Shown here one piece after another: positions 1 to 64,000 of a DNA stretch of 64,000 bases. Both the position numbers and the translations under genes were made by a program. Below the pieces are notes generated by a model. It was not told the DNA's origin. It searched no databases and saw only the letters and a list, made by a program, of their open reading frames with translations. The DNA lies in contig OY740814.1 in the NCBI GenBank assembly GCA_963514005.1, forward strand, positions 13,516,001-13,580,000. The letters are read 5' to 3'. The stretch's first letter is position 1. Each line of letters starts with the position of its first letter. This stretch comes from Raja brachyura (lineage: Eukaryota).

Positions 1-339
1 CTCCCCCTCTCCCGCCCCCGCCAGCAAGGGAACGACCCGCCCACCTGCATCTGAACTGGCAACGGGGGCTGCGTTAACCCTTCATCCACCAACGTCTCCC
101 CACTAGGCAACTGACCAGTTTACCAACCGGTCATTAATTAATCTCCTTCACAGATGGTCTTGCTATTGTTTCTAGAGGTCTTGGTTCTTGGTCCTCCAAC
201 ATATTCCAAATTGGAATTTAAACTGGAGGTCGGGCTGTGTTTGAATTGAGTCCTGTCGGTACAGTTCAGATGAGCCCGGGCATGCATCAGGGAACCACTT
301 CCTCCCATTGCCTCCAGATTTAAAAATATTCCACCCAAT

Positions 340-640
340 CTGGTTCTGTTTAACTCATTGTGTCCAGAGACTAAGGGATTAGAGTCATAATAGGAGATGA
401 GGAGGAAATTCTTTAGTCAGGGGGTGGTGAATCTTTGGAATGTATTACCACAGCCGGCTGTGGAGGCCGTTAATGGATATTTTTAAGACGGAGATGGACA
501 GATTATTGATGAGTAGGGTGTTGGGTTTATGGGGAAAAAGGCAGGAGAAGGGGGTTGACAGGGAATTATAGATCAGTCAGGATTGAATGGTGTAGATGTG
601 AATGGCCTAACTGTGCTCCTAGAACTTAAGAACTTATCCA
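340..640 (+). mobile_element. Degenerate CR1 LINE 3' fragment
   Basis: gagatgaggaggaaattctttagtcagggggtggtgaatctttggaat matches the CR1 ORF2 C-terminal FF.QRVV.LWN motif. Confidence 0.7.
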
Positions 641-669
641 TATACCATGTATATCCATATATCCATATA

Positions 670-926
670 CCATGAACATTGACACTCCAATTTCAGGTAA
701 TCCTTGCTTTCTCCATCCTTCCCCTCCCCTTCCCAGCTCTCCCACAGCCTGTCTCTGCTTCTTCCTTTCTTTTTCCCGCCCCCACTCCCCCATCAGTCTA
801 GAGAAGGGTCACAACCCGAAACGTTGCCTTTTCCTTCGCTCCATAGAAGCTGCCTCACCTGTGGAGTTTCTCCAGCATTTTGTCTACCTTCGACTTTTCC
901 AGAATCTGTAGTTCTTTCTTAAACAT
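670..926 (+). mobile_element. Penelope-like element 3' end / terminal repeat
   Basis: Decayed MNID.SNF ORF end, pyrimidine tract, then gaagggtcacaacccgaaacgttg repeat core. Confidence 0.65.
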
Positions 927-2389
927 ATACCTGCCCCAATGTCTTTTAAATGTTGTTTTTGCACCTGCCTCAACTATTTGCTCTGGCACCTCCTTCCATA
1001 TACCCACAACCTGGATTGCAAACACTCAACTTCCCTCTCACAGTCCCACTGGCAGTCCCCCAATCTCTGGTTTCTCTCTGAAGGTAGACAAGTTGCCATT
1101 GTTGCTGTGCCTTCAGCTGCCAAGGCTGAGCTCGGAGCCTCTCTCACTTTAGGAAGATCTTTAAAACCAGCCTATTTGCCCAGAGTTGCTGTGACTTGGT
1201 GTCAGGTGAATCATGTCAGTAGGACACCATCTGTCCCTTAATGATCCCCGTGTGGTGTAAAGAAGAATGTCTGCACCTTTGGGGCTGACACATCTCCTGC
1301 CATGTTGTCAGTAAGCTTGAACATTCTTGGATTATAACACCTCTATTTGCTTCCAAGAAAATCATTGCCTTGTTACCGGGTCAGCTAGTTCTTGTGTTAA
1401 TGGAGGCAACTGACTTGGAGGAATGTTAGATTTTGAGCTGCCTCCTGGCACCAGGTCAGAGCTACTGCCTCCTGTCAGGCTTTTGATCACAGCTCAATGT
1501 CCCAGAGCAGTTCAGTAGAGAGTCAATGTTATTTATAGAGAACATGCCATCGGCTGCTGCTTTGTGTGCGATGGTGATGCAGCTGTAAGCTGGAGGACTG
1601 TTGGCGGGCAGTCACGGGCAGGCTCCTCCCTTCTCCCTCCCCTCCCTCCCTACCTACCTCCCAATCTGTTCCTTCTCTGACCTTGAAATTCCAAAACTGT
1701 TTGAACTTGGCAGCCTCACACCCAGGGAGGCTGTCTGTGCTATGTTCTGTGTGCCATCCACAAATTAGGTTCCTGTAGCAACCAGTATTGTCGTTCTAGC
1801 CTCACTGTGGGAAGGGGTGAATCTGATCTGGATGGATGCAGCTGGTGATTTCTGATGGATTAGCTGGGCAGTGGTGAGCAGACTCTGCCACGGACAATTG
1901 CCAGCTCCCTGTACACTGGCTTGGGGGGGATGGCATGAATGCTGGTCTGTTGTCAATGTAGACCACGAGGTCCAGAGTGGATCATCTTTATCACAGAGCC
2001 TTGGTGTACCTGGGTCCAGCCATCTCACTCAAGTTTCCGGCATCTGTTCTGCTGTCATTCTCTTGCACCCAAAGTGGTCCCAGATATGAAATGCCAAGAT
2101 AATTGATTTTGGGGATTTTCTGTAGCGCTGTCACCTGGAGCAGATGACCCAGTGCATCGTACAATTCCTGTCTTCATCCTTGGATACTGAAAGCAGCAGT
2201 GCGCTTACTGCAGGCTCAGTATGTCAGAGGAATTGGAGCAATGGATCAGCCCAGCATGACAACACTTACTTATCATTGGCTCTGCAAGCTGTTTAATGCC
2301 ACAGCCAGTCATTAGTGGGTTCCTGCTGGGCAGTATGTGGCGCTGATGGATTCTGTAGTTCAGGCCTGCCCTGGCGATTTAATCTGAAC

Positions 2390-2528
2390 GTCGACAAAAG
2401 TGCTGGAGAAACTCAGCGGGTGCGGCAGCATCTATGGAGCTGCATAGAAGGAGCTGCCGCACCCGCTGAGTTTCTTCAACACTTCTGTCTACCTTCGATT
2501 TTCCAGCATCTGCAGTTCCTTCGTAAAC
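2390..2528. mobile_element. Palindromic Penelope-derived insertion with 13-bp TSD
   Basis: TSD atttaatctgaac at 2377-2389 and 2529-2541; inverted arms. Confidence 0.7.
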
Positions 2529-2909
2529 ATTTAATCTGAACACCAGGTTTAACAAACAATCCATACTCTCTCTTTCCCAACACGTTTGATTGGAAATAGC
2601 AAAAACAAAACTAAAAGCATTGACCTTTTCTGAAGGTCTAGTGTTTGGTATGCGAACCTCTGACTAACTATTCTGCTCTCACCTGCACAGTTGGAGAGAG
2701 AGGATAGCAGAAATGAGGCCAAAAAGCCAATGGCAGATCACTTCTTAAAGCCCCCCCTTGGTGCTGTTTCGGTCATCACCTGTGGGCAGTCATTGCCTAA
2801 CATCTCCTACCACGCCTTATGTCTACAGTTCAGCAAAGTATGAAATGGTCCAGCTGATCTCCCACGGTTCAGGTGGACTGTTTACTGGCTGAATCCCTGC
2901 TTAAACAGT

Positions 2910-4117
2910 TCCAATACCACTAGGAATGGAAATTTGAACTGGGATTTCCAATGAGATGAACAAACCCCGCATTTAAATGTTGAGACCATTTAACAGACAA
3001 ACAAGGCAAGTCCCTGCAACCTTCTGCTGAGAGTTTGGAACAGATCTCACACCCAGTGTCCAGTCAGCCTTGATCAAAAACAAAGCTAAAAACGTTGAGG
3101 TTTTTTCGTGGATTTAGTGTTTTTGTGTTGATTGCTGTGTAATGTACGTCACCAGCTCAACTGAATGGTTTACACAAGGTTAATAAGTCTTTTGTACACA
3201 TATCCCCGGTATGTTAGTCACAAGGTGTTTGGAGAATGTCGTTCATGATACAGCCATTGAGCTGTGGAGCCCGGTGAATGTCGAGGGGTAGAATGAGGAG
3301 GATTTGAAGGGAAGATAGAGGTTGTGGGAAACGGAGGGAGGTGTCAAAACATCGAAGGAAGAGTCATATTCTTACCCTCAAAGTTCCTCTGAGGTATTGA
3401 ACTTGATTCACTGCTGGACAATATTGGGAACTAATATCATGGCATTCAAGCTGTCAGCAACCTTGTCATTCCATGACTTTGGGCTGACCTGCTTTTACAG
3501 AGGGTGTGTGGCAATTAATACACCACATTTCTCTGCATCTCTCTGTTTGCAGTATCCCCGTACAGAGACGTACCTCCTCTTCAATAGATGCTGCTTGCTC
3601 TCGATTGTCAGAGCCTCCCTTGTGCCCTTTCCCAATTACATGACGCTTGACAGCAGCACCAGGTCTGAGGTGATTACAGCCCAGACTCTGTCTGACACCG
3701 CTCCAGAATCTGTGCATCTCCAGCAATGGGGTCAGAGTCGTACAACACAGAACCCCTTCAGCCTGCCAAGGTCATGCTGTTCTTTTTGGGCATCTCCATT
3801 CATCCAATGTGTTGGCATTAGGTGCATACCTTGATCCACAGCAGTGATTCTGGTAAGATGCCATTCAGTTGAGCTGGTGACGTACTTTAGACAGCAATCA
3901 ACACAAAAACACTAAATCTACGAAAAAAGCTCAACGTTTTTAGTTTTGTTTTTGATCAAGGCTGACTGGACACTGGGTGTGAGATCTGTTCCAAACTCTC
4001 AGCAGAAGGTTGCAGGGACTTGCCTTGTTTGTCTGTTAAATGATCTCAGTATCTAAATGCGGGGTTTGTTCATCTCATTGGAAATCCCAGTTCAAAGCCG
4101 TTCCTAGTGGTATTGGA
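2910..4117. repeat. Long inverted repeat, arms 2910-3168 and 3861-4117
   Basis: Arms are reverse complements with few mismatches; about 690-nt spacer. Confidence 0.9.
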
Positions 4118-5390
4118 CCTAATTCTAGAATTAGACCTACTGAAGATAAATTACCACCTATATATTTCCAAATAGGGATGATGAATAACTTGGAAGGTAG
4201 CTACAGGGAATGATTGTCCTAGTACCAAATGCCCTTGTCTTTGGTGGCTGAGCTTATAGGTTTGAGATGTGGAGTCAGAGGCACCTGAACAAGGAACTGC
4301 AGAGCATTTTGTAGACAGATGACAACCATGGTGCGTTGGCGAAGAAGAGAATGAATCTTTAGAGTCATTGTGGTTTGTTCTGCTTGTTGTTGAGCTTTGA
4401 GAATTTTGGGGTAGATTCCATCCTGGACTCCATCCTCCATAACTGGAGGGTATTCCACCACACTTCTGCTCCTCCCTCACTCCCTGACATCTTCTGTCCC
4501 AACTGGCAGAGTGGGCAAGCTCCAAGTCCCAGTAACCTTCCCTCCCTCCGGTGTCCCTGCATCAATAATTCACAGCACAGCTCGCAGGGTGATCTGATCC
4601 CATCTCTGAATTATTCACTTGGTTGCTCTGCTTGGTGAGGAGGGGGGGGGGGGGGGGGGGGTGGCATCCATTTACATCCTTTGCTCTGGCTTCTGCCTTC
4701 TGTCTTTTCATCTCTAAACTTTGCCCACCCAACAACCAACAAAACCCCTCTCAACTGTATCCTCCTATCACTTGCCAGGCGTTGAAAGAAGCCTGCCCCC
4801 ATTTCCTTTACATTCCGTGAGCACCTGTGTAAGTCAGATTTTACACAAGTCGGAATCAACATCCCTATCTCCTGCCCGAGTCTGAAGAAGGGCCTCGACC
4901 CAAAACACCACCTGTCCATCTTCTCCAGTGATGCCTGCTGAGCTACTCCAGCACTTTGTGTCCATCACTGGGAGTATTAACTGTCTCAACTGCATCCAGG
5001 GACACTTTCTGCAGCACAAGGCCTTCTGGGTAAGCACTGCCGCCATTGCTGGCTTGTTTCCAATATAAACTTGAGTGATCATAGCGTTGTGGGAATTACA
5101 AACTGCCTTGATTGCACTGAATACAGAACTTTTAACGTAAGTGCGTAGTTTACGTTCTAGACAATGGAGGACTCGGTGTGTGGGGACCGCCGTGGGGAGC
5201 GGGGTGAACAAAGGGTGTCATTTGTAACTTTGTAAGCGACCTTTATGGGTGACTATTTGCACACCTTGGTCATGCAAGCAAAGAATTAAATTCAATGTAA
5301 GTTGCCTATTGCACAAGTTTGATAGTGTCTGTATTTGCATCGCATCTGTTGTCGACTCAGTGGTGACCTCCTTCTCCCACTTCATTCCAG

Positions 5391-5547
5391 CGAGCAGCCG
5401 ATCTTCACCAGCAAAGCTCATGTCTTCCAGATCGACCCCACCACCAAGAGGAACTGGCTGCCCTCCGGCAAATACCCGCTCACCATCTCATACTTCTACG
5501 ATGGATCGAGGAATAGTTATCGCATCATCAGCGTGGATGGAGCCAAG
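5391..5547 (+). CDS. HOMER2: HOMER2-like exon 2 (EVH1 N-half, [16 protein letters not shown]...SVDGAK)
   Basis: ttccag acceptor, gtcagg donor, 157 nt. Confidence 0.93.
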
Positions 5548-7014
5548 GTCAGGGGCAACAAGGGGCCATGGGTTGGCGGCACGGCAGGTGGCTGGACTGG
5601 GAAAAGGGTGGGAGAATGTGGAGAGATGGTGAATGGGGGCGAGGGTGGGAGAATCAGCAGGGCTGAGGTGCACAAACTGAGAGATGCTTTCACCTGCAGT
5701 TGATGTCTGAGTGGACAGGTTGGTAACAGCTGGAGGAAAGTGGCAGAGGTTGGGGTGGGTGGTTGCTGCGCTGGGGGCAGGCCCAATAGAAGTGGGGCCT
5801 GCAAGGGGGAGAAGGATTGGACCAGAGGGTAAAGGGAAAGACAGAGGAACAACAGGGGTCAAGGGACCTTGGGAGTGAGGTTAAGGGGCCATGGAGGGGT
5901 GGGACAAGGTGGGTAAAGTCCAGAGTGAGGGTGAGTGATCTGGAAGGATAATGAGAGTGGCCTTGGAGGTTGAGACAGAGGGTGGGTAATAGGCCGGGTC
6001 CAGGGCAGATGGGGAGGCTCCGTAGGATAAAAGAGGCCTGAGTTGTGGCATTGGAAGTAACAGCGGAGGTAGGATGACGGTGAGGCTGAGGACAGTGTTG
6101 AAGGAACCCGGGAGAGGCTTTTACCTTGAATGCAATTGAACTGGGACTGGATGGCTAGGAATAAGGTATCTTTTGCAGTGTTGCCATGGTTACATCATTT
6201 TGCATGCTGATATCTCTGAGCTAAAACAGGCTCTGAAGTGTGTGTGATTTTTGTGGGGGTGTCACAGACCATGGATATAATCTCAGAACAAACGTTTCAC
6301 ACCAAGCCTCTACTGCTTCTTGACTGCATTCCCTTTACTATAGGGCGGTTAGATTGTGAAAGTGGGCCTTTCAGCCCATCAAATCAATACCAGCCAGATC
6401 TTTTTCCACACCCCTGCAAATCCTCTCCTTCTTAAGATTAATTAGCTCCTTCTGGAACACCATATTTGGATCTACCTCTCTCGGGCAGATTCCAGTCTCC
6501 AACAAGTCAAGTTTATCTTATATGCAAAAATACAGTGAGGTTCAGGTAAATGAAAAGCGAGCTTGCAGCAGCATTACTGGCATATAGACTCGGACCACAC
6601 ACTAAACATAAATTAAATATCATTTACACAAGTTTTGCAAGACATTTCTGTAATAAACTCTTTTCAACCAATGTCTTGTTTTTTGCTTTTTTTTTTCAAA
6701 CTCTGTGGTTGTGCAAGATATTGTCCATAGTGTTCTGTTGCTGAGATAGGATTAGTGTTGTGCAAGTCAGTCCAAACAGAATGGTAGTAGGGAAGTAGCT
6801 GTTCCTGAATCTGGTGATGTGGAACTTTAGGCAACTTGCAGTGGCGTTGGTTTATTATTGCCATGTGTATTGAGATACAGTGGAATAACTTAGTTTTGCA
6901 TGCGATCTTGGCATATCATGCCATGCATGAGCACAAGTGGTAGAGCAGAAGTGAAAATAAATAAGAGTATAAAATATAAGGGGAGAGATTAGCCCAGTTG
7001 GTAGATCTGTTGGG

Positions 7015-9060
7015 AGTCATAGAGTGATACAGTGTGGAAACAGGCCCTTTAGCCCAACTTGCCCATACTGGCCAACATGTCCCAGCCACACTAGTTCCAC
7101 TGCCTGTGTTTGGTCCATATCCCCCCAAGCATGTCCTACCCATGTACCTTGTCAAACTGTTTCTTAAATGTTGGGATACTTCTAGCCTCAACTATCTCCG
7201 CTGGCAGCTTGTTCCATACACCCACCATTCTTTGTGTGAAACAGTTACCCCTCAGTTTCCTATATAATCCTTTTCCCTTAGCCTTAAACCTATGTCCTCT
7301 GGTCCTCCATTCACCTACTCTGGGCAAGAAACTCTGTATATCTGCATGAATTATTCCTCTCATGATTTTTTACACCTCTATAAGATCTTCATCCTCCTGC
7401 GCTCCAAGGAATAGAAATCAGGCTACTCGACCTCTCCCCATAGCTCAGTAGAGAGAATGATGGAGTGGTGAGCGGTCTTTGCTAATGTTATATGAGGCCA
7501 CATGAACTATACTATCCAAGTCATTAACATAGGACAGGGACAGTGGACAACACCAATCCCCGGGGCATACTGGTGGCCACAAGCCTCCGATCCGAAAAAC
7601 AATCCGCCACTACCATCTTCTGGCTCTTTCCAAAAAGGCAATGTTGTATTTAATTGGCTAGCTCACCCTGGATCCCATGTGATCTAACCTTTTAGACCAG
7701 CCTACCATGTGAGATCCTGTCAAAATGCTTGCTGTGGTTGCACTGCCCTCATCATGGAGTCATACAACACAAGCTAGTCCCATTTGGCCCACATCTCTCC
7801 AAATCTTTCCTATCTATGTACCTTCCAAATGTCTTTTAAATGTCGTGATTGTACCAGCCTCAACTCTCTCCTCTGACAGCTCATCCCATACACCCACCAC
7901 CCGCTGTCTGAATTGGAACAGGATCAATTATTTTGGTCACTGTTTAAAAATATAACCAAAGTCATGAGGTTTCTTACACAGAACACAAATGCCCTTAATC
8001 AGTCCTTGTTGTTCCAAACGCATAAAGATCCTGTCTCTCAGATTCCCCTCCAGTAACTTGCCCACCATGGAAGTAAGGCTCACCAGTCTGTAGCTCCCAG
8101 ACATTTCCTTGCAGCCCTTCTTAAATAAAGGGGCACTATTAGCCAATTTCCAGTCTTACAGGACTTCTTGTGGTTAAAGAAATATAAATATCTCTGCTAA
8201 GCCCCGACCTTCCCACAATGTTCCAGGTTGGTGCCCCAGGGATTCATCCACAATTATGTGCTTTAAGACTGCTAGCACCACCTTTTTTAATGTGGACAAT
8301 CACAATACACCTCCCTGAATTCCCTTCCTTCCACGACCTTCACAGCAGTAAATACTGATATCCATTTAAAACCTTGCCCATTTCCAGTGGCTCCAGAAAG
8401 ATGAGGGGAGAAAGATTTGAAAGAAAACCGAGGGGTCATTTCTTCACACAGATGATGGGTTGCATGTGGAATGAGCTGCCAGAACCTGTAGAGACAGGTA
8501 TGTTGTCGACATTTAAAAGACATTCAGATAGGTGCATGTCTGTATGACTCGCCGGCGAGGATGTATACTATGCACATATTTGTCCCCCATGCATTTTGCT
8601 TTTAATGTATTAAATTTTTTTGGGCCACTCCTCTGCCTTATCTGACAAATATGTACCCTCTTTGCTCACCTAATTTCACTCTTAAGCATATTCGTACATT
8701 CCCTATACTCAAGGGATTTGCATGATCACAGTTGCCCATATCTAGCAATGCACCTTTTTCCTCATTAGAGCTTCAATGTCTCTCATTAACCAAGGTTCTC
8801 AAATCCAGCCACTCTGACACTTGCATGCTGGCCCTCTTCCAGACTTGTTATAACCTTCTAATGACCTCCCAAAAAAAAACTTTATTCCAATCAAATGCCA
8901 TCAAAATTAGCTTCTCAAAAAATGTGTCAGATTGATGTGATGTGATTTTCCCCATCACAAAGCCATGCTGACTATCCCTAATCAGTCCCTGTCTTTCCAA
9001 ATGTATGTCAATCCTGTCAGTTAGAATTTTCTCCAATAATTTCACCACTAGCCTGTAGTG
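7015..9060 (-). mobile_element. Cluster of degenerate CR1 LINE fragments
   Basis: ORF remnants RTRGHRFK..FTQRMVGVWNKLP, PLFKKG..YRLVSLTSMVGKLLE, LIRDSQHGF. Confidence 0.8.
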
Positions 9061-11071
9061 ATCCAGCCCGCTGCCTTTAAATAAAGAAAATACTATCCTA
9101 GACTGGGTATAGATGGGATTTACTCATCTTGTCCTGTGGCCCATTAAGGAAGAATGACCATAATATGGCAGACTGGAAAGTGTAGAAGTTCAATCCAAAT
9201 CTAGGATCCTAAATATAAACAGACGGAAGTGGAGATGAATGAACTGGCTGTGATGGGGGTTGAGAAGTTCCTTAGAATGTAATGACAGTGGAAGAGCAAT
9301 AATTAATGTTTAAGGAATCAATGCAGGAACTGAAACAGTCATACATTCCTGACTGGTATTGAAAATATTTTTAAATAACAACCATGCTGAACAAAAGTAG
9401 TTAATGATAGTGTGTAAGGAGGAACTGCAGATGCTGGCTTAGTGTTGGATCTAATGAGGAGTGAGACAAGATTGCCGAACAAAGGAGAAAGTGAGCCTCG
9501 GCTGCAGTTAGATTTCAGCAAAGAAGGACGGAGAAATTGTTCCATAAAATAAAAATAGTGTACAAGAGTAGCAGGGAACATAAAAGTGGATGTATACGGT
9601 TTGAAAAAAATGAAGAACTCTTATTTGGAATAGGGGAGTGACAGAGCAATTAAACATATACAATAGTTCTAGCGCCATGGAAAAGGAAGTAACCAACCTT
9701 CCGGAGATGTTATTGAATAAGAATTTAATCAAGGTGATGAAATGGAGGAAATTGTATTACTAAGTGAATGAGTCTGAAAGCTGATAAACCCCCAGACCCT
9801 GATGATCTGCATCCCAGAAAACAGAAGGAGGCAGGGTGGAGGTGTGGGTGCAGAATTCTATAGATTCTGGAACAGTCCCCACTGTTTGATTATTGGCAAA
9901 TGTAATGGACCAATGTGGGAGGAAACCCCCGTAGACACAGGGAAACTATACATAGACAGCACCAAAGGTCAGAAATGAACTCGGCTCCTGCATTATGAGA
10001 GAGCGGCACTACTTGTTACCTGCTGCAGCTGTTGTAAGGGAAGGAAAACTGAAACTTGGTGTACAATGTAAGTGGTGTTAGATTGGGCAGCGTAGATGGA
10101 CAGACAGTCGGCTGACCTTGTTTACCAGACTCTAACGTAGGTATAGTAAGTAGTTAAAAAGGGAACAGATATGTCGGCCTTCACTGCAAGGTGACTTGAG
10201 TCCAGGAGCAAGGACATCTCACAAGTCAGTCAGTCAAACAAACTTTATTGTCATTTTGAAATACATCGATATATGCAGTTCCAAATGAAATTCCGTTGCA
10301 TTTGGCTCCCTGTGCAACACGATAATTAACAGAAGGATAAACATGGATAAAATGGATAAAAGGATAAATAGACAATGGTGGCAGCCCATTACATGGCATT
10401 CAGGAGTCTGATGGCTTGTGGGAAGAAGCTTGTTGCAGAACCTTGATGTTCTGCTCCTTATGCTACAATATCTTTTGCCCGAGGGCAGCAGAGTGAACAG
10501 ACCGTGATGGAGATCTCACCAAGACTCTGTACAATTGTATCTCTGGTATTGTACGCAGCTTTGGTTGGCTGAGACAGGAAATACCTGCCACAGAGAGATT
10601 GCCCAGAAGATTCTGACTCCTGGGATGGCAGCACTGTAGCTCTGAGCAGACTAGAACTGATTGGGGTTGTATTCACTGGAGTTAAGAATGAAGGGGAATC
10701 TGATTGAAAATTATAAAATCCATTAAAAACATTTTTAAAGATATTTTGACAGGTACATGGATAGAAATGGTTTAGAGGGATATAGTCCAAACGCGGCAGG
10801 TGGGACCAGCATAGATGGGGCATTTTGGTCAGCATGGGCAAGTTGTATTGAAGAGGTTTATTCCGTGCCGTATAACTCTATTCTGTGTGGCCATGACAGA
10901 GAGGGAGGGGGAGAGAAGATGGTCCCCCTGGTTGGGTGTCTAGAACAAGGGGTGTGTGGCGGGTTATGGGCCTGTGGGTGGATGGGGCATGAGATGAGGT
11001 GTGGAGACTGGGGGACTGGCGTTGTGAGAAGGATAAGCTATTGAATAAGAGCCGAGTGCGTGTTCCCGCAG

Positions 11072-11203
11072 GTGGTCGTGAACAGCACCGTCACCCCCAA
11101 CATGACCTTCAGCAAAACCTCACAGAAGTTCGGCCAGTGGGCAGATAGCAGAGCGAACACCGTCTTCGGTCTGGGCTTCCCCTCAGAGCAGCAACTGAGC
11201 AAG
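11072..11203 (+). CDS. HOMER2: HOMER2-like exon 3 ([44 protein letters not shown])
   Basis: cgcag/gtgggc boundaries, 132 nt, EVH1 core. Confidence 0.95.
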
Positions 11204-11381
11204 GTGGGCCCGGGGGAGGAGGGGTGCATGGGGGTGGGGGGAGAAGGATTATGAGTGGAGGGGAGGGTGGTGGAGGGAGGGAGGGAATCACAGAAGGTCG
11301 GTGCAATGGGCCTCTGATCCTTCAACTAACCTCGTGCTGGGTGTGGTGTCGCATCCCCCCTCCCCCTTCCCTGTGTTGCAG

Positions 11382-11474
11382 TTCGCCGAGAAGTTTGAGG
11401 AGGTGAAGGAGGCGGCGAGGTTGGCGAGGGACCGCTCACAGGAGGCGGCAGAGAGCTGCAGCACCCACTCCCAG
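11382..11474 (+). CDS. HOMER2: HOMER2-like exon 4 (FAEKFEEVKEAARLARDRSQE...HSQ)
   Basis: ttgcag/gtgcct boundaries, 93 nt. Confidence 0.92.
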
Positions 11475-11918
11475 GTGCCTGACAGAGCTGGGGGTGGGGG
11501 GGGGGGGGGGGGGGGAATGCGGGGCAGGTCGGGTCATGGGCCGAGGAGGGACGGCAATGAGCTCAGCAGCTCCGTGGGCCGGCATTTCTAGTTAAACCTC
11601 TGCCCTCGCTGGACAATCATCTGTTAACCTGTCGACCCGTGACTTTATCACTAGGTCCCGTCCCTCCACGAGCCGTCACTCTCTCTCTTGCTGCATCCAC
11701 CACCCAACCACTCCACACTGCCCTCTCTCCGTTTTGAATGATGGGCTCCAGTAGCCTCAGCGAGGAACTGGGTGTCTAGGATGCGCCGTGCATTACAGTC
11801 CCACCCATTCTGCAGCTTCACGGGCACATTAACACAACAACACAAGGTAACAAGACCATAAGACTGAAGGTTATGTTCCTGAGTTGTGGTTTCACCGGTT
11901 GTACACTGTTTATTTCAG

Positions 11919-12040
11919 GAGTCCAGTCATGAGGCCCCAACCTCACCACAAGCATCGAGTGTGAATGGAACCAACGATGAGAAAGGCGATAGCCCGTCTC
12001 CCATTGAATCCCTCCTGAGGAGTAACAACCACCGGATCAA
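11919..12040 (+). CDS. HOMER2: HOMER2-like exon 5 (ESSHEAPTSPQASSVNGTNDEK...RSNNHRI)
   Basis: tttcag/gtgagt boundaries, 122 nt; QASSVNGT.DEK motif as in HOMER2; not in the ORF track. Confidence 0.88.
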
Positions 12041-12299
12041 GTGAGTCTGCAGAGAGAGGGGGTGGGGGGGGGGGGGGGGGGCAGTGTAGAGGAGGGACAT
12101 CACTGTCCACCAGCCCCCATCTGGGACTGATGTTTGGCCTCACAACCACCTGCGTGACTTTGAGCCTCTACTCAAACTGAGCACCCTAGCAATTGCCAAC
12201 CACCCCGTCATTGTGGGCAGACGTCAGTGAGTGGATCGGGTTCGCAATCTGGAACCACACGATGGACATTAACTGTCACCACTATTGGGGTGGGGGGCA

Positions 12300-13200
12300 T
12301 AGCGTTGTACAGCACAGAAACGGGCCTGTCGGCACAACTCATTCATCCTGACCAGGGTTACCCATCTAAGTTTGTCCTGTTTGTCAGAGTTTGGCCCACA
12401 CCCCTCTCGACCATTTCCATCTACATATATACCTGTCAAAATATCTTGTAAATTTTTGTTATTCTACCTGCCCCAACTACCTCCTCTGGCAGCTTATTCC
12501 AAATAAACATCACCGTATGTGTGGAAAAAGTTGCCCCTCAAGTTCATATTAAATCATTCCCCTCTCATCATAAAACAAGGCCCTCCGGTACTTGATTCCC
12601 ATACTCTGTGGGGAAAAAAGACTGCATTCACCCTATCTATTCCCCTCAATTTTACACACCTTCAATAAGTTCATCCCTCCCTCTCCTGTGCTCTAAGGAA
12701 TACATTTCTAGCCTGCCCTACCATTTCCCATAGCTCATACCTCTAATCCCGGCTATATTCTGTAAATCTTCATGTACATTGCGTTTGGCATCTTTCCCAT
12801 AGTAGGCTGACCAAAACTTAAAACATGTATCTTTTGCCCTCTTTTGTCCCACTGATTTCCTTCTTAACTATATGCTTCTCGATACTTCTCCAGGGATACA
12901 CTTAATCCCCCATGTGTATATCTAACCTTTGCCTCCCATTTCTTGATTAGTGCCTCAATTTCTCTCATCATCCTGGGCTCCTTACAATTACCTGCCCTGC
13001 CTTTCACTGTATCCGGAACATGCATACCCTGGACTCTGGCTATTATATTTTTAAAAGCACCCTACCTTCTGGACATTCTTTTGCCAGCAAACAATCAATC
13101 AACTTGTGTGCGTTCCTGTCTGATACCATCAACGTTGGCCTTGGCCTAAATTAGAACTTTTCCATTACTATTTTAAAATAAATTGAACTGTGCTCTGGCA
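12300..13200 (-). mobile_element. Degenerate CR1 LINE fragments
   Basis: CR1 3'-end sequence (cggcacaactcattcatcctgacc...) and ORF2 remnants. Confidence 0.6.
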
Positions 13201-13492
13201 CTGACAGTTCAGTCACCTGCCCTGCCTTATTTCGTAAGAACACGTCGTGATGGTGAGGGGGGTGGCTGGAGAAGTGGTGGGGGTGAGATGGGATGGGGCT
13301 GATGAAGGGAGGATGGTTAGTTTGGGACGTGAGCAGTGGGGGAATGATTTTGTGACATTTGGGGGAAGGGGTGAGGTTGGTGGAATTGGGAGAGTGGAAG
13401 GAGGTGAGGTCAAGAGGGAGGAAGTGGGGAGGATAGGTGAGGTCACACAGGGTGGGACGTGGGGTACTAGCGGGACCGGGGTCCGTACGCAT

Positions 13493-13625
13493 AGGGCCTG
13501 TCCCACTTGCGTGTCCTTGGCACGCAAATTACGCGACCTCGTCGTCGCGTTGAGGCGCACGGGCATCGTATGGCCGCACGAGGCCGGTCCCACTGAGAAG
13601 CGCGGAGGGGTATGTAGTTGTGCGA
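13493..13625. mobile_element. Truncated GC-rich PIF/Harbinger-like MITE end
   Basis: Begins agggcctgtcccactt with internal CG-rich hairpins; no matching right TIR seen. Confidence 0.4.
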
Positions 13626-13693
13626 TGGTGAGAAGGGTCGACGTGCGGAGGGGAGGGGTCGCAGAAACCCTGATGGTCTCCCCTCACCCCCAG

Positions 13694-13844
13694 CCCGGTG
13701 AAGAAGTGGGAGCAGGAGCTGCGGACTCTGGCCGAGAGCAACGCGCGGCTGGGCGCGGCGCTGCACGACTCCGCCGGCACCGCCGAGCACTGGAGGAGCC
13801 GCCTGGTGCACTGCAAGGAGGAGGGCGAGCGGCTGCGGGAGAAG
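13694..13844 (+). CDS. HOMER2: HOMER2-like exon 6 (PVKKWEQELRTLAESNARL...ERLREK)
   Basis: ccccag/gtgagg boundaries, 151 nt, phase matches exon 5. Confidence 0.9.
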
Positions 13845-14391
13845 GTGAGGTCCCGGCCCGGGGAAGGCGAGGTCGTGGGAGGCGCGGGATTCCTGGTCGG
13901 GGTGGGGGTCCCGGACATGGGGGTGTGTGTCAAGGTAGCTTTGCTCCTCTGCTCTTCTCCTGGTGGTACTGCGGTGGGCGGGTAGCAACATAGCCCTCCC
14001 CCCCCCAAAGCTGCCAGGGTGGAAGGGAGAAGGCAGGAGAATGACAATAGACAATAGGTGCAGGAGTAGGCCATTCGGCCCTTCGAGCCCAATCAGTACC
14101 CCGCTCCTGCCTTCTCCCCATATCCCCTGACTCCGCTATTTTTAAGAGCCCTATGTAGCTCTCTCTTGAAAACATCCAGAGAACCGGCCTCCACCGCCCT
14201 CTGAGGCAGAGTATTCCACAGAATGGGGTAAGGAGGGAGATATTAGCCATGCTTGAATGGGTCGGAAGGCCTAATTCTGATTCGTTGACGTGACCTGATG
14301 AGCCAGTCCCCGCTCACCCTCTCCCCTGCTACTGATGCGGGGAAGCCGCTAGCCGGGTGCGCTCTGACCTGCGCGACACCTCCTCCCGCAG

Positions 14392-14502
14392 ATCGTGGAA
14401 CTGGAAGCTCAGAGCGTCGACATCGGCAAGGAGAGGGAGCAGAATTCCCGGCTCAACCAGACTGCGCGGCTGCTGGAGGCGCAGATCAGCGAGAAGGAGC
14501 AG
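14392..14502 (+). CDS. HOMER2: HOMER2-like exon 7 (IVELEAQSVDIGKEREQNSRL...SEKEQ)
   Basis: ccgcag/gttggc boundaries, 111 nt, coiled coil. Confidence 0.88.
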
Positions 14503-14619
14503 GTTGGCACCACCCAGAAATTGTCCCCTCCCTTCCCGTCCCTCGCCCTAACTTCAACCCCGTAACCAGTTGTGGAGCCTGTGACCGAGGGCCAGGGGGA
14601 ACTGCAATCAGGAATTCGA

Positions 14620-14841
14620 AGATAGACACAACAAGCTGGAGTAACTCAGCGGGACAGGCAGCATCTCCGGAGTGAAGGAATGGGGGACGTTTCGTGTCGA
14701 GACCCTTCTTCAGAACCAGAAGTCTCGACCCGAAACGTCACCCATTCCTTCACTCCGGAGATGCTGCCTGTCCCGCGGAGTTACTCCAGCTTTTTGTGTC
14801 TATCTTCGGTATAAACCAGCATCTGTAGTTCCTTTCATTGC
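14620..14841. mobile_element. Palindromic Penelope-derived insertion with 13-bp TSD
   Basis: TSD atcaggaattcga at 14607-14619 and 14842-14854; inverted arms around tcgagacccttcttcag. Confidence 0.8.
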
Positions 14842-15752
14842 ATCAGGAATTCGAGCGGAGAGAGGGTCCGGTCAGGGATGGGCGGGCGGCGATGGCCCGC
14901 CCGTGGACAACTTCCGTTATTTTGGACTCTCGTAGTGGGTGGAGAAGGTCTACCGAGACTCCCAGGTCCTGGATTTGGACAAAGGCTCCTCACCGCAGGA
15001 GACTCCCGCCCCAGTCCCGGGTGGAGGAAGCAACTGGAGCCTAGATTGAGGGCTAGGGATCAGCGTTGTTCATCAGGAGCCCTCCCCCAGCTCCCTGAAG
15101 CGCTATCCTGGTGTTGCATTCTGGAATCGTTGCTGCTCCCACTCTCCAATGCGCGCTGATGCCTTTCCTACAGCACTTTCCCAGGAGTGCAGGCCCCATC
15201 CTCCTCTCCCCCCCCCCCTCCCTCTTCTCGTCCCACCAAACACAGGGGGGCAAGCAACCCTTACGGGTACAGCAGCGATTCACTCGCCCTTCCAGCGTAG
15301 TAGGAGTCTGAACTTTCAGACCTCGTCACTTTAATTCACCCTCCCACTGCCTCCCAAACAATGCCCAACGTGAGACGAGAGCAGCGGCTCGGATACCTTG
15401 GCCTATTTCAGGGTAATGATTCCATATCTGCTGTTCCCTCCTCCGATCCCCTTCCTCCTTTTTCACCCATATCCATACGCTCGTTGCCTCCCCCATCTCC
15501 CGCCCATTGAGCTTTCCTTTGTTCTGATGAGAGGTCATTGATCTCAAACGAGGGGGGTGATAGAAGCAGGGAAACTCAATGTTGACGTGTCTCGATGGCC
15601 ACTTGAATCATCAAAGCAGAGAAGGCTACCGACCAAATGTGGACAGATGGTGGATGCTGTATGGTCGGTATGGAAATAGTGGGCTGAATGGCCTGTTTCT
15701 GTGCTGGGTTTCATTGCGCGAAAATCCCAGTAACCTCTGTTCTTTCCCACAG

Positions 15753-15833
15753 GAGCTGGAGAGACTGAGAACAGAGGTGCAGGTTATCCCAGGCCTGCTG
15801 GAGCAGTGTGAGGGGTTACAGCACCAGCTGCAG
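15753..15833 (+). CDS. HOMER2: HOMER2-like exon 8 (ELERLRTEVQVIPGLLEQCEGLQHQLQ)
   Basis: ccacag/gtaagc boundaries, 81 nt. Confidence 0.9.
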
Positions 15834-16014
15834 GTAAGCAAGGGCTGGTGTCTGCTAGATGTGAGGTGGATGGCAGAGGTGGTGAACTGGGGAATCCAGG
15901 AGTCTTGCTCGCCCCAACCCTGCCAGCTCCCTGGTACCTGGACTGACCAATCCGTCATTTATCCGATCAGCTGCCGAAACACCCACTTATTTGTTTACTA
16001 GTTGGGACAATTCA

Positions 16015-16280
16015 GTCTTTAGCTTGGAGATACAGCATGGAAATGGGCCCTTTTGCTGTTCTATCACCTGTTCAGACTTGTTCCATGTTATTCCACTTTC
16101 TTATTCACACCCTACCCACCGTGGGACAATTAACCTGTCAACCCAGCACGCCTTTGGGATGTTGGAGGAAACTAGAGCATCCGGGTGAACGTGTAAACTC
16201 TATACTGACAGCACCTGAGGTCGGGATTAAACCCTGGTCTCTGGCGCTGTGAGGCAGCAACTCTATCAGCTGCGCCACCT
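16015..16280 (-). mobile_element. tRNA-derived SINE with CR1-like tail (degenerate)
   Basis: ggaggaaac...aaccctggtctctggcgctgtgaggcagcaactcta..gctgcgccacc is a reverse tRNA-like head. Confidence 0.7.
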
Positions 16281-16539
16281 CCATAAATAAATTTGGGTTA
16301 CACCAGTTCTCAGGAACAGAATCCTGTCACACTTGGGCCCCACTCACGGTCTGCCCAGACCTGGTAGGCTGAAGGACTTGTGATGTATGGTTCTGTGTCT
16401 AACTTCCATGCTATGGAAGCACTGCCTCTACATGTGGTTCAGATACCATGAGAGCAGTTATACACAGCCTGGATACCACACATAATGTGCACCACAGCCC
16501 CTCTCTCCCCATCACTGACACTGTCCTGTGTGTCCACAG

Positions 16540-16728
16540 AGCGCAGAGAGCACCAACGCAGAGCTGGAGAGCAAGTCCAAGACGATGAAGTGTAATATGG
16601 AGGAAAGCCATCGGAAGCACGGGAACCTGGTGAAGGAACTGAATACCTTCCTCGCGATCCTAGATGGGAAAATTGATGAGCTTCACGGATTCCGACAGGG
16701 ACTTGCTAAATTGGGGATGAACAAGTGA
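16540..16728 (+). CDS. HOMER2: HOMER2-like last coding exon (leucine-zipper tetramerisation tail)
   Basis: ccacag acceptor; FLAILDGKIDELHGFRQGLAKLG; TGA ends at 16728. Confidence 0.93.
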   Translation, partial: SAESTNAELESKSKTMKCNMEESHRKHGNLVKELNTFLAILDGKIDELHGFRQGLAKLGMNK

Positions 16729-19284
16729 TGAGGGGTGACTCTCAGGGTGGGAATCGTGAGAGGGGACCATTCAAATTCAGTGGGGGGGAAGATTCAACAC
16801 CTGACCCAGATGCTCCACATCTGGCTGCCGCTCTACCTTGACCCGAGGGTCAGCCTCCTGTGAGGGTCAGTCAGGCACAAGGGTGTTGCTGGTAACACCT
16901 ACCCTTGGTCTGAGTGGCTCCCTGGACCTTAGATGGGTATGGAGTTGCTCAGCTGAGACTGGCAATGATGCCCACCCCAAGGACATTCGTGACCAGGTTA
17001 GGTATCCAGGAGTTTTGTGTCACTGTTACTAAAACCAGCTATTTTGTAAATTCCAGATTATTAAATGATTTAAGATTGCACAGCTGCTGTTGTGAGATTT
17101 GAACTCGCTCTTTGAATGAATGACTCACAAACTATAATCCTTGAGGTATGGGCACTGATGTGAAACACTGACTGGTCTGATCCACCCACACTCCCCATTT
17201 CCCACAACGTCTGGATAGTTCCCAGTCAGTGGCATTGACAGAAGTTCGGTTCCCTGCCTCCCACACACTCTCTGTGCCCACCTGCTATTGCACCAAATAT
17301 TTTAGATTACTGTAATGTTTAGAGCAACTGGAGAAGGTCAAGTAGCAGCTGTGGAGGGAAAATGGACGATGTTTTGGGCTGGGACCCTTCTTCTGGACTG
17401 AATCAGTCTGTTGATTTCCCTCCACAGATGACCCATTGAGTTCCTTCAGATGCTTTTTGTCTCGTGTGTCAGATTCCAGTATCTTGTGCCTCTTGTAATG
17501 TTCCATCCTGCTTGGTTTAGGAACAAACGCCCATCCAACCCAGAGTTTCAGTTCTCCCTGCCCTTCCTCATTCAGAACCGCACCAGGTCTTGTTCACTGC
17601 CTCTCGCTCCAGGCTAACACCTCAGCTCCTCATCTCCAGCCTGTGATCTACCCCCCCCCCCCCCAGCCCAGTTGCAGCCTCTTGATTGCCCTCAACTTTA
17701 ATTGCTCTATTATCTTTGTTTGCAGCTTGGGGAATTTCAAGCAGTCAATCCCCATCTCAGATGATATCCCTACTGAGAGGAAGTCCAATCACAACTTTGT
17801 TTTTACATCTGATAAGGGGGCGAGTTGGCAGAAACACGAGTTTCTCCATGAGACCAGTTTGCGTGTGTTAACGCCAGAGGGGTCTCCCTGCTCTGCCAGA
17901 GGACTTGTCAACGCTAGGTCTTCCTTAATTCTCTCCTCTCTTGCCAAAATGCAGCTCTCTTTATTCCTTCCAAGGAGAGGCACAATAGAAGTAATCTCAA
18001 TGTACAACAACCTCTGACAAATAGTCGTACAACATGGAAACAGGCCCTTCAGCCCAACTCGTCCACGCCGACTAAGTCCCATCAAAGATCGCCCCATTTG
18101 CTTGCATTGGACCATAATCTCTCTAAAACCTTTTTTATCCTTGTACTTGTCCAACTGTCGTTTACTGTTATTGTACTGCCTCAACCACTTCCACATACCC
18201 ACCATCCTCTCTGTGAATAAGTTGCTCCTCGGGTTCATGCTAAATCTTTGCCTCCCATCTTAAACCTGCACCCTCTAGTTCTTGCTCTTGGGTGAAAACC
18301 AGACTGGAGCTGGGAGAGAGCATCACCACATGTGGCACCACAGAGTTGCCCCAGTGATACCAGCTGTCTACGCAGCTCAGAAATCCCAAACTCTACCTCC
18401 AGGCATTTCCTACAAATGGCACCAGGGCACCTGAAACACCTGGAAACTTGCAAAGATAGAGTCTAATGATGGAACAGCATTTGATGGGTTGGAATGCAAA
18501 GCTCACCAGATGCAATGGGTCATTCTGTCCATCATATCTGTGCGAGCACTCTCCCATTAGCATACTTCCCAGCTCCCCCATGGTCTTCCCAACGGCTACC
18601 CCAAATATTTATACAGCTCACTTCTGAAATTCCTATTTGAGTTTCCTTCACTGCCAATCCATGGCATGTTTCCAGCTTAGAACTGTGTGGCAATCTGTTA
18701 CTTTATCTCTGCCTCTTTTACATCTCAAAGTTTTTGGCAATTCAATGACACAAGAACCTTTACTGTTCAAATTCTGCAACAACGGGATGTCACCAGTGCT
18801 GCAGACTTTGCGAGTTAAACCAATTATTCTATCATCTGGCACAGGACCAGTGCGTAAATCACATTCTTTTCCCTTCAGGAAGTGTCAACGTTTCAGTTAT
18901 ACTGGGACATCTCAGTTGCTCACTTTATAAATTTGCTGAAAGAGCTTAAACACTTTATTAACTGCACTGACTACTGGAGAGACAAAGTATACCTCATACA
19001 GCAGATGGTAAAGACTTCCATGAGTAATTGCTTCTCCACAGAAGGCAGACCTTTGAAGAGCAAAGGAATAAAATGTACAATAAATGCTCACAATACAAAA
19101 ACATTTCCATTATCAAGAGAGCCTTTGAAACAGAGTATGCTCTGTAATCGTACCATGGAGTAATCATATTCATATTAAAAATAAATGGTTATGAATTTCA
19201 GTCATTGATCTGTGCAAAGCATAATAATTTATGAATATATTTGCAGAAGCAGTTCCTGAAAAGACAAACTTCCATAATTAGCAG

Positions 19285-20085
19285 AGGCAAAAAAACAAGT
19301 TGTGGAGGAATTCAGCAGGGCAGCAGCATCTGGAAGGATGTGGACAGATGACTTTTTGAGTCGGGTCTCTTCTTCAGATTAATGGAGTAGAGGGAAGAAC
19401 TAGCAAAGTGGATTCAAGTGAGGAGTTGATTAGCAAATGATGTGGGTGGAAATAATAACCGAGGCTGGAGGTGAGGGAAATCAAATGTGAAAATGTGGAA
19501 TCTGATAAGAAAGGGTGTGGAGGAAGATAAAGAACCAGGAAGGGGGGGAGGAGTGTGTGTGGAAGGGACCAGGAGGGGGTGGGCAGGAGAAGGGAAATAG
19601 GGGAATAATATGGAGTACGAGGGATGTGGGGGTGGGGAAAATAATTCAGTGATAGCATCAATGTGGGGAGGGGGGGTTGGGGTAGTGGGAAGCATGAACG
19701 CGAGTGGGGGGAAACTGGGTATATGAAAAGGCAGAGAGCTACCTGAAATTGGAGACTTCAACATTCCTGCCGTTGGATTGCAAGCTACCAAATGGAATAT
19801 GAGGTGCTGTTCTTCTAGTTGGTGTGTGTCTTCAGTCTGGAGTGGTGGAGGTCGAGGACAGACTAGTTAAAATGGCGAGCAACCAGAGTATCCAGCAGGC
19901 TCATCTCTTGACCATCCCTACCCCTTGCCTCTCTACACCAGATTTCTCCATCAGTCTGAAAACGGGTCCTGACTGAAAATGTCATCTGAACATTTCCCTC
20001 CACTTTGTTGACTGGCCTGCTATGTTCCTAAGCAGTTTGTTATTTTGCTCACGATTTTAGAGTCTGCAGTCTCTTATGTCTCCAT
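19285..20085 (-). mobile_element. Penelope-like element remnant (endonuclease C-terminus plus terminal repeats)
   Basis: Minus strand reads as decayed LEEQHLIF.LGSLQ.NG.NVE.SNFR; inverted terminal-repeat copies at both ends. Confidence 0.7.
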
Positions 20086-21878
20086 TTAGTTAACAGGATT
20101 AGCAGTGGATTATTCACATCAATTCTGGGAGGAATAATTCTGCAGCAAAGAGTGAAAAGCACAATGCAATATTAGTCAATTCTCCCTCAGCTATTGTGCA
20201 GTTCTCAATTGGATGAATCTTTTTAAATGGCTTTTCAGTTCCTCCTGCTACCCACCTTTCTCATGTCCAAACAATATTGGCATCCCTATTCAACTATGGA
20301 GGACATTACAATCAAATACACAGCCGTCATCCAACAAGAGACGGAAACGAAAAACGTTAAGCAGCAGCACTGAAAAGGTTGCCTCTGCTTGGGAAGGTTC
20401 CCTTTAAACACCAGAATCACACACTGGTGTCCCGGTCCTCATCAAACCCAGAGAGGGACTGCTCCCATTGCAAGTACAACGTCAACAGTTCATCGCTCAA
20501 GCATCTCGTGCTGTATTAAATCCAAACAGCCCCTTTCCAGTTTTCAATCAATTATTCTCTTTCCAGACATGCAAGCATTCCGTAGAACCCCAGCTCACAG
20601 TGGGCAGCAGAGGCAACTGTTTCCATCAAGTTACCTTTCATCAGCTGAAACACTGCTGTTCTGCCTCCTGGTATCGCCATTTCTCCTCACTAACTTCCAC
20701 GAGCCTAATGCCCCGGTACAAATATAAAATCCTCAATCTTGTGTTTAAATCTCACCATAATCACATCCCAGTGCCTTGGAAAAGCGACGCTGTCACTTAA
20801 ACTCACCACATGCAGCACGTAGGTAATGCTGTACTGGTGGATGTGATCCCTCGCCAACATCGAACCCAACCCTCACCTTAGGTGAGCTGCATTTAAATTG
20901 CCCTTTAACACTATTCCAATAGCCGGAGGGTTGCCCTGGAGCCACTCACAGAATGTGATTGATTGGGGCATTGACAGGTTGCCGTTAGCAGGACCTCATC
21001 AGAAACAACTTGGCGGTTGCATTTCACACAGCACAACTACACACGTTTCCCCCCAAAAAATGTACTGGCTCAGGCTTCAAAGATGAAAAATAGAAGCCTT
21101 TGTTCTTTTCTCATCCTGCCTCCCATGTTTGAAGTGACATTCCTTCTCCAATATTTCTACTACCACGCAACATCAAACACAGGAGACATACTGTGCTGCC
21201 AGCCTGCATCGCCATTTAATACCACTGTGGACGTCTCCCTTCACCTGCAGTTCCCTACCCTGTCCTCAATCACTGGACCTGAAATCAAAATACATGAAAG
21301 GAACTGTAAAAATGAACTCTGTTGGCACAGTGATAATACCAGATATTGGTTCTTAAAATATTCTCTTAAGTGCAATAGGGATAATCAGACTTCAAATCAA
21401 AACCAAGGCAGCTCAGCAAGAATTGAAATGGGGGCAAGGAAAACAGCCTGAAGGAAGAGTCTGCACAAAAGATTAAAACATGTTTGAAGAGGCGCATGTA
21501 CGCAGTGTCCACACATCACAAGTGTGTATGTTGTGCTAGTATGCAGCAGGCCGAGATCTGATCATGTAAAGGCACAATTCAAATGACTGAATATTGATCT
21601 TTCTTTATGCCAGAATTGTCTGACTGCCAGTTGACTGCGATTAAGCACCCTGGGTACTTTTGGATGGTCATATTCCAACCTTAACGTGACTGTGAATGTT
21701 GGTGGTAGAAGAGCTCACCAATTGGATCCTTCAGCATCAAAACTGGTTGGGTGCGTCATCTGCTAAACTCCCATTTCTATTTTGCTACAACTGCATTATC
21801 CTATCAGCCATTTCAGATGGGCTAGATCCAAAGTTGCAGATGGGGTTATTTGCAACAAGCACCAGGCAACAGCCTAGG

Positions 21879-22177
21879 TCAGCTGTCCCATTCCTCAGCC
21901 TGTGCATCTTCGTCTTCATCTTCAGATTCTGGAGACACCGTCTTCATGCGTTTCATGGCTGCTTTGATGCTGCGCTCTAACTCGGTGGTTGGGTCATTGT
22001 TCAAGGGTTGGACAGGGCCTTCTTGGACCTTTCGCAATGGGACACCTCGGCGAATCTCAGCCAACAAATTATCTCGCAAACCCACAGGCTTCTCTGCAGA
22101 CAGCACCTTAGTCCGATCAACCTTCTTAAGCAACACTTCGCCACGCTTTAGTGAAGCCAGCACATCGTCCATGGATC
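21879..22177 (-). CDS. WHAMM: WHAMM exon 10 (WH2-WH2-C-A module)
   Basis: GSMDDVLASLKRG..LKKV; LLAEIRRGVPLRKV; ELERSIKAAM; acidic EEWDS*. Confidence 0.95.
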
Positions 22178-22347
22178 CTGGAGGGGGAAGGGTTGAGGAA
22201 TGGTCACTCACAATCTTACTATACCAGTGAATTGCTCAAAAGTTACAATGATATGCAACCTAAAGGATGGACTTTAAAAACATCTATTGTTAAGGACCAT
22301 AAAACTTTTATAACTGGTATGGCGGAGGATGGAAGTGGGATTGTTAC

Positions 22348-22705
22348 CTATATTTTCCTTCAGGGATTTCTTTGCTGAATTTTCGCTGGTGAAGATGAGT
22401 GGCTGTTCTTTCATGCCTTCGGATGTGCCCTTGCTCAGGAGAACCGGAGGAAGAGGAGGTGGTGGGGGCGGTGGTGGTGGTGGTGGGGGCGGTGGTGGAA
22501 GCGTCACTGAAGAGATTGCTCCTGTGTCTGCCTCTCCTGAAGATATTACAGCACCTGACGGGAGGAAGATGTGCACTGGAACATTGCTGGAAGACTTGCA
22601 GGCTCTGGGTTGCTTTTTGCTGGCAGAGCGGGGTGCTGCTGTGCCTTGGTTCTGCACTCTGGAAGTTTGACAGCGAGGTTTAAATGCAATCTGTCCCGAG
22701 GATTT
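22348..22705 (-). CDS. WHAMM: WHAMM exon 9 (polyproline region)
   Basis: poly-T tract then cccag acceptor; gtaaca donor; 358 nt; NVPVHIFLP followed by a long Pro run. Confidence 0.88.
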
Positions 22706-22889
22706 CTGGGAAAAAAAAAAACTTGTTTGTTAAAAATATGCATAAATATAGACTCTGTCACTAAATCCACTAAATCCAAATTAACACAAAAAAATTCAGG
22801 ACAAGCTGTAATGGAACAGTTGTGGTGCTAGTATCGTGGGGGCTAGAAGTTGGGCTTTCACCCTCAAGTGGGCTGTAATCGATCTCTAC

Positions 22890-22985
22890 CTCTTTAAAAC
22901 TACGCAGCCTTTGCAAAGTCTTTTGCCTCTCCATGTTTACCCACTCCCGTCTCCGTATGTTTTCTTCTTTATTCTGGTCATGTTT
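22890..22985 (-). CDS. WHAMM: WHAMM exon 8 (EWVNMERQKTLQRLRSFKE)
   Basis: acacag/gtagag boundaries, 96 nt. Confidence 0.92.
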
Positions 22986-23068
22986 CTGTGTAAACATAAT
23001 TTCAGACAGTGTGTTCACAAACTATCTACTGGTAGACATCAATCAAGTTGCACTTTGTAATCACTTAC

Positions 23069-23155
23069 CAGCTGAATGCTATGGTGTTGTCGGAAATTAG
23101 CTTCCTCTTCTTGCAACTGCTGTTGCTTAGCTCTTTGTGTTTCTTTACACTCCTC
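23069..23155 (-). CDS. WHAMM: WHAMM exon 7 (EECKE...RQHHSIQL)
   Basis: caccag/gtaagt boundaries, 87 nt. Confidence 0.92.
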
Positions 23156-24266
23156 CTGGTGAAGAGAAGATGCAATTGGGTCGTATGGTTGGAAATGGCA
23201 GACAATGATTATCCCCCCTACCACCCCAATTAGGGGTCCTCTAGCGAACAGCCCAAATAAACTGCAGGAATTGTATGTGAAGCAAGTATATGAGAATATC
23301 CCAACAAAACTGCTCATAGGTCGAGCCGTGTTGTGTTAGCCTTTGAACCCTATTTCAGAATGCTATTTCATTTTGAACACAAGCTATGTTAAAATTGTTT
23401 AATGCAAACATCCCCACATCTATACCTTAGCAGCTGAATGGTGACACAGAGATATAGAGGATCTTGGTCCAAATATACATTGACCTCAGTCGGAAGAAGG
23501 GTCCAAACCAGAAATGTCACCTATCCATTTTCTCCAGAGATGCTCCCTGACCCACTGAGTCATTCCAGCATTTTGTGTCTATTTCATACATAGACCTTAG
23601 CAGGTTCCACCGGTCCTCTACGCCTTGACAATGAGGGCTTACTGGAATTGTACAGATTCAGCTATTTACACCCAGTTGTCAAAATAAATCCAAAACATCT
23701 CAAGAGACTAAATTTTAGATAGCTGGCATTGAGTCAGTTTACACCCAATTTATTTGGCACTTATCCATGAAACCATCACTGTGAATCCTTCTCTGGAGGT
23801 CAACTGCAAATGTGGAGGCAGTGAATAAGACACTTAGTACTGCATTGTTTAATAACCCATCTGCGTGCCCTCATCAGCACCAGGCCAAGTTCATGTGCCA
23901 CCACCAACATTGTTCCATGCAAGTGAGACAAAATGTTACCACCCTATCAGCACCATCTTAACAGTGAAGATTACGTTCTGCTTCAACTGCTGATAAAGCA
24001 ATTGGAGCAAAAACATCCTAACAAAGAGGAAACCCTTGGATCACTTTGGCCTGCTTGAAGAGAGAATTGATCACAAGCAGCTCACCTAAAGCTTGAAACA
24101 ATTGCATGCAAAAAATAATGTTTTCACATGATTTGTTCAGTCGATGCATCATATTAATGTGACCCAATTTACATGAGAAAATAGTTGCATTGAGGTCCTT
24201 CAAATCAAAATGCAAGAGGGGAAAGCAATGGCCACCCTGCAGAGCATTGGAGGTTTCAGCAATTAC

Positions 24267-24454
24267 CCTCTTATTCCTCAGGTACGATCGGCGTGAGCAA
24301 ATGGCACCTCGTTTATTCTCCAGCTGGTGAACTTTGTGCAACAACATCTTAATGTCTACCGAGCGACTGTCATGTACCAGGCCCATCCCTTCATTGGCCC
24401 GAAGCTGCTCAGGGTCTTCACAGGCATCATAGTAAACCACTTCTTCCTCTTTCT
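24267..24454 (-). CDS. WHAMM: WHAMM exon 6 (EEVVYYDACEDPEQL...KRGAICSRRSYLRNKR)
   Basis: ctctag/gtaatt boundaries, 188 nt. Confidence 0.93.
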
Positions 24455-24619
24455 CTAGAGTTACAAATAAAGCCCTCATTAGGTGGCAACAATATAAGGG
24501 AGTATTCTAATCAAATATAATTTAGCTTCTTATTTTTTTGGAAGAAACTATTCTTGTGTTTTTCCCTACTTTAGGAAGTAACCACATGTTGTGTCCTCTT
24601 GCCTGCTATTGTTGAGTTA

Positions 24620-25277
24620 GAAAGCTTGGAAACAGTCCCTTCAGCCTAACTCTCCATGCTGACCAAGATGTCTATCCGAGCTATTCCCAACTGTTTGTTA
24701 TTGGCATATATCGCTCTAATCTTTCCACTACATATATATGTGTGCAGATGTCTTTTAAATATCACAATTGTATTCACTTCTACAGCTTCCTCTGGCAACT
24801 CATTCCACATTCCCCGTGTTCCATTTAAATCTTTCCCCTCTCACTTTAAACCAATGCTCTCCAGCTTTAGACTACCCATCCACTTTATCTATGTCCGTTA
24901 TGATTTTATAAACCTCGATAAGGTCACCCTACAACCTCTTGTGCTCCAGGGAACATTCCCAGGCTATCAAGCCTCTGCTAATAACTCAAGCCCTCCAGTC
25001 CCAGTAACATTCTTGCAAATCTTTCCTGCAACCTTTTCTGCTCAATGACATCCTTGTTATATATGGGTGACCAGAATTGCACATAATATTCCAAATGTGG
25101 TCTCACCAATATCTTGTATGGTCGCATCAAAAGGTCCCAACTCTGACACTCAATGCATTGACCAATGAAGGCAAGCAAGCCAAATGCCTTTTTCACCACC
25201 CTGTCTATCCGTGTTGCCACTTGCAGGGAACCATAGATCTGTAACCCCAGCTCTCTCTGTACTGCAACACTATCCAT
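24620..25277 (-). mobile_element. CR1 LINE 3' fragment
   Basis: VKKAFGLLAFI...LVRPHLEYYVQFWSP. Confidence 0.85.
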
Positions 25278-26425
25278 GACAATACAACCTGCCTTTGCAT
25301 TGTTTTATTTGATGATTCGGTCCACTTCCCCCTGGCTTGGCACAGTTGTGGATTGAAAAGACAAGAAGCCTCTGCATAATGTGCTTCTTGGCAATTTCAT
25401 CACACAGAGCTGTGTGAGGTATAGCAAGGCTTAAACTGGAAATTTGGCATTTGTTGTTTGCCCAGCAACAATGCTGGTGACTCGTTCTTCGTTCAGTGTT
25501 TCGTGGTGGACAGTCAATCTCAAAGCCAGCAGAGCAATTGGCTCTTACTGTGAAGCAAATTTGTCTAAGGCTGAAAGCATGATGGGAGTTGGGGAGGGGT
25601 GGGGTTAGATTGTATGATATCTATGACTGGAGCTTCATCATTAACAAATTAAGAGTTAAATATAAAGGTGAATCCTGGCTAAGGTGCATTTGGCTCAACG
25701 TGCCTTAGTCTCAAGTAAACCTCTGCTTAAAGGAAGAAATCCTGATTTATTGGCCCTTGCATTAGTGGGATCTGAACCATGCCTCATTTGCCAGGCACTG
25801 GAACCACAACCCTAAAGAAAAATCGGGCCGCTGGTTTTGCTGTCAACCTATGTGTGAGGAGAGGGGTCATGGTGAATTTTCAAAAGAATCCAAATCTAAA
25901 TTATACTATTTGATAAGGGGTTTGACTAGAGTTAGTGCCCCAAAGTAGCAAGCCTCACTCTTCCTCTGGTGATAACCACAGCCACCATAGCACTGGCGGA
26001 TACTCCCTGATTAACCACTCTTCAGATGAGATGATGAACACATGCCTTATTCTGTAGTTGACACTACTTTAGATTCAAGCAACTACTGGTTTTCGGACTT
26101 GATTGTCCATCAAGCAATACTGAACGAATGTTGCTGAGCACACAACAAATGGCAGATTTCCTGTTTAAGCCTTACTGTACTGCAAATATTTGTGAGTAAA
26201 GAGATTGCCATGGACGGTAGTGCACCTTAAGTAGGCATACCCTTCTGGCCTGCACAACATTCTTCGCTGCATCAGCCACTGGCTCTTTGTTTCCAACTCG
26301 TAATACTAGTGGTAACCCTTACCTCGGGAATATCTACTCATTTTAACAGGTGAATGAATGGGCTGGCTGGAATAAACCAACTCAATGCGCTGCAGTACAG
26401 ATGGGAATGATGAACAGCCACTTAC

Positions 26426-26588
26426 CCCTGGCTTCACGTCGAATGGTGTCCAGCTGAGCGACAACCAGCAGCTCCTCATATTTTAACGTTTCAAGCTGAA
26501 TGTTGTACAACTCCAGCTGCGTTTCATAATACCGCATTTCTAACTCATCCACCATCGCCACTGCTTTCCTGGTGTCAAGATGCTCCAT
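26426..26588 (-). CDS. WHAMM: WHAMM exon 5 (VDELEMRYYETQLELY...QLDTIRR)
   Basis: cttag/gtaagt boundaries, 163 nt; the preceding intron is only 79 nt. Confidence 0.92.
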
Positions 26589-26667
26589 CTAAGTTCAAAG
26601 AGAGTTTTGCTGAAGTATTTGGTAAGCTGCAGAGAGCAGTTTTTAAGCAGGACTGCAGGCATGTTAC

Positions 26668-26837
26668 CTTGTACTGAATCTGCGTTTTCTTGCGCTTTAA
26701 GCACAGCTCTTTTGCCCGAGTGTATTGTAACATTTCCTTCGCAAACATGAACCTCAATTTCTCCTGTCTGGGTGCCACACTGGCCCAGGCAGCTTTGCCA
26801 AATTGAATTCGATCTTCTTCCATCCGTTTCTGCATAG
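26668..26837 (-). CDS. WHAMM: WHAMM exon 4 (MQKRMEEDRIQFGKAAWAS...RAKELCL)
   Basis: ctgcag/gtaaca boundaries, 170 nt. Confidence 0.93.
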
Positions 26838-27694
26838 CTGCAGAATTTAAAAAAAAAAGAGAAACATTAGCTAGCTGTATCTAGTGTGTAACTTACAAAT
26901 CTATGTTTCCTTGGGTCAAATCGACTTGACCAGGGCAGAGCTTAAAGGTGAGAGGGGCAAAGTTTAAAGATGATGTGTGGGGCAAATAATCTTTAAACAG
27001 AGAGGGGTGGGCTTCTGGAAATTGCTGCTAGGTGTGGTGGTGGAGGCAGAAAATATTGTGCCATTTAAGCGGCTTTTAGAAAGGAACATGGATATGCATG
27101 GAATGGAGAGATATGAATCACGTGTAGGCAGATGAGATTTATCTATCTTGTATCATGTTCAGCACAGACATTGTGGCGAAGGACCTGTTCCTGTGTTATA
27201 CTTGCTTAGATGGGTCACAAAGTGAGTAGACCCACTACACAAGACCCCAAGAATAAGGAAATCACAATGCAGATGGTCCAAGAGTCCATTACTCCTATGT
27301 GAGCTCCTTCACTCAGCTTGTATTTTAAGTTATCGTTACTGGGCTTCCATCACTCGACTATCAGAGCCCAAAACAACCCACTCATTTTTCTATTCTTAAA
27401 TAACTACGGATATACTGACTGTTTCAGATCACAACACAGATGCATAAAACACAATCCAACTCTTTCTTTATAGGTACCAGGATCTCCAAATTATTGTTCC
27501 AGCATGCATCACATGCCCCATATTTCTGTGAGCAATGGCCTCTTCACTTGCAACCTCAGCACAATGGGACTGCGACAGGCACACTCCACCTGTAGTTTGG
27601 TCTGGTTCTCTAAAATTCAACCCTCTTTATGCTCTAGTAATGAAAACCCTGGCAACTGTAGCTGTCAGCTCACCTTTGCTCCAGTCTAAATTAC

Positions 27695-27845
27695 CTGCCA
27701 GCGCTTTCACCGTCTCCCGGAAATAATCCACTGTTATGTCCTGGATTGAGCAGACTGCTTCTTGCATGCGCCGGGACCACTCTTCCACTTCTTTCTGAAG
27801 ACTCTGAATTCTCCTTGGACCCAGAGTGTCAAACTCCAATGATTT
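27695..27845 (-). CDS. WHAMM: WHAMM exon 3 (LGPRRI...SIQDITVDYFRETVKALA)
   Basis: ttgcag/gtaatt boundaries, 151 nt. Confidence 0.93.
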
Positions 27846-28077
27846 CTGCAAATATTGGAAGTAGTCAAGTTAGATCAGAAAGTCATATTGGATAAAGGCA
27901 ACTGATCTCCTGACTGTGTGTATATTTTATGGTCAAGCAAGGAAATGCAAAAAAAATTACCTTTGGTTTGACCCGGGGTGAACTCTCACAACACAAATTA
28001 CATAATAAACGTGCCCCCTTGTGGCCCTCAGAAGGAACACTTCATTAGTCTCACATGTGTTCCCATCTGGATTCCCA

Positions 28078-29040
28078 TTAATGATCTGGATGAGGAATTG
28101 AAGGCAATATCTCCAAGTTTGCGAATGACACTAAGCTGGGGGGCATTGTTAGCTGTGAGGAGGATGCTAGGAGACTGCAAGGTGACTTGGATAGGCTGGG
28201 TGAGTGGGCAAATGTTTGGCAGATGCAGTATAATGTAGATAAATGTGAGGTTATCCACTTTGGTGGCAAAACCAGGAAAGCAGACTATTATCTAAATGGT
28301 GGCCGATTAGGAAAAGGGGAGATGCAGCGCGACCTGGGTGTCATGGTACACCAGTCATTGAAAGTAGGCATGCAGGTGCAGCAGGCTGTGAAGAAAGCGA
28401 ATGGTATGTTAGCTTTCATAGCAAAAGGATTTGAGTATAGGAGCAGGAAGGTTCTACTTCAGTTGTACAGGGTCTTGGTGGGACCACACCTGCAGTATTG
28501 CGGACAGTTTTGGTCTCCAAATCTGAGGAAGGACATTATTGCCATAGAGGGAGTGCAGAGAAGGTTCATCAGACTGATTCCTGGGATGACAGGACTGTCT
28601 TATGAAGAAAGACTGGATAGACTCAGTTTATACTCTCTAGAGTTTAGGAGATTGAGAGGGGATCTTATAGAAACTTACAAAATTCTTAAGGGGTTGGACA
28701 GGCTAGATGCAGGAAGATTGTTCCCGATGTTGGGGAAGTCCAGGACAAGGGGTCACAGCTTAAGGATAAGGGGTAAATCCTTTAAGACCGAGATGAGAAA
28801 GACTTTTTTCACACAGAGAGTGGTGAGTCTCTGGAATTCTCTGTCGCAGAGGGTAGTTGAGGCCAGTTCATTGGCTATATTTAAGAGGGAGTTAGATGTG
28901 GCCCTTGTGGCTAAGGGGATAAGAGGGTATGGCGAGAAGGCAGGTACGGGATACTGAGTTGGCCATGATCATATTGAATGGCGGTGCAGGCTCGAAGGGC
29001 CGAATGGCCTACTCCTGCACCTAATTTCTATGTTTCTATG
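28078..29040 (+). mobile_element. Young 5'-truncated CR1 LINE (open ORF2 C-terminus 28187-28957, 3' UTR hairpin and (TTTCTATG)n tail)
   Basis: 256-aa uninterrupted CR1 RT C-terminus (WQMQYNVDKC..ERLDRL..RRLRGDLIETYKI..TRGHSL..FFTQRVV.LWNSL). Confidence 0.93.
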
Positions 29041-29447
29041 TCTATCCTGAGCTGAGCACAAGCACCTAAAATAATGAATTTTACAAATTATTAATATCCT
29101 TCAAAATCCAAAAGAAGTGGAACCAAATCCATTGTGGGCAGAGTCAGCATCAGATAGTCCCAAATCAGGGCCCACATAATCTACTGAAGACCACAACCAG
29201 CTGTACCAGTGTGATGCAAGTCCTCCTCCACCAGTGACTCTGTAGCTTCAGAGATTCTCAAGAGCAGGCACTGGCTGCCCAAGCTGATTACAGCCAGCAA
29301 AGACTTGTAGCCTTTGATTGTACTGCAACCCAAACCATGTCCCTTTACTGCTAAAGCTACTGCTTAACGGCTGACTGTTGCTTCTAATTAAAACTATCAG
29401 TTAAAGTGCAGCATCCCTGAGAAATAAACTGCAACTGCATGAATTAC

Positions 29448-29621
29448 CAAGGCCTCCTGTTTACATAGCGAGGCAAACTCTCGCATATCCCGGAAAGGCT
29501 GCAGTAAACACTGGTAGAATTGCGTGGCGGCAGTGACCAGCTCCTGATAAGCTTCATCTTCCTCCAGGTAGAACCTTATAAGCGTTACCAGATCCTTAGC
29601 TTGAATGTGTTGGTTCAAGAT
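29448..29621 (-). CDS. WHAMM: WHAMM exon 2 (EEDEAYQELVT...LLQPFRDMRE)
   Basis: ttccag/gtaatt boundaries, 174 nt. Confidence 0.93.
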
Positions 29622-30439
29622 CTGGAAAACAGAAAGTCATCCTAGCAAAATCAGCAGCCGACATGTGGCCCCTTAACACAACCCAAGGCCAGAGCCTTCA
29701 CAGAATAATTACATTATAAAAATAACACATACATACAGCCCAGAGAAGAGAGCACTTGTGGGTATCCCTTAAGAGGCTGGGTGGACGAGTCCACAGAACA
29801 GCAACAGCCTGATAATAGTTGTACTCACAGAATACTACTTTCAAGAGAGAGCTAGATAGGGCTCTTAAAAATAATGGAGTCAGGGGATATGGGGAGAAGG
29901 CAGGAACGGGGTACTGATTGGGGATGATCAGCCATGATCACATTGAATGACGGTGCTGGTTCGAAGGGCCAAGTGGCCTACTCCTGCACCTATTGTCTAC
30001 AGTACTTTACAGACATTCACAAACAGATGCCCCAGGCCTGACGGTGATTTAGAAGTAGTCTTCGGGCCAGGAAACTCCTGACAACACTAGACCATCCTCC
30101 CTCAGCTGACATATCAGTGCTCCTCCATGTTGGACAGTATTCAGGTGAAAGATTAAAGAGGTGGGAAACCATTTTTCTCCAGCTATGGCTTATCAGCACC
30201 ATCGCTGACTAAACCGTGAAGGTCCGAGAGAGAACCTCATTATCACAGATGCCAGTCTGTACCCTATTCAATTTACTCCAATGATATCAAGACATAGCTG
30301 AGAGTACTGGACACAGCAAAGGACCACAGGGTTAGGCAACATCCCAATTGCAATACCGAAGACCCACACACTAAAAACAGCTGAGCCTCTCACCAAGTTA
30401 ATTTCAGTACAACACTGAATTATAATCAACATTCACAAA

Positions 30440-31330
30440 CAGGTATATCCTGGTGGACTCATTGTTTCTGCCTGCTCTTGCCTTGCCGAAACTCTCTCTT
30501 CGTGACTTGCCTCTATCCTGTCCCCCCAATGTCCAGTTCCTTCCCACCTACACCTCACCTGCCCTCCACTATTTTGACAATTTTCAATTCCCTGGTTCCA
30601 ACTGCCTCATCTTCATCACGGATGTCCAGTCCCAAGCACCATCCCCCATCAGGAAGGCCTTAGGATTCGGTTTCATTCTGGAACAAAGACACAACCAGTT
30701 CCCCGACGCCAATTCACATCCACCTGGCAGAACGTGTTCTCGCCCTCAACAACTTTTGCTTCTGATTCCTCCTTTGTTGCAAACCTATTCTGGCACCACT
30801 CTCCAACTCATTCTCTGCTACTTTGATAGCTGCGTTGCTACAGCTTTCTGCATTCGTGCAGAACTTGGCATTTTTACCACTTTTTCCACCAACTTCCACC
30901 GTGCCCTCAAATTCCCTGGAACATGTCTGACGCTTTTCATTTTCTGGATGCGTTTCCATTTCAGGAGACAATTTATTCAACAATATCTACTACAGACCTA
31001 TAGACTACCACTACTAACTTGTCCACACTTCCTCCCACTCAGTCTCTTACACAGGTGCCATTCATTTATCTTAGTTTCTCCAGCTCAACTCTGGAAAAGG
31101 CTTTCCAGTCTAGGGCTTCTGAAATGTCATTCTCATACTGGAATCATGGCTTCCCCTCCTTCCCCAGACAGAACTGAGATAGAGATCCCCAGGTCCTTTT
31201 ATCCTAGTAGACTTTGCTCCCAGCACATCATCCTTTGTCATTTCCACTAACTGCAATGGAATTCCCTTCTTTCCAACACTCTCCTCCTCCAACATGTTTT
31301 CTGCAGGAACCACTCTCTCCACAGTTTACT
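30440..31330 (+). mobile_element. Degenerate Penelope-like reverse-transcriptase fragment
   Basis: LPTY..ALHYFDNFQFPGSNCLIFITDVQS..ILEQRHNQFP resembles PLE RT motif A region; frameshifted. Confidence 0.7.
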
Positions 31331-31817
31331 GTCCTAGTCATCCCTTCCCGGCCATTTGGGGAACTTTTTAGCTTGACATCGCATCAACAACTGTACAACG
31401 TATAACACCTTATTGAAGTAGAAAATTAAACAACAAGGCCAAACATGTACATCTATGTTATTTGGGTAGGGTCGGGTGAATACCAGGAATATGAAGGACA
31501 AACATGTTAATAACCCTGGTTTGACGCACGGTGAAGTTGCGCCACACACTGTAAATAGCTCTATAGTCAGGGCATAAGTCAGCCATTCTTGTGGATCAAA
31601 TTCCCATCTGACAGCACGCTAGTTCCATCCCTTCCTCCACTGCCCCCAATCGGTGTGCACTTTGTAACCGGTAGGTATACATACACTTGCAACTTCGGCC
31701 CCTCCATGCTGAGAAGAATCAGTGCCTGAACTGCGATTGCAAGAAAATAGAAACACAGATCATAGGGGAACCTGAAAGACGTGAACCCGTCCACCGCCAA
31801 GTTGCCACCTCACGCAC

Positions 31818-32375
31818 CTTCCTGAGCGCCTCCCGTCCGCCGGCCACCCGCTGCTCCAGGCTGCGGCCGCGGAGCTCGCTCACACTCTCGAAGTAGTCCT
31901 CGACCTCGCCCTCGGGGAAGAGAGTATCCAGGGCGATGCGATGTCCGCACAGCTCGATGGCGGCGTCCAGGTAGAGTTCGAGCTGGCGGCAGACGGAGTC
32001 CAGGTCGGTGCCGGGCTCCGAGCCCTCGGCCAGAGAGCTGCCCGGGAACAGGAGGCCCCACAGACCCCGGGGCCTAAGCTCGGGCAGCGCGGGGAAGCAG
32101 CGCTCCAGGGCGGCGCAGCTGGCCGCCAGCACCCGGTGGATGCAGCAGAGCTCCTGCGGGGAGTAGAGCGCAGCCCAGCTGCTCGGGGCCGGGGCCTCGG
32201 CCTCGGGCTCGGCGACCCGCGCCTGGAGCGGCCGGTTGTGGCAGGTGACGGCGAACTTTCCCTCCACCTCGTTCCAGGCCGCCAGGAAGCGCAGGCGGGG
32301 GCGCTGTGTCTCCGCGAACAGGCCGCTCTTCACCGAGACCCAGCCGTCCAGGCTGTCCATCCGCTCGGCGTCCAT
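31818..32375 (-). CDS. WHAMM: WHAMM exon 1 (WMD domain)
   Basis: ATG of MDAERMDSLDGW at 32375; gtgcgt donor after ALRK; CpG-rich. An in-frame upstream ATG at 32411 is also present. Confidence 0.9.
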
Positions 32376-32411
32376 GGGCCGGCTGGGCCGGCAGCCGCAT
32401 CGCCCTGGCAT

Positions 32412-32530
32412 CCCTCCCCTCCCCCCCTGACGTCACCCAGCGGCGCGACGTCAGAGCCAACCGCGCGCCCTCCGTGACGTCACGGAAAGGCCCGGGCGCA
32501 GGCGCCGGTGGCAACGGCTGAGGGCGGCCT
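32412..32530 (-). promoter_or_regulatory. WHAMM CpG-island promoter with clustered CRE (TGACGTCA) sites
   Basis: TGACGTCA at 32428-32435 and 32475-32482; CGACGTCA at 32446-32453; CpG-dense and directly upstream of the ATG. Confidence 0.7.
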
Positions 32531-32552
32531 GGCCTGGTCTGTCCCGTCCCCA

Positions 32553-32957
32553 CACATCACCCATCACATAACATCTTCTCCATTCTGCCATCTGGGAAGA
32601 GGTGCAGGAGCATCAGCTGCAAAACCAGCAGGATGCTACACAGCTTCTTCCCACGGGCAATAAGACTGGTTAACGGACTGTGTCCCCTCCCCATACATCA
32701 CACACCAAATCATCTAATCTCGCCCATACTTGGACAGCTAGGCACCTGTCAAAGCTTGCTACTGTTCGGTCTGAAAGTCTGTTTTTAGTTCAAATTTTAG
32801 GCCTACTTTTAGATATGTTAAGTTTATTTTTTTTATGTTGTATGTATTTATTCTGTTTTTATTAACTGCACTGATAGGAACTGATTGATAAACAATTTTT
32901 CGTTTCTTCTGTGTATGTAAGTACTCAGTTAAAATGACATTAAAGTAAATACTGAAT
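32553..32957 (+). mobile_element. Rex1/Babar-like LINE 3' fragment
   Basis: Reads H.IFSILPSGKRCRSISCKTSRMLHSFFPRAIRLVN, then AT-rich UTR and gacattaaag tail. Confidence 0.7.
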
Positions 32958-32960
32958 ATT

Positions 32961-34040
32961 CACCGGGCCTGACCTATCCCCTCACCGGACCTGACCCAGA
33001 TAACCTAGGGTCCCAGCGGGTTCGTACAGGTAACGCAGGGTCAGCTCAGGTGATCCCTGGTCACAATAGGTCACCCCAGGTAACCCTGGGCACAGCAAGT
33101 CATAGAAACATAGAAAATGGGTGCAGGAGGAGGTCATTCGGCCCTTCAAGCCAGCACCGCCATTCATTGTGATCATGGCTGATCGTCCCCTATCAATAAC
33201 CCGTGCCTGCCTTCTCCCCATATCCCTTGATGCTACTAGCCCCTATCTAACTCTTAAATCCATCCAGTGACAGTCTCCACTGCTCTCTGTGGCAGGGAAT
33301 TCCATAAATTCACAACTCTCTGGGTGAAAAAGTTTTTTCTCACCTCAGTCTTAAATGACCTCCCCTTTATTCTAGTCACCTCGGGTCCAGGCGCAAATTG
33401 GAGGAACAATTTCCCTCTCCATCCCCTCCCCCTTTCCAGTTCTCCGGCCAGTCTTACTATCTTCGACTACATTTTAACTCTGTTTGCTTTGTTGTTACCT
33501 TATCCCAATTAACAATCTGTTCTACATTTTCCTAGTTCTCCATTTCCTTTGTCCTGTTTTCACACCTAACGCTATTATAACACCTTATCTAAAGGCTTCC
33601 TTATTATGTAACTCCCACTCCCCTGACATCAGTCTGAAGAAGGGTCTCGACCCATTCCTTCTCTCCAGAAATGCTGCCAGTCCCACCAGTCTCCAATATT
33701 TTGTGTCTACCTTCGATTTAAACCAACATCTGGAGTTCCTTCATACACATTGGGTCATAGCAGATCAGCCCGGTTAACCTAGGGTGACAGGTCAGCCTCG
33801 GTAACCTCGGATCAGTCCAGGTAACCCCAGGTCACAGCGGGAGAAGGCAGATTAACCCAAGGTCACAGTGGATGAGCGCAGGTCACAGCAGCTCAGTCCA
33901 AGGACCCTGGGTTAGCCCAGGTAACACTGGGCACAACGAGTCAGTCCAAGTAATTCTGGATCACAGCAGGCCAGCCCACGTAACCCCGGGTCAGCCCAGG
34001 TAACATCGGGTCAGCTAGGTTACTCTCAGTCTCAGCGGAT
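32961..34040. repeat. Imperfect GC-rich minisatellite (about gggtcacagc.ggtcagcccaggtaacc) split by CR1 and Penelope insertions at 33098-33749
   Basis: Repeated ggtca/cagc/ggtaac units at 32961-33097 and 33750-34040. Confidence 0.75.
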
Positions 34041-35505
34041 CAGATAAGTCAAACATGATTTCCCTTTGTAAGTGCATGTTGTCACATATTATTAGTCACA
34101 TATTATTTTCTAAGTGCCTTGCTATTACTTTATTGTAAATTTTAACACTTTCCCAACTACTAGTGTCAGTAATTGGACACCAATTTGCTTGAAGAAATAA
34201 CTTGATTAAAATACAGACTACTCATTCAGGTTTAAAAGAATGACTGATCTTATTAAAACATAAAATTCTAAGGGATGGATACTGTGAGAATGTTTACCCT
34301 TGTGAAGTTATCAAAATTTCCTCTCAAAGGGTTCTGAATCTTTGAAATTCTCAGAGAGCTGTGGTGGTGGAGATTGACATATTTACACCACAAGAGGCAA
34401 GAGATATTCCAAGAGAGCAATAAGCGTGTTGGGGCTGGGATGGGTCACCAATGATTTTATTAAATGGTCAGGCAGATGTGAGGGGCAGATTGGCCGGCTC
34501 CTATTACTATCTTCTTTATTCAGCATAAACGTAGTTGGAGCTGATTCCTTAATTGGACTACATGCTGTTTGCATTCCCAGCCTGCTCTCTGAGGAGTGGC
34601 TTTGCTGAAGGTCATGTGTCACCAAGTAGCTAAATATACAGCAGGCAGATTGCCAGAGCCATGAGAGGATTGGAGTGAGGGGAAAAAGCGAGGTGCCTAC
34701 AGAGCGTGGTTTCAAGAATAATCAGGAATACTGATCTCTGAACAGGTACAAATACTGAGCTGCTCTGGTTCTCTATAATTCAGTCATTGAAAAGCATCCC
34801 AGACATTTGACAAGAACAGCTGTGGCCTGAAACTAAACATGTCCCCTAAAGTTTGGTGCATATACCAAACTATTTTTAAGCTTTGGAGACCAATTTCTGT
34901 TACCAGAAAGTTGTTTTTTTGTGATTTAAGAATCAGATTCTTTAACAGAAGTTTCTGAACATTTTTGCTGTGCAGTTGCCTTTTGTGAATCATTGTTTGA
35001 ACACAACCTTGAATGTTTTCTTCCCGCCACCCAGTAACCTTCCCCTTGATGGAGCTCGGAATAGACTGTCTTCTGTTTCGGGCAATGACATAGCCCATCA
35101 AAAATAACCAACAGTGTGCAAGGACAACCGCTGCTGGGGCAGAGATCACTAGCTTGGTAGAGATCACATGCTTGGCAGAGATCTTTAACTTTGCTTCACT
35201 TGCCCTTCCAGTAAATTTGGTGGACTTTGTAGTATTATTAGTATTTTTCCACTGTCTTAGCATCTCAATGTATTCTATGCATGGACAATTTTCACAATCT
35301 GGGAACCATTATGATAGATTTTTAATAAATCTCTTCAATAATCGATCCACAATTTATTAGGAATGAACAGTGAAGACTGTGACAGCTGATAGGTTAGGAA
35401 TTTGTTTCTGATCTCACCTGTTTTTTTTATTTCTGCCCTCTGTAAGATCGCAGGGCAAGTGAATTCAGTGTGAAACCACCGGTTCCTCCTGTACACGTGA
35501 AGACA

Positions 35506-36261
35506 ATGAAGAACCAGGAAACACCACATGAGCCCGGTGGTCTGGAACCAGCGATAGAGAGTCCCAAAGAGCAGGGCACAGGCAAGGAACCTTCACCCTC
35601 CCAGGGGGCAGAGGAGGGAGGAGACGCGGAGGCTCCAGAACCTGAAGGATTCCGGTTCTATCATATGGACCTCTATGAACCTAGGGAATGCTTGGAGATT
35701 TTTTCAGACAAACAGTCAACATCCAAAGTGGCAGCCCTGCAGGATACATCGCATAGTGTCCTGCGTATTGAGGAGGACCTTGTAGCAGAGGGACTCCCTG
35801 TGGATCTGCTGAGCCATGACATCTACAGAGAGGACCCTGGCTGTTTGTCTTTTCCAGATGCAGAGTCTGGTACTTGTCGGAACCTAATGGAATTTGCCAA
35901 CATCCTCCCTTTGCAAAAGCAGTTTGATCCCTTCCAGCAAATTGTGGATTACTCAGAAAGCGCAAGTCAGTGCAGCGAAGGGCTCTTCAGCCCAATATCA
36001 GAGCAAAGCGTTTTTGAAGAGTCTGAGACAGAGGGTACCACAACCAAGTTTGGAGATGATGTGGAAGAGAGCGTCAGAGATCGCAGAAGCCCGAGAAACA
36101 ACGCTTCCAAGGAGACAGAACTGGAGCCAGATGACCAGGACACAACCCCGGATGTTTATTGTCAGTCCTGTGATATTCCAATTCCCGCTTTTGAGAAGCT
36201 CTTTGGATTCCATAAACATCACAGCGTGATCCCATTAGCAGAGGCCGCAGTAATTGCCAAG
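35506..36261 (+). CDS. FSD2: FSD2 first coding exon (acidic N-terminus plus B-box)
   Basis: First in-frame ATG after the acceptor near 35446; gtacgt donor; start codon inferred. Confidence 0.85.
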
Positions 36262-36826
36262 GTACGTATGACAAACCAATTCCACAATGCTGAACAGCAG
36301 AGACCTCAGAGCTCTGCAACAGCTGAGGATGTAGCTGACAAGGCCCGTGATTGTTGGCTGTAGCCCTTTCCCTGGGAAGAGAAGTGTAGGGGGAAGCTTC
36401 CCACTCTAGCCAATCCAGTCCATGTGATGTTTTGTGCATCCTCAGCGCTATTGGGTAGGAATGGGATCCCATCCCAGACACAAGATGAGGAAATACACAA
36501 GAAAAGATTGCATATATTCTGCAGTTTATGCAACACAGGTGGAGAGAAAAAAAGTTAATGTTTCACTTTGATGGCCTTCCATCACAACAAGACGAAGAAA
36601 TACTTAACCTTTAATTAAGTGGATAGGTTTGAGATGAGCTGCCACATGGTGCGGTGGATACAGATCCAGTAATGGTCCAGGGATGGGGAGTGGGGCAAAC
36701 TAGATTACTTCTAAGGAGCCACTTTGCATTGATGGGGCTCCTTCAGCACTGTATGCACTGATCCACTGATTTCACAATTAACATTTTGAACCCTGACTTA
36801 TTCAGAGTTTTGTGGCTTTTTTCCAG

Positions 36827-36922
36827 CTCAAGTGTCAGAACAATCTGAAGAAGTTGGAGCAGCAACTGATACAGATGGAGACATTTTCTAACCACCTGCA
36901 GGAAATATTTGTCACTGTTGAA
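36827..36922 (+). CDS. FSD2: FSD2 exon (LKCQNNLKKLEQQLIQMETFSNHLQEIFVTVE)
   Basis: ttccag/gtaaga boundaries, 96 nt. Confidence 0.92.
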
Positions 36923-38282
36923 GTAAGAGTTTAGATTTTCTTTCATGCTTCCCGTGTTCACCTTTTGCTCAGCAATTCATCAACAGCTTCACCTTGATGT
37001 TAAGTTGCTGTATCTGCCATATTTTCCATTTCACTATTGTACATAGCAGGAAGGATGTACCCGTCTTTCCAATGAGATGATAAACTGTGTAATAAGTCCC
37101 CCCTCTTGACTCTGAACTTCTCGTTCTAGATTCTCGTAACTTTCAAACTGTTTTAATGTGGTCACCGCATTCTTCTAAATTCCAGAGAATGTCGGCCCAT
37201 TGGCCTCAGCTTCTCCTCAGGGAGTCTCCTTTTATTCCAGCAGCCACCTGGTAAATGAAGCTTACACATAACCAATAACTTATCGCATGCTCTTTCCTTC
37301 ATATGGAAATCACAGGGTTATGAACGCAGCCTTGCCCATCATGCAAATCAGCCTCCCCACCAACAATTTCATCCACACTTCATACTCTCCCTTGAGAGCT
37401 GCCAACAAGTCAAGGACCACTCGCACCCTGGCCATTTCTCCCCTTCCCCATTAGGCAGAAGTTACAAAAGTTTTAAAGCTTGTAGGCACCTGACATGTGG
37501 GAATTCTTTAAAGGACCAGCATATTCCTGGGAGGATGAAAGACGAGGATGTCAAGGTTTGGGAACATTGGATGACAAGATTCAAAAGCAACTTCTTTCTC
37601 TCGGTTGTCACACTCTTGCGTGGACCTTTCATGTGCCAAGGATGAATTCCTGATCACACGATCTTCTTTGTTACGGCATTTACACTATTTTCTGCACTTT
37701 CTCCATAGTTGTAACACTATATTCAGCAATCTATTTTTCCCTCACACACTACCTTTTCCACTCTGTCTAATTGTGTTGTTACTTTTGTGGAGCTATGGAC
37801 TTGGACCCCAAGATCTCTCTGTACATTAATGCTGTTTAGGATCATGTCATTAACCTTACATTTAACATACTGAAATGCAACACCACACACTTACCTGGGT
37901 TAACCTCCACCTGTCATTCTTTGACATCCTTCATCAATGTCCATAACTCTACCACAATTTCTTGCTCCTTTTATATTCCTCAAGGCCCATGTCCGATTTT
38001 AGCTTCCTAAACATATGTTTTTTTGGGCTGAACGTGGGATCATATAACCTGTCCACGTTCTCCAGAGATGCTTTTTGACTCACTGAGTTACTCCAGCAGT
38101 TTGTGTCTTTTTTTGTAAACCTGCATCTGCAATTCCCTGTATCCGTATAATATTTCTTGTCATCCACGGTTCCCAAACCTTGACATCCTCGCCTTTCATC
38201 CTCACAGGAATATGCTGGTCCTTTAAAGAATTCCCACACGTCAGGTATGTACTTGCTTTCAAACAGCCTCTCCCAATCTTCT

Positions 38283-38463
38283 GCTGGAATAACTCAGCGG
38301 GACAGGCAGCCTCTCTGGAGAGAAGGAATGGGTGACATTTCGGGTCGAGACCCTTCTTCAGACTCGAAACGTCATCCATTTCTTCTCTCCAGAGATGCTG
38401 CCTGTCCCGCTGAGTAACTCCAGCATTTTGGGTCTACCTTCGATTTAAACCAGCATCTGCAGT
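38283..38463. mobile_element. Palindromic Penelope-derived insertion with 14-bp TSD
   Basis: TSD tctcccaatcttct at 38269-38282 and 38464-38477. Confidence 0.75.
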
Positions 38464-38906
38464 TCTCCCAATCTTCTTGCTCAGTCTAATACCTTACAGA
38501 AGTCCTATAGAAACAGCATAGAGTTCTGCCTTCGCCAGATATAATCCACATTGCTGGACAAGTCCCAGAGTCCTGCAATAAATAACACATAACATTGACA
38601 AAAGAGCAAATTGCCACATTATCTTGTTTGTCTTCATAATATCAGAGATATTCCCTTTGTTTTACCCATCCTGCTCCCACCTTGTCTGCTGCTGAAAACG
38701 ATTGAAAACCAACTTATTTTCTCTCTTTCCCAATTCAGGTGAAGTGTTTCACACCCAAGTTATTCATTTTGATTTTCTTCGCACGGATGCGGGGAGGCTG
38801 CCCAATATTTTTGCCATTCGTCCATTTAATCAAAGGCTTTGTAAGTTCAATGATGCACTGATATCTCCATCATTATTGTTAACACCACACTGTGTTTGAA
38901 CAACAG

Positions 38907-39140
38907 GAGAACATTGGTAAACAGGAGCACTACCTGGAACTGCAGTACGACGACTTGATGCAGTTCTTAGTTCAGCGTTTCGAGGACAGGAGCCAGGGGC
39001 TGGAGGAGGAGAAGAAGCTGAAGCTGGAGAAGTTGTACAATATGCTGGTGAGCTATGGGCACAGCATGGATGGCTACAAGGAACTGATGGAAGCCACTGA
39101 CGTGCTCTTCACGACTGAAGACAAGCAAGCTTTCCTGAAG
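38907..39140 (+). CDS. FSD2: FSD2 exon (ENIGKQEH...KLEKLY...AFLK)
   Basis: caacag/gtgatc boundaries, 234 nt, coiled coil. Confidence 0.92.
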
Positions 39141-40207
39141 GTGATCTCACAAGCAAAGATGGTGTCTGCGGTTTCTCGAACCCTCGTTAGATATTAATAG
39201 ATCCTCACGCTGGCATTCCTGCTTTCCCAGTACTTATCTTGGATTTTCCTCTGGCAGTCCCACTTATTCCATTCTCATTCTGCTGTTTCTCAATGCTGCT
39301 CTGGTATTCCAGCAGTACCTCAACCATGATTTCCTCCCTACCCTGGTTGCCTTTCACTTTTTCTGCTTTGAAAGTTTCTATCTGTTTCATTCCTTCACCA
39401 TCTTTTGAGGAAGAGAGTGCCAACGATTCTTGCCCCACGGAGAGAAAACGTTGTGTCTCTGCCTTAAAAGGGCGAGCCTTATTTTATAACAGTGACTCCT
39501 AGTTCTGGATTCTCCCACACGGAATATCATCCTCTTCACACTGACCCTGTCAGATCTCTCAGGATCTTACTGCTTCATTGAGTCATACAATTATATAGAA
39601 CGTCCTTGTCAACCAAGTTGCCTGCATTTGGCCCATATCCCTCCGAACCACGTGCCTGTCCAAATGTCTTTTAAACCTTGTATTTGTACCCTTCACTACC
39701 ACTTCCTAGTAACTCCTTCCACATACCCACCACCCTCTGTTTCAAAAGACTGCCATTCTGGTCCCATTTAAGTCTTTCTCCCTCACCTTAAATCTATGTC
39801 CTTTCATTTTAGACTCCCCTTCCCAGGGAAAAAGACTAACCATTCACCTACTTGTGCCCCTCATGGTTTTATTTACCTCAAAACGGTCACCCCTCAGCTT
39901 CCTTCGCTCCAGGGGAAAGAAACCTCAATCAACTCTCCTCTTGCTGTTCTTAACTCCACTGAATATAAGCATAATCTGCCCAACTTTTCCTTATTCAACC
40001 TGCTCATTTCCAGGAATGCAGCTAGTAAACCTTCTGTGAACTGTTTCTCCTTATGACCAGACATGAGGAAATGCACGGACATGCCGCTGGTAGTTGTCAG
40101 TGGACTACAGCATGGTCTGGGAGATTAAACCTGCGACTTTACGGATCTAGACAGAAACTGACCCTTCACCCAACTTGTCCATGCCAATCAAGATGTCTAT
40201 CTGAGCC

Positions 40208-40691
40208 GAAGGTAGACACAAAATGCTGGAGTAACTCGGCAGGAGAGGCAGCATCTCTGGAGAGAAGGATTGGGTGACGTTTCGGGTCGAGACCCTTCTT
40301 CAGACCCGAAATGTCACCCATTCCTTCTCTCCAGAGCTGCTGCCTATCCCGCTGAGTAACTCCAGCATTTTGTGCCTACCTTTGATTTAAACCAGCATCT
40401 GCTGTTCTTTCCTACTCCCAATTTTCTTCCCTCGTCTAATATCTTACATAAGTTCTATAGAAACAGCATAGAGTTCTGCCTTCAACTGATATAATCCACA
40501 TTGCTGGACAAGTTATTGCAGGACAAGACTCTGGGACTTGTCCTGCAATAAATAACACATAACATCGACAAAAGAGCAAATTGCCACATTATCTTGTTTG
40601 TCTTCATAATATCAGAGATATTCCCTTTGTTTTACCCATCCTGCTCCCACCTTGTCTGCTACTGAAAACTATTGAAATCCAACTTCTTCTT
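40208..40691 (+). mobile_element. Penelope-derived palindrome plus a duplicated copy of intronic 38464-38715, flanked by a 12-bp TSD
   Basis: TSD tctatctgagcc at 40196-40207 and 40692-40703; direct-repeat identity to 38283-38715. Confidence 0.8.
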
Positions 40692-40739
40692 TCTATCTGA
40701 GCCATTTACTTGCCCATATCACTCCAAATCTTTCCTAAG

Positions 40740-42183
40740 CTTTCAATATAGAGTCGATTATTTTCGCACCAAAGGAAGTACAAAAAAAGACTTATAGGGA
40801 CAACCCTATAATTCATAATAATAGGCGTATTTGGAAACAGATAGTTAAGACCCTATATCTGGATAATCTTTCTTTTAGGTTACCAATTAGGAATAACCCA
40901 CTGTTTAAACCCTCAATCTTAGATGCGGGGTTTAGACTGTGGGAGGATTCAGGAATTAAAAGGATAGGACACCTTTATAGAAATGGAAAATTTTTATTAT
41001 TGGAAGAGTTACAAGATATTTTTGGATTACCTTCACAACACCATTTTAGGTATTTACAAATTAGAGATTTTATTAAATGTAACACACAAGACTATAAAAA
41101 AAAAGAACCAGGCTTATTAGATGAGCTGTTTAATTTACATCCAAATACGGATAAGCTTATAGCTTATATATACAATATTATTTTAGATAAAGAGAACCCA
41201 ACAACTGAAACATATCGTCAAGCATGGGAAAATGAAATTGGATTACCTATAACAAAAGAAACTTGGGAAGAATGCTTACAAAGAATAAATTGGTGTTCTT
41301 TGAATGCCAGACATACACTGATACAATTTAAAGTTATATATAGATTACACTACTCGAAAACCAAATTAAAAAGTATTTTTCCTAGTCTCTCCTCTATTTG
41401 TGATAAATGTAAGAATCTTGAAGCAAATTTAATACATAGTTTGGTAACGTGTCCACGGTTGAATTATTATTGGATTGAAATTTTTAAAGTTATTTCGGAA
41501 GTTCTTAAGGTTGAACTCGACCCAGACCCAAAATTAATAATATTCGGAATCCCGGAGCCAAATTTGGTACTCACGGTTAATCAAATTTTTTTGATTACTG
41601 TTTAATAATAGGGAAAAAAATGATACTTAAATTTTGGAAGGGAACATTATCCCCAACAATTAAAATGTGGAAAGCAGAGATGTTGGAGACGTTGAATTTG
41701 GAAAGAATTAGATTTGTCCTTTTGGACAGGTATAATTCTTTTGAATCGATATGGTCTCCATATATACAGTATTTAGAGAAGTAGCTATTCTTGGAATCAC
41801 GGCTCGACGGACACCCTACGGATCCGATGCGAATAACTTACTTATATTTGATATTATTGTGCATTTATTAGAGATATTTCTGAATGAAATAGTATTTCGT
41901 ATAATGATTTTAGTTTTTGTTTATATATATGTAATATTTTTGTTTTTCAAATTTTCCCTTTTTATTTTCTTTTTATTTACGATTGAAGTATGTGGGAAGA
42001 ATCTTTTATTCCTTTTTATTTACTCTTTTTTCTTTTCTCTTTTATATATCTTTTTCTTTATTTCCAAAAAATAGAAGATATTAAGTATTGATATGTTATT
42101 TGTAGTAATATTGAATTAAGGTGTTAGTTTATAAAGTAAGCTTTACATTGTAAACGGTTTACTTCAAATAAAAAAATATTACA
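40740..42183 (+). mobile_element. 5'-truncated L1/Tx1-clade LINE (ORF2 C-terminal Cys-His motif, T-rich 3' UTR)
   Basis: QFKVIYRLHYSK..CDKC......IHSLVTCP.L..YW; AATAAA and A-rich end; 15-bp TSD caaatctttcctaag at 40725-40739 and 42184-42198. Confidence 0.9.
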
Positions 42184-42335
42184 CAAATCTTTCCTAAGAT
42201 TGATTAATTATATATATATCTATATCTATATCTAGATTTGAAGTATCCCACGTTTAGAAGATAACTTATTTTGGTAAAAGTAAAGGTTATACATTCTGTG
42301 ATGAATAATATCTGATTTCCATTTAATAACAACAG

Positions 42336-42358
42336 AATGGCGAAACAATCCTGAGCAG
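42336..42358 (+). CDS. FSD2: FSD2 23-nt micro-exon (NGETILSR)
   Basis: caacag|AATGGCGAAACAATCCTGAGCAG|gtaaca supplies the phase 0 to phase 2 link needed between the flanking exons. Confidence 0.75.
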
Positions 42359-42696
42359 GTAACATTGGAATGGATCGCTGTATGTGTGTCAGTGTAGAAT
42401 GCTGCACTGTTTTTGTGTTAACACTGGAACCAAACCAGAAAATGTTAGAAACATCCTGCAGATGCGGCAGCATTTGTGTAAAGAGAAATAGTTAACATTT
42501 CACGTACGACTCTTCAACCTGAAACAATAACTGTTTCTCTTTCTACTGATGCTGTCGAACCAGATGATTGTTTCTAGCTACGTGTTTGTATTTTTAATGC
42601 AGACTTCATATATCTGCAGATTTTTGCTTTTACTTAACGCCCCATTGTAGTTGGGTTAAAGCATTTAATGGGTCATCATTAACATTGTTTGTGTGA

Positions 42697-43014
42697 TTTA
42701 GTTTAGAGGTACAGCACGGAAACAGACCCTTCGGCCCACCTGGTCCACGCCAACCAGCCATCCCCTCATATTAACACTATTATCAACATTATCCTACACG
42801 TACTAGGGACAATTTTTACGTCTACCAAGCCAATTAACCTACATACCTATACGTCTTTGTGGGAGGAAACCGAAGAATCTCGGAGAAAACCCACACAGGT
42901 CACGGGGAGAACGTGCAAACTCTGTACAGACAAGCACCCGTAGACGAGATCGAACCCGGGTCTCTGGTGCTGCATTCGTTGTAAGGCAGCAACTCTACCG
43001 TTGCACCACTGTGT
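42697..43014 (-). mobile_element. Near full-length tRNA-derived SINE with CR1-derived tail
   Basis: Reverse head cacagtggtgcaacggtagagttgctgcc..gacccgggttcgatc (A/B boxes); tail ggcccttcggccc and taaactaaa. Confidence 0.85.
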
Positions 43015-43488
43015 ATTATTATGTATTAACACTGGAAATGCTCATTGTATGTGTGTGAACAATGAAATGGCCCAGTATGGGAACTGCATTGGTACTTATG
43101 CTCCTAACATTACTGCATCTTTAAAAGCTCGCAGAATTAGAGAAAAATACTAATTCCTATCCTGCCTTTATCTTAAGCAAAAACAAAGATTTGTGTACTG
43201 CTCGAGATTCCATCATCTGCATTTCCTTGTGCATCCCTCTTGCCTTTATTTTGTGCTGCTCGTCCTCCTCACCAAAGCCTGGTGTTCACCAAAGCCTGCG
43301 CTTTAACTTGTCAACAGCAATTTCTCCTCAAAGTAGCCCTTTCCAAAATGCAGGTGACAGTGAGTGGCTAGAACTGTACCAGTCCTTTCACTCGAGGGAG
43401 ACTTCATCTTTAAACCCAACTCATCCCACCTCCTCTGTCCCCAACATATCATGACCCAACATATCACTGCTTCTTCTACAATCCACAG

Positions 43489-43610
43489 GCTGGAGGAGTT
43501 TCTCCAAGAAGGCTTGAACCCAGAACTTCCGACCCCACATGAATTTGAGAGTTTTCCAACAGATATGGTTGAGGTGCAACGGTTAATAGACTCGATCTGC
43601 AGCATCCCAG
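43489..43610 (+). CDS. FSD2: FSD2 exon (LEEFLQ...EFE...VQRLIDSICSIP)
   Basis: ccacag/gtatgt boundaries, 122 nt. Confidence 0.9.
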
Positions 43611-43627
43611 GTATGTGAGCAATGCAT

Positions 43628-43840
43628 ATGTGCACACACACACTTCCTATATGATCACACATACATACTCTTACACATATACACACACCCACTGCTCATG
43701 TGCACACACCTGCCGCTCACACACCTCCCACACACAGACAAGCACCCCTCGTGCACACACGCACACATCCATCCCACACATGCTTACAATGTCCTACAAA
43801 TGCACACCTCCCACAGACACACCCAACTCCCACTGAACAC
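43628..43840. repeat. Degenerate (CA)n-rich low-complexity tract
   Basis: cacacacac motifs immediately after an FSD2 donor. Confidence 0.75.
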
Positions 43841-44689
43841 AAAGTTAGACACAAAGTGCTGGAGTAACTCGGCGCGTAAGGCAGCATCTGTGGAGGCAAA
43901 GGGATGGTTGATGCTTTGGGTCCTACATCAGGACTGAAAGATTAAAGGCGAGGCCACAGCATAAAGAGGTGAGAAGGAGCAGCGAGGCAGTGGTAGACAG
44001 GAGATAGGCGGAAGCAGGCGAGGGGGGAGATGAAGGGCAGATGGTGCCAGGTGGTGGAAGTGGAGGATGGAAACGGATACAGGTGCTGGAAGGTGATGTG
44101 GAAACAAGGCTGCAGATAGTGAATGAAATAAATAAGGAAGCCACTGTCTCCAGGCTCCACCTCCTTTCTCCTCTCTTATGTCTACATTGGAACACATAAT
44201 TAATTAAAACCATTGTTAAACAAAATAATACAAACAAATTAATAAGCTTTCCCTTTGCTCTTGATCCTTTGTCCTAGGATCCCGATTGATCCAGTTAGGT
44301 CTCAGATCCTGCTCCAAGACTGAACAGGTGCAGGCAGGATCCATGAGGTGACTTTCCCATGCGCCACTAGAGAGCCCAATAGTATGGCTCTCATTATTCT
44401 GGTCCACGTGGAATCCAGTGGCCAAGAAAACAAACTGGTTCTGCCGCCCCAGTCTGACAGAATTCCCAGCCTCCACATCTGTGTGAGGCTGGGACTTGGT
44501 GTGAGTTTGACAGGCCAGCAACTTGCATCCCACTATGTTCACTTTGTGAGTAAGGCATTTCATTCTGAGACCTTGTTGAAGTAGGTTTCTCCAGAACAAA
44601 CTCTAGCTAATTTCATGGTGCACTAACGAACCCTCCAAGCTGTGTGAAGTTACAGGCATCAGTTTGGATTGGATATAATTACATATAAT

Positions 44690-44955
44690 TGGATATAACG
44701 AGTACAGGGAGAAAGTGTCTAATTACAGGTTAATGTGTTACAGGGAAAGAGTATCTGATCACAAGTTTATGAGTAACATGGACAATGTACCCATCATCAG
44801 GATAATGGGTTGAAGGGATAGAGTGTATCCATCATCAAGGTAATGAATGGGAAGTTGAGTGTACTCATCACTAATTGTGTGAGTTATATGAAAAGTGTAC
44901 TTACCACCAGGTTAATGGAGCCGAGAGTGTGGTCATAACCAGGTGTGTTACAGGT
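44690..44955. repeat. Degenerate tandem repeat, unit about 36-38 bp
   Basis: Recurring caggttaatgggttacaggga.agagtgtac.catca units. Confidence 0.6.
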
Positions 44956-45069
44956 GCAGTGTCTGAGCTCCAGGGAATCTAACACTGGGTTGATTTGCCA
45001 CAGGAAATGCTGTTGGGTCATTTGATTGTGAAGCTGTGCTCATGACTGACTGGGTATTTCTCTGTGCAG

Positions 45070-45225
45070 TGCCGTCAGCCCCATCAATGTGTCCCCAGTC
45101 TCCTGACACAGCAACCTCCACCTCGGTGAAAGTCCGTTGGAGCCTCTCAGCCGACGATACTGTGGAACATTATCAGTTGTACTACAGAAAATTAGGAGAC
45201 AACACACAAGATGAGAGGGCTGCAG
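45070..45225 (+). CDS. FSD2: FSD2 exon (FN3-1 N-half)
   Basis: gtgcag/gtttgt boundaries, 156 nt; PSAP..PQSP..ATSTSVKVRWSL. Confidence 0.92.
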
Positions 45226-45524
45226 GTTTGTATTGGGGGGAATTAGAGAAATGTGAGTTTTATGAAGGGAACTTTTGACTGCTGACAAATTTTGACAACT
45301 GATTTCTGACTATGCACAGCCCAAGTTTAGAAGAATAATCCTATTCATCCATAAAAGTCTGAAGGGGATTGACAGGGTGAGTTTGGGATGCTGTTCCCTC
45401 CGGCTGCAGAGCGAGAAGCCTGGGACACTGCCTCGGGATAGCAGTAGCCTTGAGAGGAGGAGAGGTTTGGTTGCACAGTGGGATTGGAAATCTCTTCTGG
45501 CGAATGAGTAGATTGTTGAGCCAT

Positions 45525-46230
45525 AGAACTATACAGCATGGACACAACATGTCCTTACTGAGCAACCTGCCATTCTGGGCTAGTCCCATTTGCCTACATT
45601 TGGTCAATGTCCCTCTATATCCTTCCTATTCATATATTTGTCGGAATGTCTTTTGAAAGCTGTACTTGTATCCACTTTTGTAACAACTTCTTTCCATGTA
45701 CAGACCATTCTCTGAGTGAAATGGTTGCCCCTGAGGACCCTCTTAAATCTCTCCCCTCTCACCTTAAGCCTACGCTCTCCTGTTTGAGAGTCCTCTACCC
45801 TGGGAAAAAATGTGAGAGTTTACTTTATTCATTGTCCTCATATCTTTGTATTCTTCAATAATTGTCAGCCTTTACCTTACTATGCTCCAAGTTAAAGATC
45901 CCAACCTATTCAGCCTCTCCCTACAAACTCCCTCTGAGCCCGCAAGTCCTGGGTAAAATGATGGTGAATCTCTTCTGCACCCTTTCCAACGTAATGACAT
46001 CCTTACTATAGCTGGGTGACCAGAACTGCACACAGTACTCCAAGTGTAGACTCACCAATGACTTGTACAGCTTCCTGATGTCCCAACTTTTGTACTCAAT
46101 ACCCCATCTCAATGAAGGCAAGCGTGCCAAACGCCTTTCTCATGACCCAGTCCACCCGAATCACCACTTTCAGGGAAGCAGGCAACACACTTCCAGGCTC
46201 TACCATTTGCTGTGTAAGCCCAGCCTTTGA
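45525..46230 (-). mobile_element. CR1 LINE 3' fragment
   Basis: [28 protein letters not shown]. Confidence 0.85.
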
Positions 46231-46808
46231 TATGACACACCAGAGAGCAGCACTTCATACGTGTTATAAAATGACACTTTTGATGCAAAACAATTGTAGG
46301 CATAGGGTCAGTCACAATCTTAATGAATGCAGAGCAAGCTCAAAGGACTACTCCTTAGCTTGCTCCTAGTCCTATTTCTTGTTCCAGTAATGTGGAGTTC
46401 TCTAGCCTTCTTGCATTCATTGGCCATATTCTGAATGGCCACTCAGGCACAGCTATGTTGACATTGCCACCTTCTGTAGGAGAGAGGTCAGGGGAGAGTG
46501 GGCTTGGGGTTGGAGGAGGGGCTCAGGGACAAAGGTGACGGTTGAGAACAGAATTCACTCTGCAGCTCCAGCTATCCCAAATTCCTCGTGCTCTATCTGG
46601 GACTCAGCAGAATCTCGTCTCCTGTCTATGCATGAAGCCACATATGATATTTCTTGGTATTAATTCTTCGACGGGTTGTTTCATGGAGTATATAGCACAG
46701 ATATGGGCCCAGTCAGCCCACCTCATTTATTGCAAACCCTTCCATGCCAGCATTACAGCACTGTCCTTGATTCAGTTCGGCCCAGCTAACCAAAGTCTGT
46801 TCTCTCAG

Positions 46809-46943
46809 ATGCGTCGCTGAGAGTGAAGGAAATGTTCTGTACCGTGAGGAACCTGCAGACTGGATCCATGTACGAGTTTTGGGTCACAGCCACCAACTCT
46901 GCCGGTACAAGTGACGGCAGTGACCGTGCGGTGTTTACGACAG
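46809..46943 (+). CDS. FSD2: FSD2 exon (FN3-1 C-half)
   Basis: tctcag/gtaacg boundaries, 135 nt. Confidence 0.92.
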
Positions 46944-47634
46944 GTAACGTACTGGACGTGCCTCAGTCTATGATCGGGTGGGCCATCGGTGGGGAGGTTA
47001 CTGACGCGTTCAGTTCATGCCTGTAATCCATTCAGGTTTTGTGCAGGCACCAAAGTGTTCAGAAGAACATAAAGTGGTGCGGAACTGTTGGCACAAAGCC
47101 AGTAGCCCAGTCTGCAGCATTCAATGCACCAGACCAGACACCACACACCGGACTGGACATCACATTAGACACGAGACAACAAGCCAAACACAAAATTAGA
47201 AACCAAAAAATGCACCAGTGTAGACATCAGCAGACTAGATGCAAGACACCAGACTATATCAGACACTGTGCTAGACACCTAACCACGACACATCAGCCAC
47301 AAAACCAGACACCTGTCTACACACTAGCAGATACCAACAGCACCACCATTTGAACCAGGGGATGGTGGAGCTTGCTTGGTTTTGCTGCCATTTGCATTTT
47401 AATAGTGATTGGGGCTGGATGTGATCATTAGGAAACAGGCAGGCTTCCCACTGTCCTGCTGCTCCGGACATATCCAGGCCCAACAGGAAAGGAAGGCCAT
47501 TCTCCCAGGAACCTGGAGAAAGCTGTCCACTTGCCCACCATGGTCACAGGTGTAGATCCATAGCTGACAATGGCTGAGCTGGAAGGTGGGAGCACAGCCT
47601 GACACCAAAACCTCACCTTGCCTCTGTTTCTCAG

Positions 47635-47791
47635 TTCCAGCAGCTCCGAGGATCAGCAGCGGAACGGTGGCGGTGTGCCAGAGTGCAGTGTTCATGGAGT
47701 GGGAGGCCGGGAGCAGCCGACCACCGCAGTCCTACGCCCTGGATTTCTGCCAAGTCTGCTGTGGCTGTGATTGGACAGAATCACTCACGGA
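47635..47791 (+). CDS. FSD2: FSD2 exon (FN3-2 N-half)
   Basis: tctcag/gtaagt boundaries, 157 nt. Confidence 0.88.
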
Positions 47792-49637
47792 GTAAGTGGA
47801 GCCAGGCTGTAAGAGGGACTCTGGGGTGAACACTGCTGTCAGTAAACCCAGGATCTATCCACCTCCCAGCAATAATACGATCTGCTGGAGGAACTCAGCG
47901 AGTCCAGCAGCATCTGAGGGAGGAAGGAATTCTCGTAGTGCATGGACACCAAAGTCCTCTGAACAACATCTTTCAAACTCTCACATTTAGTGTCCTTAGC
48001 ACTTTACTCTTCAGTTGGGCGGAACAGCCTCTCTGACTCACTCTGTCAATCTGCTTTAGTGTTTTATGGATGAACAAGATTATTCTTTGAAACTATAGTT
48101 TTGCTATTAAGTGGGTCCTAATATGTTTCCATATTATATTTCTTCAATAATATTGTACTGTTGCTACATTCACAGTTTTAGGTAGGTTTTCAGTTTCTCT
48201 GCTATTTTCGCAAAATATCTCCTGCCTCAGGGGCACAGAGTAACTTTTGCTCATCTATTGATTGCATGAATAGGAGCTATTTTAGCAACTTTGTAGGCAT
48301 TTTGCTTTGATCACATACCAATTAACTGCTTGACAGCCAAGGTTGGGCCACATCCAGTTTGGAGTATTTTGTATAATCATTTATATACTGTCATAGCTTC
48401 TAAACTGTCATACGTTTTGAACATAGTTCCAATCTACCAATCATCATCTTGCACCTCATGCCTTCACGATTTGCTTTATTCAGACTTCACAGCCTGGTTT
48501 CAACTTGAGCTAAATCATTTTCAGTCTGAAGAAGGGTCTCGACTACGAACCATCACCTATTCCTTCTCCCCAGAGATGCTGCTTGTCCCGTTGATTTACT
48601 CCAGCATTTTGTGTCTATCCTAAATCATTTTTAATCCTGATATAAAATTCTGATCATTGTTCGTAAAGGGCAACTTCACTGCTGGATGTTGATTTTGGCC
48701 TGAACTCAGTGACACTGCGGCCAGTGACAGGTCGGATTCTGAAGTCACTCTCCCCATCATTAAGCGGTTGCTACTCGGGTTTGGACCTGTGACTAATACT
48801 TTGAGGAGCAATACGGAGAAAGTAGCAATAGTATGGACAGTCAACATGGAATTATGAAGGAAAATTGTGATTGACAAATCTGTTGCAATTATTGACATAA
48901 CGAGCAGCATATGCAAGAACAATCTAGTTGATGTGGTGTATTCAGACTTTCAAAATATCTTCAAGGTGCTAGAGAAAGGATTGTGAAACAAAATGAGTGC
49001 CTACTATTGTGGCAATGTATTGACACGGATTGAGGATTGGTTAATTAAGCAATTGGTTAGGAAAGCAGAGTAGGATTAACTGTAACCAGCGAGTTGCCCA
49101 GCGATTGATTGATTGTGCACAATCATTTTAGCAATGATATTACTGATTCGCAGTAAAGTGTGAACATAGAACAGCACAGGAATAGGCCTTCAGCAGACAA
49201 TGGCTGTGCTGACCTTGATGTCAATTTACTCTGCACATCTGCCTGTACCTGGTCCGTATTCCTCCATTCCTTGCCTCTACATACCTCTAAATGCCTCTGA
49301 AACATTGCTGTTGTGCTATCATACATGAGCGAAACCAAGGGATTTATTCTGATCCAAGGTTCAACGGGTTTGACAGGGTAAGTATAGGATTGATAATTAG
49401 GTGGCTTAGAATGGGGTTACGCACTCAGCATCAAGGGGTTAGCCATTCAGGACAGTTTAAACGGTTTTTTCATCCAGAGGGCCATGTGGCTGAATCTCAG
49501 TACATTCAAGGCAGAGATTGAGAGATTTTTGGATGTTAAAGGAAGTGAGTGACTGGGATGTGTGGGGCAGTGATGCTCAGCCCTGTTCTCACTGAATGGT
49601 ACAGCAAGCACGAGGAGCTGAATGGCCTGCTCTTGCT

Positions 49638-50097
49638 TAGAAACATAGAACATAGGTGCAGGAGTAGGCCATTCGGCCATTCAATATGATCATGGCTGAT
49701 CATCCAACTCAGTATCCTATACCTGCCTTCTCTCCACACCCCCTGATCCCTTTAGCCACAAGGGCCACATCTAACTCCCTCTTAAATATAGCCAATGAAC
49801 TGGCCTCAACTACCTTCTGTGGCAAAGAATTCCACAGATTCACCACTCTCTGTGTGAAAATTTTTTTTCTCATCTCAGTCCTAAAAGATTTCCCCCTTAT
49901 CCTTAAACTGTGACCCCTTGTTCTTGACTTCCCCAACATCGGGAACAGTCTTCCTGCATCTAGCCTGTCCAACCCCTAAATAATTTTGTAAGTTTCTATA
50001 AAATCCCCCCTCAATCTTCTAAATTCTAGCGAGTACAAGCCAAGTCTATCCAGTCTTTCTTCATATGAAAGTCCTGCCATCCCAGGAATCAGTCTGG
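49638..50097 (-). mobile_element. Young CR1 LINE 3' fragment, same subfamily as 28078-29040
   Basis: 86-aa C-terminus differs at 8 positions from the 28187 ORF. Confidence 0.92.
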
Positions 50098-50191
50098 CTT
50101 CTTTCTTATGTTATTTGTTGACCCTTTGTAAAACTTTGGGCAATTTTATCTACAGTATTGGTCTTTAATTTTTCCTTTTTTCAAATTCTAG

Positions 50192-50325
50192 ATCTGTGAC
50201 TGGGATAACTTCATGTAAAGCATTAATTGAACTGGAGCCCAGTGAAAACTACATCTTCTACCTCAGAGCAGTAAATGAAGGAGGCAGCAGTGAGAGGAGT
50301 GCAGCCATAACTGTTCGAACAACAG
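50192..50325 (+). CDS. FSD2: FSD2 exon (FN3-2 C-half, SVTGITSC...YIFYLRAVNEGGSSERS)
   Basis: ttctag/gtgagc boundaries, 134 nt; not in the ORF track. Confidence 0.9.
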
Positions 50326-50499
50326 GTGAGCATCTCAAAGCCACTCCTGGAGTCACATCCATAGAATGAACCAGTTCCAGCAATTTAATCGGTGCAAACA
50401 AACAGTCCTGGCCATTCCCATTGTATTTTTGTCATTGTAAACCAAGGTACTGTCAAAACCATGTGGAGACTGGAATCTAAGATAATGTTTCTGCGACAG

Positions 50500-50629
50500 G
50501 TACTCAGCTTTATCTGATGGAGCAGACTGCACACCTCGCACTCTCAATCTTGCAGGACGGACTGACCATAGTTTATAATGAAGAAAGTCAGCTCACAGAC
50601 CCACCCACAATCCATGACAGGTTCACCAG
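50500..50629 (+). CDS. FSD2: FSD2 exon (PRY region, TAHLALSILQDGLT...RFT)
   Basis: cgacag/gtgagt boundaries, 130 nt. Confidence 0.87.
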
Positions 50630-51170
50630 GTGAGTCATGAAGCTAATGGGAACAGTAGATGTTGAAGTGAGAAATTGTAGATGTGAGCGAAGACTGAACT
50701 CCTTCATGGACACTATCCAGGGCAGATGCTTTCCCAGTTTATCGTCGTGAAAGTAGATCTGACCTCTGACATGTATGGAGTCAGCTGGGGACATGCTTGG
50801 AACTTTGTTTATCTGTTCATAATGGACGGTTGGGTAGATAGCTGTTGGGAAGATGGCTGGAAGGGGAGGCTAGTTTGAGGTAGTGTATTGCATTACCATA
50901 TATGAGCAGCCTACTGACCAGTTCGTGGAACAGTCCTGGTAGAGTTGGACACAGACATGGGAATGCCACTTTGTGATGGTGGAACTCACAGGTTCCAAGT
51001 GGATGTGAACATCTGTAGCTGGTCTTTTGGGAATGGAGAAGGTTCCTGCAGTTGGTGTCTTTGACCGATTGTCCTAGAAGGCCACTCCTGATTGCCCTCT
51101 GGGTCCTGTCAGTGGTCACACAGCTGTGGGCAGAAGAGAGTCTGACCAGGCCTCTGCTCTCACCCCCTAG

Positions 51171-51347
51171 TTCTGCCACCGTCATGGCACAGTTGGTGCC
51201 AGTTCGAGGAAGGCATTATTGGGAGGTGGAAGTGGCTGAGGACACAGAGTACAGGGTTGGAATCGCCTGCACGGACACCCCACGGGATGCTCACTTTGGC
51301 TCTAACATCACCTCCTGGTGCATGCGACACATCCTCACCTCATCCAG
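51171..51347 (+). CDS. FSD2: FSD2 exon (SPRY, VRGRHYWEVEV...SWCMRH)
   Basis: ccctag/gtaagt boundaries, 177 nt. Confidence 0.94.
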
Positions 51348-52596
51348 GTAAGTGATGAGCTGCACGTCACTTGGCTCAGAGACAGGAAGCCCACGAACAG
51401 CACGATCAGTTCTTAACAGTCCACTGTATAAAACATCCCACTCACTCCTGAGAACCTCTGGCCCATACTTGCCCAGAGTGCAGAAGCAGCAATTGCGTGG
51501 CACCGGAAGCCTTCAGACCATGCACTGCAAGCTCAGTGGGCGGCAGTAGCTCTTTGCTTCCCAAGGACCCGCCCAAGCCCTCTTGCCCTGAGAGAGAATC
51601 GGTGGTCCTCACATTGGCCTCAGCAGCAGTTCAGAAGGTTCAGAACCAGTGTGAAACTGGATAATCCTCTATACTAAGAGATGGCTACAGGAGAAATGTG
51701 GATAAATGTCAAACTCAGAGCTTCATACAGGAATAGGTTGGGGTTGAACAGGAAAACTAACCTCTCTAAGTAGGGAGTGTTTCTTTGGGGTGAAGACAAC
51801 AGAAGACAGTTTGGGGAAAATCTGACTTCAATTATGAGGGTGTCCCTGTGGAAATTATCTTGAAACTTTGACACCTTCACTGATGTGTTCAGGAGAATAT
51901 TCCTTGCACAAAATTTTGCAAAGCAATGTCTTCGACTGCTGCTCAACACCACCCCTAACAATGAGGTCTCCAAGCATGGCCTTGTTCAATGTGGAACACA
52001 TCCCTCATTCCAAATATTGATGATAATTCCACCATTGCCACCTGAGAAGAGGATTCAAAAATCTCAAACTCACCATGAAGCTCCTCACCCACTGGGTGAC
52101 AGTGATCACTGGCCTGCTCTAAGCTTCAGCAGCAGATAGCAGGCACCTTGAAACACTGGAGATATATCATTAATATCTTCATCATGACATCTTCCAAATC
52201 TGGTGGGAGAGAGAAACCATCACCGGTACTTTCTCCCAACCCAATCATCAGCTTTGAGCCTATGATCATTCTCAACCAGTTCGATCAGGGCAAAACATTT
52301 CCCCAGCAGAAACATGTACTCAAAACCCTCCAACCTTTTCAGTCACTGGTGGGAATCTCTGGCCTCAGGTTTTCAGATGGTACCAGCAACTTAGTCCCCA
52401 CCAATAGGCACTGCTATCACAGGAGTAAGTGCAGCAACCCCAAAACTAGTTAGCTTCTCCCCACACCTCCATTTCCTATTGGGAAGTCTGCAAGTCCCAT
52501 GTCAGTCCACCCCCTCAGACATGGGGCAAATTATTGAGTGAAAGGAACTGCCAGAGGAGGCATCACAAGCTCCAGGCACTCAAGTTTTTATCTCTT

Positions 52597-53165
52597 CATA
52601 GAGTTATACCATGTGGAAACAGGCCCTTCGGATCCAACTTGCCCACACAGGCCAACATGCCCCAGCTACACTAGTCTCACCTGCCTGCGCTTGGTCCATA
52701 TTCCTCCAAACTGTCCAATCCATGTACCTGTCCGACTGTTTCTTAAACGTTGGGATAGTCCCAGCCTCAACTACCTCCTCTGGCAGCATGTTCCATACAC
52801 CCACCACCCTTTGTGTGAAAAAATTACCCCTCAGATTCCTATTAAATCTTTTCCCCTGCACCTGAACCTATGTCCTCTGGTCCTCGATTCCCCTACTCTG
52901 GGGCAAGAGATTCTTTGCATCTACCTGATCTATTCCTCTCATGATTTTCTACACCTCTATAAGATTACCCCTCATCCTCCTGCATTTCAAGGAATCGAAA
53001 CCCAGCCTACTCAACCTCTCGCAATAGCTCAAACTCTCTAGTCCAGGCAACATCCTCGTAAATCTTCACTGAACCCTTTCAAGCTTGACTATATCTTTCC
53101 TATAACATGGTGCCCAGAACTGAACACAACTCTAAATGTGGTCTCACCAATGTCTTATACAACTC
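52597..53165 (-). mobile_element. CR1 LINE 3' fragment, same subfamily as about 7015-7450
   Basis: RFNRNLRGNFFTQRVVGVWNMLPEEVVEAGTI. Confidence 0.88.
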
Positions 53166-53606
53166 GCCAACGTCTTATACATACTCGTGAGGAATTTGGA
53201 AATATCAGGCATGTTAGGAGTAGGAAGTCATTTTATTTCTGTTGATATTCACACAGTAGTAACTTAAAACTTTCTTCCACAACTTCAGTTCAGGCTTATC
53301 CATCCTCCTATGCAGCAACAACCAGTACAGGGATTGAGTCCCCCTTGTCTAAAACAGCCCAATATCAGCAACTGTGAGGTACGACTGTTGTCTCTGAGGT
53401 GACTGTGTGGTGCTTTTTAGCGAGAGGTTCGAGCAGGGGGGTTGTGCAAGCAGGGTGGATGTGAGCAGTGTGGGTGTAAGTGGGAGTGGGGAATGAGCTC
53501 CATGGATGGGAATTAAGTGGGTGTGATTTCATGGGCATAAGATAAGTGTGAACTGTCAGCCGCTGCAGCCTTGTACATGATATTTCTTACTCTTTTAATT
53601 CTGCAG

Positions 53607-53859
53607 GAGTAAATTTGAATTCCTTCACAAAGGGCTGACTCCAGACTTGAGAATCACTATCACACCAACCAGAATTGGAATTCTCCTGGACTACGACACA
53701 GGAAAACTTTCCTTCTTCAATGTCGACATCTGTCAGCTCCTCTTCACCTTTTCACAGCAATTTCAGAATCTGGTCAATCCCTGTTTTGCTTTGGAAAGTT
53801 ATGGCATTTTAAAAGTCAGTCATAATATTCCCTTCCCCGAGTTTACAAAACTACTGTGA
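53607..53859 (+). CDS. FSD2: FSD2 last coding exon (SPRY C-half)
   Basis: ctgcag acceptor; [16 protein letters not shown]...PCFALE; TGA ends at 53859. Confidence 0.94.
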
Positions 53860-54533
53860 CATAATCCCGTTTCAGTCGCAGGTGCAATGTTGAGTTTTAG
53901 TTGAAAGGAAAGCCTTTAAAAATGCAAGTCTTTTCAATTTTTGCAACTGAGCCTCTTCCTTGTACAGAGGCTGAGATCCGAGTCACCACCAGAGGTGCTC
54001 ATTCACCACAAGAACCCAGTGAACTGCACTTCCCAGCTGTTGAAAATATATTGCACTCCTGTCCACCTCCTCTCCGTCCCTAATATTTTCTTTACTGTTA
54101 CTGCTCAGCTTGCCCAACTGCTCAGCAGCTCCCATCACAATGTTAACACAGAGGATTGGGTAACCAACAATGGCAATTGTCACAATTTAAATCCTGCTCC
54201 AGCAAATGTGTTGGGTGTATGGCTGACCACCCAGTCAGTTTATGAACTACAACAATCACAACTCACTATTGCAGCTACAGCAAAGTCTCTGAGTAAAAGC
54301 AGGTTTACTTCTGCTGAGTGTCATGTAATGATAAGGATGTACAAATTCAGCCCTAGTTATTCACAGCAGTATCCAATTGCAATGGACAGAACTATTCCAA
54401 TCATTTCCTCACTATCTGTGATTCCTGGTAATACTTAGCAATGAACCAAATCCGATTTATTAAACTGGGGCAAGTGTTCACATTTGGCCCTTTAGAAAGG
54501 GAATGTTGCTGATATTTCAGAGATCAGTCATAT

Positions 54534-56464
54534 AGGTAGGCTTCACAGCAACCGGGTCATGACCCATGACCCGTACTGTTGCTAGCTACTCCAACTGGAG
54601 TACACGCGATTAACTGCAAGTAAGTAGCAATGTTACAAAATTTTGAGATTTTAAAAATCAAGTCTGCAATTTATCCCATCAGATAAAGCATAACAAGAAG
54701 TTTAATTTGACACCTAATTTACTTTCATATCTTCAGTATTAAGAAAGTTATGGCCATTTTCATGCTCGGAAATGAGTATCTTGCTTCCCATTGCCTTTCA
54801 ATTGACTTAACTCAAAAGCTGTGATCTGGAAAAATTAAAAGCCCATAACTTTATTAAAAATTAAGAGAACTCAATGAAATTTTCAGTCATTATAGATTGA
54901 AGCATTCTGAAACAAATATTAAACAATCTTACTTGGATTACCTGAAATTAAAGTATATAATTAGTTAGTTATCTAATTGTAGCTAATTACAAAATTCAAT
55001 GAGTAGATCTAAACATCTATCAATTTCTTAAGAAAAGATAAACTTTTTTTTAATTGCCTAAGTGTCCAAATAACATTCACACAATAATCCACAATATAAC
55101 ATAATTTTTAAATCTCATTTTCATGAATTTCTGGGCCAAATGGAAGGAATTTAGTGTTCTATGCCTGTAAATAAATGGCCATTTAAATCAACTAGCGAGT
55201 GGGTTTTAGTGGAATGCGGTGGATTGGAACGTTGCGGTTAGCGGTGAAGTCGGGGGGGAAAATACTGGGGGTTCATACATTTTTTGGGGAACCCATTTCG
55301 CAACATTAAAATAGTATTTATGCCTCCCAAAAAACCAACTTTTAATAAAAAAATAAAGTATTTACCTTTTTTTCTCCCCTACGGAAAATGCTTCCGGTGG
55401 TCTGCGGTCACGGCTTTTAAAGGTGATTTTTAAATTACTCTAGTTAACAAATAACTTAGAGTAATTTAAAAATACCTTAATGGATGAAATGTCGGAGCGA
55501 TTTTTCTTCCGCAATTAAATCGCCCGACATTCATCGATTATCCTGGTCTGGTGAAAATCGGCACTTTAAGCCCGCCCCCCTCTGCAAGGCGCTAAAGTCG
55601 CGCACACGGGGAGCGGCAGAACTGCAGCGCCGCTAAAGGTAAGTTTTGTAACATACCTAAAGTAAGTACTTACCATTGTTTCCAGCGTAGCGGGCCCGTT
55701 AAAACCCGCCAAAATTGTCATTTTTTGTGCTGTAAATAATTATGGAAATTGGGATAAGTGTGAGAGACATTTAGCCTACTTCTGAATTCCAAAAGTGAGG
55801 AGAAATTACGGTAGATAGAAGCGAGAGCTGAAGGGACAACAACAGCTAAAGTGATTGGCGGACATTGGCTCACTGCATTTCATCAACTAAGGCATTATTT
55901 GTGTTTTTTCTTGATTCCTTTAGCATCTAAAAGGTTTCAGAAGTGATAAATCTGGCTGTACAATTTTAAAATCGCCCATGGTTCTCGTGGGTTTTTACAT
56001 ACAAAAGGAAAACGCCTCTGAAGCAAAATTTACAGCCAGATTTATCACTTCTGAGACTTTTTAGATAGCAAAGGAATCAAGAAAAACCACAAATATTGCC
56101 TCACTGTTGATGAAATGCAGTGAGCAAACGCGATAATTCCCAATATTTTCAATTCCGATATCTGCACAGCCAATGTTCACCAAGCACTTTAGCGGTTGTT
56201 GTTCCTTCAGCTCTCGCTTCTCTTTACCTTCATTTCGCTTCACTTTTGGAATTCTGAAGTTGGGTACATGTCTCTCACGCTTACCCCGACTTCCACAATT
56301 TTTTACAGCGCAAAAATTCAACATTTTGGCGTTTTTTAACAGGTAGGAAAGTACCCGTTTCTTGCATTAATAACATATACCGGAAGTTACGGATGTCCTC
56401 CAGATGGATTGAGCGGCTCCGTGCGTCAGCCCTATGACCCAGTGACCTTATGTGCAAACCCCCT
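54534..56464. mobile_element. Non-autonomous fold-back DNA transposon with two inverted THAP-domain remnants
   Basis: ORF 56061-56324(-) MLNFCAVKNC..FRIPK..RVCSLHF is a THAP C2CH finger; decayed inverted copy at about 55698-55966; AGG...CCT ends with related subterminal sequence. Confidence 0.75.
54625..55659. mobile_element. Nested non-autonomous TIR element (hAT-like) with 7-bp TSD
   Basis: TIRs tagcaatgttacaaaatt and (rc) taggtatgttacaaaact; TSD aagtaag at 54618-54624 and 55660-55666. Confidence 0.75.
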
Positions 56465-57809
56465 ACAGCTGAAACATTAACTGTTTCTCACACCCCAGAG
56501 GGTCCCTGACCTGCTGAGTGTTATTAATGGTTGATATCTGGAACACCGTGCCAGGAAGTGGTGAAATCAGATATGACCACTACGTTTAAGTGGCATTTAG
56601 ACAGGACCTTCAACAGGCAAGCCTGAGAGGGATATGAACTGGGATTGGTGTAGATGGGTAAAAACATCAACATGGAGTGAACAGAAAGGGCCATTGTGCT
56701 GTATAACTGATTCAATGACCTCCTGTCAGCATAAACTCAAAGGTTGGGATGTTGACTGATGATCTCACAATGGTAATTTCTATTTGCAGCTCCTTAGCAA
56801 ATGGAATAGGAATACTTTATTATTACATGTGACTCGGCACAGTGAGATTCTTTGCCTGCGTACACAATGTGTACAAATAGCAGCCACCTACGGCGCTGAC
56901 AAAGTTACAAAGCACGCCGGCTCCCACTTTTGTCCCCTCGACCTCTCTCATGGCGGTTCCCCCATGCAGGGTCTTCCATTGTTCTTCCCCCTCCTCAGGG
57001 TGATCCTCAACGCTCTCATCGCTGCTAATGCGAATCTTCACTACCGCCAAGGTCCCATAGTCGCGAGGCCTCACCGCTGTCGACGCCCCACTTCACGCCT
57101 CCGTGGTACCGACCAGGGTCCCAGCCACTTCACCCGACCAGGGCTTCTACCCACGAGGCCCCAGATTAAGGCCTCCGGCCGCGTTCCCAGTCCACAGCAG
57201 CGGCCTATCGGGAAGCCTTAAATGAAACATAGAACATAGTGGCAGGAGGAGGTAATTTGGCCCTACGAGCATGCACCACCATTCATTGTGGTCATGGCTG
57301 ATCATCCACAATCAGTAACCCGTGCCTGCCTTCTCCCTATATCCCTTGATTCCACTAGCCCTGAACAGAGCAAAAATAGAGAGCAAAAGACAAAGACAAG
57401 AAAAAGAATGAGCATACTAACAAGAAACTACACACAAAAAAATACTGCAGCGTATACTTAAGTCTTCAAAGTCAAGAGCAGGAAAATTATATTCAATAAA
57501 GAAAAAGTGGAGGCATTAAACAAATGTCGCCCTTTGCTAGAGAAGTCCAGAAACTGATAGGGAGCTGGGTGCACACTGGAGCCACAACAACCAGATTGTG
57601 ATCTATTGCTTGGAAATTTGGCACTGCCCGTCTCCTTTTCGACAAGACTTTATAAATATGGACTTTTAGATCAGTATTTTAACGTTTCTGATCATGCAGT
57701 AGAACATTTTCTGGAAGTAACAACTGACGTTACAGTGAGAGTTTCAGATGACAAGGCACAAAGTACCTCGGACTGAGGAACCAGGGCTCAGCTCTGCAAT
57801 TTTGAGTGA

Positions 57810-58280
57810 GTCATATAGTATGGGAACAGGCAACTCACCAATGCCAACCGAGATACCACCCTATGCTAGTACTATTTGCCTGCACTTGGCTCATGTCCGC
57901 CTTAGCATGTCCAATCTATGAACCTATCCAAATGTTTTCTAAATGTTGTAATTCTACCCATCTCTACCGCTTTTTCCGGCATCTCATTCCACATACCCTC
58001 ACACTCCATGCAATAAGCTTGCACTGTGGGCCCATTTAAATCTTTACCCTCTCACCTTCCATTTAAGTTCTCCAGTCCGAGACTCCCAATCCTGGGACAA
58101 AGTATGACCGTGCCAAGATTTCTAAAACTCTAGCAGGTCATCCCCACAGCCTCCTTCACTCAAAGGAAAATAGTCCCAGCACTATCCAATCTCTCTTTAT
58201 ATCTCAAACCTTGCAGTCCCAGCAAAGTTGTTGTGAATCTATTCTGCAGTGTCTCTAGCTTAATCACATCCTTCCTACAG
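57810..58280 (-). mobile_element. Old CR1 LINE 3' fragment
   Basis: Decayed CR1 3'-end sequence similar to other copies in the window. Confidence 0.6.
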
Positions 58281-59901
58281 TCATTGTTTTGCCCACTGTC
58301 CCATTTAATCTAAATTCCAATGTATCCTCACACAACTTTCCCTTTACCTTCTCTCTTGAGAACGTTTTGCAGGTGCTCAGAGACATCTTAGATCCTGGCA
58401 AACAAAGCAGAAGCACACCATCCTGGAGTCTCATATGTGGCTACAGTGAGAATACTGAACGGAGGAATCAGATCCGACATGGCAATAAAATCACTTCCCT
58501 GAAAAAGGGTCCCGACCCAAAACACCGCCAGCGTCTGGTACAACGGCAGCTAGCTGTATCTTTAGGACGTTCACAGTTTAAAGCTGATAATGCCTTGATG
58601 ACATATTAAACACAAACTTTTGTTCTTGCACTTTGAGCGATTATGAAGGAGGACATTGCATTGGTAAAAACAAAAACAAGGGCAGGAAATGCCGGTAAAT
58701 ATTTCATTACCTAAAAAGTAAAAAAATACCTAAAGGACACAATATAAATTGTTTACTCCTCTCATCTAGACTAAAATGCATTAATAAATTGTGAATAAGG
58801 CAAAACTGTGAGACGTTGCTGCCAGGGAAAGGTGCTGGCACATAACTCAGTGTGAAAGACATGACTTTAGAGGCCTGGGTGCTGTGGCTCATTTATAACA
58901 AGTTAAGAGGAAAAAGGTCATTGAGTGATACAGTCTAACTTCAACCCAACTTGCCCACACCAGCCAACATGTTCCAGCTACACTAGTCTCACTGGCCCCC
59001 GTTTGGTCCATATCCCTCTAAACCTGTTCATGTACCAGCCTAACTGTTTCTTAAATGTTGGGATAGTCGCTGCCTCAACTATTTCCAAAGGTAACCGTAT
59101 CAATGCTTGGAAAATTTGGAGTTTCAAGCACAATACAGATACTAACTCCCAGAAACAAACGGCTAAGCACAGATCGTCCTACACCGTGCCATGGAAAGGC
59201 TGCTGCTTTGATATTCTGCAGATCCATTGGGGAAAATACAAGGTCTGTACATCAACACATCAAAATCATGTCAATTTATGTTATTTGATAGAATGCTTTG
59301 GCTCTTTTAGTTATATAAATCCATAGAAAATATTAAACATCTAACAAAATAAATAAAGATTATCTAAATCATAATAGTTAATGATCACATTGGAAAAGTT
59401 TCTTTAAAACATTTATCCCAAGGTTCATATATATATACTTTTTACAAACTATAAACTGTTATCAGTAGTGCTCAGAAATGAGGGAGTGCTTCTTCCTACG
59501 ATCCGAAAGACAAGCAGGATACGGTTCCCTACACATCTAGGTCTCCGACAACATTTTGCATTCCTCAGTGGCAGTCTTGTTTAGTGCAGGTGATCAGACA
59601 ACCTTTGACCCAATGGGTTATGACAAGACCAGAGGTAGCCAACACTGGAAGGAGGTGAGACAGTCAGACTGAGCTTTGAAAATTGTGCAGCATATTTCTG
59701 CAGCAGTTGGTTTGATTTCTTCATTCTTGCTTGACAACTTGACACTGGCGCAGGATGAATGCTAATCCACAGTAAGAATCACAGCTGAGTAGGAGTGTGC
59801 ATCCCTGCTATCCCAGTCTCTCTAGGAGGATCGTTCTGGACAAGTCAGAGCAGAATGACAACTCATGGCCTAGTCACTGCTGACAGGAGGATGGAAAATA
59901 G

Positions 59902-59981
59902 TCAGTTATTTTCACTCAGTTTCTTCCAGTATTCAAAGTTCTTCTCTAGGTGATTTATCAGGTTAGGCAGGTCAGCAAACT
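59902..59981 (-). CDS. PDE8A: PDE8A-like last coding exon (EFADLPNLINHLEKNFEYWKKLSENN*)
   Basis: ctgcag acceptor, phase matches the previous exon; PDE8A vs PDE8B assigned by neighbourhood. Confidence 0.85.
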
Positions 59982-60823
59982 CTGCAGGCAGAGAGAAACA
60001 AGGTCAGGCAGTGGTGGCCAGGACAAAGCTATGTACAATAAACAGCTCAGTGTTAACCCAAGATGAAGAGGCTGCAGAGAGTACACTGTCACTTGGAGAC
60101 ATCCCAAAGCAGGCACTAAAAGTTCTCGGTGATCACTAATAAATGGAAGATTGAATAAAGAGGCGCAGCCTCAGCCAAACAGTGGAGTGTGGGGTGGGAT
60201 GAAGATTCTTTCATCCCAGGATGACATTTTCAGGTCCTACCCATCTGGCAGAAACACATTCAACGAGCAACAAAGCACTAGGGAAAAGAGTAAAATGAAA
60301 TTGGTGATTGGATGAGTTGTGGACATGGAGTGGTGGTGAGGCCAGCATCAGCTGGCTTGGCCTGTTGCTCATCTCAAGTTGATAGCTATGTGATGTGTCA
60401 TGTGCTGTAACAGCAGGTAGTGGCTAGAAGAGCCTGTGACACAAGTCTAGTTACTGCTTGACTGCACACATGCACCTACAGGCTGGAAATAGATTCATTG
60501 AACACCAATCTTTGTGCAGTGCAAGGCACAGTATACTCTCACGCCATTGTTTGACTCCACCATACACTCAATGGCTAAATGCATCAGTTGGTGAGAAGTT
60601 GTCATGAAGATGAGGTTTTTATCCCATCTTGTCTAGGTGGTCATCTCATAAAGGAATTCTTGCAACTAACAGTGTTTTGAAAGAGGATGGAAGTCAAAGG
60701 AAACAAAGGGATGAAATAAGAACAAAAGGTTTGCAAAGGCTTCAAATTGAATAATGGTCAAATACAGCTTGCAAATTATTACATAATTAGTAAAGTCTGT
60801 TCTGAAAATGTGCAGATACTTAC

Positions 60824-60953
60824 CATCCCAGGAACTAAGCATATCTGTTATAAAATAATCAATGAAAGAGACCTGACTCTTGGGGATGTTGCAGTTCTTT
60901 CTGTCAAACAGGGGCATTATCACAGGGAGGCCTTTTTCTTTCTCGTCGTCAGT
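60824..60953 (-). CDS. PDE8A: PDE8A-like penultimate exon ([38 protein letters not shown])
   Basis: tcacag/gtaagt boundaries, 130 nt; invariant purine-binding Gln retained. Confidence 0.87.
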
Positions 60954-62624
60954 CTGTGAAAGAGAGACCAGACCATTGAACAAAGGATTAACTAATGTAT
61001 AATGTCTAGTGTGTGAAAGAATACTATGGAGTATGCACAGCATTAATTAGTTCACCAATTGGTTGGAATGTGCCCTGGACCACATGTTTTCTATATAGGA
61101 GTTTGGTACTTGGAGCAAGGAAGTTGGAGGAACAAAAATGAAACATGGCCATGTGAATATACTATCTAGCATACCTGAGGTGGCATGTGATAAAGGATTG
61201 CACTGGACTTGTGTATGAAGTCTATATATCCTCTCAAGGCAAAACAAGGCAACACCTGCAAGTGAGATTAGACAATCTGGTTTGTAAAGTCATCCTTTGC
61301 TAGTTACAGGATTTTTACTTCTATTTCCAGTAATTAGTTGGAATAAATATGTCTGGTCATTCGATGAGGCAGCTGCTACCCCAACAGGAATTTTGTTTTC
61401 TTGACAGGAATCTTGTTTTCAAACAAAATAGATCTGAGGGGCTTTCTCTCAACTTGTTCCCCACAGGCACAGGAATGGAAAATAAGAACAGCTGAGTCCA
61501 CAAAATTCCCACATTTCTACAGAGCATCATGCATTGTGCAATTTGTCAGATCGGTTTTGAATCATCTCCTTGCTGTCCAGGTCAAAGGCCTTCTTAATTT
61601 TCATTTTTTAAAGGACCAGAAAAAAGCAAATGAAACAATGAAAAACGTTTGACCTGCAATCTTTTAAAATCACTTACTTCAAGGTGCCTCAAGATATTGT
61701 TCATTTTGACAGGAAAAATAAAATAATGTATTCTAAATGGGCCAGGGTCTGCAGAATTCTGGGTTGCAGAGGGATCTAGGGGTCTTAGACCAACACTTGT
61801 AAAATTCAAGAAGGTAAAAATCACAAATTAGGAAATCTAACAATTGTTATGGATCATTGTATGGTAAATTAAATACAAAGTAGAGAGGTTATGCCTCATT
61901 ATAAAGGACACTGGAGAGTCTACATCTGTAATCTGGATTTTCTTGCATTGGACATAGTTTGGAGAAGGTTTACTTGAGTGATGATTGGAATAAATGGATT
62001 GGAAGGCTAATCTTGCATCCAATGGATCTTAGAAGAGTGACAGGCAACTTGGTTGAAACATGCAAGTTCTGATGGGTACCAACAGACAGTGTTCAAAGCA
62101 CATTTCTTCTTGTGGGAGAATCAAAACTCGTCGTCACTGCTTAAAGCATTGCGATGGACACAAAGTCTTTGGATCTCTCCTCATAGGACGAAAGCAAAGT
62201 CTCTGAATATTATAGTAGAAGATGATAGATTCTTCATAAACAACAGGATGCAAGATCACTAGAGCAGGGAACACAGAATTGAAGTTACGCTAGGATCAGC
62301 CAATATCTTGCTGAGCAGTTGAGTGGATTTGAAGGTTAGCACCTGATTCTCCTCCAATACATGTGATTGCTTTGCAGAGGTAAAAGACTTGGCCAACAGT
62401 AGGTGATGTCAAACAGCATCAGATTACAGGACTCTTGAAGAGGCTGAATCGTGGGATGCAGGTGTGCCATTTGTGGAGGGGAAGGAGTGTTCAGGAAGAG
62501 AAGTTTTAAAAGGAACCAGACATTATTTTATGATTAAAATTTGTACTTGCCAAAACGGATCCTACTATTCTCAGTTCACTACAAAAAACAGGGAAAGTAT
62601 GAAATTAAAATTTCACTCCCACAC

Positions 62625-62792
62625 CTGATCAGCGTACTCCTTTGAAATACGATGTGCCCACTCAATATACAGCTTCAGCGGTCTGAAGGGATTGGAGACA
62701 TCAGCACATTTAATTAACATACGCATGATCAGAGTTCGGCTCTCAAGAGGGTTGATGGCAGATCTGGATGTACCAACATTGCTGGTGCCAAG
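62625..62792 (-). CDS. PDE8A: PDE8A-like catalytic-domain exon (RMLIKCADVSNP..IEWA.RIS.EY..Q)
   Basis: ttgcag/gtgtgg boundaries, 168 nt; PDE8 signature; the gene continues beyond the window end. Confidence 0.85.
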
Positions 62793-64000
62793 CTGCAAAG
62801 GAAAACAAAGGTTTACTGTAAATGCCAAGCGAAACACAAGGGCTCGTGTGAGAGCCACATGCTGCACACCTCCCACAGCTGGACTGAAGGTGAGCAATAG
62901 GTCCCAAGTGCTTATGTTGATAAAATCTTTCACCCTCCTGTCAGAGCAGGTTCTGGAGGAGCCTTCCTCATCACTGTAACATCTGCCTTGTCCCAGGTGT
63001 GGTCCAGGCCCCCCCCCCCCCCCCCCCGCAAGACTGCCAGTTCCTCCACCCAACCCAAATGGCAGGTCTTTGAGGAAAGAAAGATGCCACAAGCACACCC
63101 AACAGCTTCCGAAAATTAGCAGCTCAGTTCCAATTTCAACCATGCTTGAAATGACTAGAATTACTATCTAATAACAAAAATCACAGCTGGGAAACAAAAA
63201 TGCACTGCATGGAAGGAGGAATTTATTTTGAAGAGGTTCTACAACCACTAAATTCAGGTCAGGAACACCACACATCCACCCGCATACACCACATGCCAAG
63301 ATGTTTGGCCAGTCATATGCCCAACTTGCAGGTGAGCTGGCAATTCATGGGATGGTGTTTGGCACTAGACGTACAGTTGGTGCAAGAACTGACCAGGACG
63401 GCAAGTTCCAAGACAAGACATGGCTCGGAGGAGAGAAACACTTAGATTGTTTGGGAAAGAGCAGATTCAGTTCACTGGACTACTGTCTCTCGTTGCATGG
63501 GATCTTCTACTGCAAAGATACTGAATGCAGTTTTCTTCACCAGCTGGCATGCAGCCACATTATTTGAATGCATTTGAGCTGCTGGTGATGAAGACTCAGC
63601 CTGCTCCAGGCATTTAGACATACTTGTTCTCTGTGGATGAACTGGCTCAGTGAACAGTGAACAGTGTTTCCATTACCAGAACAAACTATTGATTAGTGCC
63701 TGAAGAGTGCAGCAAAATAGGTCCACAATGTTCATTGCAAAATCTCCTCCCATGTTTAACCTCTGTGCTTCATACCGGGGTTGGGAAAGTAGCTATAACC
63801 AATACAGCATGGGAAGGGGTTCCTCAATTTACCCACTATGCTTCATGTGAAACTGAATGTAGACAAAGGTCATTCCTCAGACATTAGCAGCACTGAGCAA
63901 TCCATCATTCGGTGCCATCTTGTAAATGGAAATCAAAATCAAAAGAAAACTGATTGCAAATCTAAAACATAATAAAATGCAGGAAATACTCAGCGAGTAT

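What the first reader, a model, noticed from the sequence alone, without database searches (positions are those of the whole stretch)
5391..62792. HOMER2-WHAMM-FSD2-PDE8A block lacks AP3B2/CPEB1/RPS17 and has divergent proteins: rearranged orthologous locus or a retained extra 2R ohnolog cluster
Seen: order HOMER(+), WHAMM(-), FSD2(+), PDE8(-), with only about 6 kb of mostly repeat DNA between the FSD2 stop (53859) and the PDE8 stop (59902). Recalled: mouse has the same relative orientations but Rps17, Cpeb1 and Ap3b2 lie between Pde8a and Fsd2, and the block is paralogous to HOMER1/JMY/CMYA5/AP3B1/PDE8B. Seen: the normally near-invariant EVH1 is unusually changed ([31 protein letters not shown]), and so is the PDE8 catalytic region. 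Inference: either lineage-specific loss or translocation of three genes with fast evolution, or a sister copy from the second vertebrate genome duplication (a fourth Homer) kept in chondrichthyans.
Basis: partly seen in the sequence, partly recalled or inferred. Interest (0 to 1): 0.7.

Follow-up and report, generated by a model that had tools for sequence, protein, structure and literature searches.

The report
Ordinary skate HOMER2 block, chromosome split
These are a skate's ordinary single copies of HOMER2, WHAMM, FSD2 and PDE8A, not an extra set left from an ancient genome doubling; the three 'missing' neighbours sit intact on another chromosome, likely because sharks and rays reshuffled and then split the ancestral chromosome, and HOMER2 has evolved unusually fast in rays and skates.

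Summary
In detail: HOMER(+), WHAMM(-), FSD2(+), PDE8(-), with 6,042 bp of largely repeated DNA between the FSD2 and PDE8 stops, and divergent HOMER and PDE8 proteins. The 'fourth Homer' reading fails. Genome searches find 3 HOMER, 2 WHAMM/JMY and 2 PDE8 loci, one close FSD2 locus, and no second conserved locus. The window's Homer nests inside chondrichthyan HOMER2 (100/100), and AU tests reject separate-copy trees. AP3B2, CPEB1 and RPS17 are not lost: they lie together on contig C41. C36 (the window) and C41 share out chicken-chr10-type genes, while C49 holds the chr25-type ohnologs and no Homer. HOMER2/WHAMM and CPEB1 lie on different-length chromosomes in 15 of 15 elasmobranchs, but on same-length ones in a chimaera and two birds. 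This fits the published elasmobranch fission of the chr10 equivalent after gene-order reshuffling (Wu 2024). Small new points: HOMER2 evolved about 3-5 times faster on the skate line than in sharks while keeping its ligand-binding residues, and a second SNX27 sits beside AP3B2. Chromosome duplication with reciprocal loss is unlikely (0 of 20 families on both chromosomes) but not excluded.

The parts
5391..16728 (+). HOMER2, coding exons 2-9 (5391-5547, 11072-11203, 11382-11474, 11919-12040, 13694-13844, 14392-14502, 15753-15833, 16540-16728); candidate ATG exon about 2.6 kb before the window
   Evidence: AG/GT junctions and open frame; WH1 Pfam hits; tree; exon-1 candidate predicted only
21879..32375 (-). 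WHAMM, 10 exons, 747 aa: WHAMM-JMY_N, JMY coiled coil, polyproline, WH2, acidic end with tryptophan
   Evidence: exon 1 is 93% identical to a skate protein that NCBI names WHAMM
35506..53859 (+). FSD2 (minispryn): B-box-like and coiled-coil region, two FN3 repeats, SPRY; one micro-exon unresolved (candidate 43337-43353)
   Evidence: contigs of run X16 (RNA status is a guess) join exon 51171-51347 to the last exon, as a spliced transcript would (table 8)
53860..59901 (.). FSD2-PDE8A spacer, the place where AP3B2-CPEB1-RPS17 lie in mouse (order recalled); repeat-rich, with a THAP-domain fragment at 56061-56366(-) inside a high-copy repeat; no gene remnants
59902..62792 (-). PDE8A, last three coding exons (62625-62792, 60824-60953, 59902-59981); the gene continues to about C36:13.65 Mb
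   Evidence: best PDB match is human PDE8A; metal-binding motifs intact just outside the window; PDE8 N-terminal Pfam hit

Best explanation
The block holds the skate's single HOMER2 and WHAMM genes and what are most likely its true FSD2 and PDE8A; AP3B2, CPEB1 and RPS17 lie together on another chromosome (C41), likely because they were moved within the ancestral chicken-chr10-type chromosome, which then likely split in two in the shark-and-ray ancestor. Shown: copy numbers, locations, HOMER and WHAMM trees, and the 15-species separation. Inferred: the ancestral order had AP3B between WHAMM/JMY and PDE8, because the skate's paralogous region on C3 reads CMYA5-like, HOMER1(+), JMY(-), SCAMP1, AP3B1(+), PDE8B(-) and the human FSD2 cluster contains AP3B2. 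The three-gene cassette (over 300 kb with the neighbouring SNX27 paralog) was moved by a transposition or by two inversions reusing one breakpoint, which left FSD2 tail to tail with PDE8A. The fission then put the pieces on separate chromosomes. The proteins are predicted to do their usual jobs: HOMER2 as an EVH1/coiled-coil scaffold binding PPxxF motifs, WHAMM as an Arp2/3 activator, FSD2 as minispryn and PDE8A as a cAMP phosphodiesterase. HOMER2's divergence is later acceleration, mostly on the batoid stem and again in skates, outside the ligand groove.
For: Copies in G000: HOMER on C36, C32 and C3 only (all 22 WH1 candidates scored); WHAMM/JMY on C36 and C3; PDE8 on C36 and C3; FSD2 once, next best hit 39% on C3; AP3B on C3 and C41, CPEB1 and RPS17 on C41 at 13.49-13.79 Mb, all + strand. 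Homer tree: the window gene sits within skates, batoids, elasmobranchs and chondrichthyans inside HOMER2 (100/100); the C3 copy groups with HOMER1 and the C32 copy with HOMER3. AU tests reject batoid+HOMER3 (p 9.4e-5), batoid gene outside HOMER2 (p 2.3e-4) and elasmobranch genes apart from chimaera+bony HOMER2 (p 1.3e-5). The chondrichthyan HOMER2 stem (0.12) is far shorter than the HOMER1/HOMER3 stems (0.24+0.27). Flanks on C36: CEP152, INTS14, HACD3-like (recalled motif), BTB gene, DUF167, RAM on one side; GATM, a decarboxylase and an acyl-CoA synthetase on the other. Quartet markers: tropomyosin C1/C32/C41/C49, IQGAP C3/C41/C49, RGM C3/C32/C36/C5, SMAD pair on C36. Contig lengths differ between HOMER2/WHAMM and CPEB1 in 15 of 15 elasmobranchs and match in Callorhinchus (10,676,269) and 2 of 2 birds. 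Wu et al. 2024 (PMC11406177, section 9 read) report two shark chromosomes homologous to chicken chr10 by fission after reshuffling.
Against: Searches in G000 give lower bounds, and some expected paralogs were missed (SCAMP3/4, three PIAS genes, one of furin/PCSK6, TM6SF1), so a very divergent extra copy could hide. No tree was built for PDE8A or FSD2. PDE8A rests on position, copy number and CADVSNP shared with human PDE8A where the C3 copy has CADVANP. The cassette left cleanly, with both flanks rejoined in ancestral order and strand, which inversions alone do only with breakpoint reuse. That C36 and C41 are the pair described by Wu et al. is inferred from gene content. Human and chicken gene positions are recalled, except the 240-kb FSD2 cluster (PMC5524797).
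Confidence: 0.88

Rival explanations
1. C36 and C41 come from a duplication of the chr10-type chromosome (or a large segment) in the elasmobranch stem, followed by reciprocal gene loss. HOMER2-WHAMM-FSD2 and PDE8A survived on one copy and AP3B2-CPEB1-RPS17 on the other.
For: The flanks of the missing cassette are joined in ancestral order and strand. SLC28 and an ALPK3-type alpha-kinase, recalled neighbours of PDE8A in mammals, lie about 1 Mb downstream of RPS17 on C41, giving an alternating C36/C41 pattern.
Against: 0 of 20 families with a hit on C36 or C41 hit both (10 on each). These are lower bounds and linked genes are not independent. There are no remnants of either set in the other region (C41 only partly sampled, CPEB1 stretch not fetched). 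Unrelated genes surround the cassette: SIN3A and MAN2C1 upstream; CK1-gamma, KTI12 and a MALT1-like gene between RPS17 and the alpha-kinase. Published whole-genome synteny calls it a fission (PMC11406177).
Confidence: 0.06
2. The cassette was translocated between the two chromosomes after they had already separated, early in elasmobranchs.
For: It gives the same end state in all 15 elasmobranchs and explains the clean excision by a single cut-and-paste step.
Against: The cassette landed on the one chromosome, among roughly 50, that derives from the same ancestor, which is expected if the move came before the fission and improbable otherwise.
Confidence: 0.04
3. The block is a retained sister copy from the second vertebrate genome duplication (a fourth Homer) on the chr25-type chromosome, and canonical HOMER2 was lost or lies elsewhere.
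For: Divergent proteins. A 2R sister would also branch next to HOMER2 in a tree. This genome does retain extra paralogs nearby (second SNX27).
Against: No other HOMER2/WHAMM/PDE8A was found. The chr25-type slot is held by C49 (tropomyosin, IQGAP, SNX27), which has no WH1, JMY or PDE8 hit. The chimaera ortholog shares a scaffold length with CPEB1. The divergence maps to the batoid and skate branches, not to a deep stem. RAM, DUF167 and a BTB gene flank it as they flank human HOMER2 (recalled).
Confidence: 0.01
4. The FSD2-PDE8A junction is an assembly error.
For: The spacer is repeat-rich, and no single public contig spans it.
Against: There are no Ns in the window. Unique parts of the spacer are tiled at single-copy depth in 4 runs coded as 4 organisms, and one contig bridges 53175-56880. 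The chromosome separation recurs in 15 independent assemblies.
Confidence: 0.01

Closest known systems
FSD2 cluster of human chr15q25 (HOMER2, WHAMM, FSD2, AP3B2), paralogous to the CMYA5 cluster (HOMER1, JMY, AP3B1); Benson et al. 2017, PMC5524797 (passages read)
   Same: HOMER2, WHAMM and FSD2 are adjacent with the same strand pattern (strands recalled). RAMAC, C15orf40 and BTBD1 types lie upstream. The paralogous cluster is present on skate C3.
   Different: AP3B2 (with CPEB1 and RPS17) is on another chromosome; PDE8A directly follows FSD2.
Elasmobranch fission of the chicken-chr10 homolog (white-spotted bamboo shark chr39 + chr42); Wu et al. 2024, PMC11406177 (passages and section 9 read)
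   Same: Two small chromosomes share out the chr10-type genes in mixed order; reshuffling before fission is their model.
   Different: They work at chromosome scale in a shark; the passages read do not name this gene block. The match to C36/C41 is inferred from gene content.
RefSeq-named homer protein homolog 2 of skates (Amblyraja, Leucoraja, Rhinoraja)
   Same: 96% identity to Amblyraja HOMER2 over 344 columns, with the same EVH1 changes and the same 346-aa length as the common batoid isoform.
   Different: Species-level differences only.

Membership tests
HOMER2 ortholog | Nests inside the HOMER2 clade following the species tree | tested here: met
   100/100 support; three alternative clades rejected by AU tests
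HOMER2 ortholog | Homer ligand-groove residues F14, W24, T70, F74, Q76, V85, G89 (PMC13502648; bioRxiv 2024.01.23.576863) | tested here: met
   All 7 of 7 present; PPxxF binding itself not assayed
HOMER2 ortholog | Neighbours RAMAC, C15orf40, BTBD1, WHAMM, FSD2 (first three recalled) | tested here: met
Retained fourth 2R Homer (chr25-type ohnolog) | A separate canonical HOMER2 locus exists in the genome | tested here: not met
   3 Homer loci only; counts are lower bounds
Retained fourth 2R Homer (chr25-type ohnolog) | Lies on the chr25-type chromosome | tested here: not met
   C49 holds that slot; C36 carries SMAD pair, RGM, PIAS, endophilin, GATM
Retained fourth 2R Homer (chr25-type ohnolog) | Split from HOMER2 as deep as HOMER1 versus HOMER3 | tested here: not met
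   Stem 0.12 with the bony-fish side collapsed, versus 0.24+0.27
WHAMM ortholog | WHAMM-JMY_N, JMY, WH2 domains; closer to WHAMM than JMY; JMY separate | tested here: met
   every informative name among the 114 hits is WHAMM, none is JMY; some hits are unnamed or hypothetical; tree had no JMY outgroup
PDE8A ortholog | Phylogenetic placement with PDE8A versus PDE8B | not tested
   No shark or bony-vertebrate PDE8 proteins were in hand; indirect support from position, copy number and CADVSNP
PDE8A ortholog | Intact catalytic motifs (YHNxxH, HD.DH, CAD, invariant Q) with PAS and PDE8 N-terminus | tested here: met
FSD2 ortholog | Coiled coil-FN3-FN3-SPRY with short N-terminal exon; CMYA5 separate | tested here: met
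   no tree built; micro-exon predicted only
Elasmobranch chr10 fission products | Separated in sharks and rays, joined in chimaera and bony vertebrates | tested here: met
Chromosome duplication with reciprocal loss | Retained duplicate pairs and collinear interleaving between C36 and C41 | tested here: inconclusive
   0 of 20 families on both; local order mixed; sample small

The most novel reading that the evidence does not exclude
The two elasmobranch chromosomes that match chicken chr10 are not fission products but the two halves of an unrecognised chromosome-scale duplication in the shark-and-ray ancestor, resolved by near-complete reciprocal loss. The clean FSD2-PDE8A junction opposite AP3B2-CPEB1-RPS17 would be its footprint.
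Probability: 0.05. Interest if true: 0.8.

Novelty: already known. Interest (0 to 1): 0.2.

Why it matters
Modestly. It gives a gene-level marker of a chromosome fission already described, dated here to after the chimaera split and before the shark-ray split. It shows that the otherwise conserved HOMER2-WHAMM-FSD2-AP3B2 cluster can be broken. It also warns that divergent batoid HOMER2 and PDE8A can pass for hidden ohnologs. The batoid speed-up of a normally very conserved synaptic and muscle scaffold (with an 8-residue shortening before the coiled coil) could interest people who work on ray nervous, sensory or muscle biology, but no functional change is shown. Had it been a fourth Homer, or were it a hidden chromosome duplication, it would matter much more.

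Tried and rejected
Second conserved locus: searched with Homer exon 3, WH1, JMY, a PDE8 exon and the FSD2 SPRY exon; none found. Remnants of AP3B2, CPEB1, RPS17 and SNX27 in 364 kb of C36, and of the four window genes in the fetched C41 stretches: nothing below E 0.1. TM6SF1 as a marker: the EBP family gave no hit on C36 or C41, uninformative. The PINIT search found only 1 PIAS gene, which shows limited sensitivity. C41 14.0-14.77 Mb was sampled as 20 of about 77 ten-kb stretches only. The Pristis row is an isoform lacking an exon and was not used in identity ranges. Order of RefSeq accession numbers as a proxy for gene order in chimaera was considered and dropped, because known neighbours differ by about 100 (Rhinoraja HOMER2 and WHAMM). 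Sequencing runs: no RNA holder listed. Literature: searches for bird or fish gene order around PDE8A returned 0 papers. Listings (titles and abstract starts only; 20 of 167, 8 of 8, 10 of 135, 12 of 765) showed no paper on chondrichthyan HOMER2, this block or a second SNX27. These are weak negatives. Passages of PMC10115646, PMC10620051 and PMC12952989 were read; none of the passages shown named this block. No supplements or figures were seen; Wu Fig. 1F and Benson Fig. S2B bear on the claims. No structure or complex prediction was run, since none would decide orthology.
Full report
Setting. The window is G000:C36:13,516,001-13,580,000. Its proteins are closest to skates: WHAMM exon 1 is 93% identical to Rhinoraja, 78-83% to other rays, 59-65% to sharks and 37-54% to bony vertebrates.

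Observation. HOMER has 8 coding exons (5391-16728) with canonical junctions and an open frame. WHAMM has 10 exons and 747 aa. FSD2 has 11 clear exons plus a predicted 17-nt micro-exon. PDE8 ends at 59902 and starts near C36:13.65 Mb. The 6,042 bp between the FSD2 and PDE8 stops are largely repeats and hold no trace of AP3B2, CPEB1 or RPS17. Unique parts of the spacer are covered at single-copy depth in four public runs coded as four organisms, though no contig spans all of it. Contigs of run X16, whose RNA status is a guess, join FSD2 exons as a spliced transcript would.

Copy number. Searches of G000 found Homer on C36, C32 and C3, WHAMM/JMY on C36 and C3, PDE8 on C36 and C3, and FSD2 once with a 39% relative on C3. 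These match the human counts (recalled). The tool gives lower bounds and missed some expected paralogs in other families. The three missing genes are present and adjacent on C41: AP3B at 13.49-13.57 Mb, CPEB1 at 13.61-13.67 Mb and RPS17 at 13.79 Mb, all on the + strand. A degraded RPS17 copy lies on C35.

Phylogeny. In a 54-row tree (IQ-TREE, LG+G4, 354 columns) the window gene joins Amblyraja and Leucoraja, then Rhinoraja, other rays, sharks and Callorhinchus, inside a 100/100 HOMER2 clade with bony fish, amphibian, reptile and mammal sequences. The C3 copy groups with HOMER1 and the C32 copy with HOMER3 (names for 10 of the representative rows; the other representatives are unnamed). On a 27-row subset without cyclostomes and short isoforms, AU tests rejected three alternatives, with p from 1.3e-5 to 2.3e-4. 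A 2R sister of HOMER2 would also branch beside it, so depth matters. The chondrichthyan stem is 0.12 and the bony-vertebrate side collapses, against 0.24+0.27 for HOMER1 versus HOMER3. WHAMM follows the species tree (no JMY outgroup). PDE8 and FSD2 were not treed.

Chromosome identity. C36 around the block reads CEP152, INTS14, HACD3-like (recalled motif), BTBD1-type, DUF167, RAM, HOMER2, WHAMM, FSD2, PDE8A, GATM, a PLP decarboxylase (HDC-like, recalled) and an acyl-CoA synthetase (SLC27A2-like, recalled). Further along C36 lie an endophilin, a SMAD pair, PIAS and RGM. C41 reads SIN3A, MAN2C1, SNX27-like, AP3B2, CPEB1, RPS17, an unnamed coiled-coil gene, CK1-gamma, KTI12, MALT1-like, an alpha-kinase and SLC28; tropomyosin, a convertase, two SCAMPs and IQGAP lie elsewhere on it. 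Nearly all are human chr15 / chicken chr10 types (positions recalled; KTI12, MALT1-like and SNX27-like are exceptions). Tropomyosin gives a full quartet on C1, C32, C41 and C49, and IQGAP a trio on C3, C41 and C49. So C49, not C36, is the chr25-type sister, and it shows no Homer, JMY or PDE8 hit. The fourth RGM is on C5, an exception.

Other species. The homology tables give the length of the contig carrying each protein. HOMER2 or WHAMM and CPEB1 lie on contigs of different length in all 15 elasmobranchs for which both were listed: Pristis, Hemitrygon, Mobula hypostoma, Narcine, Leucoraja, Heptranchias, Heterodontus, Carcharodon, Mustelus, Scyliorhinus, Stegostoma, Rhincodon, Hemiscyllium and two Chiloscyllium (some names were cut and were matched by accession series). 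They lie on contigs of the same length in Callorhinchus (10,676,269) and in two birds (50,663,958; 22,311,445). Wu et al. 2024 (PMC11406177, section 9 read) report that shark chr39 and chr42 are both homologous to chicken chr10 and attribute this to fission after intrachromosomal reshuffling. Yamaguchi et al. 2023 (PMC10620051, passages) also list elasmobranch fission products.

Mechanism. Shown: the split and its distribution. Inferred: the direction and the steps. The skate's own paralogous region on C3 has HOMER1(+) 12.58, JMY(-) 12.7, SCAMP1 13.34, AP3B1(+) 13.6 and PDE8B(-) 14.1 Mb, and the human FSD2 cluster includes AP3B2 (PMC5524797, passages). AP3B between WHAMM/JMY and PDE8 is therefore likely ancestral, and its absence here derived. 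The most economical path is relocation within the unsplit chromosome, then fission. Duplication with reciprocal loss would explain the clean junction and the presence of SLC28 and the alpha-kinase 1 Mb from RPS17. But none of 20 families hit both chromosomes, no remnants were found, and unrelated genes intervene; I give it about 0.06.

Divergence. From the shark-ray node, the HOMER2 path to the window is about 0.32 changes per site against 0.065-0.094 for five sharks, with 0.20 on the batoid stem. For WHAMM the figures are 0.32 against 0.23, and for Leucoraja CPEB1 0.05 against 0.015-0.05, so the effect is strongest in HOMER2. EVH1 changes accumulate stepwise from sharks to rays to skates and cluster at residues 9-10 and 19-34. 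That region includes a loop described as involved in partner binding, but F14, W24, T70, F74, Q76, V85 and G89 are intact (PMC13502648 and bioRxiv 2024.01.23.576863, passages). The common batoid HOMER2 form is 346 aa against 352-354 in most shark entries. PDE8A is also divergent (31/43 versus 41/43 for PDE8B against human PDE8A in one exon), with catalytic motifs intact; when this happened was not dated.

Verdict. An orthologous locus whose odd neighbourhood reflects a known elasmobranch chromosome fission. There is no fourth Homer. Interest 0.2.

Noticed in passing
G000:C41:13.36-13.48 Mb (L071-L077, L035, L059) and G000:C49:6.50 Mb (L060): Two SNX27 genes (PDZ, PX, FERM-like exons on C41). 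Tetrapods have one, on the chr25-type region (recalled). The C41 copy, head to head with AP3B2, is likely a retained 2R ohnolog, and its PDZ exon scores slightly higher against mammalian SNX27 than the C49 copy does.
   Followed up: partly
G000:C41:13.81-13.84 Mb (L021-L024): Unnamed multi-exon coiled-coil gene just downstream of RPS17; the exon tested is single copy, with no Pfam hit above cut-off.
   Followed up: partly
G000:C41:14.56 Mb (L141:7374-7700, -): Weak MALT1 Ig-like hit about 0.2 Mb from an ALPK3-type alpha-kinase; it recalls the MALT1-ALPK2 pair (recalled) and may be a retained paracaspase ohnolog.
   Followed up: no
G000:C36:13,500,685-13,502,454 (-): Two RAM-family matches to the same part of the profile 1.6 kb apart, which may be a duplicated RAMAC exon.
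   Followed up: no
G000:C5:64.65 Mb: The fourth RGM gene (hemojuvelin-like by recall) is on C5 rather than on the chr25-type C49.
   Followed up: no
G000:C133:42602-43096 (-): A full-length MH2 match on a small unplaced contig, beside the ones on C36 and C1: a third inhibitory-SMAD-like gene or a haplotig.
   Followed up: no
G000:C3:12,582,734-12,582,862 (L003): The HOMER1 EVH1 exon reads QWPD where all Homers aligned read QWAD, at position 78 beside the ligand groove: a real substitution or a sequencing error.
   Followed up: no
window 56061-56366 (-); 28094-28957 and 40739-41605 (+): THAP-domain fragment within a high-copy repeat in the FSD2-PDE8A spacer; long ORFs that look like LINE reverse-transcriptase pieces (recalled) inside WHAMM and FSD2 introns.
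   Followed up: no
window 26589-26667: WHAMM has a 79-bp intron, very short for this genome.
   Followed up: no
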